Source: Mizuhopecten yessoensis (Eukaryota). Taken from it: a stretch of 64,000 bases of DNA. This document shows positions 1-64,000 of this stretch, one piece after another. A program made the translations under genes and the position numbers. The notes beneath the pieces are model-generated. The model did no database searches. It saw only the letters and a program-made list of their open reading frames with translations, and was not told the origin of the DNA. The DNA lies in contig NW_018406352.1 in assembly GCF_002113885.1 (NCBI RefSeq), positions 312,196-376,195 of the forward strand, read 5' to 3'. Position 1 is the first letter of the stretch. Every line of letters starts with the position of its first letter.

Positions 1-1119
1 CTACAAATTTTTGTGAAATGTTCAAAATTTAATAATTTATATCCGTTTTAGACCGGAAGTGCTGCCAGGGCAACACAGACCGACACAAAACTTATCATTA
101 TCCGCACAGCTTACAAGAAAAATCAATTTCAAATTGGATATAATGTTATGCTAAGCACGCGCAGCATTTTTTATCCGGGTTCACCCTTATCTGGGGACAC
201 TTATAGAAGTCGGAACGTCAGTGATAATCAGTCTGGATGTCAAGATATCTGCTAGCTTTAAAATAAATAAAACATAAATGTCAGATAAAAACTTTTTATC
301 AGTACATGAATTGAGTTCATATATTAAAAGAAAACATGTTAAAATAATAAATCCCGAAAATAAAACAATAATTTTCTCGTTTTAGATCATGGAACCAAAA
401 ATATGAAGGCTATCTTTTGATTTTGTTTTATTACATCGAAAAGTTGGTTTTAACCTAATGTTATCAGTCATGTGACAAATGGGTTGTGGAAACCGATCAA
501 TATTGGAGAAAGCGTAATTCGTCATTTCTCTATATCTTATGGTAAGTATTCAGTGAGATATTCATAGCGAAGGTAGAAATCGTTATAACTCGGTCAACCT
601 AATACAGCGGGCACAATATCGTCACAGAACCACGGCAATAGTATAAGGGAAAATTTAGAGGATCCTCCGAACGGATGTAAAATCATTATGACAACCTTAA
701 TTAAAACAGTATTTTTCTGGTATGGTATTGACAACATATTTAAATTTGGTGTTAGAAAAAAAGTTCTCTGAACAGTAAACAGGTATAAACTTGTGAAGCG
801 TATAGGTAGAAATATGGCGCTTTCAGCAATACCAGAGAATGGTCTTAAATGAGTGCTGCACATGATATGCATGTATTGTATGGAGTACATATTTCAAATA
901 TTAAAAACAATTAATCTTCCGAACAGACATCAGTGTTAAACGTTGTAAAGAACATAGATATAAATGTAGTTGTATCGGCAAAACCAGAGAATTGTCCGAA
1001 TGTACATTATATTAGTGTTGCACATATTTTCCATATATGGTATGGACTACAAGTTTAAATATTTGAATATGAAATCATCTTCCGGAACAGAAATCATTGT
1101 TAAACATTTGAAGAATACA

Positions 1120-2037
1120 GATAGAAATGTAGTTGTATCAGTAAAACCACAGATTATCCGAATGATATAGCATCAGTTATAAATGTACTTGTATCAGTAA
1201 AACCAGAGGATTGTCTTAACGAATATGAAACCAGTTATAAATGTAGTTGTATCATTAAAACCAGAGGATTGTCCGAACGATATGACATCAGTTATAAATG
1301 TAGTTGTATCATTAAAACCAGAGACTGTCAGAACGAATATGACATCAGTTATAAATGCAGCTGTGTCAGTAAAACCAGAGGATTGTCTTAACGAATATGA
1401 AACCAGTTATAAATGTAGTTGTATCATTAAAACCAGAGGTTTGTCCGAACGATATGACATCAGTTATAAATGCAGTTGTATCAATAAAACCAGAGGATTG
1501 TCCGCACGATATGACATCAGTTATAAATGCAGTTGTATCAGTAAAACCAGAGGATTGTCCGAACGAATATGAACATCAGTTATAAATGTAATTGTATCAG
1601 TAAAACCAGAGGATTGTCCGAACGATATGACATCAGACATAAATGCAGTTGTATCATTAAAACCAGAGGATTGTCCGAACGATATGACATCAGTTATAAA
1701 TGCAGTTGTATCAGTAAAACCAGAGGATTGTTCTAACGAATATGACACCAGTTATAAATCTAGTTGTATCATTAAAACCAGAGGATTGTCCGAACGATAT
1801 GACATCAGTTATAAATGCAGTTGTATCAGTAAAACCAGAGGATTGTCTTAGCGAATATGAAACCAGTTATAAATGTAGTTGTATCATTAAAACCAGAGAC
1901 TGTCCGAACGAATATGACATCAGTTATAAATGTAGTTGTATCATTAAAACCAGAGACTGTCCGAACGAATATGACATCAGTTATAAATGTAGTTGTATCA
2001 TTAAAACCAGAGACTCTCCGAAAGAATATGACATCAG
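1120..2037. repeat. Tandem array, ~59-60 bp unit
   Basis: Unit atatgacatcagttataaatg(t/c)agttgtatca(t/g)taaaaccagaggattgtccgaacga, ~15 copies; decayed copies from ~905. Confidence 0.95.
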
Positions 2038-2742
2038 TACACACTATATACAGTGAATAGTAAGAGTTGTGTTAAAGCACGGATTTCTGTCGTACGCATG
2101 ACTAGTGACAAGGTAAATGGTATTCATAGCAGTCATTGGTCTGCAATGTATCGGAAAACATGATAATCCCTCGAAAGGATCGTAAGCTCAGTTACAAGTT
2201 AATGACATTCACAGTATAATTAACAGCCTGTTCATTGATTTTAAACCAGATAATGGTCCCTTCGAATGATAACGCTAGCGCTGTTGTTGTAGTTGTTTCT
2301 GCTGATGTTGCTTCTGTTGTTGTTGCTGTTGTAGTAATTCTTAACTTGTTTGTTATTAGCAATAATGGTTTGCTTCCGCTTCCGTCTTCCACTGCTACTT
2401 ATTTTACTAGCCGTTCTTTTTTTCTTTTCTTTTCTTCAACGTGCAGTCAGATTCCCATGACAATTCACATGAGTATTTGTAGGTATGTGTAACTGTAGAT
2501 ATGCAAATGACTTTTGAAGTTTGTGTTTCATGACACAGGGATTTAGGAAAGTATGTGAGTGGACGAAATTTCAGACAGTATCAAATCTTTGCATGAATCT
2601 TCATTGGAATAAAAACATGTTGTTCGATTTCATTCCATTATTGTATGTAGGTGTATCACGGCACACCATACGCTACTACGACTTCCGTTTCTTCAAATAC
2701 AAGACGACAGCTAAGGCTTTGGTATCGTTTGTTTGGCCACTA

Positions 2743-2786
2743 GCATCACGGACGAGTTCAAGAAGTACGAAACAACTGTATGATGC
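2743..2786 (+). ncRNA. Degenerate minimal type I hammerhead ribozyme-like motif (copy A)
   Basis: GCATCA-CGGACGA-GTTC aagaa GTAC-GAAAC aact GTA-TGATGC: perfect 6-bp helix I, helix II with one mismatch, GAAA, GUA cleavage triplet; core differs from CUGAUGA. Confidence 0.6.
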
Positions 2787-2800
2787 GGTGTAAGTTATAT

Positions 2801-2940
2801 CTGGCTTACTGTATACATATCTGACTTACTGTATACATATCTGGCTTACTGTATACATATCTGGCTTACTGTATACATATTCGGTTTACTGTATACATAT
2901 CTGGCTTACTGTATACATATCTGGCTTACTGTATACATAT
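2801..2940. repeat. Minisatellite, 20 bp x7
   Basis: ctggcttactgtatacatat repeated. Confidence 0.95.
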
Positions 2941-3145
2941 TATCAGATTTTGAACATGCAATCACCTGTATGTGTGTTAAATGCACATTGCAGGGGTTTG
3001 CGTCCACTTCACTACCCAGTAGTTCGGCTATCCAACAGACGAAAGCATTGACTATTGATTGGTTTATACACTGTTCGATTTCAATCACATATTGTATATA
3101 GGTGTATTGTGATACTGCAAACGATATTGTGACTTCCGTTTGAAC

Positions 3146-4680
3146 TATTAACTAGAACGAAGAACCATTAACTAGAGCTGATAACCATTAACTAGAGCTG
3201 AGAACCATAAACTAGAGCCAAGAACCATTAACTAGAGCTGAGAACCATTAACTAGAGCTGAGAACAATTAACAAGAGATGATAATCTTTAACTAGAGCTG
3301 AGAACCACTTTAACTAGAGCTGAGAACCCTTTACTAGAGCTGAGAACCATTAACTAGAGTTGGGAACCATTAACTAAAGCTGAGAACCATTAACTAGAGC
3401 TGAGAACCATTAACTAGAGCTGAGAACTATTTACTAGAGCTGAGAACCATAAACTAGAGCTGAGAACCATTAATTAGAGCTGAGAACCATTAACTAGAGC
3501 TGAGAACCATTGACTAGAGCTGAGAACTATTAACTAGAGCTGAGAACCATTGACTAGAGCTGAGAACCATAAACTAGAGCTGAGAACCATTAACTAGAGC
3601 TGATAGCCATAAACTAGAGCTGAGAACCATTGACTAGAGCTGAGAACTATTAACTAGAGCTGAGAACCATTAACTAGAGATGAGTTCTATTAACTAGAGC
3701 GGAGAACCATTAACTAGAGCTGAGAACCATTAACTAGAGCTGAGAACTATTTACTAGAGCTGAGAACCATAAACTAGAGCTGAGAACAATAAACTAGAAC
3801 TGAGAACCATTGACTAGATCTGAGAACCATAAACTAGAGCTGAGAACCATAAACTAGAGCTGAGAACCATTGACTAGAGCTGAGAACCATAAACTAGAGC
3901 TGAGAACAATAAACTAGAGCTGAGAACAATAAACTAGATCTGAGAACCATTGACTAGATCTGAGAACCATAAACTAGAGCAGAGAACCATTAATTAGAGC
4001 TGAGAACCATTAACTAGAGCTGATAGCCATAAACTAGAGCTGAGAACCATTACCTAGAGATGAGTTCTAATAACTAAAGCTTAGAACCATTAACTAGAGC
4101 GGAGAACCACTAACTAGAGCTGAGAACCATTAACTAGATCGGAGAACTATTTACTAGAACAGAGATTTATTCACTAGAGTGGAGAACCATTAACTAGAGC
4201 GGAGAACCATTAACTAGAACAGAGAACTATTAACTAGAGTGGAGAACCATTAACTAGAGCTGAGAACCATAAACTAGAGCGGAGAACTATTTACTAGAAC
4301 AGAGAACTATTAACTAGAGCGGAGAACCATTAACTAGAGCTGAGAACCTTTAACTAGAGCTGAGAACTATTTACTAGAGCGGAGCATCATTAACTAGAGC
4401 TGATTATCTTTAACTAGAGCTGAGAACCATTAACTAGAGCTGAGAACTATTTACTAGAACCGATAACCATTAATTAGAGCGGAGAACTACTTACTAGAGC
4501 TGAGAACCATTAACTAGAGCGGAGAACCATTAACTAGAGCTGAGTTCTATTAAATAGAGCTGAGAACCATCAACTAGAGCTGAGAACCATTAACTAGAGC
4601 GGATAACCATTGACTAGAGCTGATAACTATTTACGAAAGCTGATAACCATTTATTTGAATGTAGAATCATTAACTAGAGG
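3146..4680. repeat. Minisatellite, 20 bp, ~75 copies
   Basis: taactagagctgagaaccat repeated with point variants. Confidence 0.97.
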
Positions 4681-4856
4681 GGACTATAACAATAATAACT
4701 TATTTCACTTACAACACATTTCTAATGCATGACCATGCTTAATGCAAATATAGGTTGTATTTTTAGATATATGAAAATAGTTAGGTAATCGTTACGTCAC
4801 TTTCAGCGTAATGCCTAGGCTGTAAGTATGTAAGCTATTGGCTGCCAGATCTGATT

Positions 4857-5150
4857 GGTTTGGTTTAGTTTAGTATTGTTTAACGTCTTATCAACAGCTA
4901 TGGTCATTTAAGGACCGCCTCCCCTGTGTGCAAGATGCATGCGTGTAGTGTATGCGTGTGTGTGTTTGGGAGGCTGCGATATATTCGTGTTTTGTCTCCT
5001 TGTGATAGCGCGGAACTGATGCCGACTTTGTAGTGCTACCTCCCTGAAACATACTGCCGAAGACAACCAGCAGGACACCCCACTCGGTCACATTATACTG
5101 ACAACGGGCGAACAAGTCGTCCCACTCCTTAATTGCTGAGCGTTAACAGA
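4857..5150 (-). mobile_element. 5'-truncated SINE, Meta/MESC-like core
   Basis: Reverse complement of 56524-56795 (cagtataatgtgacc...ggtagcactacaaagtcggcatcag...gacgttaaacaa, (aaacc)n tail); imperfect TSD gccagatctgattgg (4844) / gccaga-ctgatcgg (5152). Family name from recall of the core motif. Confidence 0.8.
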
Positions 5151-6438
5151 CGCCAGACTGATCGGTAGTTGTTTCTTTTTGCATAAAGTTTATGCACAAT
5201 CTGACATTTTCAATAATTAGGTAAGACAAATAAAGATATACCGACAGTATCAAATGTCGAGAAAGCTGACGCACAGACGTCCCTGGCATGCACAAGTACA
5301 GTTCATGTATATATAAATTAAGCAAGAAGTGCTGGCGCGCTGCAAGATTTTGACTGTCACAACCACTTGTTCACGGGGTATACCAATTTTGGTCATACCA
5401 CAATATCTTTATATACAGTGTGGCGATTGGATTATATATTCTTCAATGCAGTCAACATGTCTACAAAAAATGCTCAAGGGAAGAAAAAGAAATAGGGCTT
5501 CATAGGTAGGTCATAAATTTATAAAATAATATATAATGGAATACATAAAAGAATATGTTTTTTTCGATTCATTACTTAATGTGGACGATGTACTATTAAG
5601 CCAATTGCTTAAATTAATTTTTCAAATAAATGCAGAATTTTATGAATATTTTTCGTATTACATGTAGTTTCCTGTAGGTGAATGATATGAATAATTTTGT
5701 TTTCAAAATGAATAAGTATGAAAATATTAGAGATTAAGTGAATACTTTAAAATGACTTTTTTAAATTCTACCACAATGGTCCAACTGATATCAAGAATGA
5801 TCATGTAAAACGAAATACGAAAAAAATGAATATGACTCAACAACACTTATACTTTACCGATTTTACACATTATTAAAATTGTTTGTGGTAATACATTTTA
5901 TCATGTTGTCTTACGTTTTATTTTGGCGTTGTTTGAATCATGCTGTGAAAGATGCGAATCCGGGTTTGGATTTACATTTTTATATTTAAAGTGCATGTAA
6001 GAACATGTTATGGGGTTGTACCAGCGTTTTAATCGTTTAAACATACATGTCGCACGAGGATGTTATCACGAGAGACATCGTGGTGGGCATAGCAGTGCCG
6101 AAGAGACAATACACTAACAGGACCCAATGCACCCGTTCTAATGCATCAATTCTAATGTCGGCAACATACCCTCAGCAATTGACGGAAAAGTACGGTTGTG
6201 CAGGTACTCTTTATTAACTGTCCCTTGTGGTCATAGAATCGGTAGGGCAAGTCGATTACTTCCTCCGCCAAACAACCGTAGATATGGGGGCATATTGGAC
6301 TTATCCAGTAACCCCGCCGAACACGCAGGCGAGTGCAGCGTTTGGACAGGTTACGGGGAATGACGTCTGTTCAGTAGTGAAACATACTGTCCTTTGATAA
6401 AAAAAAAATCGTTGGAACGTCGTGATCAGGAGCCATTG

Positions 6439-6529
6439 TTAACTCATTCATCACTGAAGACACACTTGAACTCTTCCAATTCAAGGGTTGGAAAAGTTCA
6501 TTATGAAAATTCAGGGGTGAATGCGTTAA
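6439..6529. mobile_element. 83-bp TTAA-flanked MITE (copy 1 of 4)
   Basis: TTAA-ctcattcatcactgaa...ttcaggggtgaatgcg-TTAA; other copies at 26092, 42465, 59507. Confidence 0.8.
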
Positions 6530-7109
6530 TTGACGTAGTAACGTTAACGAAAGGTTAAATTGGGGATTCCCGTATCCACTGCCAAAACCTGTATTAGATT
6601 TCTTTTTGAATGGTCATGACAATAGCTTAAATGTATCAATTCTGAAACAGAACCTTGCAGAACTTTTATGGTTAATGAAATATAAAAGGAAATAAATCAA
6701 AAACAAAACATTAACAGAGCTTTACTAAGGGTCGAAAAGCAACATAGCCATGCCGGAATTCGGAACTTAATCTTCCATTCACAATACGGTCGGTCTCACT
6801 ATAATTGAGCTAACTGATCAGCGATAATTCCCTGTTTTAGCCAAACTACAGCTATATGTTAAACGAAATCATGGGGAGATAAATATAGGTATGAAAAAGT
6901 ATAGTGGAATTAAATGTCGTTTTGCCTGTAGTGGCACAAGGATGGTTAAGCTACTTGCTGTAATACTTTAGTGTCTAGGGAAATAAAAACTACTTTTGCT
7001 GATGTTATCTGTAGGTGATAAAGATGAATCAGGAATCAACAAGAGAATACAAAAATGTCAAAATCGATAAAAATAGGGCAGAATATTAACAAAGGAAATA
7101 ATTTCATGG

Positions 7110-7700
7110 ATACCCTTGATAAATGTATTAAGATAATAAGACCAAGAGTTCCGGAAGGGTAAGTCTCTTTTCGTATTGCAGAGTTATCTTCTCTTGTCAG
7201 CAGGTATTGATTGTTACGTCATTAGTTTGTGTGAGAAAATTACGTCGTTTTCGCAAAATATTATGACGTTACTCTCACAAACACATAACTAACATTCAAT
7301 ACCTGCTCACAAGGGCAGATAACTCTGCAATACGAAAAGACGGAATGCGTCTACGTCAAATCCAAATGACGTCATGTCCTCACATCGAGACCATGGGTAA
7401 TTAAAACAAAACCACAAGGCAAACTAATGATATTATCATAAACATCGTCCTTCAAATCACACATAAAAATAGCATAATTCCCGACCAGATCATGACAACG
7501 ACCATACAACTTCATCAATCTGATTTTTGGAAAGTTTAAAGTGTGTCCATCAGCAGTCGACATTTATAAGGAGGTCATAATATTCGGAGCATGCACTTGA
7601 GTACCGAACCAAGTTCAGAATATTTAAACGCCGTAGTAGGGAAAACTGAGTTGTTACTATCAAGAAAGGGAAACTTTATTATAGGGAAATCGAAATCGTG
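7110..7700 (-). mobile_element. Decayed Penelope-like retroelement fragment (RT C-terminal/thumb region plus downstream sequence), interrupted by a MITE
   Basis: Minus strand gives DFDFPIIKFPFL (7697-7662), RYSSACSEYYDLL (7606-7568) and KLYGRCHDLV, matching the DFNFPIVNFP...IRYARACS...KFYGR motifs of invertebrate PLE RTs; frameshifted and with stops. Confidence 0.75.
7166..7345. mobile_element. ~186-bp palindromic MITE (copy 1 of 4, left end damaged)
   Basis: cgtattgcagagttatct...agataactctgcaatacgaaaagacggaa; homologous to 29044, 35999, 53940. Confidence 0.85.
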
Positions 7701-8932
7701 CAACAAATATATGCATACTTTGTTTTAGAATTCAATAATTATGAAAATATCGGCATTTTATTTAGATTTCTTTTGTGATTAATAAAATAAAACTTCATAC
7801 ATGTACAATCGCAATCTAGAAAAGAGTAAGTGTCTGTACAGTAATGTTAACTGTTCAGCAGTGTGTATGGTAAATATATATTGTGTATAGGCTGATGTGT
7901 TTTAATAAACCTGACGCCTGTTTTGTTTTCATATTGAATGATTGTCAAAATACCATCGAATGGACTATAACCTTGATGTGTAATTAAACTCGTGAAACTG
8001 AATACAGTCGATTTCCGGATGCCGTGTTTTTGTTTGTATAAAAGATTTGTGTCTACCTTACCCGCTGTAGCGTGTCAACAAAATGTATGCACATCTGCAT
8101 TCTGATCGATTAACGATGCATTCGTTTTAAATCCGACTGTGTATACAATGAGTTATGTTCTGAAAGCCTAGTCGAATTATGTGTCAGAATAAAACACAAC
8201 GATAACACAAACAGCATCTGACAAAAAATCTACATTGTCTGCATGTTCATTTTAGATATAAGCTCTTTCGAATTTAAGTAAGAAAAAAAATAAAGAAAAA
8301 AAAAACACAAATTCAAAATTATTGTATACACGTTGTATTGGTTACATGTCCTTTGTGCTAAAATGGTAATCGACTTCCCTTTAAATATATGATAGAAACG
8401 TGATCAAAACTTATTTAATATATATATATATATATATAACCAACCGGCGGTGTTTCCCTGGGTACTTGTTGATACATCTTCACGCTTTCACAAATTAAGC
8501 AAGCCGTGAATCAAAACGAAATTTTGTTGATAGATGAACAAGTAAAATATCATTCTTTCCACATTCACTTTTGATTTACGAACTACTTTTTGTGGCCCCC
8601 CTTTATTTAAGCATAAATTTGGCACGGTATTCACACATTTTCATTTTTTCCTGTGTTTGACGTATCATTAACCGACTGAAATAAAGCTATGTGTTGCGCG
8701 CATATCTCTATCTAGACTAATAAATAACTTGTAAAATGTTTCAAAAACAAACAATTGACTTATAATGTATATTGCAACCCATAGGCATTTTGGAGTATTG
8801 GCACTCATGTGAAAAAATACCCGCCTTATGGCCCATCTCCAAACTCTGTTTCTATGGTGAGTGTACCAGTTAAACCACCGTTATTAACCCTACTCGCGAT
8901 TTCATGCATGTCACAAATTGCAGGGTTGATAC

Positions 8933-9221
8933 CAGGGGCGGGTCCAGGTGAGGGCGTTATGGTTTATTAAAAAAAAACAACAAAAAACAAAAAAAAACAA
9001 AAACTATCGTAATCTGCTAATATTGTATTGAATATGGCAAGTTATACATATTCATTAATTAAACACATACTCTGATTTCTTTTTATACTGATTCCCCGAT
9101 CCGATGGGTGATCCGTAGTTTTTTAGCAAAAAAAAAGGTCAAAATTTTTGTTCGCCTCGCTCCGATCGGCGAAAGATTTGATTTTAAATACCATCTTTCA
9201 AATATCCTAGAAACGCCCCTG
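8933..9221. mobile_element. MITE with CAGGGGCG termini and 5-bp flanking direct repeat
   Basis: caggggcgggtccagg ... cctagaaacgcccctg; GATAC at 8928-8932 and 9222-9226. Confidence 0.65.
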
Positions 9222-9944
9222 GATACTATGTATACACTACAAAGTAATACGTCTACCTGGCGCGTGTCCCATTGAACACCGTAGCAGAGAGTGGTGTGTC
9301 CTTTTACAGGACAACATAGCCACGGCTGCAAGCGTATTCTTGGTTCCAAGGTTAAAGTTTGTGTAAATGCAGTTGGTTTTATCGAACTCTTATCAATATC
9401 AACAAAAGCAACACTACCTGCCTCGGAGACCGAATGTCGATAGAGCCTCGTTTGAACTGTCGTTACATAGAAAGATCTCTGTATATGCATGTACACTTCA
9501 CCTTTCTTCTTCTTTGGGGTACTATAGCAACATCTTAATCCTTCGTCTCAGTGACTTTTTTTCGCGTTTATGTGTCTTGCTTTTATCGAACTCAATATGT
9601 ATATCAACAAAGACAGCATTATCTGCCATTAAGACCAAATTTGGACTAAGACTCCCTTAGCTTGTCGTTACAGGCAAATTGGTATGTATATACATCTACC
9701 CTTTCTTCTTACTACGTGAACTAACAGCAACAACCTCATGTTAATCCAAAGTTTCATTGTAATATCGCGTATAAATGCGTTATGTGTCTTTAGAGAAAAT
9801 ACGATATCAATATTAACAAAGACGGTGTTACATGCGCGTACAGATTCGTTTGGAGATTTATTACCAACATTTTGTTGCCTTTAGTTATATCCTCCTTTCA
9901 ACCGTTATATTCACCATAATATTATCTAAGTATGTAGCATCTCC

Positions 9945-10210
9945 TACCCCCTTTTCCTCCTCCTCCCCCTTCCTCTCCCCCTCCCTCCTCTGCCCCTCCC
10001 TCCAACCGTGCCGTCTCCTCCTCCTCCCGCCCTCTTCCTCCTCCTCCCCTCCCTCCCACCGTGCCGCCTCCTCCTCCTCCCGCCCTCTTCCTCCTCCTCC
10101 CCTCCCTCCCTCCGTGCCGTCGCCTCCTCCTCCCCTCCCTCCTTCCGTGCCGCTACTTCCTCCGTCGCCTCCTCCTCCTCCTCCTCCCTCCCTCTTCCTC
10201 CACCTCCACT
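9945..10210. repeat. C-rich polypyrimidine low-complexity tract with ~50-bp internal repeats
   Basis: (cct)n runs separated by ccgtgccg; almost no A on the + strand. Confidence 0.9.
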
Positions 10211-11029
10211 TATTGTACCATTTGACATGGTTACAACGTCAACAAAGGCAGCATGTCCTGCCTAAGAGACTTATTTTGATAAAAAATTGTTATTAAAATA
10301 TTTCATCTGTATACAATACCGTCCTTAAGTGACCTTAGCTGTTGATAGGACATTTAACCATATACAACAACACCAACTAAATATGTACATTTCACGTTTT
10401 ACCATTATTTTCAATGTAATAGCCTCTGCCTTTCTATCCTCTCGGTACGTAGCTCGTCCTTCTATTGGACAGTGTAACAACGTCAACAAAGGGATTTCAG
10501 ATCAATTGATAACAGCTCATTTGCATACACGCGTTGTAGTATCGTAACCGGTGTCTCTCTCTCTATATATATACACACGCAGAGACTCCATACCAGTACC
10601 GCTAGTGATAGTCTCAATCACACGGCGGGCCCTTCAGTGGATATCAACACATTCATCCCGGTAGCTGCTTTCTTACCAGGGGATCCGTTATACAGCACAC
10701 ATCACGTGGTCCGAGCCTCTATAGAGACCGTACCATGCTACAGTGACTTTACAACGGGTTATAAACATGTGCGTGTGAGTTTTCCTGGAATTATTCAACT
10801 CGACACAGTAAGTGATTTTCTCGTGGATCAATCTCGGTTGAAGTGATTCGGGGAGATGGATTACATTCGCTAATGGTTTTCTCGTTTCGCGACAGTATTT
10901 TGCTGAAAAGTAAGGCAATTCTCTGTAGGGGTTATTTATGTAGATTTTTTTATCGTGTTTTCCATCCAGTCGCGAGAGGTGGATACTGTAGAACACGACA
11001 CATACACCTGTACTTTATTTCGTTATATT

Positions 11030-12060
11030 ATCTGTAAGTAGAGGCACAATTCAAAATATACACTTTCCTTTTCGATTTGAAATTAACCAATACTCCTCCA
11101 GTTTTTGTAATTCATGCAATTCAGGATTTTAACATACATCCACCTCTGTTCCAATGTTGTTTAGACTTTGTAGATCCAAACCATTTGACCTCCGTTATAT
11201 ATCTCTGCGTAGAGGCACAATTCATAATACACACATTCCTTTCCAATTTGGAATTTTTAAAAAGTACTCCGGTGTTTGAAATGATCATAACTAGGGTGTA
11301 ACACACTTTCAACTCTGTTCAAAAATTAGTTTAGACTATTAAGATTACAACAAGTTTAACCTCTAGTGTCACCGATCTTACGTTTACTTTTCAAAGTTTT
11401 ATTCAAATTCGGTAGTTTCTAATTCGGTGGTCATACAGCTCGATGTAATGCCCTTTAGTCAGATAAGATTGTCCTTACCTAATGAATCAGTACTTATCCA
11501 GTGTTTAAAATTAGTTCAACTATTGGGTTCGACGGACCTCCCCTTCTGTTTCGACAACTTGGATCACAACACCAGTTTGCTCCTAGCATCACCAATGAGT
11601 TGTAACAGTTCAAAAAACTGTATTGTAATTTATTTCTGGCAAATTGTTTTTATCACATTCATCAGTACAATATTCCACGGTCATTTAGTTTGAGTGAATG
11701 TCCTTTAGTCAGATTAGCATGTCCTCACTAAATTAACCAGAACTTCTTCAGATTTTGAAATCATATAATACAGTTATGGGGTTAAACGCGCCTCCACCTT
11801 CGGTTTCAAAAGTAGTTTTGTCTATAAGGATGCTAACACCATTTTAGCCAAAAGCAACCCCATTGAGTAATAAGAAAGTCAAAACAGCCGTATGATGCAG
11901 TGAGATTTATGTTTTGGCATATTGCCGCTATTACAAACGTTTATAGAGCAATCATTTATGTTAAACTTCTCTCACTTTTCAAGTTTTCCTTCCAATTCGT
12001 TAGTGCAATGTTCCGTGATCAGTCGATTCGAGTGAATGTCCTTTATTTCGTTTAGCATTT
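11030..12060 (+). repeat. Decayed tandem array (~175-270 bp units) carrying hammerhead-like motifs
   Basis: Recurrent blocks aaattaacca..tcc/ttc..ttttgaaat..cctctgtt..tttagact..ggat..accatttt leading into tag(c/t)(a/g)tcacc(g/a)atg at 11364, 11584 and ~11853; aatg(t/c)cctttagtcaga-like blocks at ~11447, ~11697 and ~12036. Confidence 0.6.
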
Positions 12061-12519
12061 CATCTCTAAACTCAAACTCGGCGTTTTGTGTCAAATATTA
12101 GCACATTGCCAAACAACTCTATACATTATTCAGGAAAGAATATTATTTTCGCGGTTTTTTTGTTTTTTGAAAAGAGAGGTAATGCTAGCTGCAAACACCG
12201 CAAATATTAGCACACCGACAAAACCCTCCTGTTATACGGTGTTAAATATCATTTTCTTTGTTTGTGGTAGTGTGCTATTCAAAGTTTTAGGCGATTTGTG
12301 CGATGGTGTTGATTGAAAGTATCCCCTTTGTGGTAATATTGAAAAGTAGATGTGTGTGTAAAGGTTTTAGTACGGACTATTTGTTTTCTGTCTGGTCGTC
12401 ACTGAAACAAGCGTTCAGTATAGGATATCCTTAACTTCCTAGTGTTAATTGAAACTAACAGTAAACAACATATAGTAACCTTTATGTAGAATTTCCATGG
12501 TCGTGTTATATTTTTTTTA

Positions 12520-13060
12520 TTTCGTGACATTGTAGGGTTTAGACGTAAGGTTACTTAGTGTATGACATTTCGCGAGTAATTGACACCGTTTTAGCTTTCT
12601 TTCGCGTGACAACGTATACCTTAGACGTAAAGTTGTTTTGTATTTCACCTCCAATGTATAATTTCTACAGTTTGTTCTTTCGTTTCATGACATTCCATGG
12701 TTTAGACTTCTAGATACATAGCGTATGACATTTCATGAAGAATTGTCATGGTTTGTTCTTTCGTTTCAAGACATCTCATGGTTTAGACTTTTAGATACGA
12801 AGTGTATAACCTTTAATGTAAATGTACAATCTCTAACGTTTATTCTTTAGTTTTATGACATTTCACGTTTAAGTCTTCTAGAAAAATAGCGTATGCTCTT
12901 TCTTTCGTCTCTTAGCAATTCACGATTAAGACTTCCAGACACATAGCGTATGATCTTTCATGTGTAATTGTCATTGTTTGTTCTTCCGTTTCTTGGCATT
13001 TGATGGTTTAGACCTCCAGATACATAGCGTATGACATTTCATGGAGAATTGTCATGGGTT
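12520..13060. repeat. Degenerate tandem array, ~75-80 bp unit
   Basis: Recurrent ttgttctttcgtttc...tggtttagactt...gatacatagcgtatgacatttcatg. Confidence 0.75.
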
Positions 13061-13164
13061 TTTTTTGTTGCGTTTATTGAAATTGTATGGTTTAAACTTA
13101 AAGTAGCATACCATTTACTCTTTTTGTTAAAATTGTCATAGCGTTATCAATTCTAATATTCACT

Positions 13165-13480
13165 TCGAAATAGATATTTCTCTGAAGCAAATATGCTTTC
13201 GAAAGCAAATATTTCCACTGAAACAAATATTCTCTCTGAAACAAAGTAAACTCTTTCTGAAAGAAATATTCTCTCTGAAACAAAATAAACTCTTTCTGAA
13301 AGAAATATTCTTTTTGAAACAGATATGCTCTAACAGGCGGATATTATCTCTGAAAGAAATGATTACACTGAAATAAATATTCTCTTTAAAGCAGAAACCC
13401 TTTCTGAAATAGGTACTCTGAAACGAACATTCCCTCTGAGGAACATATTTTCTCTTAAACAGAATATTTTTACTGAAAGT
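13165..13480. repeat. Degenerate ~20-bp minisatellite
   Basis: Recurrent aaatattctctctgaaac. Confidence 0.7.
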
Positions 13481-14195
13481 TAGACACGTGATATGATGAA
13501 ATTTAGATACGATATCTGTATTTCAAAGCTTGTAATCACAAAGGCTGGTTTTTTTCCGCTGTCAGTAGGATATGACCGGTAGATGGGTTTACAGGACATT
13601 AAAAGTAGACAGCCGCGTCCTGTTTGATGATGACAAAATAGATCTGTAAGAGATAGCTACAAATATGAATTAATTTAGTAGTATACAAGTATGAACGGTT
13701 TAAGATGTATATCAGTATGGACTTAGCGTATGTATGATAAGGGCAAAATAAAAACCGCACATGTGCTGTAGCTATATTTGATATAATTCGATATGAATAT
13801 TCCATAAAACGTATTATCGATAATAATAAGTTTACGCGTGAAGGTCGACTTCCATAATTCTGACACTTTATGAATCACAGCAGCTTTTTCAAATGGACTG
13901 TCAATATTTCAAGGAAATCTGATTTACACGTCGTAATAGGTATGCTAGTTTACAACGTCTATATAGCACTACTGAATAGTTCATGTAATTATTCCAACGT
14001 ATGTTTAAGCATACATAGAACACAAATAGTGGTTACTAAACAGCCATACAGCTCCAACGTGCTAATATATTATTCAACATACATATACGTCACAACTTTG
14101 TCACCACTTTCTGTGCACATGAATATCTATCACTCGCATACATTTATTCCATGACCAGTATCACACATTTGAGATTGCCAACCTGTTGGTTCCTA

Positions 14196-14240
14196 GCCTC
14201 ACCAATGAGTCCTAAAGGGACGAAACAGCTGTATTGTACA
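14196..14240 (+). ncRNA. Degenerate minimal type I hammerhead-like motif (copy D)
   Basis: gcctca-CCAATGA-GTCC taaag GGAC-GAAAC agct GTA: perfect helix II and palindromic ACAGCTGT helix III; helix I decayed. Confidence 0.6.
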
Positions 14241-14429
14241 GTGTAATTCATTTGTGGTTTACCGTATTTATTACGACAATTTACAGGTGATTCACCTTTG
14301 TGTGTTGCGTTCATAAATCAGATATTGCCCCTGTGGAGTTTTACGTAGCCTAACAGATATGCAGTTTGGTTTTCTATTCCTGACCTGCAAGGATGGTAAC
14401 ATAGGGGCTCAAGGACATGTTCCCTACCT

Positions 14430-15720
14430 TATTACTACATGACAGCAACATGGTACTTAATGCTGTATGTTACCCCACTGTGTTATAGACACTTAACAAT
14501 TTATAGTACCTTACTGCGATGTGGAAGCTTAGGAATATATGTAACTTTACTGCGACATGGAGGTTTAAGGATATATGATACGTTACTGTTAGAAGGACAC
14601 TTAAGTATTTGTGTTAGCTAACTGTGACATGGGGACCTATGGCTATATGATTCCTTAGTGTAAAACATAAATTAAGGATGCACGCTTCCTTGTTGTAGCA
14701 TAGAAAATAACGATGTATGCTTCCTTAATGTGACATGGGGATTTAAGGATGTATGCTACGTGACTGTTAGAGGGACACTTAAGTATTTGTGTTAGCTACC
14801 TGTGACATGGGGACCTATGGATATATGACTCGTTAGTGTAACATAGAAATTAACGATGTATGCTGCCTTAATGTGACATGGGGGTTTAAGGATGTATGCT
14901 ACGTGACTTTTAGAGGGACACTTAATTATTTGTGTTAGCTACCTGTGACATGGGGACCTATGGATATATGATTCCTTAGTGCAAAACATAAATTAAGGAT
15001 GCACGCTTCCTTGTTGTAACATAGAAATTAACGATGTATGATTCCTTAATGTGACATTGGGATTTAAGAATGTATGCTACGTGACTATTAGAGAGACACT
15101 TAAGTATTTGTGTTAGCTAACTGTGACATGGGGACCTATGGATATATGACTCCTTAGTGTAACATAGAAATTAAGGATGCACGCTTCCTTGTTGTAACAT
15201 AGAAATTAACGATGTATGCTTCCTTAATGTGACATGGGGATTTAAGGATGTATGCTACGTGACTATTAGAGGGACACTTAAGTATGTGTGTTAGCTAACT
15301 GTGACATGGGGACCTATGGCTATATGATTCCTTAGTGTAACATATAAATTAAGCATGTATGCTTCCTTAATGTGACATGGGGACTTAAGGATGTACGCTA
15401 CGTTACTGTGAAATGTGGACTAAAGGAAACATGCTTCCTTGTTGTAACATAGAATTGAGGATGTATGCTACCTTACTATGACATGTGGACTTAAAGGTAT
15501 ATGCGTCCTTGTTGTAACATAGAATTGAGGATGTATGCTAAGTCACTGTGACATATGGACTTAAGACTATATGCGTCCTTGTTGCAATATATAATTGAGG
15601 ATATCTGCTACCTTACTGTGACTTTGTGACCTGCAGTTGTATCCTAAGTTCCTTTTATATGGAAGATAAGGTATACTAGCCTAATGTGACATTTAGACTT
15701 ACGTATGTAAGTTGCCATGT
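14430..15720. repeat. ~35-bp satellite with a 178-bp (5-mer) higher-order repeat
   Basis: Marker ttaagtat(t/g)tgtg at 14601, 14779, 14922, 15100, 15278 (spacings 178, 143, 178, 178). Confidence 0.9.
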
Positions 15721-15879
15721 GAATATATTTCGGAAACTTGTCCCACACAAAAATATTCGATGGCTCATTTAAAACATGCACAGGAATGTAAACGTTTCAC
15801 TACTGAGTATACCTGTTGTAATCTACTGCATGTTGTAAGGGGCAGATAATATAGGAACTTACGCTGAATGTTCACCTGA

Positions 15880-16075
15880 ATTGGTGAGGTTAATGGGCTT
15901 TGCTCCGACGCCAGGTCGTACCAAAGTGATTAGAATTGGTAGGTGTTATTCCTTGCTTAACCTTCATTTTCGGCATGGTATTTTAGCGAGGTAGCACTCT
16001 AAAGCCAACATCAGATCCGTGCTATCTCAAGGAGATAATTACACAAGTATAAGACACATACGCACATATAGACAC
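15880..16075 (+). mobile_element. Decayed, internally deleted Meta/MESC-like SINE
   Basis: ttcggcatggtattttagcgaggtagcactctaaagccaacatcagatcc...caaggaga aligns with 56595-56660. Confidence 0.55.
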
Positions 16076-17805
16076 GTTCATAAATAACACTTTTCTGTCT
16101 ATATCACACTTAACCATATACAAACAAAACTAATCTCTATTAAACAGTAAGGTATCATACATCCTTAAGTCTCTAAGTCACAGTAGGGTGGCATACGTAC
16201 TCGAGTATCTTTGTCATAGACAGGTATAACACATCCTTAAATCATCCATATCACAAGTAAGGTAGCATATACCCTTAAGTTAAAATTCTCACCATTTCGT
16301 TGGAAAAGTTTCGTAGTTTGCCGGTTCGAATCAGTTTAGTCATTTTAACATGTATTCGATGTGCTAATATTCGCTATTCAACTGCAAAAAAAAGAAACAA
16401 AATGAAAACGAATATTCATAAACAGTTATATTTCATTTTATACAGTATAGACTATTACTTTCATTAAATGATTCACGTGATGATGTTAACGTTAAGGATT
16501 CGTGTAACGATTTATTGGCAGTACGTTAATTGAAGAATTGTATTATGGAATATTCTTACCGCGTCTGAGTGTAACTGAACAAGGCGACAAAGATTAAAGC
16601 TATATTTTCGATTCTAGCCAATTAGTGTGAATGAATCGGTCTGTACACATGCTACTCACAGTTATATTAGCGGATCGGCTGCTGCAAAGAAAAGCGTAAA
16701 TAAACATACATAGAGCGCACTATTAGAGTCAAATTAAAGAATACTTTGAAATAGTGATGAATTTTTATTCTGCTATGATTTGTGGCAGGCAATTTATAAG
16801 ATTAATTATTTTTTGACACATTCGGCGATTTTCTGACATTGATACTCAGCCTGTTCGTATGTTCGTTTTTTATTTCACGTAAAGACATATATAACATTCA
16901 ATTAGGATCGACCTTAACACATACGAATGCTATTATTCTATGGACCCTCATGGAGGCCAACCTTTACCGACCCTTATACCATCAACACAATCGTGTATCT
17001 ATCAGTACACATGCTATACTAAGCTTCATTGCGTGCTACAATGTGACTTATTCTTGTAAGTAAACACGTATTGACAATTTTCTATTCTACGCAGTTCCAC
17101 ACGTGTCACTGTAGGGTATACGGCGCCATTTGTAAAACAATAACTGCTACTTTAGCTTCCGGTAACAACGAACTCGCATTAAATAATAATAGCATTGTTC
17201 TCGCCTCTGAGTACCTCTACATCTGCATTACTTACGGTACACTAACAATTTTAAAAACACACAGTTCTGTGCTAGAGAAACGACGGCTGATTCACAATTA
17301 TTGATAATGTTTAACAATTAAAACCATGCATATCAAATTTCCCGGCAGTCAGAATCTAATGACTTTTAAATCGTCTGATAACCTTTTTAAGAACGCGCCA
17401 TCGCCCTGTAAAATTCAATAAACGCCTTTGTGAGCATTGAAAAAACTACAAATTTATGCGTGTAACACATAAAACAATTCAATAACATTTCTGGTGCTTG
17501 AGTCAGTTGTAATGTTTGTGAACGGAAAAAAAACGGTAGAAGGAAAAATTCCGACGATTCCTCGATATTTATTGTTCCATAGACGTCAATGTAATTATGT
17601 AATTCTTCTGCAATGATAACTGTTTTGAATGGTACTCCATGTCTGTGAACATCCCCTTCCTTAACTTCGTAAAAATGACTTCGCAACATCGATTTACAAT
17701 ACTCGTCAACATTTTGAAATTCATCAATTAAGAAGTTTTACGCACCTGGTCCTCTGTTTCTACAGTGGTGTAGGCGGATTAGGATTGTCATCTCTTTGAC
17801 CCCTA

Positions 17806-17849
17806 TCATCACGGATGAGTCATAGAAGGACGAAACACCTGTATAATTC
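17806..17849 (+). ncRNA. Degenerate minimal type I hammerhead-like motif (copy E)
   Basis: tcatca-CGGATGA-GTCA tagaa GGAC-GAAAC acct GTA; the upstream ~90 nt resembles the 11-kb repeat units. Confidence 0.55.
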
Positions 17850-19067
17850 AGTTCAATTCACATTTGGTGTACTGTATATATTTCTTATCTTAAAGGTGCG
17901 ATAATATGTGTATGCTTGTCCCTGCTAAATTCGTCTTTCTTAATTTTATTGCAAGAAATGTAAAATTTTCAGAGAAATGAAAGTCATTTATAGGTCGTCA
18001 AATATTGTGCATTGATCTATATATAGGTGTTCTCATCAAATTACCGGACCACCATTTTTTTTAAAGAAGTAGCTTGGGGCCATTAGGCACAAAATAACTA
18101 TTTTAGGAATGTAGAAGCTTGGTAACTTTTTAAATCAACCCACGAACAAACCCCAAAAATCTTGGTTATTCCGTGTATTTTAATTCATAAGACAAACATG
18201 TATTTCATACGTGCTCATTTAATTAACAGTTGTTCCTTTTGGACAAAGAAATCAAGGTTGCCATTTAATAGCAAAGACTCCACAAATGAAAAAGCAGCAT
18301 TCAAAATAATGTACAACTCGGTGATTTTTTAATTTTCAAATACTACATCAACATCCTGGATTGATTTACATTGTTTACACATGTGCATTGCCAGCTTTCA
18401 AACACTGATATTTTCAGTTTAAGAAGTGACAATGATCACTTCTCAAGGATATATGTCTCACTGCATTGCGGATTCTCATCTATGCAGTAACTGTAATTTA
18501 TTTTCGTTTTACACACAACTAAGGCCAGTACACTTCTGTTATGATTTTCCTAAATAAAGTATATTGTACTTTTCATTCAGAAATAATTCATCATTATATC
18601 TATAGTCATGCCGGTAAAATAAGTTTCGAATGCAATATTTTCATGTTTTGGCAGTGCTACAGGGATTGAAAGGTAAAACTACGTTTAGTGGAAATTTGTG
18701 CATTATCTACACAGAGCGTGTCTTGGCGAAGGAAAGAAACTCTTTTTTTGGGGGATTTTTATTAAAAGCTTAGTAATAAACTACACTTCCACAAGCTTTT
18801 GTATTAAAATATCCGTTTGAATATCTTTCAATCCAGTATAAGGAAATGACGATGATAATATATTTGTTAATCTCCCTGATCAAACGAACCTTTCTACTTG
18901 AAGGTATTGTATTACAGACACAAAAACAATATACACATCATTGCAGTTCAAATCAATTTCAGCAAGTTTTGTTTTTTGTAAATCGACACACGTTTCCGGA
19001 TTAGACTGTGTGTGACTGGTTCCACGATTACCGGACCACCATATACAAAATCCCTGTCCCTTTGCAT

Positions 19068-21401
19068 ATGAAACACTATCATATAAAACACTATCATATA
19101 CAACACTAACATATATAAAACACTATCATTTGAAACACTATCATATAGAACACTAACATACAAAACACTATAATATAAAAAAACTAACATATAAAACTCT
19201 AACATATAAAACACTATCATATTAAACACTATCATATAAAACACTAACATATAAAACACTATCATAAAAACCACTGATATAAAACACAATCATATAAAAA
19301 CACTATAATATAAAACACTATCATATAAAAACACTATGATATAAAACACTATCATATAAAACACTATAATATAAAACACAATCATATAAAACACTATCAT
19401 ATAAAACACTAACATATAAAACACTATCATAAAAACCACTATGATATAAAACACAATCATATAAAAACACTATAATATAAAACACTATCATATAAAAACA
19501 CTATGATATAAAACACTAACATATAAAACACTATAATATAAAACACAATCATATAAAACACTATCATATAAAACACTAACATATAAAACACTATCATAAA
19601 AACCACTATGATATAAAACACAATCATATAAAAACACTATAATATAAAACACTATCATATAAAAACACTATGATATAAAACACTATCATATAAAACACTA
19701 TAATATAAAACACAATCATATAAAACACTATCATATAAAACACTATCATATAAAACACTATCATATAAAACACTATCATATAAAACACTATCATATAAAA
19801 CACTATAATATAAAACACAATCATATAAAACACTATCATATAAAACACTATCATATAAAACACTATCATATAAAACACTATCATATAAAACACTATCATA
19901 TAAAACACTATCATATAAAACACTATCATATAAAACACTATCATATAAAACACTATCATATAAAACACTATCATATAAAACACTATCATATAAAACACTA
20001 TCATATAAAACACTATCATATAAAACACTATCATATAAAACACAATCATATAAAACACTATCATATAAAACACTATAATATAAAACACAATCATATAAAA
20101 CACTATCATATAAAACACTATTATATAAAACACTATCATATAAAACACTATCATATAAAACACTATAATATAAAACACAATCATATAAAACACTATCATA
20201 TAAAACACTATTATATAAAACACTATCATATAAAACACTATTATATAAAACACTATCATATAAAACACAATCATATAAAACACTATCATATAAAACACTA
20301 TAATATAAAACACAATCATATAAAACACTATAATATAAAACACTATTATATAAAACACTATTATATAAAACACTATTATATAAAACACTATCATATAAAA
20401 CACTATCATATAAAACACTATAATATAAAACACAATCATATAAAACACTATCATATAAAACACTATAATATAAAACACAATCATATAAAACACTATCATA
20501 TAAAACACTATTATATAAAACACAATCATATAAAACACTATAATATAAAACACTATTATATAAAACACTATTATATAAAACACTATTATATAAAACACTA
20601 TCATATAAAACACTATCATATAAAACACTATAATATAAAACACAATCATATAAAACACTATCATATAAAACACTATAATATAAAACACAATCATATAAAA
20701 CACTATCATATAAAACACTATTATATAAAACACAATCATATAAAACACTATCATATAAAACACTATAATATAAAACACAATCATATAAAACACTAACATA
20801 TAAAACACTATCATAAAAACCACTATGATATAAAACACTATCATATAAAACACTATAATATAAAACACAATCATATAAAACACTAACATATAAAACACTA
20901 TCATAAAAACCACTATGATATAAAACACAATCATATAAAAACACTATAATATAAAACACTATCATATAAAACCACTATGATATAAAACACAATCATATAA
21001 AAACACTATAATATAAAACACTATCATATAAAACACTTTCATATAAAACACAATCATATAAAAACACTATCATATAAAACACTATCATATAAAACACAAT
21101 CATATAAAACACTATGATATAAAACACTATCATATAAAACACTAACATATAAAACACTATCATATAAAACACTATAATATAAAACACAATCATATAAAAC
21201 ACTATCATATAAAAACACTATGATATAAAACACAATCATATAAAACACTATTATATAAAACACTATAATATAAAACACTATCATATTAAACACTATCATA
21301 TAAAACACTATCATATATAATACACTATCAAATGAAACACTGTCATATGACATACTATCATATAAAACAATATAATGTAAAACTCTATCATATAAAACAC
21401 T
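19068..21401. repeat. 15-bp minisatellite, ~155 copies
   Basis: tatcatataaaacac repeated; source of the spurious 436-aa minus-strand ORFs. Confidence 0.98.
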
Positions 21402-22254
21402 AGATCAGACATTCTTCAAAGGTCTTTTATATATACCTACAGTTTGTTTTGTTTGTTCCTCGCGTCAGTTAATATAAGGTGATATATAGACATTATCCAC
21501 TGATAATCAAATTTCCCTCTTAGCAAAGGACACAGAACAAGCTACTTTCTATACGGGGATACCACAACAGCTATATATTTTTAATGGAACAATTTCTGTT
21601 ATAATAACAGGTTATTTATTGGCAAAATAAAACCGTTTTTTTTCAGTCATACATTTTTTAACCCAACAGACACAGATCTCTTATCATCAGCAAAATACAA
21701 AACAATTATGAGTTGAGGGATTTTTGTTCACTAGCACAATTAAACGTTAGTTGCATCTTGTAGACCATAATTCGAATACAGTAAATGTATGATGAAATAC
21801 TCTCTTCACATCACCTTAGATGTTGTTTGGACGTTAAACCACAAAGAAATAATACAAAGCTATCTCATGTTTCTATCAACACAGTGCGCTTTAAAAAACA
21901 AATCTTAATGACGTTTTCCTTTGTCACATATCTCTGACTACATGTAAAAATGCAATATGTTAACAAGGATTCCACGAATGGTTTTTTTTTCTTTTTCTAA
22001 ATAGCATGTTTTTTTATATACAGTAGTTTCCTTTTGATAGGTTTCTGACTTTGATAAACAACCGTTTTCTAACACAAACTCGTGGGTATAAAAATATCTA
22101 ATACAAGTTTTATGCAAGTTTCGTCTATTGCCTGTAACCTATTATATAAGAATATAAGTCTAAATTCTGAGTTATATCACAAACTCTGTATGTAGGACAT
22201 GCTAATAAACATACTTCGATATTACACAGTTTGAACATAACTTTTTAATAATGG

Positions 22255-22255
<1 letters not shown>

Positions 22256-22291
<36 letters not shown>
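22256..22291. repeat. (TA)n microsatellite
   Basis: ~18 TA units about 365 bp upstream of the tetraspanin ATG. Confidence 0.95.
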
Positions 22292-22293
<2 letters not shown>

Positions 22294-22512
22294 AAATCAT
22301 ACAATAAAGTACCATGTTTTATGACGAGCTCTGCATATAGCACACGTCAACAGATCTACTACCCAATTTAATACCATGTTTTACGACAGTTTCTTTTATT
22401 ACAGGTTCCTGACCATATTGGAGCATAAAACAAAATACCAACGTTCAAGGAGGATCTGAGGACGTAAAACAATTTAATAACATTTTTTTACGCGAATGAC
22501 TGTTTGCCGTAC

Positions 22513-22659
22513 ATGGTAAACGTGACAATACCTCGGCCATATCAGGGCGCCTGTGGACGCGATGCTCCGCTCTGTAAACCATTAATGACTTGCGTGTGTC
22601 TAAAATATTTATGCCCTAACTCCCCCTGTGATGGACCGTTGAGGAGGATTCAGGCATGA
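22513..22659 (+). promoter_or_regulatory. Upstream ORF (48 aa, 6 Cys) whose TGA overlaps the tetraspanin ATG (ATGA)
   Basis: ATG 22513 reads MVNVTIPRPYQGACGRDAPLCKPLMTCVCLKYLCPNSPCDGPLRRIQA to TGA 22657-22659. Whether it lies in the mRNA is inferred from a candidate acceptor tttcttttattacAG at 22403-22404. Confidence 0.4.
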
Positions 22660-22721
22660 AGGTTGACATTAAGCCTTCCCCTCTCCGATGGTTTCTCTTC
22701 GCTATCAACATCATCTTTTTC
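22656..22721 (+). CDS. Tetraspanin coding exon 1 (N-terminus, first half of TM1)
   Basis: ATG at 22656; MKVDIKPSPLRWFLFAINIIFF; donor TTC|GTGAGT; 66 nt; upstream in-frame stop. Confidence 0.85.
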
Positions 22722-25700
22722 GTGAGTCCATGAATCTTTCACTTATCGCATGTATGTCTCAGCAATAGACCATCGACCGTAGATAGATAGATATATTTGT
22801 AGTGGGGTTTCGTATTTGCATGCAACCATCATTGTCTAGAACGATAGTTGTGAATGGATAGATTGTAAGCTTAGGGCGCATTATCGAACAATTTGAATTT
22901 GAATTAACGATTCTTGTCATTTAAATTATTAAGGGCTATGATGTATAAAATAATCAATATTGGAAAAGAGAATAATAGTTACCATTTTTTTTATGTACAA
23001 AATCTAATTTGAAAAAGTGTCTATTATGATTTTTATCACGGGTTTTGCGGCCGATAAAACTGGTGTTTGGCGCAGATAATATTAACACAGAATTTAAACT
23101 GTTTATGATTTAAATTTGGACCACCATTACACATGTCTCAGATAAGATTATTGAAATTAACTTTAAATATGTGTAGTACGCTTGTTTTAGCTTACGTAGT
23201 TTGCATGTATGTTGTGTATGAATAGTATTCGCATGTTGATTAATACTTTCTGTTTACATGGTATTCGTCAAACCTTGTCCTTCGAGTTATTGGCAATATT
23301 GTACAGGACAAACAGTGAAAGTATAACGAGGTTTCAAGGTAGCGTATCGAGTTTTGATGTGCAAAACTTATCATTCTTGGGAATACAATTTTGTAATGGG
23401 TTATAAGGTTTAACGTGTTGTATCGTAAAACAATAGGGAGGCGTTATAGTAGAACCTAATTAACCGATAAATAAGAACCTAAACATTAGCAACGATTAAA
23501 CATTGCTGACGCCAAAGAGTAAAATCTGAACATCGTTATTTTAGTCAGTTTTTGACCGGTTTATGATAAACCTTAACGTTATATAGTGTTACCATGGTAA
23601 CATGTTATAGTTAAACTCTGTAAACACCTAGTAGTATTAGTAACATGGTAAGCATTGGTAACGGTATATATATACATAATGTACTATAACCTTGGTAAAG
23701 GTACATACATTATGTACTAAAAACCTTGGTAACGGTCTCAAGTGTTACCTTGGACATGGTTTGTAGCAAAGCCTTGTAAACGTTATTTAGACAAAATTTG
23801 GTAATATAACACTATACAGTTTATCAAACTAAATCGCTATTCTATAAAGTCAAACAGTCGTATTGCTATATAGTCAAACCTTTGTAATGCTATATAGTTA
23901 AACCTTTGTAATACTATATAGTAAAACATTTGTAATGCTATATAGTAAAACCTACGTTATGCTATAAAGTAAAACATTTGTAATGCTGCTATAAAGTAAA
24001 ACATTTGTAATGCTATATATAGTAAAACTTTTGTAATACTATATAGTAAAACCTACGTTATGCTATAAAGTAAAACCTTTGTAATGTTATATATAGTAAA
24101 ACCTTTGTACTGCTATATAGTTAAACCTTTGTAATACTATATAGTAAAACATTTGTATTGCTATATAGTAAAACCTACGTTATGCTATAAAGTAAAACAT
24201 TTGTAATGCTGCTATAAAGTAAAACATTTGTAATGCTATATATAGTAAAACCTTTGTAATACTATATAGTAAAACCTACGTTATGCTATAAAGTAAAACA
24301 TTTGTAATGCTATATAGTAAAACATCTGTAATGCTATATATCGTAAAACCTTTGATATGCTATACATAGTAAAACCTTTGTACTGCTATATAGTCAAACA
24401 TTTGTAATGCTATATAATAAAACCTTTGTAATGCTATATAGTAAAACCTTTGTAATGCTATATAGTGAAACCTTTGTAATGGTAAATAGTAAAACCTTTG
24501 TACTGCTATATAGTGAAACGTTTGTAATGCTATATAGTGAAACCTTTGTACTGCTATATAGTAAAACCTTTGTAATGCTATATAGTAAAACCTACGTTAT
24601 ACTATATAGTGAAACCTTTGTAATGCTATATAGTAAAACCTGTGTAATGCTATATAGTGAAACCTTTGTAATGCTATATAGTAAAAACTTTGTAATGCTA
24701 TATAATAAAACCTACGTTATGCTATAAAGTAAAACCTTTGTAATGCTAAATAGTTGAACCTTTGTAATGCTTTATAGTAAAACCTTTGTAATGCTATATA
24801 GTAAAACCTTCGTAATTATATATAGTAACACATTTGTAATGTTATATAGTAAACCCTTTGTAATGCTATATAGTAAAAGATTTGTAATGTTATATTGTAA
24901 AACGTTTGTAATGCTTTATAGCACAACCCGTGTAATGCTATATAGTTAAACCTGTGTAACGCTTTATAATAAAACATTCCTAATGCCCTATAATACAAGT
25001 TTAATTGAGATCCAATTTCGTTTAAGCATATTTAAGATGTGAACATGAGTTTGTTTGTAAGTTTCCGCGGTTTTAAGACGTGATGTAACTTGAATTTCAC
25101 CTAAATAAACATGGCGGCTGACGACTATTAATAAGAAGGCGCTTTTCCTCTAGAACACCCTGGTCTTATCCATTTAGTATGTTTGGAAGGGTCTTTTTGT
25201 AAATGTTCATATCTGGTCCTGGTGTTACCGATTTTGAGTAATAATTGCTCTTCTGTTTTCAACTTCGGTATTATATTCGTGTTTTAATTTTACAAAATTG
25301 TAATGATAAGAAAGACAGGTAGTTTTATATGATTCGTTAAATGAGGTTGAACGTGAATTTAAACGGACTCAACAACCTTAATATATCTGTTTGTATTCAA
25401 CCGTGAAAGGCTGATAATTCACATTTCACCATAATATTATTTTCTCATTTTTCCTCTCGTGACTATGGGAAATATATCGTCAAAGGGTAATATATATAGG
25501 GAGTTCTATCTAACTTGTTCGACAGCCCATTTGTTCTATTTTGAACCGTGTGTCATTTATTTATTATACGTCAAATATGTATATGTGTAGCACTACCGCA
25601 ATGTTTTCCACTGGCGTGCTCCCTTTTCGTGATATTACGTCATAAACCATCAAAAGCTGTTAGAACAGGTCAAAAGTTCAAGTGCTGAGCTCTCTTTTCT

Positions 25701-28700
25701 AGCTAAGACTATGATTGTTTTGCACGTACAACACAGACAGTGTTTATCACTTGCTTCTTCCTAGAAAATCAAACTTTGGGGAATATAAAATTGTTATAGC
25801 ATCTTGATATGTTAAATGACCTCTCTGATAACACACGATAGGAGGTTCTACAAGATCTGCTATTGAATTACCCTATCGCACGCCAAACGCTAATTATTTC
25901 TCGTTGATTTACATCTTCCTTTATAGAAATACTATAACCATAGGGTTTCGGTTTTTGCTGCTTGTTATTCTAACACATGATATGTTTTTAAACAATACTA
26001 TACAAATACGGAGCGCGGAACACACAAATGCAATTCACAGATTCGTATTCACACAGCTAACTCCCGAACGACCTCTTTTTGATAATATTTGTTAACTCAT
26101 TCACCCCTGAAACTTCAAAATGAACTATTCCAACCATTGATTCGGAAGAGTTCAAATGTGTCTTCAGGGGTGAATGAGGTAACGCTCATTTAATAGTTAT
26201 CCAGACACATCTCACTTTTTTCTTTTATTAAATTATATACAATTATTGAACGTGGAACAGACAGAAACGATCAACAGATCCGAGGTCACCTAGCTAGAGA
26301 TCCCAATGACATCACACGTAGAAAAAGATAACGTTGACTATTGTTTTCACATATTTGTAATTATCATTATTATTCTCATACCTTCCCATTGATCATTGAG
26401 CATTTACCGAAAAGCGACGTGTTTTTATCTTAATTTTCAATCCTCCATCTTCACTTAATATGTTCCCCTGGTAAAGATGCGCTACCCTTATTGTCGGTTT
26501 ACAGTAGTATCAATTCAACATTTCTCGACTGCTGTCCGAAAAGTTTGCGGATCTCAAGTTCACAAAACGTTTGCCCTGAGAAAAAAGAAAGATATTTTAC
26601 CCCAACGACACAATTCAAAATAATTTGGGTGATATATAACAAAATAATTTCTATTCTTTAAACCCTTAGGCATGTATACAGAATCGTGATTTATCTTGAT
26701 CATCTTATTATATTTTTTAAGGAGTCAAGGTCAATTTATTTTTATGAAGGTTATTTCAAATAAATTATTTTTAGAATTGTAATATCATATTTCCCTTGAA
26801 GCTGTACATACTAATTAAGTGAGTTTTGACTTCGCCATATTTCAATTTTATGACTCATATCAAAATATGCTGCGTACGCTCTCAATGTATTACTATAACC
26901 CATGCCATTTCATTTTGTTTGGTATTTTTTCTAACATGTTAATGACATTTTAAATGTTTTTTAAAAAATATTTTATTTTACTCGTCGAGTCAAAGAAGCA
27001 AATTAAAACAACTCTAATTAAATTAAACACTTAAAATTAATTTTCAATATCTGGGTAGAAAACCTGATAGCAAGCCTTAAACAACAAGAATACAGAAAGA
27101 AAGAAGCTTCTTGGGAACACTTAAATAGTCTAAAATAGCGAAATCTTCCAACAGTCAATTTTAATAACAAATTCGGAGGAAATTAATTTCTTGTGATTTT
27201 TTCAATCTTCATTGTTGTTATAAAATGATTCATATTTCGTTCATAATATCAGAAATCTTTCCAGTCTTCTCTGCTATTAAAAAGTGATTCATATTTCGTT
27301 CAGAATATCAAAAAGCAAGAAACCAATGTATGCGGGAAAGACTATGAAAACTAATAACTAAGATTCGAAGTACGGTAGCACTTTACCAAGATTTAAAGAA
27401 GCCAGACAAACTAGTATTTACTTCATAATTTGGATAGTTTGTCGACTCATCAGTGACAATATTGGTCAAAAGAATGACAGTCTATTTTTCTTGTACCCGA
27501 AATATAAATATGAGAGGAATGCTATCACTAAAAGCAAATGGAGAAATATTACATTGATGCATCTCCTACAAAACACTAAAGTTGACCAATTTAAACTAGG
27601 GAATAATTAAAAACAACAGAAGCAACGACGAAACCATAATGAACATGTGAACAGTATAAAAACATCATGAAATATGTGAACAGTATAAAAACATCATGAA
27701 ACATGTGAACAGTATAAAAAAACATCATAAAATATGTGAACAGTATAAAAACATCATGAAACATGTGAACAGTATAAAAACATCATGAAACATGTGAACA
27801 GTATAAAAAAAACATCATGAAATATTTTAACAGTATAAAAACATCATGAAACATGTGAACAGTATAAAAACATCATGAAACATGTGAACAGTATAAAAAC
27901 ATCATGAAACATGTAAACAGTATAAAAACATGATGAAATATGTGAACAGTATAAAAACATCATGAAACATGTGAACAGTATAAAAACATCATGAAACATG
28001 TGAACAGTATAAAAACATCATGAAACATGTGAACAGTATAAAAACACATCATGAAATATGTGAATAGTATAAAAACATAATGAAACATGTGAACAGTATA
28101 AAAACATAATGAAACATGTGAACAGTATAAAAACATCATGAAACATGTGAACAGTATAAAAAAACATCATGAAATATTTTAACAGTATAAAAACATCATG
28201 AAATATGTTAACAGTATAAAAACATCATGAAACATGTGAACAGTATAAAAACATCATGAAACATGTGAACAGTATAAAAACATCATGAAACATGTGAACA
28301 GTATAAAAACATCATGAAATATGTTAACAGTATAAAACATCATGAAACATGTGAACAGTATAAAAACATCATGAAACATGTGAACAGTATAAAAACATCA
28401 TGAAATATGTGAACAAATAACAGGCACCGCCGAGAGGAAAGAGTAGGTAAGAGTCGCCTCTTACAATCATGCAGTGAAGTTACAGCAGGTCTATTATTTC
28501 CCCGAACTGCAATCTGATTATTCTTAGCGAGAAGGTTTAAGAAACTATAATAATTAGTAATTGATATATATTTTATGATATATGATGTAGACGAAAACGC
28601 TTGTTCGACCATTTTTTTTTTATTGTTTACCCGTGCATTTGATTATATTGAAAAAAATAATACCAAATGAGTCATACTAATTATATTGATGCGCCTTTTG

Positions 28701-31700
28701 ATAAGGTCACGAAAGACGTTCTCGGGGAGTTGCTAAACAGAAAATGCTTGTAAAATTGGTCTGGACATGAACATTTAATTGTTTTCGAACCCGATATGAA
28801 ATGAGAATCGCTAAATCATGTCGAATCGTAATGTTATCTGTAGAAATTTCACTAGGGAAAAGGTCGTTGTGCAGAAGTTGTAGATATTCCCCACACAATA
28901 CGGACTGACGTAAGCTTAGATGCACTTACAAAAACGTTAATGGTACATTGGGTCTATTGTGGTCTCCTAATGATATAACCAGCAATGCGTGGATTTTACC
29001 GTAAATCCTCCACAGTGCATTCGTAAAAGAACATGCTATCGTATTCTGTCTTTGCGTATTGCAGAGTTATCTCCTCTTGGGAGCAGGTATTGATTGTTAC
29101 GTCACTTGTTTGTGAGAGAAACGTCATCAATTTTTGAGAAAACGACGTAATTTTATCACACAGACCAATGACGTAACAACCAATGCCTGCTCCCAAGAGA
29201 AGATATCTCTGCAATACGCAAAGACGGAATATGGTACTATACAATTGTGCATCATCTTGTAATGTGGTTCAGATGTCTTGTCCAAAATCCGCTTATCAAG
29301 CATTTTCTATTTATACACTTCATACATGTATTCCAAATAGTTTAGGCGTTACTGTTTTGTATGTCTGATTCTGCTGGTAGGAAACTTTAATCAAAATATT
29401 GAATTTGTTTAAATGCAAATTACGTTTAAGGTTTATTTGATAATTTGTTCGAAGTAATTGAATTTTACTTTCCTATAAAATGTTCCATTTAAATTTAGCT
29501 GTTTGATTTCTTCACTTGCGAGCCCGTTTTGTAGGCGATGGCTATATATGTGGTTTTAGAAGTTAAAGTTGCTTGCTGAGCGCGTGTTTTTGCGAATTAT
29601 AAGCGTTTCTCACAATAGCTGGGTCTAATTTCATTATTGGTAATGAAGTATAAATTGAGCGTGGTATCATCGCACTAGACTTGAATGAGTTTTTTTGGTT
29701 TTTTTAACTTAAATCATATTTTATTAAATCCAGTCGTGCGTGACGTTTGCCGCTATTTCAGGGAGTCAGAGAATCGCCAAAATCGCATATGAATGACGGG
29801 AAACATGTAGAGGTATTCGAAACAGGCACGCGAGTCAAAAACACACGTCAAGTTGCGCAACTTGTTTTTGTACTATGCGCATTTTGCGATATCGTCATAT
29901 CCCATGTAAGGTTGATCACGTGGTACTCTCCCCCGGGTTAACCGCCATGTACGGCTTTATCGGGTTTATTTTTGCAACATTCGGCGCACGATCGTTTCCT
30001 GGACGCCATCCGAGAAATGCCTGGGGTGTTTTTGCGCTCAAAAGGTCTTTACTTGTCCCGTTTTGACGCGACGTCATTATTCAATCCACCTTGATTTGAC
30101 CTTGTAATACCCTTTCTTAAATAATCTTAAAGGCGTGCTTTTTATCAATATAAATCTTTACCAAAATGATGCTCGAAGGAGTGTCCGATAATCAGAGTTA
30201 CACAATTTATATATGTCCATATTAGTTACTTTACAAATCCGGGATTTTGCTTCTAGATTTTAAAAGCTATATGACATGTGCTTTTCACATAGATAGCATT
30301 CTATTTGGGTATTGTGATAAAAAAAAATCAGCAATGTCCACTTATTTTCAGATTCATTCCTAGATGAAATTATCATTGAGTCATGCCGTATTCTCGCCAT
30401 TACCTGAATGAATTCAAAATCCCTATTGTACACACATCCTGGCATGTGTCTGCGTTACTTGGCTTATAATCTATAATTACGTCATGTATGGCCGATATAT
30501 CTGAACATGCCTTTTGTTATATTATTCATAGTTGTATCCCCAGGAGAATTATATACACATTTGGTTATATATTCACGCATTGCTAAAAATAAAGATGGTG
30601 ATAACAAAACAACACATAAATAATTTCCGGTTTAGATGGACACCTAATATTATCTCATATATTTGTGTTCAGCATTTGAAGGTAAATCGATCTAGTTCAT
30701 GATGAAGAATCGATTTATCACATTTTTTTTTATTTTTTAATATACTGATCAACAGATAAACTAAAACTTATCTTTGTTCCGTCTTAATTAACCAGGGATT
30801 ATTGTTTCAGGTTTAGATGGAAACCTAATATTATCCTATCTATTTGTGTTCAGCATTTGAAGGTAAATCGATCTAGTTCATGATGAAGAATCGATTTATC
30901 ACATTTTATTTTTATTTTTTAATAAACTGATCAACAGATAAACTAAAACATATCTTTGTTCCGTCTTAATTAACCAGGGATTATTGTTTCAGGTTTAGAT
31001 GGAAACCTAATATTATCCTATCTATCTGTGTTCAGCATTTGAAGGTAAATCGATCTAGTTCATGATGAAGAATCGATTTATCACATTTTTTTTTCATTTT
31101 TTAATATACTGATCAACAGATAAAATAAAACATATCTTTGTTCCGTCTTAATTAACCAGGGATTATTGTTTCAGGTTTAGATGGAAACCTAATATTATCC
31201 TATCTATCTGTGTTCAGCATTTGAAGGTAAATCGATCTAGTTCATGATGAAGAATCGATTTATCACATTTTTTTAATTTTTTTAATAAACTGATCAACAG
31301 ATAAACTAAAACATATCTTTGTTCCGTCTTAATTTACCAGGGATTATTGTTTCAGGTTTAGATGGAAACCTAATATTATCCTATCTATCTGTGTTCAGCA
31401 TTTGAAGGTAAATCGATCTAGTTCATGATGAACAATAGATTTATAACAATTTATTTTTATTTTTTAATAAACTGATCAACAGATAAACTAAAACATATCT
31501 TTGTTCCGTCTTAATTAACCAGGGATTATTGTTTTAAATTTCTGTGTGGTTGTTTGTTATGTATTTCGATAAAATCAATAGAAATATTGTCAATGCTTAC
31601 ATGGGATTTTCGAACTATTGTTGAAAGATAATGACGGAAGGTATGTGGTCATCTCTACACTATTATTAACGGTTTCAACTGTAGAATAAACAGTTGTCGG

Positions 31701-34700
31701 AAACAAAAACAATGACGTCATACGTCTCTAGCCTTACTAAACTATCACGTGATAGACCGTCTCTGTGAACGTTGCAGTCTCAATGTAAAGCATGATACAA
31801 AACATATAAAGTGCAATGCTTTTCCTTTATTTAACTGCAATGACCTTGACAAACATGTTTTCACCACAGTATAACAAGTCTTAAGACTAATTTTGGAACA
31901 GAACGCCTGAAAGCTATCGGTCTGTACCAAATTATATAACTCACAATAGCTGGTTTTGCAATTCAAGATTTTATGTATGAATATTATAGTGTTTACACTT
32001 TTGTCGTCAGTATGTTCAGTTGGTATATTAATATTCCTTTTTATTGTCTCTAAAAACGTTTTTTCTGTGTTGACAGCCTGTTCAGTAAGTTATGAAATAG
32101 AGGATATATAACAGCGTCTTCAGTAATACGAAATATCTTTTACAAGTGTGACTGATATTTTGATATCTTTCACGAGTGCTTGGAGACGCTGACACCGTGT
32201 TTTATTTGACATGAGTTTCCTCCGATCGAACAGCTAGAATTGAAGAACTGTGTACTCTGCTGGTTTCCTTAACATAAACGTTTACGATTCAATTAAACGT
32301 TGTGTTTCCCCAAGAGAACAGTTCCCCCATGATAAGTAACAGATCTGAGTATTCTTGGCAGCACAATTGGTTGATGTCTCACACGGATTTTCTCGGAGTC
32401 TGCGTATCGTTAAGCGAACCAGGCTTTAACCATATAGGTCACTTGTAACTGTTCTCATGGAAGTGTGTAATCAGTGTTTTGATTGGTCAAATCAGCAAAA
32501 GATATATTTTTCATTAATGTATATTATTTCTATAGAATAAATAATTTTCAATATTTCACTTATAAAAATGAATTAAATAAACAATTTTGTGTGTGTGTGT
32601 GGGGGGGGGATTACCCGATGGTTTATTTCAACAGTTTTGCACGAAAGATATTGACAAAAGAAATTTCAATATTTGGTATAAACTGGTCTTAATAAACATA
32701 TCGTTTTTCTCTATTCTACATATGATTCAAGGACATTGATTGCACATGTCTGTGACCGTAAATACCATAAAAGAATCCTTAATTGACAAAATCACCAAAT
32801 GGTGCAGTAAAATGTTACTTTGTTGGCTTTCTGCAACTTCATTTTCCAAACGGATGCTGCCTTTTTTCTTGTTTCTAGTGATTAATGTAACCAGGTGATA
32901 TCCATTTATACTACCGTTACAGTTCCCGAACACGTGACTTTGTTTACGACTTCTTGTTCTGATTCGTGATGTCTTTCCGTTAGTTTTGGCGTCTCATGGA
33001 TACCTACTGTCACTTAACCATCCAATTTGCAATGAGTTCTGGGTTTGTCAGTATGTGATGATGCTAAGGTATCTTCTCTTTAACATCACATGCGCCATGT
33101 GGACTTGACGCTTCGCATCTAAAACACACGTTTGAACAGGAAAAAAGGAAAAATAATAACCATGAACGATCTGAATTAAAACCAGATAGTCACAAACTAA
33201 ATCTACAAATACAAGCTGGTCTCACAGATTAAATCTACAGATACCTGCTGGTCTCACAGACTAAATCTACAGATACCTGATGGTCTCACAGACTAAATCT
33301 ACAGATACCCGCTGGTCTCACAGACTAAATCTACAGATACCTGATGGTCTTACAGACTAAATCTACAGATACCTGCTGGTCTCACAGACTAAATCTACAG
33401 ATACCTGCTGGTCTCACAGACTAAATCTACAGATACCTGCTGGTCTCACAGACTAAATCTACAGATACCTGCTGGTCTCTAAGTCAGATTGAACTAACGA
33501 CATGTTGTTTTCGTCCTGGTGAAACCTTACCAGATAACAGAATCGTCAACACAGTCCCTGCCCAGCCTTGTGTATTAGACATTAAAGTGATTAAAAAGGT
33601 TTTTTCTCTACATAGGACGTTTGTACTTTAACTAGACAGCATGGTATCTAGTTCAAGGGGTTTGTTGCTTTCAGTGGCACTGTAACTTAGAAACGGCCAT
33701 CAATTTCATTTGTCCTAAAATCGATCAGAAAACAACTATTCTTCGCCCGATTATACGTTACCCGTAACAATACAGGAAGCGTATTACTTCTAAACAATTG
33801 AAAAGCAATCTTATGGAAATCAGCTTCCAGATTTGCTGTCACTGAGACGTCAAGCTGACAAATATTTCTCCCCGGGTTCCTGGTTCATTAGGAAACTTGA
33901 TGTCATTATACATCAAAACATTGTTCTTCAATGCATGGTTATCTGTAAGAGGATCTAATGTAACTGTTCCATCAAGTTAACTTCGGAAATGTTTAAATTG
34001 AGAACTAAAAATCAAAGCTTAGTGATTTTTAGAGGACCATCTGAAGACCGGATATACAATAAAGATTCCAGAAATGAAAATTTCATTTTTAAATGACATT
34101 TTGAAAACCTGTTAAATCCTTGGTAATTAAAATAAAGTTGATCAGGCTTGTTTGACAATAGCTTTTGGATTTGCCCAATTAAATTATCCAATTTAATGCT
34201 CGCACCACAGCGAAAGTTAGCTTGATATCAAGCTTAAATTAGTTCAGTACAGTTTCGTTTAATGACATTTCACTATCAGGACAATGCCATGACGTCATGA
34301 ATTTAGGTAAAACCAACATGGCGGTTGACTTCTTTTGATCTGATTAAAGTTTTGTAAATAGTGAGTTATGTTATATCATTTGTAGAGCCGGTGATAAACA
34401 GAATATCATATTCGTTCCTCTGTCCAGATCATATTCTAAGTCATTGTCACTATCAAGAAAATGCCGTGACATCCTGAATTTTAGGTAAAACCAACATGGC
34501 GGAGATTTCTTTTGATCTGGTTTAAGTTTTGTAAATAGTGAGTTATGTTAGATGGATCATTTGCAACGCCGGTAATAAACAGAATATCATATTCGTTCCC
34601 CTGTCCAAGTCATATTATTTGATAATTACGAGATTCCCTCTGAAGGTCGTTCAATGATATCATGATCATCGTGGTTCGTCTGTGATCATCTACTTCATAT

Positions 34701-37700
34701 TTATTACTGTTTTTATTATTGTTCAAAGTTAACGAGGCGTCACGTTGTTTGTTTTCGGGACAATGTGGGACACAGATTCGTCCATCAAATCATCTGTGTT
34801 GTCTCTAGAAACAGAGGATTGGTCTAACACGGAGGCGCTACTATTGTCTGTATGTATCAGCATACTCGCTTTGGGACACAGTGTACGAACACAAAGCATT
34901 GTTAGTTTGACAAATGTAAAAAAAAAAAACGCTACACAAAATTTGTCTATGTTTCCAAATTACCTGTAAAAATTTACCATATTTTTATCTTTAATAGATG
35001 TAAAAATGAATTCTCAATTAAATATTTATAATTAAATTGCAAATTTTAAAAGAGATTATTGTGTTTCATTTTCAAGGATTACAAGTTAAGCTGTTGATTC
35101 TTTTGACACAACAGCAAATATATCTCTAATACTAATAATACTCTGTCGTACCGTCAACCTGTGGACTGAGTGACTCATCAATAAAATATCAGTGGCGAAG
35201 CAACTCCCTGTCGTATCCTGTGTTGTGGTATCATGATCCGGCCGTATCGTTATTGGGTTTTAATGTCTCCATGTGTTGCCATCATCAACTCCCAGTCCTC
35301 GTCGATATGTGACAGATGGGTGGAACATTGACGGCAAAATACACGCAGATACACAACACTCGGAACATATTAGCAGATTAAGATGTCTGTTATATATACG
35401 AATTATATATACGAATTTCAATGGTACTGTATATTTGCGGATATAAAAGATATGGGAAATAGTAATATATTACAACTTTAAGTATTTCATTGGTTATCTT
35501 TTTTAGTCTGTATGGAGCAATTGGGAAGGCATTTCCACTGTTATAAATCCGTTATGACATCAGTGACATTTACATAGGTTAACGTTTTGTACATTGGCAA
35601 ATGCTATTCTTTCTTCTCTTCCTATTTCTTATCCTCTTTCTTCTATTTCAAATCTCTGTTATCCATTATTATTTCTGCTAAGGAAACAGATTGATATAAT
35701 TTAAAAACTTATTTCTGGATCCTATTTCATGTATGTAATAATTAAATGTTCTGTATATTGTAATTGCTAATTTACGATATAAAATATGGTTTATACTAAA
35801 TGGGAAGGCTATATTGTTGATGTCTTTGCTTCAGAGGTTGTCTTATTTAAGCGGGTATCGAACAAATGGGAAATATATATTGGAAATGTTTTTTGCTTCC
35901 GTGCGTTTCCTATTTTAGCGGAAATAAAAAATATTTTGTGCTACATGTATCAGATATTGTAGCACTTGTTAACTAGTTACCATATTGCGGCGGATATTTT
36001 CCGTCTTTGCGTATTGCAGAGTTATCTTCTCCTGTGAGCAGGTATTGAATGTTACGTCATTTGTTTGTGAGAGTAACTTCATCAATTTTTGAGAAAACGA
36101 CGTAATTTTCTCACACAAACCAATGACGTAACAATCAATCCCTGTTCACAAGAGAAGATAACTCTGCAATACGCAAAGACGGAATAACAGATTTGAAGTA
36201 GACTAATATAATTATTTTTTTAAATTGTCATCCTATTTAAGCTTATAATGTTTATTATTATAAAGTTAAATATTTATTATAAGTATTTTAACGTTAGTGG
36301 TTGTTTAGTTTTAGCGGTCATAAAATATTTGGTAAATAATTAGAAACCTTCAAAACATATGGGTATTTGTTGTCATTTTTTTCGCCGATATATAACGAAT
36401 AGGGATGATACTTATTGATTTAAGTTGTTGACATATTTTAGCAGATATAAAACACATATTTGTATATGATTGTTTTTCTTGATCGACACAGCTAATCTCA
36501 TTTGAATGATAGCGTGGTTCATAAAACACACACTTTTCAGGTTATTGATATGAAACTATCCTACACTTCTTTTGAAATTCATAAATTGAGAGGTTTGACG
36601 CACCTTCCGACCTGTTTCGAAAGAAGTTAAAACCATTTTTGATTTCCTTTTTTTGGCCACTTGCAACACTGTTAAGTTCTTAAAGGACAAAACAGCTCCA
36701 TAGTGCCATGTTATTTATTTTCAGCATGCTGTATCGATTACCAATTGTTTAAGGGAATATGTGACCTAACCTTCTGATATATGTAATCTAACCTTCTGAT
36801 ATATGTAATCTAACCTTCTGAAATATGTGACCTAACCTTCTGATATATGTGACCTAACCTTCTGAAATATGTGACCTTACCTTCTGAAATATGTGATCTA
36901 ACCTTCTGAAATATGTGACCTTACCTGCTGATATATGTGACTTTACCTTCTGATATATGTGATCTAACCTTCTGAAATATGTGACCTTACCTTCTGAAAT
37001 ATGTGATCTAACCTTCTGAAATATGTGACATAACCTTCTGATATATGTGACCTTACCTTCTGATATATGTGATCTAACCTTCTGATATATGTGATCTAAC
37101 CTTCTGATATATGTAATCTAACCTTCTGATATATGTGATCTAACCTTCTGAAATATGTGACCTAACCTTCTGATATATGTGACCTAACCTTCTGATATAT
37201 GTGACCTAACCTTCTGATATATGTGATCTAACCCTCTGATATATGTGATCTAACCTTCTGATATATGTGATCTAACATTCTGATATATGTGACCTAACCT
37301 TCTGAAATATGTGATCTAACCTTCTGAACTAACCTTCTGAAATATGTACCCTAACCTTCTGAAATATGTGACCTAACATTCTGAAATATGTGACCTTACC
37401 TTCTGAAATATGTGATCTAATCTTCTGAACTAACCTTCTGAAATATGTACCCTAACCTTCTGAAATATGTGACCTAACATTCTGAAATATGTGACCTAAC
37501 CCTATGAAATATGTGATCTAGGAGGCGCAGTAGTCTAGTGGTAGGACGCCGGGCTCGTGACTGAAGGGTTGTGGGTTTGAGTCACGGCACAGCACTATGT
37601 TGTGTCTTTGAGCAAGATACTTTATCCCGCTTGTTCCATTCTATTCAGCAGTAAAATGAATGCGTGGTTGGGTAGTGACAGAATAGTTGAAAACTAGATG

Positions 37701-40700
37701 TGAGCGCCGGAATGGTAGCATCGGCTGTTTGCTCCCCAGTGAGTTGAGAGAGATATTGGCTGGTTGCAAAGGCCCTATAACCACGGATAATAATTTATAA
37801 ACCGCTTTGAGACGACCTACGAACTAGATTGTGATAAAGCGGTATATAAAAACCTCAAATTATTATTATTATTTTTATTATTACCTTACCTTCTGAAATA
37901 TGTGACCTAGTCTAATGAATCAGGAGCGACCATACTACTATTTAATGTGTGACCTACCTTGTAAAAATGTGTGTTTTAGCCGCGTAATATCCATTGTGAC
38001 TTCAGATTGATATGACGTCATGGAATTTAAGATGGCGACGTCGACAAAATACAATACATCATAGGCTGTACAGCATGTTAATTTTGCCTCAATTAACATG
38101 TTGATAGAACACTTGGTGAAGGGATCGTTTCTTAACATAAAATCGATGATACAATAGTCAATACGTTTTTTAGCTCACCTGGTCCGAAGGACCAAGGTGA
38201 GCTTATGCCATACCGCAGCGTCCGTCGTCCGTCAACTTTACACTACTAGTCGTGAACCACTGAGCGGATTTTAACAAATTTTGGTGTGGAGCATCCTTGG
38301 GTTAAGAAGAACCAATTTTGTATAAATGGTGGGTCTGGCCCCCCAGGGGCCTGAGGGGCGGGGCCAAATAGGGCAATAGAGCATTTTTTTCTTTAAAATC
38401 CTTCTTCTTCTGTAGAAATGAAAGGATTTGTTCCATTTTTGGTTAGAAGCATCCTTGGGGGAAGGGGAAGAAAGTTTGTATAAATGGTGGGTCCGCCCCC
38501 CCCCCCCCCCCCCCCCCCCCCAGTTGCCTGAGGGGCGGGGCCCAATAGGGTAAATATAGCAAATTCTTTAAAATCCTTCTTCTTCTGTAGGAATGGAAGG
38601 ATTTGTTCCATATTTGGTCTGCAGCATCCTTGGGTGAAAGGGAACCAATTTTGTATAAACCGTGGATCTGGCCCCCAGGTGCCTGAGGGGTGCGCCCAAT
38701 AGGGGAAATATAGCAAATTCTTTAAAATCCTTCTACTTCTGTAGGAATGAATGGATTTGTTCCAGATTTGGTCTAAAGCATTTTTGGGTGAAGGTGAACC
38801 AATTTTGTATAAACGGTGTGTCTGACCCCCCTGTAGGCAGAGAGGCGGGGCCCAATAGGGAAAATAGAGGTAAAACCTGTAAGATCCTTCTTCTATCATA
38901 GGGATTAAGGGGTTTTATCCTAATTTAGTCTGGAGCATCCTTGGGCCAAGGGGACTCAATTTTGTATTAGCAGTAGGTGTGGTCTCCGAGGGGGGCAGAA
39001 GGGCGGGGCCAAATAGGAGAAATAGAGGTAAAACCTTTAAAATCCTTCTCCGACCATCGGGATAAAGGGAGTTTATCCTTATTTAGTGTGGAGCATCCTT
39101 GGGTGACGGTGACTCAATTTTCTATAATTGGTGGGTATGACCCCCGTAGGTGCATAGGGGTGGGGCTCTGTTTGAAGTTTGTTCTCTATATCTCAAGTAC
39201 TGGATGGATCTTTCTGAATGTACTTACAGCACCTACCATGGAGTGCTATATCTTTACTTCATACCAATTACTTTAATTATATTCAGGTGAGCGATACAGG
39301 CCCTATGTGCCTCTTGTTATTCACTTGAGTTCAGCTTGTTAGAATGATGAGTTCCTCTTTGACTTCATCAATCTATTACGAGCCATTTAAGATATCATAT
39401 ATATTTATAGAGTATGTAATAAGTCTCGGGTAGATAGTCAATATCGTGTATATCTTGTTGAGGCCGCTGTAAGGGAAGCATATCCTGTGTGTTGTAAATA
39501 GCTTTTTACAACTCCCATGTGTACAAGTGGTTGTATTAATACTATCAAGACGAACCTGTGAGGCAATAGAGAATACGCTGCAAAATAGAAAGGAGTATCA
39601 CAATCTGATTGATTTACAGCTACTAGGTGATATAAATCAGGTCTTATTGTGTTTACAATTGTCACGATTTGGATATTTTCTCAATTCCATAAAACACTCC
39701 TCTTATGTGTGATGCTAGATATTATTATAGCATAGTGCATGCTCTATAATGTATATACATTGGCTATTAGTACAAATCAACGACTGCTAGTGCTATGTCC
39801 AAACAGTACATTTCATACCAAATATATATGAACCAGCTTAACTCGAACACTCGGATAACTCGAAGTTTTCCTACGACCCCGTCGACTTCGAGATAACGAG
39901 GTTCGACCGTATACCATTTATCATAGATACAAAATGGTGGTGTTATGTATTTAACTTGTCTGTGTTGTATGATGTTGCATGTAATAGATAACGTTTGTGT
40001 TATATGACTGAACAATAATAATGCTTTGATAATATGAAATAAACACATGCATAACAGGGATTTCAATGGCGATGTTGAAGAACTGTCGTCATTCTCAAAA
40101 TACCAGCGATAACGCTCACATACGTTATCTGCACCCCTGTAATATGCAATAACGAAACTGAAGGTTATATTCGCACTACCTTATATATGACACTATAAGA
40201 CAAGTTCGATCATTTTGTTTGTATCAAAAGAATCACAGGGCAGCGGAACGGTAGAATGTCCTGACATTGATGTCGGATAGGGCGTCTCTATAATCTTCAA
40301 TCGACAGGTATAAGCCTCGAGATTGGTCTGTCAGTTCCTTTTACCTGAAACCTGTCAAGTAGCTAACCTCGTGCCTTCGATTTTGTTATGACATATTCCA
40401 GGGGTGCGGAGAACGTAAGTGAGCGTTACCGCGGGAATTTCTAGGAAGACATGTCGTATTTTTTGTGTGATATTTGTTTTTTTCTTTGTCGTATGGGGAA
40501 AGAAATATTGGAATCATTTGATTCCTTAACATTCATTAAGTATAACCTGTACTTCCAATGTTGACTATTACAACTCGTTAAGTATGGGAAAATTATCTAT
40601 GATCATATAATCACCACAACTCGTTTAAAACCGAATTATAATAACTCTCTCATGTACAAAGTTTGTATTGATTACACAAACTATTAAAAATGTCTAATGT

Positions 40701-43700
40701 TAACCTAGATCTTTCTGTACTTACAGCTCCTTGGGTTTGCCCTGGTGGCTGCAGGGTTTGCCGTGAAGGTAAAAGGAGATCTCATTAATGGACCGGTAGC
40801 GGAATTACTCAGAGAACTGAACACACAGCAAGATGGCGCCACACTCGCCGACATGCTGGTCACTTTGTCGAATCTCTTCATTGCGATAGGTCTCGCCGGA
40901 TTAGTGGTCTCGCTGATTGGCTGTTCTGGCGCCGGCTGTAGTTGGAGAAGTTGCCTAATAGCAGTAATGTTTATTTTGTTTAAATTTCTCTGCAGTAAAT
41001 AATATATTTTATGGTCATAATTCAACATTAGAATTAGAATGTGGTATGTCTGAGGGATTTTAACATTATTGAGGTGCATTACAATTAAGGGGCAGCGAGA
41101 AGATTTGCGGAGACACGTGTTCTAAATATTCAACACCAGTGATTGGATTTTTCTCTTCGATATCTTGAGAGATGCCATCCGGTTGCAAAATTCTCATACA
41201 ACCCTACCTAACAGTTACTTCTTTCATTGGATTGATTCAAACTCTTCCCTTGCAAATGACATTAAGGCATAGCCAACGTCATGTTGACGTCATATTTCTC
41301 TACCCTTTTCAATCATATGTGAACGTCCCTCGATGTGTCATGGCTGATTAACACGTACCGTGCAGTATCCCTGATAGACCATCCCTATTTTAAATATCTG
41401 TCTCTTGTCATCCCCATAAAACAGTTCACTTTATACGCATAATCTATTAATAGACCAACTTTCGTAGGAGACACATTTTAAGTTCTTGACGGTCTCGCAG
41501 GATAGAGTCGACTGTATTTATAGGTCGAATTAGCTGTATTCTATGAATGCTTAAAAGATTCCAAGACAAGACGTAAGACAGATAAGCATGGTTTACCATT
41601 GTATCGAGAAGGAAATCTATATCTCAAAGAACGTTAGATCATTTTCGCTTGTAACTATACAATGTAACCTCTGATTGAGATGGAAAGCCTTAAAATTCGA
41701 TGCCACAATGGAATTACACGGTCCTAAAGCACTACTATGTGTAAATACCGAAAGTAGTTGGTAACGTTGGTAATATCGTGAGCTTCATCAGGTACTTTGA
41801 AGCATTTAGAAAACCCATACATTTGTTTTTGTTTTTGTAATGGTTTTATTTTTCCAACTTTTTCATTACATATACATAAACAGGACATTCACGCATTCTC
41901 ACACATACACACAGGGACATGGATCTAGCATTATCACAATCATTATCATTGTTATCATGATATCGTCATCATCATCATCATTATCATTGTCATCATCATC
42001 ATTCATCTTTATCATCGTAATCATCATCTTTCATATATAATTATTCAATCATCATCATTGTCATCATCCATCATCAACATTTTTATTAACATCATTGTCA
42101 TACAATCATCATCATCATCATACAATCATCATCATCATACAATCATCATCATCATCATATCATCATCATCATCATACAATCATCATCATACAATCATCAT
42201 TCCATATGTATCTTCATCAACAAATTATTATCACCATCATATTATCATCATCCTCGACATCTTTAATTCATAATGATATCATCATCATTCCAAATTTACA
42301 AACATTATACTCACATTTAAATCACCCACTTAGTTGTTGTATACATCAATTCCCAACTACTTGATATATTGTTAAAAAGACACTTGCCGGTAGAAGGCAC
42401 TTCAGTAATGAGGTAATGAGGGTTTGAAGTGAAATATTCAAAAAGGGGTAACATATCACAATGTTTAACTCACTCTCCCCTGAAGACACATTTGAGCTCA
42501 TCCAAACCAAAGCTTGGAACAGTTAATTATAAAGATTCAAGAGTGAATGGGTTAAAGCGTTCGCCTGCTGACCAAAAGGGATAAACACTTTATCCTGTTG
42601 GTTATAAGATAGAAAACCACAATATCAATTATGTGTATACTATATATAGCATAAGGATAACATATTGTTCTCAAAATTCTCAAGCGACGAATTGCATTTC
42701 ATGAACTCTCACGAAAATAAACATTCACAAATATCAGATGAGTATGGGGAACATATTATAAAATATATGAGTGTAAGGCTATATCAAAGTGTTTCCTCAA
42801 GAATGCCAACTGCTCCCATTGGGAGTTTCTACTTGAGGTTGATAACGGTGAAGGTAGCCCAGCGCTGATTAAATTCCCTATTCCTCCTGATCATTACGTC
42901 ACGAATGACTGAACCAGTACACTTCAATCATTTGACGTTCAATTATAGCGTACAACTTCCACCGTAGGGAATAATATAGTAATTAATCGTCGCCTTCTGA
43001 CCTTACCATTGTTATCAAATCAAGTTACACGAAAGTAGATTAAGCTTATCTCTTGATACTCATCTTAATCTGTTCTGCAGTATACGAGGAAGATAAGACA
43101 TCTGGGAGTGCTATTGTCCATCAATGTCCTTTCCGGTTTCAGTAGAGTTAAGGTCTTAAATCAAATCATCATCATTTCAGATATACCCTGATTAGTTCTA
43201 CCTACGACCAAATCACGTAAAAAAATATCAACCCAACTGGAACAAAAGTTGTTCCTTGGCAGATATTCTCAGGATTATGTATTGTAATTACCAATTTTTG
43301 TATTGTATTGGTAATTACAATCCTGAATTATGTATAATTTTAATGTAACATTGATGAAATTTGAATTGGTCTTCTTATTTCCAATTGTAAATTGAATTGC
43401 GATACTTTTTTAGTAGTTTCATTATGTGGCAATTCAGCTTATTAGGTATTCCTCTTTTCTTCTATTTACTGATAGACATTTCCTGTTACCTGATGGGAAG
43501 AACATCATGGCTTCATGTATGAAATAAGATCCCTTGCATTGTCCCGGTACATACCATACGAAGTGATTTATCAGAAAATGTATAATGTAAAAAGTCAATA
43601 TTTCTTAAGCTGTTATGAAAACACTTGACAATTCAGGAATTTAAACCATCAGTCCATTATGTTATCTCAATCGGAAAACTATTAATTCTTAGACAGGAGA

Positions 43701-46700
43701 TTGAAAACCATTATCTGCTCGTAATGGACACTTATCTATTCAAACATCTGTTAGACTAGCTTAATAAACACTCCGGTTTGTTACCACAAATAGTAGGCTT
43801 TGTTATCACAAACACTTTGAAAGTCTGCGTAACGTGTATTCTCGTTAATGTTAGCCAGACGATATCAATTAGTTTTCTATTTATCAACTTATAATTAGTA
43901 CTTTTCACAAACATTTGATTTATCATCAAAAATATTTTTAAGGCTTTGTGTGACATAAATTTCCATTGACTTAAGACAGACAGTGCAAGAGACTTATCAC
44001 TCCACCCATGCAACCGCAGGTCATACTGTCTATATTGAGTGCGAACTTCCTGTTTACCGTGTTGTTTATATAATTTCATCAAAACGTTGTCCTTTGAAAC
44101 GATCGGGTTCACACTGAAAGTATTTTTGCATACCTTGCCAATGCCAGGTGTATATATATTACAACGGTTCGTATTCTCCGACAGGGAATTTTTCATTACT
44201 GATATATAATGACAGTTTCAGGTACAATTTCCGTAATTTTGTTCCAAAATATTTGTACTGGTATTGTCCAATTTAGCTTGACAACCTCATTAGTTTTTCT
44301 ATTTCCTATCTCCGTGTTTCTTTCAGGAAGTTAGATGATATTGTATCTACCTAATATACAAGTGGATATATTAGATTAATTGTTTTTCCTCCTATGACGT
44401 CAGAATATATTCTTATGGTAACTGTAGATACAACAAGAGTGATTAATATAAGTTGTTAGAACTTGTTTCGCAATTGTTGTAAAATATATAAAGCATACAT
44501 TTTGATCGCAATTTTAAATAGATCTGAACAAAAACAACGAACTAACATCTGCATCCACGCACCTTGTATCAGACCCATCCACGCACCTTGTATCAGACCC
44601 ATCCACGCACCTTGTTTGTAACAGACCCATCCTTCGGCACAGGTTTTCGTGTTTCGACACGTGGTAGATACCACAATAGATAAGCCACAATTTTCGATTT
44701 GTACTTTCGTGAGAAACACTTAATCACACTGTGTTAATATTATCACTGGTGGGATTTGTTCGTTTTACATGGACATAGTGTGCCTATTTTTGAACTTGGT
44801 TCTATTTCTAAACAAACATCTCTTCTTCTGTTTCCCCAAGCGTATGCTTTGCATAATTACACTATATTACCCTGGAATGAATTCCATGGTGGGAAGCCAT
44901 TACATTCTTAGAATGAGTGATACTACTCATGAAGCACACCTATCATGTAGGAATTACAATTCACTAAGGCATGGACAGTAGTGGTACAGGATATTTAGGT
45001 GAATTAAACAATAACAAGCATGAAGTTTACAAATAGCTTTTCATGGGCTTTAACCTGATGCTTACCGTATGTTATTGTATTAATCAAAACTTCAACCACC
45101 CAATGAGAAATCAATATAATTAACTAGAATAACTGATTAATTACTTTATTACTAATTAATCTGAATGACGAGACATTGGGCCTTGCTCTAGCCTTGTTAG
45201 TTTAACGAAACGTTAATTGAAGTATATCATAAATTACATTAAATAAACGTTATGTATTCATAACTTAAACTGCCTAGAAATGAAATAACAAATAAACATT
45301 TGAAAATAGTTACCTAAAAACCAAAAAAATAACTGTAGAACAAATTTCCTATTTGCAAAGTTTAGTCGGTGGCTTTATAGGCTAACAATTCCTCAAAACC
45401 TTGGCAAGAATACATGTTATTATATGTATAACGAAGGCGCACCTTGTATGGATAGTTTATTCAGAATGCGGTATTGGTACAATAAACTAGGACGATTCTA
45501 AAGCAAAAAGATATGGTTCTTCCCAAATAGAAATTGGATTAATTACTTATACAATCTTCAACGGGAATTACCTTTATGCAATAGCTAAAGTACGAAACGG
45601 AATAGATGGTACATTGTAACCCCGCGTTTTGTTCACCATGGTAACGCGTCTTCCAACGTTGGGGAGCGTGATTGGTTAATTTATTTATGTTACTTTGCAC
45701 GCATCTTATTTTCAGAAGAGTTCAGAATTCGCGATCGTGGAATTTAGCCCATGGTTAATTTAACTAATAGTACACTTGAACGCCTGTGTCAATAATTATA
45801 CTGTGATGATTAATTATTAGATTAAGTAGCGTAAATGGACAATGAACTTCAACAAGAAATGCAATACTGCAGTAACGGTCATTACAGACAGCGCAACACC
45901 AAACGAAAGTCCAAATATAAACGGGTTTTTTTGACACCCACAAGAAATATCATCACTTCAATAGTGTTATGAAAATTCCTTAAAGAGTGCAGAAACATTA
46001 CTTTTTTACCAGGATTAAAAAATAAGAGCATCAAGGAATATCAAAATGAATTTATTGTTATCAAAATTTCTCTTGAGAGCGCAGAAACAAATGACTATAT
46101 AACAAGGAATAAAAAAGAGCATCAATGAATATCAAAATTAAATCATTGTTATCAAAATTCCCTTAAGAGTTCAGAAACATATTACTATATAACCAGGATT
46201 AAAATTAAAGCAGCATAAAACGACATAAACGTCCTCCCAGCCTGTAAGCTCGTTATAAAGACCGATGTCACGGGAAACACCACCTAAAAAAAGGAAGGAG
46301 AGAAACGATGAGAAACCAGGTCTGTTAATGGGGTCAGTAGATCAAATTCTGTTTTTGCAGTATTCACAAGAAGGTAAACATAGAAAATTCACCCGTTTTG
46401 CATCAATCACCTCCTAAGGCATTTTTTCATTTCAAAATATTTTATTAAATCAATCAGATTTAATGGGAATTGGGCAACAGGCAAAACCTATACAAGCCCT
46501 CTCCAAGGAGGTACATCTCAAACAATAGCAATATAATGAACTATAAATATTTACATAATGAACATGCTTTAGGAACAAAAGAATTAAATCAGTGCCAATG
46601 ATGATAGGAGACACCATTCTTACACATACATGCATGCATACATACATGCACAAACATATATACATACATACATACATACATACATGCATGCTCCTAAGTC

Positions 46701-49700
46701 ATGTTGCATGATGCAGCAGGTATGCTCTTTCCCCAAACCTGCAGGGAGGTACAAACGTTCTTTCTTGCTCCAGTTATATTATCTAAGCATATTTAACTGT
46801 TTCGTCTATCGCCATATCCCAATATGTATTTATCTATGAGTTAAGCCTGAAATGATAATGCATTAGATACATTATTACAAGACGATTGAACGAATTAAAC
46901 AATACTTTCACGCTCGATTAAAAGGTCACGTACGTAAGTGTATTCTCGGTTAAACTAACGACAATATACATCGATTTTTCTTTAGGAATGTACGTTTGAT
47001 GTCTGCAGACACAAATGCAATTTCTAAAGATCGATGTTGCCTATATACCTAAGCGACAAGATTCATAATTATAACTTTGAATTATTTATATACATCAGCT
47101 GCACTTGTAGATTCTGCATTATCCATAAATAATTCGATAATTCAACATATGTGTATTTAACACTTAACCTGACTACAATCCTTAGCACATACATGTAAAG
47201 TAATGTTGATACACGGTAAGCTAATACAATGTGAGATGTTATACATGAGTTATGTTACAGTTATCTCCCTTACATACCGTACATTTTCGTGCTGTAATAA
47301 CATACACTTTATAAAGTTAAAGCATAAATTCTAATTTAATTTAGCAATGAACGTAAGTCCAACTTACCACTGCTTTATTTTAAACATATTTATAAGAGTA
47401 TGAAAAACTCTTGAACATACAATAACCAATATGCCATATTGTATGGATATTATCCACAGAAAATAAATGCTAAAATATTTTGTTTATGCAAGTGAAACCG
47501 TCCACTAATGCCACGATTTGTCTATCAGGATTTAGGCAATATATCGAGCGATAAGCGACGACGATCTGTGAAAAAATAGAAAAAATGAATACATGAAATG
47601 GAGGCCTTCAACGGAGATTACAGTGTATACCTCGTTTGCAAGCCGTTATTCATATCACAATAACGTCACTAATACCCTTAACACAACAGAAAGTACACGA
47701 TAGATTGATCGATATACTGAACAGTACTTACATGTAGCTACTGTTGTTGTATCTTATAACAATCCACCTGACACAGATCGATTGTCATAATCAATAAAAC
47801 AGTAATAAAAAAAGTATTTCGGGAATCGAGTATAAGAATGGTTTCGTTTGATTTGCAAAGGGTTCAACGGCCTCGTAACAGCTAAGGTCATATGAAGACT
47901 GACGCTTAGAGATGTTAGCCGGAAATAATGAGTAGGAAAGTGCATAAAGAAAATACAAGGTATTATAATTAGTGCAGTATAGCCGTTTATGTTTCTTCAA
48001 TGTGCGCTCAGCATGAGGAAAAACAAACAAAAACAAAAACAAAAGTCTGCAGGGGCTCCCAAATTAGTCGCCTATTACGGTACCATGCAATTGTATACAG
48101 CAGGCTTGTTCATGTCTCAAGCCTGCAGGGGTTGTAGAAAAAATGTCGTTCCTCGTCAGTCGTCCTCCTGCAGTATATATGAGGGGACCAAGTGAAGGCA
48201 CATTAGGCTGATCATTGTCTATAGCACTTATAATGGGAACTCGTAAATTCCCGTTCCGAACATTCAAAAGAAATAGTTTTCCAAATAGAAGATTTCGTAT
48301 TAACCAGGGTCCACTGTAAACATAGAACATAGTCTGTGTAAGTATGAGGGCATTTGCCTGAATGTATCTTTCAAGGAGGTAGACTCCCCTGGTGGATTTT
48401 GTCGGTCCTGCTGATGTTTGCCCTAACCTTGAAGGCCACAGTTATTTCCTTTTAGTAATGGCAAGGTTCATAATTCACAGACTTAACGCCGATTTTAAAT
48501 TAACCAGGGCTCCAGTGCTTCTCTTATACTAGAAATTCATATAATTAAAAGGGTTTTTTGCCCATCTCCCTTTGTCTCAACAATAGTATTAGATTTCCAT
48601 ACTTAAGCCCCATCACTGAGAAGTCCTAGGACGACAAAACAACTGGATGGTGCAAAGTTATTCATGTTTGGCATACTTTATTAATGTTATAGGTACACTC
48701 ACGTGCTTACATTTTTCGATCATCTTTAAATAATACAGAACAGCATTATGATGTGTATTATCTTGTTTCCGTTTCAGTATGGCATTGACGTTATCATTGT
48801 AATTGTGCTTGCTGTTGTTGCTGGTGTCTTAGCCTGGTTCCTGGGATCTGGAGTAAGTTTCATGTTGTTTTGTTTCTTTTCTCTACCGATTAGTCCTAAA
48901 TAGACGAAACAGCTGTATGATACAGTGTAATTCATTTTTTGTTAACTATATATATTGCCAAATTGTAAAGGTACTATACCATCTATGTTTATTACGTTCT
49001 CTTTGTATATCATCCATTTTATCGTTAGTCCTTACTTTGTAATATTTGACGAAAATCGGTTTCATAGCAAACATGATATTTATGTGGACGTTAGATTTTC
49101 CAATAGGTGGACTACAGGGGGCTTCATATATCGCTAAAATGTATATTGTGCTGTAAAGAACAAATAAAGCAAACAATTGTACAATGATGTATATATCGGA
49201 ATGAAGTAAACGTACACTGATGGGAAGTAATCTAATTTGTCAGTTTTTGCGCTATAAACATTGCGGTTGTATATATTGCATTAATTAAGTTCTTGTTTTA
49301 TAGTTTAATATGGATTGTATTGTAAGTGAGCAAATTCATTAATGCGGTTATCTGTTAAAATAAATAAAATAATAACTTAAATTTGTGTCTGCTAGAATTT
49401 GCACTCTTACCGTAGATGGGAAGTAAAATGTGTTAATATATTCTAAAATAGCGATTCCATCTCACAGCACATCATTAAACTTATTTTATTTATTTAAATT
49501 ACATGACTACGCTCAATACTGACCTTATTGTACTTATTTTAATCGCCCGCAGAGAGTAGTAAAATGTTTAATTGCTTCTCGATAAAACAATATTCACTGT
49601 TCCATACCAGCGGTTTTGTTCTCTACTGAAAACTGTCATTTGCAAAATCAATTATCTAAATCGCCTCCATTATGTTTTGGTAAACAATTATCAATAAATG

Positions 49701-52700
49701 TTTTATATCGTTTATATGAAACAATATCACAATCAATCTAAACTAGTTGAATTTAGTTTCACTTCAGTGCATTAATTGAATGATGGACCATAAACAAAAC
49801 ACGACGTATTTCAGATCAGTGCTTTTATAATATTTCTTTCGATTTTCACAGTCGGTGAATAGAACATGTGTCCTGAAATATGTCAATATGCATGTAACGT
49901 ACATATAAACAATATCAACACATGAGATAAAACACATAAAAGGACACATTTACCACAACGTCAGCACACAAGGACAAACTTCCATACTGTCAACCCATGA
50001 TAACCACATATACCACGGCGTAAACACATCAGAACAAAATAAAAACATTGCATCAAAACATATTTACGTAGCGACAACACTCAATGACAAATAGGAGCAC
50101 AGCCTCAGCAACCAAAGTGTAAATTTACATAGGCATCAGTGCACCTGGACACATATGTCCTTTCTACAAGTTAAACACAGCAGAGGCACATGCACAATAG
50201 TCACAAATCAGGCTAACTAAAACACAGCCTCAACACAAAATGGGGAAACAAACTGCAGCGTCCAGGACAAAACATAAGGACAAAAAACACTGCCTCAACA
50301 CGAGAAGAAAAAAAACACCACACCGTCAACGCAAGAAAAAAACACTGCATGGACACATGTTAAACATAGCGTCAACATATTATTACAAAAAAGGAACACG
50401 GCCTCAACACGAAAGGACAATATTTACCACATCGTCAACACACAAAAGGACAAACTACGCGAGGACAACATATATCACAGCACACAAGGACAAATATAAG
50501 CAGATACAGTACACAAGGACAACGTCTATCACAGCACACAAGGACAAATATAAGCGGATACAACACACAAGGACAAATATAAGCGGATACAGTACACAAG
50601 GACAACATATATCACAGCACACAAGGACAAATATAAGCGGATACAGCACACAAGGACAACATATATCACAGCACACAAGGACAAATAAAAGCGGATACAG
50701 CACACAAGGACAAATATAAGCGGGTACAGTACACAAGGACAACATATAACACAGCACACAAGGACAAATATAAGCGGGAACAGAACACAAGGACAACATA
50801 TAACACAGCACACAAGGCCAAATATAAGCAGATACAGCACACAAGGACAACATATATCGCAGCACACAAGGACAAATATAAGCGGATACAACACACAAGG
50901 ACAAATATAAGCGGATACAACACACAAGGACAAATATAAGCGGATACAGTACACAGGGACAAATATAAGCGGATACTGTACACAAAGACAACGTCTATCA
51001 TAGCACACATGGAAAAATATAAGCGGATACAGTACACAAAGACAACGTCTATCACAGCACACAAGGACAAATATATAAGCGGATACAGTACACAAAGACA
51101 ACGTCTATTTCAATGTCAAGACACAAAAACGAAATATACCAGCACATTAATGCACAGTGGGAGACAGTGTATACACGCAAGGACTGAACTGAAAAGTCGA
51201 TCTGAATAGACGAAAATATTCCTGCACACAAACCAATTGATTCTTGGTTGTTTTTACTATTATGTATAATTTTCAAGGTAGAAAGTGAATGCCTAGTTAA
51301 CAAATCCTTGGAAAAATCATTTCAGTTTCCTTCAATATGCGATGTTCAGTTAATTGTGAAAACAATATAATAGAGGGCCTAATTTTGAATTAGTAGGAAT
51401 TTCAATCTTAAGTTCCGGATAAATTTATATTTACACGATATAAAAGCAATATTAAGTCTCCACTCTAAGTTTTGTCAATGCCGATAAAATTCATGTAAAT
51501 CTATCATTGTATCTTGTACGTTATCATTTTGATGTATTATCAACTTTAAAATTCGTTTGTCAGCCAACTATAAAAATAAGAAATCAAAATGTGTTAAACA
51601 CTGTCAGACAAATTGCAGTTAGGATCTAACGTGAGAAAAACGGCAAAACAATTTGCAGATGAGATCTAGAGTGAGAAAATAAGGCAGGCATTTTCGGTGG
51701 TACCTAAAACTTAAAACAACAGCTTCAGTATGAACAACATTAAGGACATTACCTGGTATCAGTGTAAGGTCATTGCACGGTTGGTCAGTATTTTGACCGA
51801 CGCCAAGTAAACTAGGTGTGATGTTTATTATTACTACCGATCCCAGTTTTCTGTAATTAATTACTTTGCAGACTGTTAACGTCAGACCGTTTATGATAAT
51901 TAGACTAACTCTTCTAGACATTCATTTTAACACTTGACGGCGTACAAACCTGATAACTCCGGTATCAGCCAACACACGTTGAAGGTCATGTTGTTTGTTT
52001 AGATTTAACGCTGTGGGACGGACGTCTAGAGACACCAAAAATGCCAGTTGCGGATAACAATAGAGAAGATAAAATCAATTATGACCAAACGACGTCGAAG
52101 TTCGCTTAATATCTAAATAATATCCGCACGCTTTAGTTTAGTTTTGTTTAGATTTGACATTGTTCTGAGACTTCTAGAGATTAGACAAGACCCACGAGAG
52201 GGTAGCAATACAGATGAAAATATTAAACGGTCGTTTGGAGGTTTATTTGTCATGTCATATTTCTGATATGAAGACTGGTGGCAGGAGACACATCGTGAGA
52301 AGGGCAGTAGAAATGTTCTTTTTTGTGTGATTTGTGTTTGGGATTTGTTTTGAAGAGTCAAATAGGTTATAAATACATCATATATGTCGACGGGTGTTTA
52401 AACCGTTATCAGGGGAATGATATAACTAATGGAAGAATGCATGCTTGTCACAGCACTTGTAACACGTGAATATTAGTTTCTATATTGTCACGAATGAAGC
52501 GGGCAATGACCGGGTTGTATCTCCCTTTGTTCCATCGGTAGAGTCATACTGAGGTTTCAATCATATAATGGCAAGACCTGCTAATGCCACCTATAAGTTT
52601 TGTACAATATCCAAGAGGTTTAACGTGTTTATTCGAGGTTCAAGGTTCAGCATTTTCAGTTTGGTGAACTTCACGAATATAGACAGATGTTATATTTAAT

Positions 52701-55700
52701 GCAAGACACGTATTCTTTAGATGTGATCATTTGGTCCATTTTTATCAGAGGTAATACTCGAATCGGCTCAAAAGTGTGTGGTGTGGTCTTTCTATTTAGT
52801 CAAATATTTGCTAGTTTTTTTGGCCGATTTCGAGGTCAGATTTTAGGGTTTGCTTTCAGTATGACATGATTGATTTCTGTTTTACTTATCAATGTACAAA
52901 GGTCATCCACCTGCAGTTAAACGGATGAAAATATATATTTCAATCATCTATTACAATTATGGTTAAAATTGGGATTTCCGATTTTCATGAGTAAGAAGTA
53001 TTGTCTAGTTTTATGAACAGTTAGATCATACTTGAACTAAACCACTTTAATACATTTTTAACAATGTCTTTGTCCAACTTTAGCGTGTTGTTTTATCAGA
53101 AACCCCCCAGGAAAAATGTCGTATACTCCGATTTTCATAATTTCTTTACTTCTTTTTTTTAGATATTCCTTTCAACTTAAATTATCTTAACATCATTAGA
53201 AATAATAAAATGAAAATGAAAATGTACGTCAAAACTCTCGGTATCGTTAGCCGGTAGCGGAAGTATACAGGTGAGCAATGATCGGCTGCAACTGTCTTTA
53301 CTTCATTTGAAGACGGAGTACAATGATTCATTCATGTTTCTGACAGAACAAATAAAGCATTACTTTGTTTCTCTACGACAGGTTATCTATGATTCTTGGG
53401 CGCTATAATGAGAAGTAGGCACACCTTGTCCCTGTAATACTTGAACAGGGGATAGGATGGTTTTATTACATATACATTATTAACAAGTTCACATAAACCT
53501 ATACTCTGGACATGCTCTATATGTTCAGGAACTGGGGTTTAAAACATGCGGTGTGTCAGAAGCTGAAAGTGATACCAGTATCTCCTGGGTTGAGGCGTAC
53601 GTGTTAATTAAGGTAAACCCTGACGAGATATGGTCTTTGAAAGTCTTGTCAGCTTGAGGCAAATATTATTAACATGTTCCCTTCAATCTATAATATTTCA
53701 AAAACATTGAAAACCTCAATCACATATATAAGATTAAATACAATCATTCAGAGCTTTTATAACTTTTGACGAAAACAATAATCCGTAAAATATGAATCAA
53801 CAAACTATGAAGCTAACAACATTTTTAACTTTAGAATAAAGATGAGGTCCACACCAAAGTATCCCAAATATTGTAACGATAATTGACACAAATACTGAAC
53901 ATATGAATTAAACTATATTGCAATAATATCACGTACCAATTCCGTCTTTGCGTGTTGCAGAGTTATCTTCTCTTGAGAACAGGAATTGATTGTTACGTCA
54001 TTGGTTTGTGAGAGTAACGTCATCAATTTTTGAGAAAATGATGTAATTTTCTCACACAAACCAATGACGTAACAATCAATACCTGTTCTCAAGAGAAGAT
54101 AACTATGCAACACGCAAAGACGGAATGGAGATAATCTGTTTTAAACAACTGATATAGTTATACTAATTTGTAAGTGTACATCATGACATATACAGTGTAT
54201 TGCCAATGTTCTTAACATTACATGAATATTGTCGGCGGATGTATATAGTCACTGTAAGCTATAATGTTAAGTACGAAAATGTTTATTTATCGGGATTAAA
54301 TCTTAACGAATTACAATATCAAACTATTATATCTTTTCTTTTTAAACAAACGTAAATAAATCATATCTTCCAAATTCAGAACAAACAATTCAGTAACATT
54401 TTACTGAAAGACGTGATATTATGAAATATACCAAATTCGCAACGCTACCGGGGTCACTAATTGATTGAATGGTTCCAATGTTTGTAATTCATCACACAAA
54501 ATTGTGTTTATCAAACCGTTGTAATCTAACGTTCATTGACCAATATCAGGGACACTGGCATGTGCGCGCCCTATGTCTGTCTCTTTGTTTATCATTCAAA
54601 TTGCTCGGCAACTCGTCCATTTTCGAGTGATATTTAAATTTAGACATTATTCACATGTTATATCTCCTATCACGTCTTTTATATCTAAAGTCCGATAAAC
54701 AGTAAATGATACGAAGAGGTCACATGTTTTTGTCGTTTCGAATCTCGGTCTCTGTAACAAATTGCCTCTGCTGCATGTAATAAAAAGATAAAGGAACATG
54801 ACGGAGAGGAAATTTGAAATTATTACTATTGGCAAACAAAAGTGATAAAGGAACACGTATTTTACAGGTAAACAAGAGCACGTTATCAAGGTAGCATGCA
54901 TTAAAATCCTTGAGTTTTTTTTTTGTTTTCTTTTTGCAGAAATACAAGTCTTGGCCTTGTTACTCTTATCGTTGAACTAGGGATGTTAAAAAAAATGTAA
55001 GGTTGTCTATATGTGCATGGATAAACTTTCATGCCAACATTTGAATAATATATTTTACAGGTTCCGCCCCTAAATCCTTAAGCTAACAAACCTTTGCACA
55101 TCTCGGACAAGATATACACATTTCTGGTATAACTCTCGTTCTGGTTGATGTCCCTGTTTGTCATCTCGGCAATCGTAAACACAACCTTAATTTGCCTAAT
55201 GCATGTTAATATCGACCTGTGTGAGAGCTTCCTCCGGCAGTAACCTAGAGAATATAACGTAAAGTGTGGGTGTGATTGTATTTATATTACTCAAGAACAA
55301 TAACAGAAACAAGTCGTTAGAAGAAATTATGGACTATGTTGTAGATTTACCGCCTAAGTATCTCTTCAATCTAGAGTTAAATCAGCGTAAAACCCATCAT
55401 TGACCTTGATTTAATTTCTATGACACATTATTGACCCAATGCCATTGATCAGTGGTCATAGTTGTGATGTTGTGAGGCGGCACGTCCAACGATGTATTTT
55501 ATTATGGGCGTTGTTATATGTACCCATTGATCGGCAAGGTGTGATGTAGGTGAGAAAAAACTCCAAGCGACGTCTTTTTTTACTAGTAGATATGAATATA
55601 GGAAACGAACAGTTAAAAAATGTGTTATATATTGGAAATTATCCTGTACAAAGGTTTTCATTGTCATTTTTCCCTAGTTTGATATGTGCGGAAACAAATT

Positions 55701-58700
55701 GCCATTTTTCCGTTATTTTGAATGATTGACTGTTCTATTCGTTAAATTCCAATATCTCCAAACAAATATTAGCAGGATACTGTAGCGGAAGTTTCGTTTG
55801 GAATCACAATGTGAAGTTCTAAATTCGGGTTTAAAATTCTGCATTCAATTAATGCGATTTTTCTAATTATGCAGATTATGCGAGACCCCCTGTACGCTAC
55901 TTGGTCCTGTAGATAGTAAAAATATTGATTGACCATTAATCCGGCTGTCATTCAAACAAGTTTTATTTTTAAGTTATGATGTCGGCGACTTGAAGTTATT
56001 GGTTTTCGGATATAATTTTATCCCTGTGGGTGATACATGAATAATGCAGGCCAGACATTTATCTCGGAACAATTAATGTTGTTTCGCCAACATCACGTTA
56101 ACGATTTTCCCAGGATATGTTGGTCCCCGGGGTGACATAACATCGAATCAGGTCAACCTTACAAATCTCTGATCCTATTGGTCTAATTTTTCATTGATTC
56201 AGCAGCAACAAGTGACTGACCTCTTGAAGGATTCATATACTAGTATATTGTTTTAAGCGATTTATTCTGATAACTGCAAATTATTTAACCAATACCAATA
56301 ATTATTTTCACGATTTGCTTAAAGCAAAGATTTGACTCCTCATGTGATTTTGCTGAGATCGGGATTAAACGACTTTGTAACCTAAAAGAGCATATGAAGA
56401 CATGTGTCATTGGAGTAAATAGGAGGGAAAACGAAAGACAAAATATCTGAATATTGCAACTGGTGTAGCAGATCAATGTTTGATCCTTCAGTGTCCTGTA
56501 AGCAGAAACCCCTCACTTTTGCATTGAGGAGTGGGACGACTGGTTCGCCCGTTGACAGTATAATGTGACCGGGTGGGGTGTCCTGCTGGATGTCTTCGGC
56601 AGTATGTTTCAGTGAGGTAGCACTATAAAGTCGGCATCAGTTCCACGCGATCACAAGGAGACAAAAACAAATATATCGCAGCCTCTCAAAACACAAACGC
56701 ATACACCACACGCATGCATCTTGCACACAGGGGAGGCCGTCCTTAAACGACCATAGCTGTTGATATGACGTTAAACAACACTAAACAAAACCAAACCCTC
56801 ACTTTTGCAATGGCCCTTGATAGTTGCCTCATAAGCACATGCAGTGGGATACAAAAGATCAATTCGTTTCATGAGGCAGTGCAGGTAGCCTCTTTAAATG
56901 ATTTCCAGGACACGTAGAAACATGTCTCTCGCTCAATATGATTGATTTAAAATAAACATTTATCCAAGCGAAATGTAATTATTTAGGAACAAATCGGGAA
57001 CATCGAAATGAAAACGAAACAATAGTTCAAACTCAAAATTGATAACACTATGAGCTTTGAACAAAGGAGAGATATATATCAAAGCTTTAAGCGATAGGAC
57101 CATGTGTTGCGGAATGGTAAGCGTCTTTTGCTTCATCGTCGAAACCCGCTACGAAAATTTGTGTCAGATCCAAATTATTGGAGCGTCCTGGAGATACGAT
57201 ATGTATAGCGAAACATTTTTCTGACCGTGCAACCATGTAACGATTTTCAAAATCTACCCCAAAGATTTTGCATTGTAGTTTAAATTCGATCTCCTGCTTT
57301 TATTAAGGTTTGTTAGATCACAAAAGTAACGATAATATTCAAACAGCTTTTACGTGGTTATTTATATGGTCCAAATGGAATCGGTATTAAGCATCAATCG
57401 AACAGTTATGAACTGAAGTGATCTATGGTGGATTAAATTATAAAGTCCTACATCAGTGATCTATGGTGGATTAAATTATAAAGTCCTAGATCAGTGATCT
57501 ATGGTGGATTGAATTATAAAGGCCTACATCAGTGATCTATGGTGAATTAAATTATAAAGTCCTAGATCAGTGATCTATGGTGGATTGAGTTATAAAGTCC
57601 TACCCCAGTGATCTATGGTGGATTAAAGTATAAAGTCCTACATCAATGATCTATGGTGGATTGAATTATAAAGGCCTACATCAGTGATCTATGGTGGATT
57701 GAGTTATAAAGTCCTACATCAGGGATCTATGGTGGATTGAATTATAAAGGCCTACATCAGTGATCTATGGTGAATTAAATTATAAAGTCCTAGATCAGTG
57801 ATCTATGGTGGAGTAAATTATAAAGTCCTACAACAGTGATCTATGGTGGATTGAGTCATAAAGTCCTACATCAGTGATATATGGTGGAGTAAATTATAAA
57901 GTCCTACATCAATGATCTATGGTGGATTGAGTTATAAAGTCCTACACCAGTGATCTATGGTGGATTGAATTATAAAGGCCTACATCAGTGATCTTTGGTT
58001 GAATTAATTATAAAGTCCAACATCAGTGATCTATGGTGAATTGAATTATAAAGTCCTACATCAGTGATTTATGGTGGATTGAATTATTAAGTCCTACATC
58101 AGTGATCTTTGGTTGAATTAATTATAAAGTCCTACATCAGTGATTTATGGTGGATTAAATTATAAAGTCCTACATCAGTGATCTATGGTGGAGTAAATTA
58201 TAAAGTCCTACATCAGTGATCTTGGTGGATTAAATTATAAAGTCCTACATCAGTGATCTATGGTGGATTAAATTATAAAGTCCTACATCAGTGATTTATG
58301 GTGGATTGAATTATTAAGTCCTACATCAGTGATCTTTGGTTGAATTAATTATAAAGTCCTACATCAGTGATTTATGGTGGATTAAATTATAAAGTCCTAC
58401 ATCAGTGATCTATGGTGGAGTAAATTATAAAGTCCTACATCAGTGATCTTGGTGGATTAAATTATAAAGTCCTACATCAGTGATCTATGGTGGATTAAAT
58501 TATAAAGTCCTACATCAGTGATCTATGGTGGATTGAATTATAAAGTCCTACATCAGTGATCTATGGTGGATTGAATTATAAAGTCCTACATCAGTGATCT
58601 ATGGTGAATTAAATTATAAAGTCCTACATCAGTGATCTTTGGTGGATTAAATTATAAAGTCCTACATCAGTGATCTATGGTGGATTAAATTATAAAGTCC

Positions 58701-61700
58701 TACATCAGCGTAGAACTTTGTTACTCCAAGTTGGCGTCATTACCTTCATATTCTGTTAGAAATGTTGACTGAATATTAAGTTACTTTCACGTCTTTCCAT
58801 GAAAAGAATCGCTGTTTTTATTTATTTAGTTTTTACCTTTCAGTAAGACATTCGTTGCAAGCTTACCATTGACCAGATACAAGATGAAATGCTTTTTGTG
58901 TTTGCAAAAGAATATATCACTATGATAAGGTATCAATTCAAGTATGATTACATGATTATAATGTGCTCTTGGCTTATTTGCAAGGAATTTATTTTTTATT
59001 TTTTTAACGGATGCCTAGGGTAGGAATCACCTGTGAAACAGCAGATTTGGTTACACCTCTTGTGTTAATAAATGTTTGTGTTGGCTTTATGTTGGCTTTC
59101 CTTTTATATTGCTATTTTCTTCATTCTTAATTTTCATTCTGGCCACCACCAATCTTGATTCTCACTTTCCTAATCTTCGTTTACCGGAAAAGTGTCCATG
59201 TTATAAACATTTTCAAAATAATAGTAATATCTGTGTTTGATATTTCAGGAACTTGCCTATTTGGAGAACTCTATGAAAGCGAACATACAACGATCCTACA
59301 GAGGTAGTCAAGCGAGCGATACGGCCAGCCTGGCCTGGAATTATTTATTTTTCTCGGTAAGTGGTTAAAGATTGAAAATATTAGTTCGTAGTATAACCAA
59401 TATCATTACTCCCGCGAAATATTATGTTCCAGCAATAGATGGGATCAGGCAACGTCTAAGCCAGCTACAGTCATTTACTGGTTTTGAAAACTGCAAATTG
59501 GTTCTCTTAACTCATCCACCCCTGAAGACACATTTGAACTCTTCCAATTCAAAGGTTGATATAGCTCGTTATGAAATATTAGGGAACGAATGAGTTAATA
59601 TATATACTGTTTACGGACGACAACAAGTAAAAGTCAGAAATAGTGAATACTCGATTTACACAGGAGTCTTATTCTGTCTGTGCTCTGGAGATCAACAACC
59701 CAAACTGAACTTTGTTCCGTTAAACTGTTCAATATAAATATCAATCAAGTAACACAAATGCTACATAATTTTAATCGCATAACCTCTGTGTAAAAAGCTA
59801 GGATTTGCATATTTATACCATTTTTAAAGTTTTGTTTACTATCAAACCTGATCAAGAGACCATCACTATTAAGCGACAACCATTGCTGTGATTGTATCCT
59901 CAAAACTTCTTTTTGCAGTCAATTCTAAATAGAACCTGCTTTGAGAAAGCAATATCAATATGATCCCACTTTTTATACCTCCTAGGCGGTCTCTGAATAA
60001 AATTTAAAAGTATATGCTTGTAAAATTATGTTAGTATATTCAGATTAGAATAAACCATTATGTGATCATACAATTATGTCTTAGATCGCCGCTGGATATT
60101 TATAGAGTTCGTGATGCATTTCCTCGTTATCTCCTGATATACTACTTGTGTTTGTCCTTGTGATGTTCCATACTACTACTTGTGTGTGTCCTTATGATGT
60201 TCCATACTTCTTGTGTTTGTCCTTGTGATGTTCCATACTGCTACTTGTGTTTGTCCTTGTGATGTTCCATACTACTACTTGTGTTTGTCCTTGTGATGTT
60301 CCATACTACTACTTGTATCTGCCCTTGTGATGTTCCATACTACTACTTATGTTTGTCCTTGTGATGTTCAATACTACTACTTCTGTTTCTCCTTGTGATG
60401 TTCAATACTACTACTTGTGTTTGTCCTTGTGATGCTCTATACTACTACTTGTGTTTGTCCTTGTGATGCTCTATACTACTACTTGTGTGTGTCCTTGTGA
60501 TGTTCAATACTTCTACTTGTGTTTGTCCCTGTGATGTTCTATACTACTTGTGTGTGTCCTTGTGATGTTCCATACTACTACTTGTGTGTGTCCTTATGAT
60601 GTTCCATACTTCTTGTGTTTGTGCTTGTGATGTTCCATACTGCTACTTGTGTTTGTCCTTGTGATGTTCCATACTACTACTTGTATCTGCCCTTGTGATG
60701 TTCCATACTACTTCTTGTGTTTGTCCTTGTGATGTTCCATACTACTACTTGTATCTGCCCTTGTGATGTTCCGTACTACTACTTGTGTTTGTCCTTGTGA
60801 TGTTCATTACTACTACTTGTGTTTGTCCTTGTGATGTTCTATACTACTACTTGTGTTTGTCCTTTTGATGTTCCATACTACTTGTGTTTGTCCTTGTGAT
60901 GTTCCATAATACTACTTGTGTGTGTCCTTATGATGTTCCATACTTCTTGTGTTTGTCCTTGTGATGTTCCATACTATTTCTTGTGTTTGTCCTTGTGATG
61001 TTCCATACTATTTCTTGTGTTTGTCCTTGTGATGTTCCATACTACTTCTTGTGTTTGTCCTTGTGATGTTCCATACTACTACTTGTATCTGCCCTTGTGA
61101 TGTTCCATACTACTACTGGTGTTTGTCCTTGTGATGTTCAATACTACTACTGGTGTGTGTCCTTGTGATGTTCAATACTACTACTTGTGTTTGTCCCTGT
61201 GATGTTCTATACTACTACTTGTGTGTGTCCTTGTGATGTTCAATACTACTACTTGTGTGTTTCCTTGTGATGTTCCATACTACTACTTGTGTTTGGCCTT
61301 GTGATGTTCAATACTACTACTTGTGTTTGTCCCTGTGATGTTCTATACTACTACTTGTGTGTGTCTTTGTGATGTTCCATACTACTACTTGTGTTTGTCC
61401 TAGTGATGTTCCATACTACTACTTGTGTTTGTCCTAGTGATGTTCCATACTACTACTTGTGTTTGGCCTTGTGATGTTCAATACTACTACTTGTGCTTGT
61501 CCCTGTGATGTTCTATACTACTACTTGTGTGTTTCCTTGTGATGTTCCATACTACTACTTGTATCTGTCCTTGTGATGTTCCATACTACTCCTTGTGTTT
61601 GTCCTTGTGATGTTCAATACGACTACTTGTGTGTGTCCTTGTGATGTTCCATACTACTACTTGTATCTGCCCTTGTGATGTTCCATACTACTACTTGTGT

Positions 61701-63412
61701 CTGTCCTTGTGATGTTCAATACTACTACTTGTGTGTTTCCTTGTGATGTTCCATACTACTACTTGTATCTGCCCTTGTGATGTTCTATACTACTACTTGT
61801 GTTTTTCCTTGTGATGTTCTATACTACTACTTGTGTGTTTCCTTGTGATGTTCCATACTACTACTTGTATCTGTCCTTGTGATGTTCCATACTACTACTT
61901 GTATCTGCCCTTGTGATGTTCTATACTACTACTTGTGTGTTTCCTTGTGATGTTCCATACTACTACTTGTGTTTGGCCTTGTGATGTTCAATACTACTAC
62001 TTGTGTGTTTCCTTGTGATGTTCCATACTACTACTTGTATCTGCCCTTGTGATGTTCTATACTACTACTTGTGTTTTTCCTTGTGATGTTCTATACTACT
62101 ACTTGTGTTTTTCCTTGTGATGTTCTATACTACTACTTGTGTTTTTCCTTGTGATGTTCTATACTACTACTTGTGTTTTTCCTTGTGATGTTCTATACTA
62201 CTACTTGTGTTTGTCCTTGTAATGTTCCATACTACTACTTATGTTTGTCCTTGTGATGTTCCATAATACTACTTGTGTTTGTCCTAGTGATGTTCCACAC
62301 TACTACTTGTGTTTGTCCTTGTGATGTTCCATACTACTTCTTGTATCTGCCCTGGTGATGTTCAATACTACTTCTTGTATCTGCCCTGGTGATGTTCAAT
62401 ACTACATCTTGTATCTGCCCTTGGGATTTTCAATACTTCTTCTTATGTTTGTGATGTTCAATACTACTTTCGGTAACTTTAGCTCGGGTGTTGCGGTGCC
62501 ACTAGTTACATGGACCTTGATGACTGGAATAGGACGGCACTGGTCGGCCAACATCACAACATCACCCTACAAACGACCACTCCATTATTTTGTTGCAAAG
62601 GTCTCAAAATATTTTCTGATACCGAACCACCCAAGGGCGACAATAATTGGAACTGTGCGGCATATCCAAAGGAGAGAAATTCAAATTTTCTTACGGTTGG
62701 TATCTACGTAATAGCATTCCTTACTGATCTGAAAATCTTCGTAATATTATCCCTTACTTATCTGACAACCTTCGTAATAATTCCTCTTACTAATCTGACA
62801 ATCGTTATAATAGTATCCCTTACTCATCTGAGTAATCCTATGCGTATTCATTATTAATATGCATTTAATCGATTGACGGTCTATTCCTTATGGTTACTGT
62901 GGTTACTGTGGCTAAAAAATCGCGATAACCTTTCAATTATATTTTTTATTTAGATAAAATGTAATTAAAAGCATTTTCGTACAAAAACATTTTTTTAAAC
63001 AAAAGAATATGTCTAATTCGCGAGCGGATCTGGCCGGGTGATTGTCACGTAGACAAATTGGGTTCAATCATCTTTGTCGTAGCATTGGAGTAAAAGGCAG
63101 TGGTTTTTCCCCGGCTGACACAAATTCAGTTGGGGAATAAATAGGTATTTAAGTGGGAGCTACAGTATATATGCAAAAACAATAATCCACATAAGTAGAT
63201 GTTATGGCAGCTCCGGCGAAATTATCAGATTAAATTGATTGGTAGATTATTTTGATCGTATGAATTATTTGTTTGTATTATAATGTATAACGAAAATATG
63301 TATACATTGTTGTTTATTTATGTTGCAGGGTTGCGCTAAACAGCTCAGTACCAAGTTAAAAGAATACTCAGCTACACTTTTTGTTCTTGGAGGTATCTAC
63401 ACACTAATCATG
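22656..63412 (+). CDS. Tetraspanin-family protein, multi-exon, 3'-incomplete: join(22656..22721,40727..40963,48778..48852,59249..59356,62483..62695,63329..63412)
   Basis: Six GT-AG bounded exons splice in phase 0 into one 261-aa ORF: MKVDIKPSPLRWFLFAINIIFF/LLGFALVAAGFAVKVKGDLINGPVAELLRELNTQQDGATLADMLVTLSNLFIAIGLAGLVVSLIGCSGAGCSWRSCLIA/YGIDVIIVIVLAVVAGVLAWFLGSG/ELAYLENSMKANIQRSYRGSQASDTASLAWNYLFFS/LGCCGATSYMDLDDWNRTALVGQHHNITLQTTTPLFCCKGLKIFSDTEPPKGDNNWNCAAYPKERNSNFLT/GCAKQLSTKLKEYSATLFVLGGIYTLIM. It shows the TM1 Asn, GCxGA in TM2, CCG, PxxCC and GC before TM4. An in-frame TGA at 22629 lies upstream of the ATG. Orthologue not assignable by eye. Confidence 0.93.
23860..24990. repeat. 24-bp minisatellite in intron 1
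   Basis: gtaatgctatatagtaaaaccttt repeated ~45 times; decayed relatives from ~23560. Confidence 0.95.
26092..26182. mobile_element. 83-bp TTAA-flanked MITE (copy 2, inverted relative to copy 1)
   Basis: TTAA-ctcattcacccctgaa...ttcaggggtgaatgag-GTAA; perfect 16-bp TIR. Confidence 0.8.
27638..28415. repeat. 29-bp minisatellite, ~26 copies
   Basis: acatcatgaaacatgtgaacagtataaaa repeated. Confidence 0.96.
29044..29229. mobile_element. ~186-bp palindromic MITE (copy 2)
   Basis: ttctgtctttgcgtattgcagagttatct...agatatctctgcaatacgcaaagacggaa, with TA on both sides. Confidence 0.88.
30630..31535. repeat. 181-182 bp tandem array x5
   Basis: gtttagatgg at 30630, 30811, 30993, 31175, 31356; near-identical units. 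Confidence 0.97.
33197..33480. repeat. 32-bp minisatellite, ~9 copies
   Basis: ctaaatctacagatacctgctggtctcacaga repeated. Confidence 0.95.
34284..34615. repeat. ~177-bp tandem duplication
   Basis: atgcc.tgac.tc.tgaattt(t)aggtaaaaccaacatggcgg...aaacagaatatcatattcgttcc twice (34284, 34461). Confidence 0.85.
35999..36184. mobile_element. ~186-bp palindromic MITE (copy 3)
   Basis: ttccgtctttgcgtattgcagagttatct...agataactctgcaatacgcaaagacggaa; perfect 29-bp terminal inverted repeat, pairing continues inward. Confidence 0.9.
36757..37520. repeat. 22-bp minisatellite, ~34 copies; last unit continues at ~37884-37910 after a SINE
   Basis: taaccttctga(t/a)atatgtga(t/c)c repeated. Confidence 0.96.
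37521..37883 (+). mobile_element. Apparently full-length tRNA-derived SINE (CORE-like centre, L2-like tail)
   Basis: A box tagtctagtgg (37531), B box ggtttgagtc (37574), CORE-like gtgtctttgagcaagatacttta (37602), tail ccgctttgag...aaagcggtatataaa...(tta)n. Confidence 0.85.
38166..39318 (+). mobile_element. Non-autonomous Helentron-derived element (HINE/pearl-like) with ~6 central ~157-175 bp repeats
   Basis: 5' tttttagctcacctg-gtccgaaggacc-aaggtgagct hairpin, short cgtc repeats, repeated agcatccttggg...aattttgtataa...ggggcgggg units, 3' caggtgagcgat plus aggccctatgtgcct palindrome and cttgtt; T-rich site, no TSD. Confidence 0.85.
39835..39912 (-). mobile_element. Tc1/mariner-pogo-type terminal fragment
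   Basis: Minus strand TA-cggtcgaacctcgttatctcgaagtcgacggg...ttcgagttatccgagtgttcgagttaa, resembling TA-CAGTCGAACCTC termini with repeated subterminal motifs. Confidence 0.6.
40727..40963 (+). CDS. Tetraspanin coding exon 2 (rest of TM1, small extracellular loop, TM2, inner loop)
   Basis: Acceptor ctttctgtacttacAG, donor GCA|GTAATG; 237 nt; includes IGCSGAG. Overlaps track ORF 40745..41002. Confidence 0.93.
41925..42290. repeat. Degenerate (CAT)n microsatellite
   Basis: Interrupted catcatcat runs. Confidence 0.93.
42465..42555. mobile_element. 83-bp TTAA-flanked MITE (copy 3)
   Basis: TTAA-ctcactctcccctgaagacacatttg...ttcaagagtgaatggg-TTAA. Confidence 0.75.
43450..44330 (-). mobile_element. 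Possible highly decayed non-LTR retrotransposon (CR1/L2-like) ORF2 C-terminal remnant
   Basis: Minus-strand 146-aa open stretch in non-repetitive DNA, with scattered resemblance (EIEKL, WV..SLL, KLID, FK, PECLLS) to the region after the RT domain in invertebrate LINEs; weak. Confidence 0.3.
46620..46690. repeat. (CATA)n microsatellite
   Basis: acatacatacat runs. Confidence 0.85.
48778..48852 (+). CDS. Tetraspanin coding exon 3 (TM3)
   Basis: Acceptor tcttgtttccgtttcAG, donor GGA|GTAAGT; 75 nt hydrophobic exon starting with Tyr, as typical for tetraspanin TM3 exons. Confidence 0.9.
48886..48923 (+). ncRNA. Degenerate hammerhead-like motif (copy F) at the start of tetraspanin intron 3
   Basis: CCGATTA-GTCC taaat AGAC-GAAAC agct GTA-tgatac; 5' arm of helix I missing. 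Confidence 0.55.
50420..51110. repeat. Compound minisatellite of 29-bp and 25-bp units
   Basis: cacacaaggacaaatataagcggatacag alternating with cacacaaggacaacatatatcacag. Confidence 0.93.
53940..54125. mobile_element. ~186-bp palindromic MITE (copy 4)
   Basis: ttccgtctttgcgtgttgcagagttatct...agataactatgcaacacgcaaagacggaa. Confidence 0.9.
56524..56795 (+). mobile_element. 5'-truncated Meta/MESC-like SINE with perfect 14-bp TSD
   Basis: TSD ccctcacttttgca at 56510-56523 and 56796-56809; core cagtataatgtgaccgggtggggtgtc...cagtgaggtagcactataaag; tail gacgttaaacaacactaaacaaaaccaaa. Confidence 0.88.
57417..58708. repeat. 38-bp minisatellite, ~34 copies
   Basis: agtgatctatggtggattaaattataaagtcctacatc repeated. 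Confidence 0.97.
59249..59356 (+). CDS. Tetraspanin coding exon 4 (large extracellular loop helices A/B)
   Basis: Acceptor tgtttgatatttcAG, donor TCG|GTAAGT; 108 nt; ends AWNYLFFS immediately before the CCG exon. Confidence 0.9.
59507..59598. mobile_element. ~84-bp TTAA-flanked MITE (copy 4)
   Basis: TTAA-ctcatccacccctgaagacacatttgaactcttcc...agggaacgaatgag-TTAA. Confidence 0.78.
60139..62468. repeat. 34-bp minisatellite, ~68 copies, filling most of intron 4
   Basis: ttgtgtttgtccttgtgatgttccatactactac repeated up to ~13 nt before the exon 5 acceptor. Confidence 0.98.
62483..62695 (+). CDS. Tetraspanin coding exon 5 (CCG motif and variable region)
   Basis: Acceptor ggtaactttAG; LGCCG...PLFCC...WNC; donor ACG|GTTGGT keeps phase 0 with the next exon; 213 nt; sequons NRT and NIT. 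Confidence 0.92.
62707..62840. repeat. Degenerate ~33-34 bp repeat x4 just after the exon 5 donor
   Basis: cgtaata...cttact.atctga.aa recurs. Confidence 0.75.
63329..63412 (+). CDS. Tetraspanin coding exon 6 (GC motif, helix E, first half of TM4)
   Basis: Acceptor tttatttatgttgcAG, donor ATG|GTAATA; 84 nt; begins GC. Confidence 0.9.
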
Positions 63413-63721
63413 GTAATAGTTTATGTCAGAATTATAGCTTTACATCCGTGTTGAAGTGACATAACGAATTGAATTGAAGTCTAACTACAGCCATAAAATA
63501 TTCTAAAAAAACCCATATACATGTAATAACATTGATATCATTTCAATACATCTACTTGAGTCTTGTATATGGCCAAAAGGATGTGGTGTTTTTTTAGCAT
63601 TAGAAGCTTATTTATCAAAAATATAAAATAGTTCAGATGTTGGTCATTTATAAAAAAAGGTTCTGTTCGTAGGTACTTCTGATATCTTCAATAAGATTTA
63701 TCAGTTTGGCAATATGTGAAT

Positions 63722-63858
63722 TCAAAGTTTTACTTTCTACACAAACAATGTACGTAATAAAGGCGTCGCAACGTTTCAAGACCGCCTGGTCGCTTTGTCC
63801 AGCTATGACTGAGACACGTTCAACACGTGCATTGTTTGTGTAGAAAGTAAAACTTTGA
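63722..63858. mobile_element. 137-bp hairpin/MITE with 34-bp inverted repeats
   Basis: tcaaagttttactttctacacaaacaatgtacgt (63722-63755) vs acgtgcattgtttgtgtagaaagtaaaactttga (63825-63858), one mismatch. Confidence 0.75.
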
Positions 63859-64000
63859 TCTGAAACTCTGTTCTATATATATTTGTTGAAAATTACATTT
63901 GAAAATGTTTATTAAGCTTTTACTCGTTGACATTTAGATATATTTCATCTAACAGTGATAGAAAGGGATCATCAAACATTGTTACAAAGGGCAATAACTC

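What the first reader, a model, noticed from the sequence alone, without database searches (positions are those of the whole stretch)
2743..48923. Dispersed repeat family carrying minimal type I hammerhead-ribozyme motifs with a non-canonical core
Seen: at least six + strand copies (2743, 11586, ~11853, 14196, 17806, 48886; partial at 11364) give the consensus GCATCA-CCGATGA-GTCC-N5-GGAC-GAAAC-AGCT-GTA-TGATGC, then agtgtaatt. Helix I (GCATCA/TGATGC) is perfect in copy A, helix II is perfect in copy D, and helix III is the palindrome ACAGCTGT. Known: this is the topology of minimal type I hammerheads of Penelope-like elements and animal non-LTR retrozymes, where palindromic helix III allows dimeric cleavage. 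Unusual: no copy has U at position 4 (C in five, G in two), and CCAATGA is the expected CpG decay of CCGATGA. Inference: the founder had a CCGAUGA core, so strict CUGANGA searches would miss the family. No single copy here looks intact.
Basis: partly seen in the sequence, partly recalled or inferred. Interest (0 to 1): 0.8.

Follow-up and report, generated by a model that had tools for sequence, protein, structure and literature searches.

The report
Fossil hammerhead-ribozyme repeats, C4 core
The window holds decayed copies of an old, non-coding retroelement family of a scallop-type animal genome; each copy carries a classic type I hammerhead ribozyme in which one supposedly invariant core base (U4) is C in most copies genome-wide, which is a modest curiosity and not a new kind of system.

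Summary
The repeats are real and far above chance. A family-specific covariance model finds seven copies plus one weak one, all on the + strand.

Genome-wide (988 Mb) the family has at least hundreds of copies, with 3,443 first-look candidates. Intact copies align end to end with Rfam Hammerhead_1 but score 24-33 bits, below the gathering score of 34.

The architecture is helix I 6 bp, helix II 4 bp, helix III 2 bp with a palindromic AGCU loop. That is the canonical metazoan type I hammerhead of non-LTR retrozymes, not the Penelope "minimal" form. A dimer with an 8-bp helix III is strongly favoured in silico.

Exact counts with the rest of the motif intact are CCGAUGA 113, CUGAUGA 32 and CCAAUGA 18. 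The bulk of the family therefore came from C4 masters, but U4 copies exist and are not clearly older or younger.

The unit is about 360 nt with no ORF. Copies are 5'-truncated and often partial tandems, with a Penelope-like "tail" junction.

The family is old: the best pairwise identities are 78-86%. RNA-seq shows low passenger-type expression and no ends at the cleavage site. There is no covariation, as expected for dead copies.

Another reader of this scan had already noted the 11030-12060 array as retrozyme-like.

The parts
2729..2817 (+). Copy A: 5'-truncated element relic. The hammerhead relic is at 2743-2786, with perfect helix I, position 4 = G and broken helix II.
   Evidence: (50.6 bits)
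2797..2992 (+). 20-bp minisatellite (7 units, 2797-2940) grown from the post-hammerhead segment of copy A, followed by the rest of the element tail (2916-2992).
11006..11960 (+). Decayed head-to-tail array of four partial units (spacings 171-338 nt). Hammerhead relics: P at 11364 (cut off after CCGAUC), B at 11586-11628 (internal deletion, CCA) and C at 11854-11898 (CCA).
   Evidence: also noted by earlier finding s1-510957
14167..14314 (+). Copy D: hammerhead relic at 14196-14239. It is the best in the window (54.6 bits), with helices II and III intact, core CCAAUGA and a damaged helix I 3' strand.
17712..17899 (+). Copy E: hammerhead relic at 17806-17849, position 4 = G, with mismatches in helices II and III.
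36473..36754 (+). A 22-bp minisatellite starts at 36756, right at its 3' end.
   Evidence: (17.7 bits)
48412..48774 (+). It lies 269 nt upstream of copy F and may form a two-unit tandem with it.
   Evidence: (24.9 bits)
48879..48972 (+). Copy F: hammerhead relic at 48879-48923 (CCGAUUA, helix I 5' strand lost). It starts about 25 nt after an exon-like segment that ends in GTAAGT.
   Evidence: (37.5 bits)

Best explanation
The window carries dead copies of an old, non-autonomous, ORF-less retroelement family of the animal 'non-LTR retrozyme' / Penelope-dependent kind.

**Shown**
- The repeat unit is about 360 nt and carries one canonical type I hammerhead: helix I 6 bp, helix II GUCC/GGAC, helix III 2 bp closed by the palindromic loop AGCU, cleavage expected after GUA.
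- Copies are variably 5'-truncated and share a preferred 3' end (GTTCATCTT).
- Copies are often partial tandems of the form [hammerhead-to-end][full unit]. An ~11-nt linker is seen only at internal junctions.

**Inferred**
- This is the pattern left by target-primed reverse transcription that starts inside a multimeric or circular RNA template, as described for Penelope-like elements. The family was probably copied in trans by a Penelope-type RT/GIY-YIG enzyme, and such enzymes are abundant in this genome.
- In multimeric transcripts two neighbouring hammerheads would pair through the palindrome into a double hammerhead and cut out unit-length RNA.

**Position 4**
- The masters that produced most copies carried C instead of U at core position 4.
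- CpG deamination after insertion then produced both CCA (dead) and CTG (canonical) copies. A minor U4 source lineage cannot be excluded.
- I judge it somewhat more likely than not (about 60:40) that the C4 ribozyme cleaves poorly, and that efficient cleavage was not needed for the family to spread.

The family is now extinct or nearly so, and its copies are transcribed only as passengers.
For: **Family and motif**
- DNA searches give 824 and 3,443 first-look candidates, with best identities of 78-89%.
- The 34-nt motif with up to 1 mismatch occurs 147 times against 0 for the reversed control.
- Rfam Hammerhead_1 aligns over model positions 1-45 of 45 to intact copies, E from 8.6e-5 to 0.2.
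- The dimer has a minimum free energy of -33.3 kcal/mol, in exactly the double-hammerhead fold, against 2 x -9.4 for monomers.

**Position 4**
- With helices II and III fixed: 39 CCG, 15 CTG, 5 CCA.
- With helix II only fixed: 113 CCG, 32 CTG, 18 CCA.
- In the least selected sample, C is about 70% and T about 23%.
- U4 copies are scattered on a star-like tree: 9 changes for 11 rows against a shuffled mean of 10.

**Architecture**
- Copies have variable 5' starts and a shared 3' end.
- Partial tandems and the internal linker are seen in L049, L023, L012, L021 and L015. Hammerhead spacings are 268-371 nt.
- No Penelope-type ORF lies beside copies, and full copies give no tRNA, 7SL or 5S match.
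- GIY-YIG domains are abundant in the genome, with 370 candidates.

**Literature**
- Penelope elements form partial tandems, start reverse transcription internally (the 'tail' signature), insert equally well with dead hammerheads, and show no RNA-seq ends at the cut site (PMC11167929).
- Mussel retrozymes are 350-390-bp repeats with a type I hammerhead (PMC7229834).
- Retrozymes derive from Penelope pLTRs (bioRxiv 10.64898/2026.07.22.740005).
- A U4C variant lowers activity in vitro yet suffices in a viroid in vivo (PMC3088659).
- Mutants in the CUGA turn have low activity (PMC9901934).
- At least 10 copies carry G12 to A with an otherwise perfect motif, 9 of them with the unchanged loop 2. 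This is compatible with spread of a catalytically dead lineage.
Against: - **No autonomous partner found.** The three Penelope loci sampled share no sequence or hammerhead with the family. That is 3 of about 370 candidates, so the test is weak.
- **No clear target-site duplications** were found by a crude search.
- **Unit-length RNAs do not fold well.** RNAs cut from two tandems fold no better than shuffles (z = -0.95 and -0.74), unlike the highly self-paired retrozyme circles. These copies are about 10% decayed.
- **RNA-seq gives no sign of cleavage or circles.** Four raw runs give only 200-481 family reads each, on both strands. There is no pile-up of ends at the cleavage site and no unit-junction joints.
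- **The CTG:CCA ratio is uneven.** It is 32:18 (p = 0.065) and 15:5 (p = 0.04). It differs from the TG:CA ratio of 2:10 at the second CpG of the motif, so pure symmetric decay does not explain everything.
- **Two rough clocks disagree on the age of U4 copies.** Loop 2 is kept in 57% of CCG copies against 31% of CTG copies. Yet 4 of the 7 least diverged sampled copies have U at position 4: 3 CTG and 1 TTG.
Confidence: 0.7

Rival explanations
1. C4 is a working natural core variant. The CCGAUGA hammerhead cleaves well enough as a tandem dimer, or with protein help. On this reading the family is, or recently was, a true retrozyme that makes unit-length circular RNAs.
For: - C4 is kept in the majority of copies, including those with every other core base intact.
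- The hammerhead is the best conserved part of the element: 0.92 identity to the majority, against 0.6-0.87 in the flanks.
- The dimer fold is very stable.
- A viroid U4C variant is viable in vivo (PMC3088659).
- A Penelope hammerhead needs its protein to cleave (PMC11167929).
Against: - Mutations in the CUGA turn give low activity in a comprehensive screen (PMC9901934).
- RNA-seq shows no ends at the cut site and no circle junctions, and expression is low.
- There are no young copies.
- Unit RNAs are not unusually structured.
- The conservation peak includes the loops and may partly reflect how copies were collected.
Confidence: 0.17
2. The real founder was canonical (U4). The C4 majority is secondary, for example a product of post-insertion mutation bias or gene conversion, so there never was a C4 master.
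For: - U4 copies are more frequent than CCA copies: 32 against 18 and 15 against 5.
- Several of the least diverged sampled copies carry U4.
- The only relatives found elsewhere, in lake metagenome tandem repeats, carry U4.
Against: - T to C would have to occur independently in over 100 copies and create a CpG, against the known direction of CpG decay.
- C4 is 3.5 times as frequent as U4 among otherwise perfect motifs.
- U4 copies do not cluster on the tree.
Confidence: 0.04
3. The motif is not a ribozyme relic but a chance or convergent hammerhead-like sequence inside an ordinary SINE or satellite.
For: - There is no covariation among copies.
- All Rfam scores are below the gathering threshold.
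Against: - 14 of 15 core positions, all three helices and the cleavage triplet match in register over the whole Rfam model.
- A related tandem repeat in metagenomes has the same helices II and III and a fully compensated helix I: GCAAUG/CAUUGC against GCAUCA/UGAUGC.
- The element organisation matches known hammerhead-bearing retroelements.
Confidence: 0.03
4. The intronic, same-strand copies have been co-opted by the host gene, for example as ribozyme switches acting on its pre-mRNA.
For: All six to seven independent insertions in the window are on the + strand. Copy F and the copy in L041 lie next to exon-like segments.
Against: - Every window copy has a broken core or broken helices.
- The copies are no better conserved than neutral repeats.
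- The host gene's strand was not established.
Confidence: 0.03

Closest known systems
Metazoan non-LTR retrozymes (Cervera & de la Pena 2020, PMC7229834), especially the 350-390-bp repeats of the mussel Mytilus galloprovincialis
   Same: - ORF-less repeats of about 270-370 nt between hammerheads.
- One type I hammerhead per unit, with 6-bp helix I, 4-bp helix II and a short helix III with a palindromic loop.
- Tandem organisation, in a bivalve host that also carries Penelope elements.
   Different: - Here most copies are solitary and 5'-truncated, and arrays are only 2-4 units long.
- The majority core has C4.
- No abundant circular RNA signature was seen, and unit RNAs are not notably self-paired.
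- The family is old and decayed.
Penelope-like elements and their pLTR hammerheads (PMC4209133, PMC11167929)
   Same: - Partial-tandem insertions.
- A preferred 3' end with an extra 'tail' seen only at internal junctions.
- A hammerhead near the 3' part of the repeat.
- Spread that does not need ribozyme cleavage.
   Different: - There is no RT/GIY-YIG ORF.
- The hammerhead is the canonical 6/4/2 form, not the Penelope minimal form with a 7-8-bp helix II.
- No sequence is shared with the three Penelope loci sampled.
- The Penelope variant another agent reported in this genome is U3-A8, a different change.
Schistosoma Sm-alpha SINE-like element and newt satellite 2 hammerheads (cited in PMC4209133)
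   Same: - A dispersed or tandem element of about 330 nt with a type I hammerhead that has GUCC/GGAC as helix II.
- An unstable helix III that calls for a double-hammerhead dimer.
   Different: Those have the canonical CUGAUGA core and proven cleavage. Here the core is mostly CCGAUGA and activity is untested.
Natural U4C hammerhead variant of a viroid (as cited in PMC3088659)
   Same: The same single core substitution. It reduces activity in vitro but is compatible with biological function.
   Different: That is a sequence variant of a replicating type III viroid hammerhead. Here it is the majority state of an amplified genomic type I family.
565-bp tandem repeat in lake metagenome contigs (L079-L081)
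   Same: Identical helix II, helix III, palindromic loop and cleavage triplet. Helix I is compensated, and the repeat is arranged in tandem.
   Different: It has U4. It shows no flank similarity, has a longer unit and comes from an unknown organism.

Membership tests
Hammerhead ribozyme, type I (Rfam RF00163) | Three helices around the core in type I order (helix I open, helices II and III closed) | tested here: met
   Intact genomic copies align over model positions 1-45 of 45 with all helices formed. Window copies align to the family model R1 over positions 1-44 of 44.
Hammerhead ribozyme, type I (Rfam RF00163) | Conserved core C3 U4 G5 A6 N7 G8 A9 / G12 A13 A14 / A15.1-U16.1 / H17 | tested here: not met
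   All positions are met except U4. C is found in about 70% of copies: 113 CCG against 32 CTG among otherwise intact motifs. A minority of copies meet the full core.
Hammerhead ribozyme, type I (Rfam RF00163) | Score at or above Rfam's gathering threshold (34 bits) | tested here: not met
   C4 copies score 23.8-29.0 bits and U4 copies up to 33.3 bits. A canonical U4 relative from metagenomes also scores only 28-30 bits. The window gives nothing at E<=10.
Hammerhead ribozyme, type I (Rfam RF00163) | Self-cleavage after H17 | tested here: inconclusive
   Four raw RNA-seq runs show no pile-up of read ends at the site, and reads span it. The expressed copies are mostly decayed, and the libraries are not suited to small cleaved or circular RNA.
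Hammerhead ribozyme, type I (Rfam RF00163) | Covariation supporting the helices | tested here: inconclusive
   Within the family there is none: 87.0% of positions are paired against 87.2% in shuffles. This is expected for neutrally decaying copies. Between families, helix I is fully compensated in the metagenome relative.
Metazoan non-LTR retrozyme | Tandem repeats of about 170-400 bp, each with a type I hammerhead, without an ORF | tested here: met
   Hammerhead spacings are 268-371 nt in two-unit tandems and in the window array. There are no element ORFs. Most copies, however, are solitary fragments.
Metazoan non-LTR retrozyme | Abundant unit-length circular RNA that is highly self-paired | tested here: not met
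   Read numbers are low and there are no unit-junction joints. Fold z-scores are -0.95 and -0.74. The libraries and the decayed copies limit this test.
Penelope-dependent non-autonomous element | Partial-tandem insertions with an internal 'tail' (reverse transcription starting inside the template) | tested here: met
   Terminal copies end at GTTCATCTT, give or take a few nt. Internal junctions carry about 11 more nt before the next unit starts. Compare PMC11167929.
Penelope-dependent non-autonomous element | 3' region shared with an autonomous Penelope element of the same genome | tested here: not met
   Three GIY-YIG loci, all of one Penelope family, share nothing with the repeat. Only 3 of about 370 candidates were sampled.
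Penelope 'minimal' hammerhead (min-HHR) | Helix II of 7-8 bp, helix I of 4-5 bp, no helix III or loop 3 | tested here: not met
   The motif has a 4-bp helix II, a 6-bp helix I and a 2-bp helix III with a 4-nt loop (alignment A2). The definition is in PMC4209133.

The most novel reading that the evidence does not exclude
CCGAUGA is a functional natural hammerhead core. On this reading the C4 ribozyme cleaves as a tandem dimer, perhaps helped by a Penelope protein. Selection kept it in the master copies, and the accepted hammerhead consensus should allow C at position 4 in animal retrozymes. A twist follows from this: methyl-CpG decay of genomic copies then creates canonical U4 ribozymes after insertion.
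Probability: 0.2. Interest if true: 0.6.

Novelty: new variant of a known kind. Interest (0 to 1): 0.4.

Why it matters
If C4 masters really drove the expansion, one of two things follows.

- A core base held to be invariant is tolerated in a natural animal hammerhead.
- Or ribozyme cleavage is dispensable for the spread of these elements in vivo, which would back the in vitro result for a lizard Penelope element (PMC11167929).

Both can be tested with a simple cleavage assay of C4 against U4 dimers.

In practical terms, motif searches that require CUGANGA, and Rfam's threshold, undercount hammerhead-bearing repeats in this genome several-fold. Beyond that, the family is an ordinary old retrozyme-type repeat.

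Tried and rejected
- **Rfam on the window:** no hammerhead at the gathering threshold or at E<=10.
- **Covariation among 84 copies:** none beyond shuffles. I rejected this as a test of structure because the copies decay neutrally.
- **Age comparison of C4 and U4 copies:**
  - Flank divergence shows no difference (MWU p = 0.70), but the measure is rough.
  - The loop-2 clock suggests U4 copies are older.
  - The least diverged copies are mixed.
  - The question stays unresolved.
- **Possible U4 subfamily marked by loop CAGAA:** 4/32 against 4/100, p = 0.10. Not established.
- **Autonomous partner:** ORFs beside copies are host genes or LINE fragments (Otopetrin, B-box, RVT_1). Three Penelope loci are unrelated to the family.
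- **Target-site duplications:** none convincing with BLAST-defined ends.
- **Rod-like structure of unit RNAs:** not seen.
- **RNA reads:** no cleavage ends and no circle joints. The only go-back joints (38, 50 and 54 nt) fit a hammerhead-derived satellite such as the one in L012.
- **Literature searches:** searches for a scallop hammerhead or for 'CCGAUGA' gave nothing relevant.
- **Weak - strand hit at 27420-27459:** it is only a CUGAUGAG word, not a hammerhead.
- **Host gene strand in the window:** not established. Pfam on long ORFs found only repeat artefacts.

Full report
**1. Observation**

The core pattern with up to three mismatches occurs four times against 0.03 expected from shuffles.

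I built a covariance model (R1) from 30 well-preserved genomic copies (alignment A2) and ran it without filters over the window.
- It finds 14196, 2743, 17806, 48879, 48610, 36663 and 11854 (E from 5e-15 to 0.04), and weakly 11586. All are on the + strand.
- It also shows that the two extra copies have T at position 4. In the window, position 4 is therefore C five times, G twice and T twice.
- Rfam reports no hammerhead in the window even at E<=10.

**2. The family in the genome**

The window is contig C3025:312196-376195 of a 988-Mb assembly in 82,659 contigs. Another agent's note in this scan calls the organism a scallop. I did not verify the species.
- A 181-nt query around copy D gave 824 first-look candidates.
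- A near-majority copy (L036:1409-1628) gave 3,443 candidates, and its best matches were only 78-86% identical.
- The best sampled copies are about 90% identical to the family majority. A tree of 49 copies is star-like, with a median terminal branch of 0.16.
- This is an old burst with no young copies in the sample.

**3. Is it a hammerhead?**

Intact copies align end to end with Rfam Hammerhead_1 (model positions 1-45 of 45).
- Scores are 23.8-29.0 bits for C4 copies and up to 33.3 bits for U4 copies. All are under the gathering score of 34.
- The layout, read from alignment A2, is GCAUCA - CCGAUGA - GUCC - UAGAA - GGAC - GAAA - C-AGCU-G - UA, followed by the cut and UGAUGC.
- With helix I of 6 bp, helix II of 4 bp and helix III of 2 bp closed by a 4-nt palindromic loop, this matches what Cervera and de la Pena call the canonical metazoan type I hammerhead. 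It is not the Penelope 'min-HHR', which has a 7-8-bp helix II and no helix III (PMC4209133).
- Two copies co-fold into the double hammerhead with an 8-bp intermolecular helix III at -33.3 kcal/mol, against 2 x -9.4 for monomers.
- Among 84 copies there is no covariation: 87.0% paired against 87.2% in shuffles. That is what neutral decay of inserted copies predicts, so it neither supports nor refutes the fold.
- Support from outside the family comes from a scan of metagenome contigs. It found a 565-bp tandem repeat whose hammerhead has the same helix II, helix III, loop and cleavage triplet. Its helix I is fully compensated (GCAAUG/CAUUGC) and its core is canonical U4.
- That canonical relative also scores only 28-30 bits in Rfam. 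The Rfam miss is therefore a property of this architecture, not only of C4.

**4. Position 4**

Whole-genome exact counts (reversed-pattern controls all 0):

| Motif required | CCG | CTG | CCA |
|---|---|---|---|
| Helix I end, helix II, core and helix III fixed | 39 | 15 | 5 |
| Core and helix II only | 113 | 32 | 18 |

- In the least selected sample (loci from the DNA search, bystander copies and the window), position 4 is C in about 70% and T in about 23%.
- T to C would have to create a CpG independently in over 100 copies.
- CpG decay gives both CCA and the canonical CTG. Decay thus turns some copies into consensus hammerheads after insertion.

Some features do not fit a pure symmetric-decay picture.
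- CTG exceeds CCA: 32 against 18 (p = 0.065) and 15 against 5 (p = 0.04).
- The motif's other CpG shows the opposite skew, TG 2 against CA 10.
- Nine of the ten G12A copies keep the unchanged loop 2, which hints at inherited source-lineage variants, one of them catalytically dead.

The relative age of U4 copies is unresolved.
- U4 copies do not cluster on the tree: 9 changes for 11 rows against a shuffled mean of about 10.
- Loop 2 is intact in 57/100 CCG, 10/32 CTG and 3/18 CCA copies (p = 0.015 and 0.002), which suggests that U4 copies are older.
- Four of the seven least diverged sampled copies have U at position 4, three CTG and one TTG.
- A minor U4 source lineage cannot be excluded.

**5. 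Element anatomy**

- Coverage plots and profile hits show a unit of about 340-360 nt with variable 5' starts and a preferred 3' end at GTTCATCTT.
- Many loci are partial tandems. A 3' part that begins at the 5' edge of the hammerhead is followed by a full unit (L049, L023).
- At internal junctions about 11 nt (roughly TCAAGATACAA) link the 3' end to the next unit's start (GGTGGTAGAC...). Terminal copies stop before this linker.
- Hammerhead-to-hammerhead spacings are 268-371 nt.
- Copies have no ORFs. Neighbouring ORFs are host genes or LINE pieces. Full copies give no tRNA, 7SL or 5S match.
- Partial tandems, internal initiation of reverse transcription and an extra 'tail' are exactly the Penelope signature described by Frangieh et al. 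(PMC11167929). That paper also found that hammerhead-dead mutants insert normally, and that RNA-seq shows no ends at the cut site.
- The size and organisation match the non-LTR retrozymes, for example the mussel's 350-390-bp repeats (PMC7229834). These are now argued to derive from Penelope pLTRs (bioRxiv 10.64898/2026.07.22.740005).
- GIY-YIG domains are abundant in this genome, with 370 candidates. The three loci I could fetch belong to one Penelope family that shares nothing with the repeat. The partner is therefore not identified.

**6. RNA**

No indexed RNA run holds the intact copy. I laid four raw RNA-seq runs of the species on L041:1150-1800 at 80% likeness or more, so that reads of all family members pile up.
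- They gave 200-481 reads per about 12 million records. Nearly all were under 90% alike, and both mate orientations were equal.
- Depth peaks on the hammerhead.
- No excess of ends appears at the cleavage site (between 1534 and 1535).
- There are no unit-junction joints.
- The share of T at position 4 varies widely between runs (8-74%). It is driven by a few decayed copies, for example ones with G12 changed to T.
- This looks like passenger transcription.
- Unit-length RNAs from two tandems fold no better than shuffles.

**7. Activity of C4**

- A comprehensive mutational screen found low activity for all mutants in the CUGA turn other than the C3/G8 swap (PMC9901934).
- Perreault et al. note that a U4C variant is much less active in vitro yet supports viroid infectivity (PMC3088659).
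- Searches of the accessible literature for U4C and for the CCGAUGA core turned up only that viroid U4C case and no report of a C4 core as the consensus of an animal family.
- I cannot test activity with these tools.

**8. Verdict**

- The thing is a fossil retrozyme-type, probably Penelope-mobilised repeat family with a U4C majority core. It is a variant of a known kind and of moderate interest.

Noticed in passing
window 2797-2940; L012:2022-2326; L060:1470-1549: Minisatellites have grown out of pieces of the element. One is a 20-bp unit from the post-hammerhead segment of copy A. Another is a 38-nt unit made of the 3' half of the hammerhead in L012. RNA reads with a 38-nt go-back joint show that such a hammerhead-derived satellite is transcribed somewhere.
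   Followed up: partly
window 36756-37520; L027:1000-1312: 22-23-bp minisatellites start exactly at the 3' end of copy G and abut the 5' end of the L027 copy. Element ends seem to seed or attract satellite arrays.
   Followed up: no
genome-wide (places listed): At least 32 copies have the canonical CUGAUGA core with intact helix II. If the founder was C4, some or all of these are consensus hammerheads created by CpG deamination after insertion. Some have intact helix I as well (for example L064 and L063).
   Followed up: partly
genome-wide: Ten copies carry G12 to A, the general-base position, with an otherwise perfect motif. Nine of them have the unchanged loop 2. This may be a catalytically dead source lineage that still amplified.
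   Followed up: no
L079, L080, L081 (lake metagenome contigs): A 565-bp tandem repeat carries a canonical type I hammerhead: GCAAUG / CUGAUGA / GUCC..GGAC / CAGCUG / UA / CAUUGC. It looks like a retrozyme of an unidentified freshwater eukaryote. Rfam scores are 28-30 bits, below the gathering score.
   Followed up: partly
window 36044-36136 (-) and 53973-54084 (both strands): Two copies of a long palindromic hairpin element share the arm GATTGTTACGTCATTGGTTTGTGTGAG. They give sub-threshold hits to several miRNA families and are probably a MITE-like repeat.
   Followed up: no
window 19065-21402: A 15-bp microsatellite (155 copies) creates two 436-aa open frames on the - strand. One of them gives spurious Pfam 'pentapeptide repeat' hits.
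   Followed up: partly
window, all family copies: All six to seven independent insertions of the family in this 64-kb window are on the + strand (chance about 0.02-0.03). Copy F lies about 25 nt after an exon-like segment ending in GTAAGT at 48855. This may be an orientation bias within a long gene. The gene's strand was not established.
   Followed up: no
window 2743 and 17806: The two copies with G at position 4 (CGG) are both in this window. No CGG copy was seen among about 70 copies sampled elsewhere. They may share a local origin.
   Followed up: no
genome-wide; L076-L078: GIY-YIG endonuclease domains are very abundant (370 candidates, 46 scored over the cut-off), so Penelope-like elements are a large component of this genome. 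The three sampled loci are arranged as inverted copies.
   Followed up: partly
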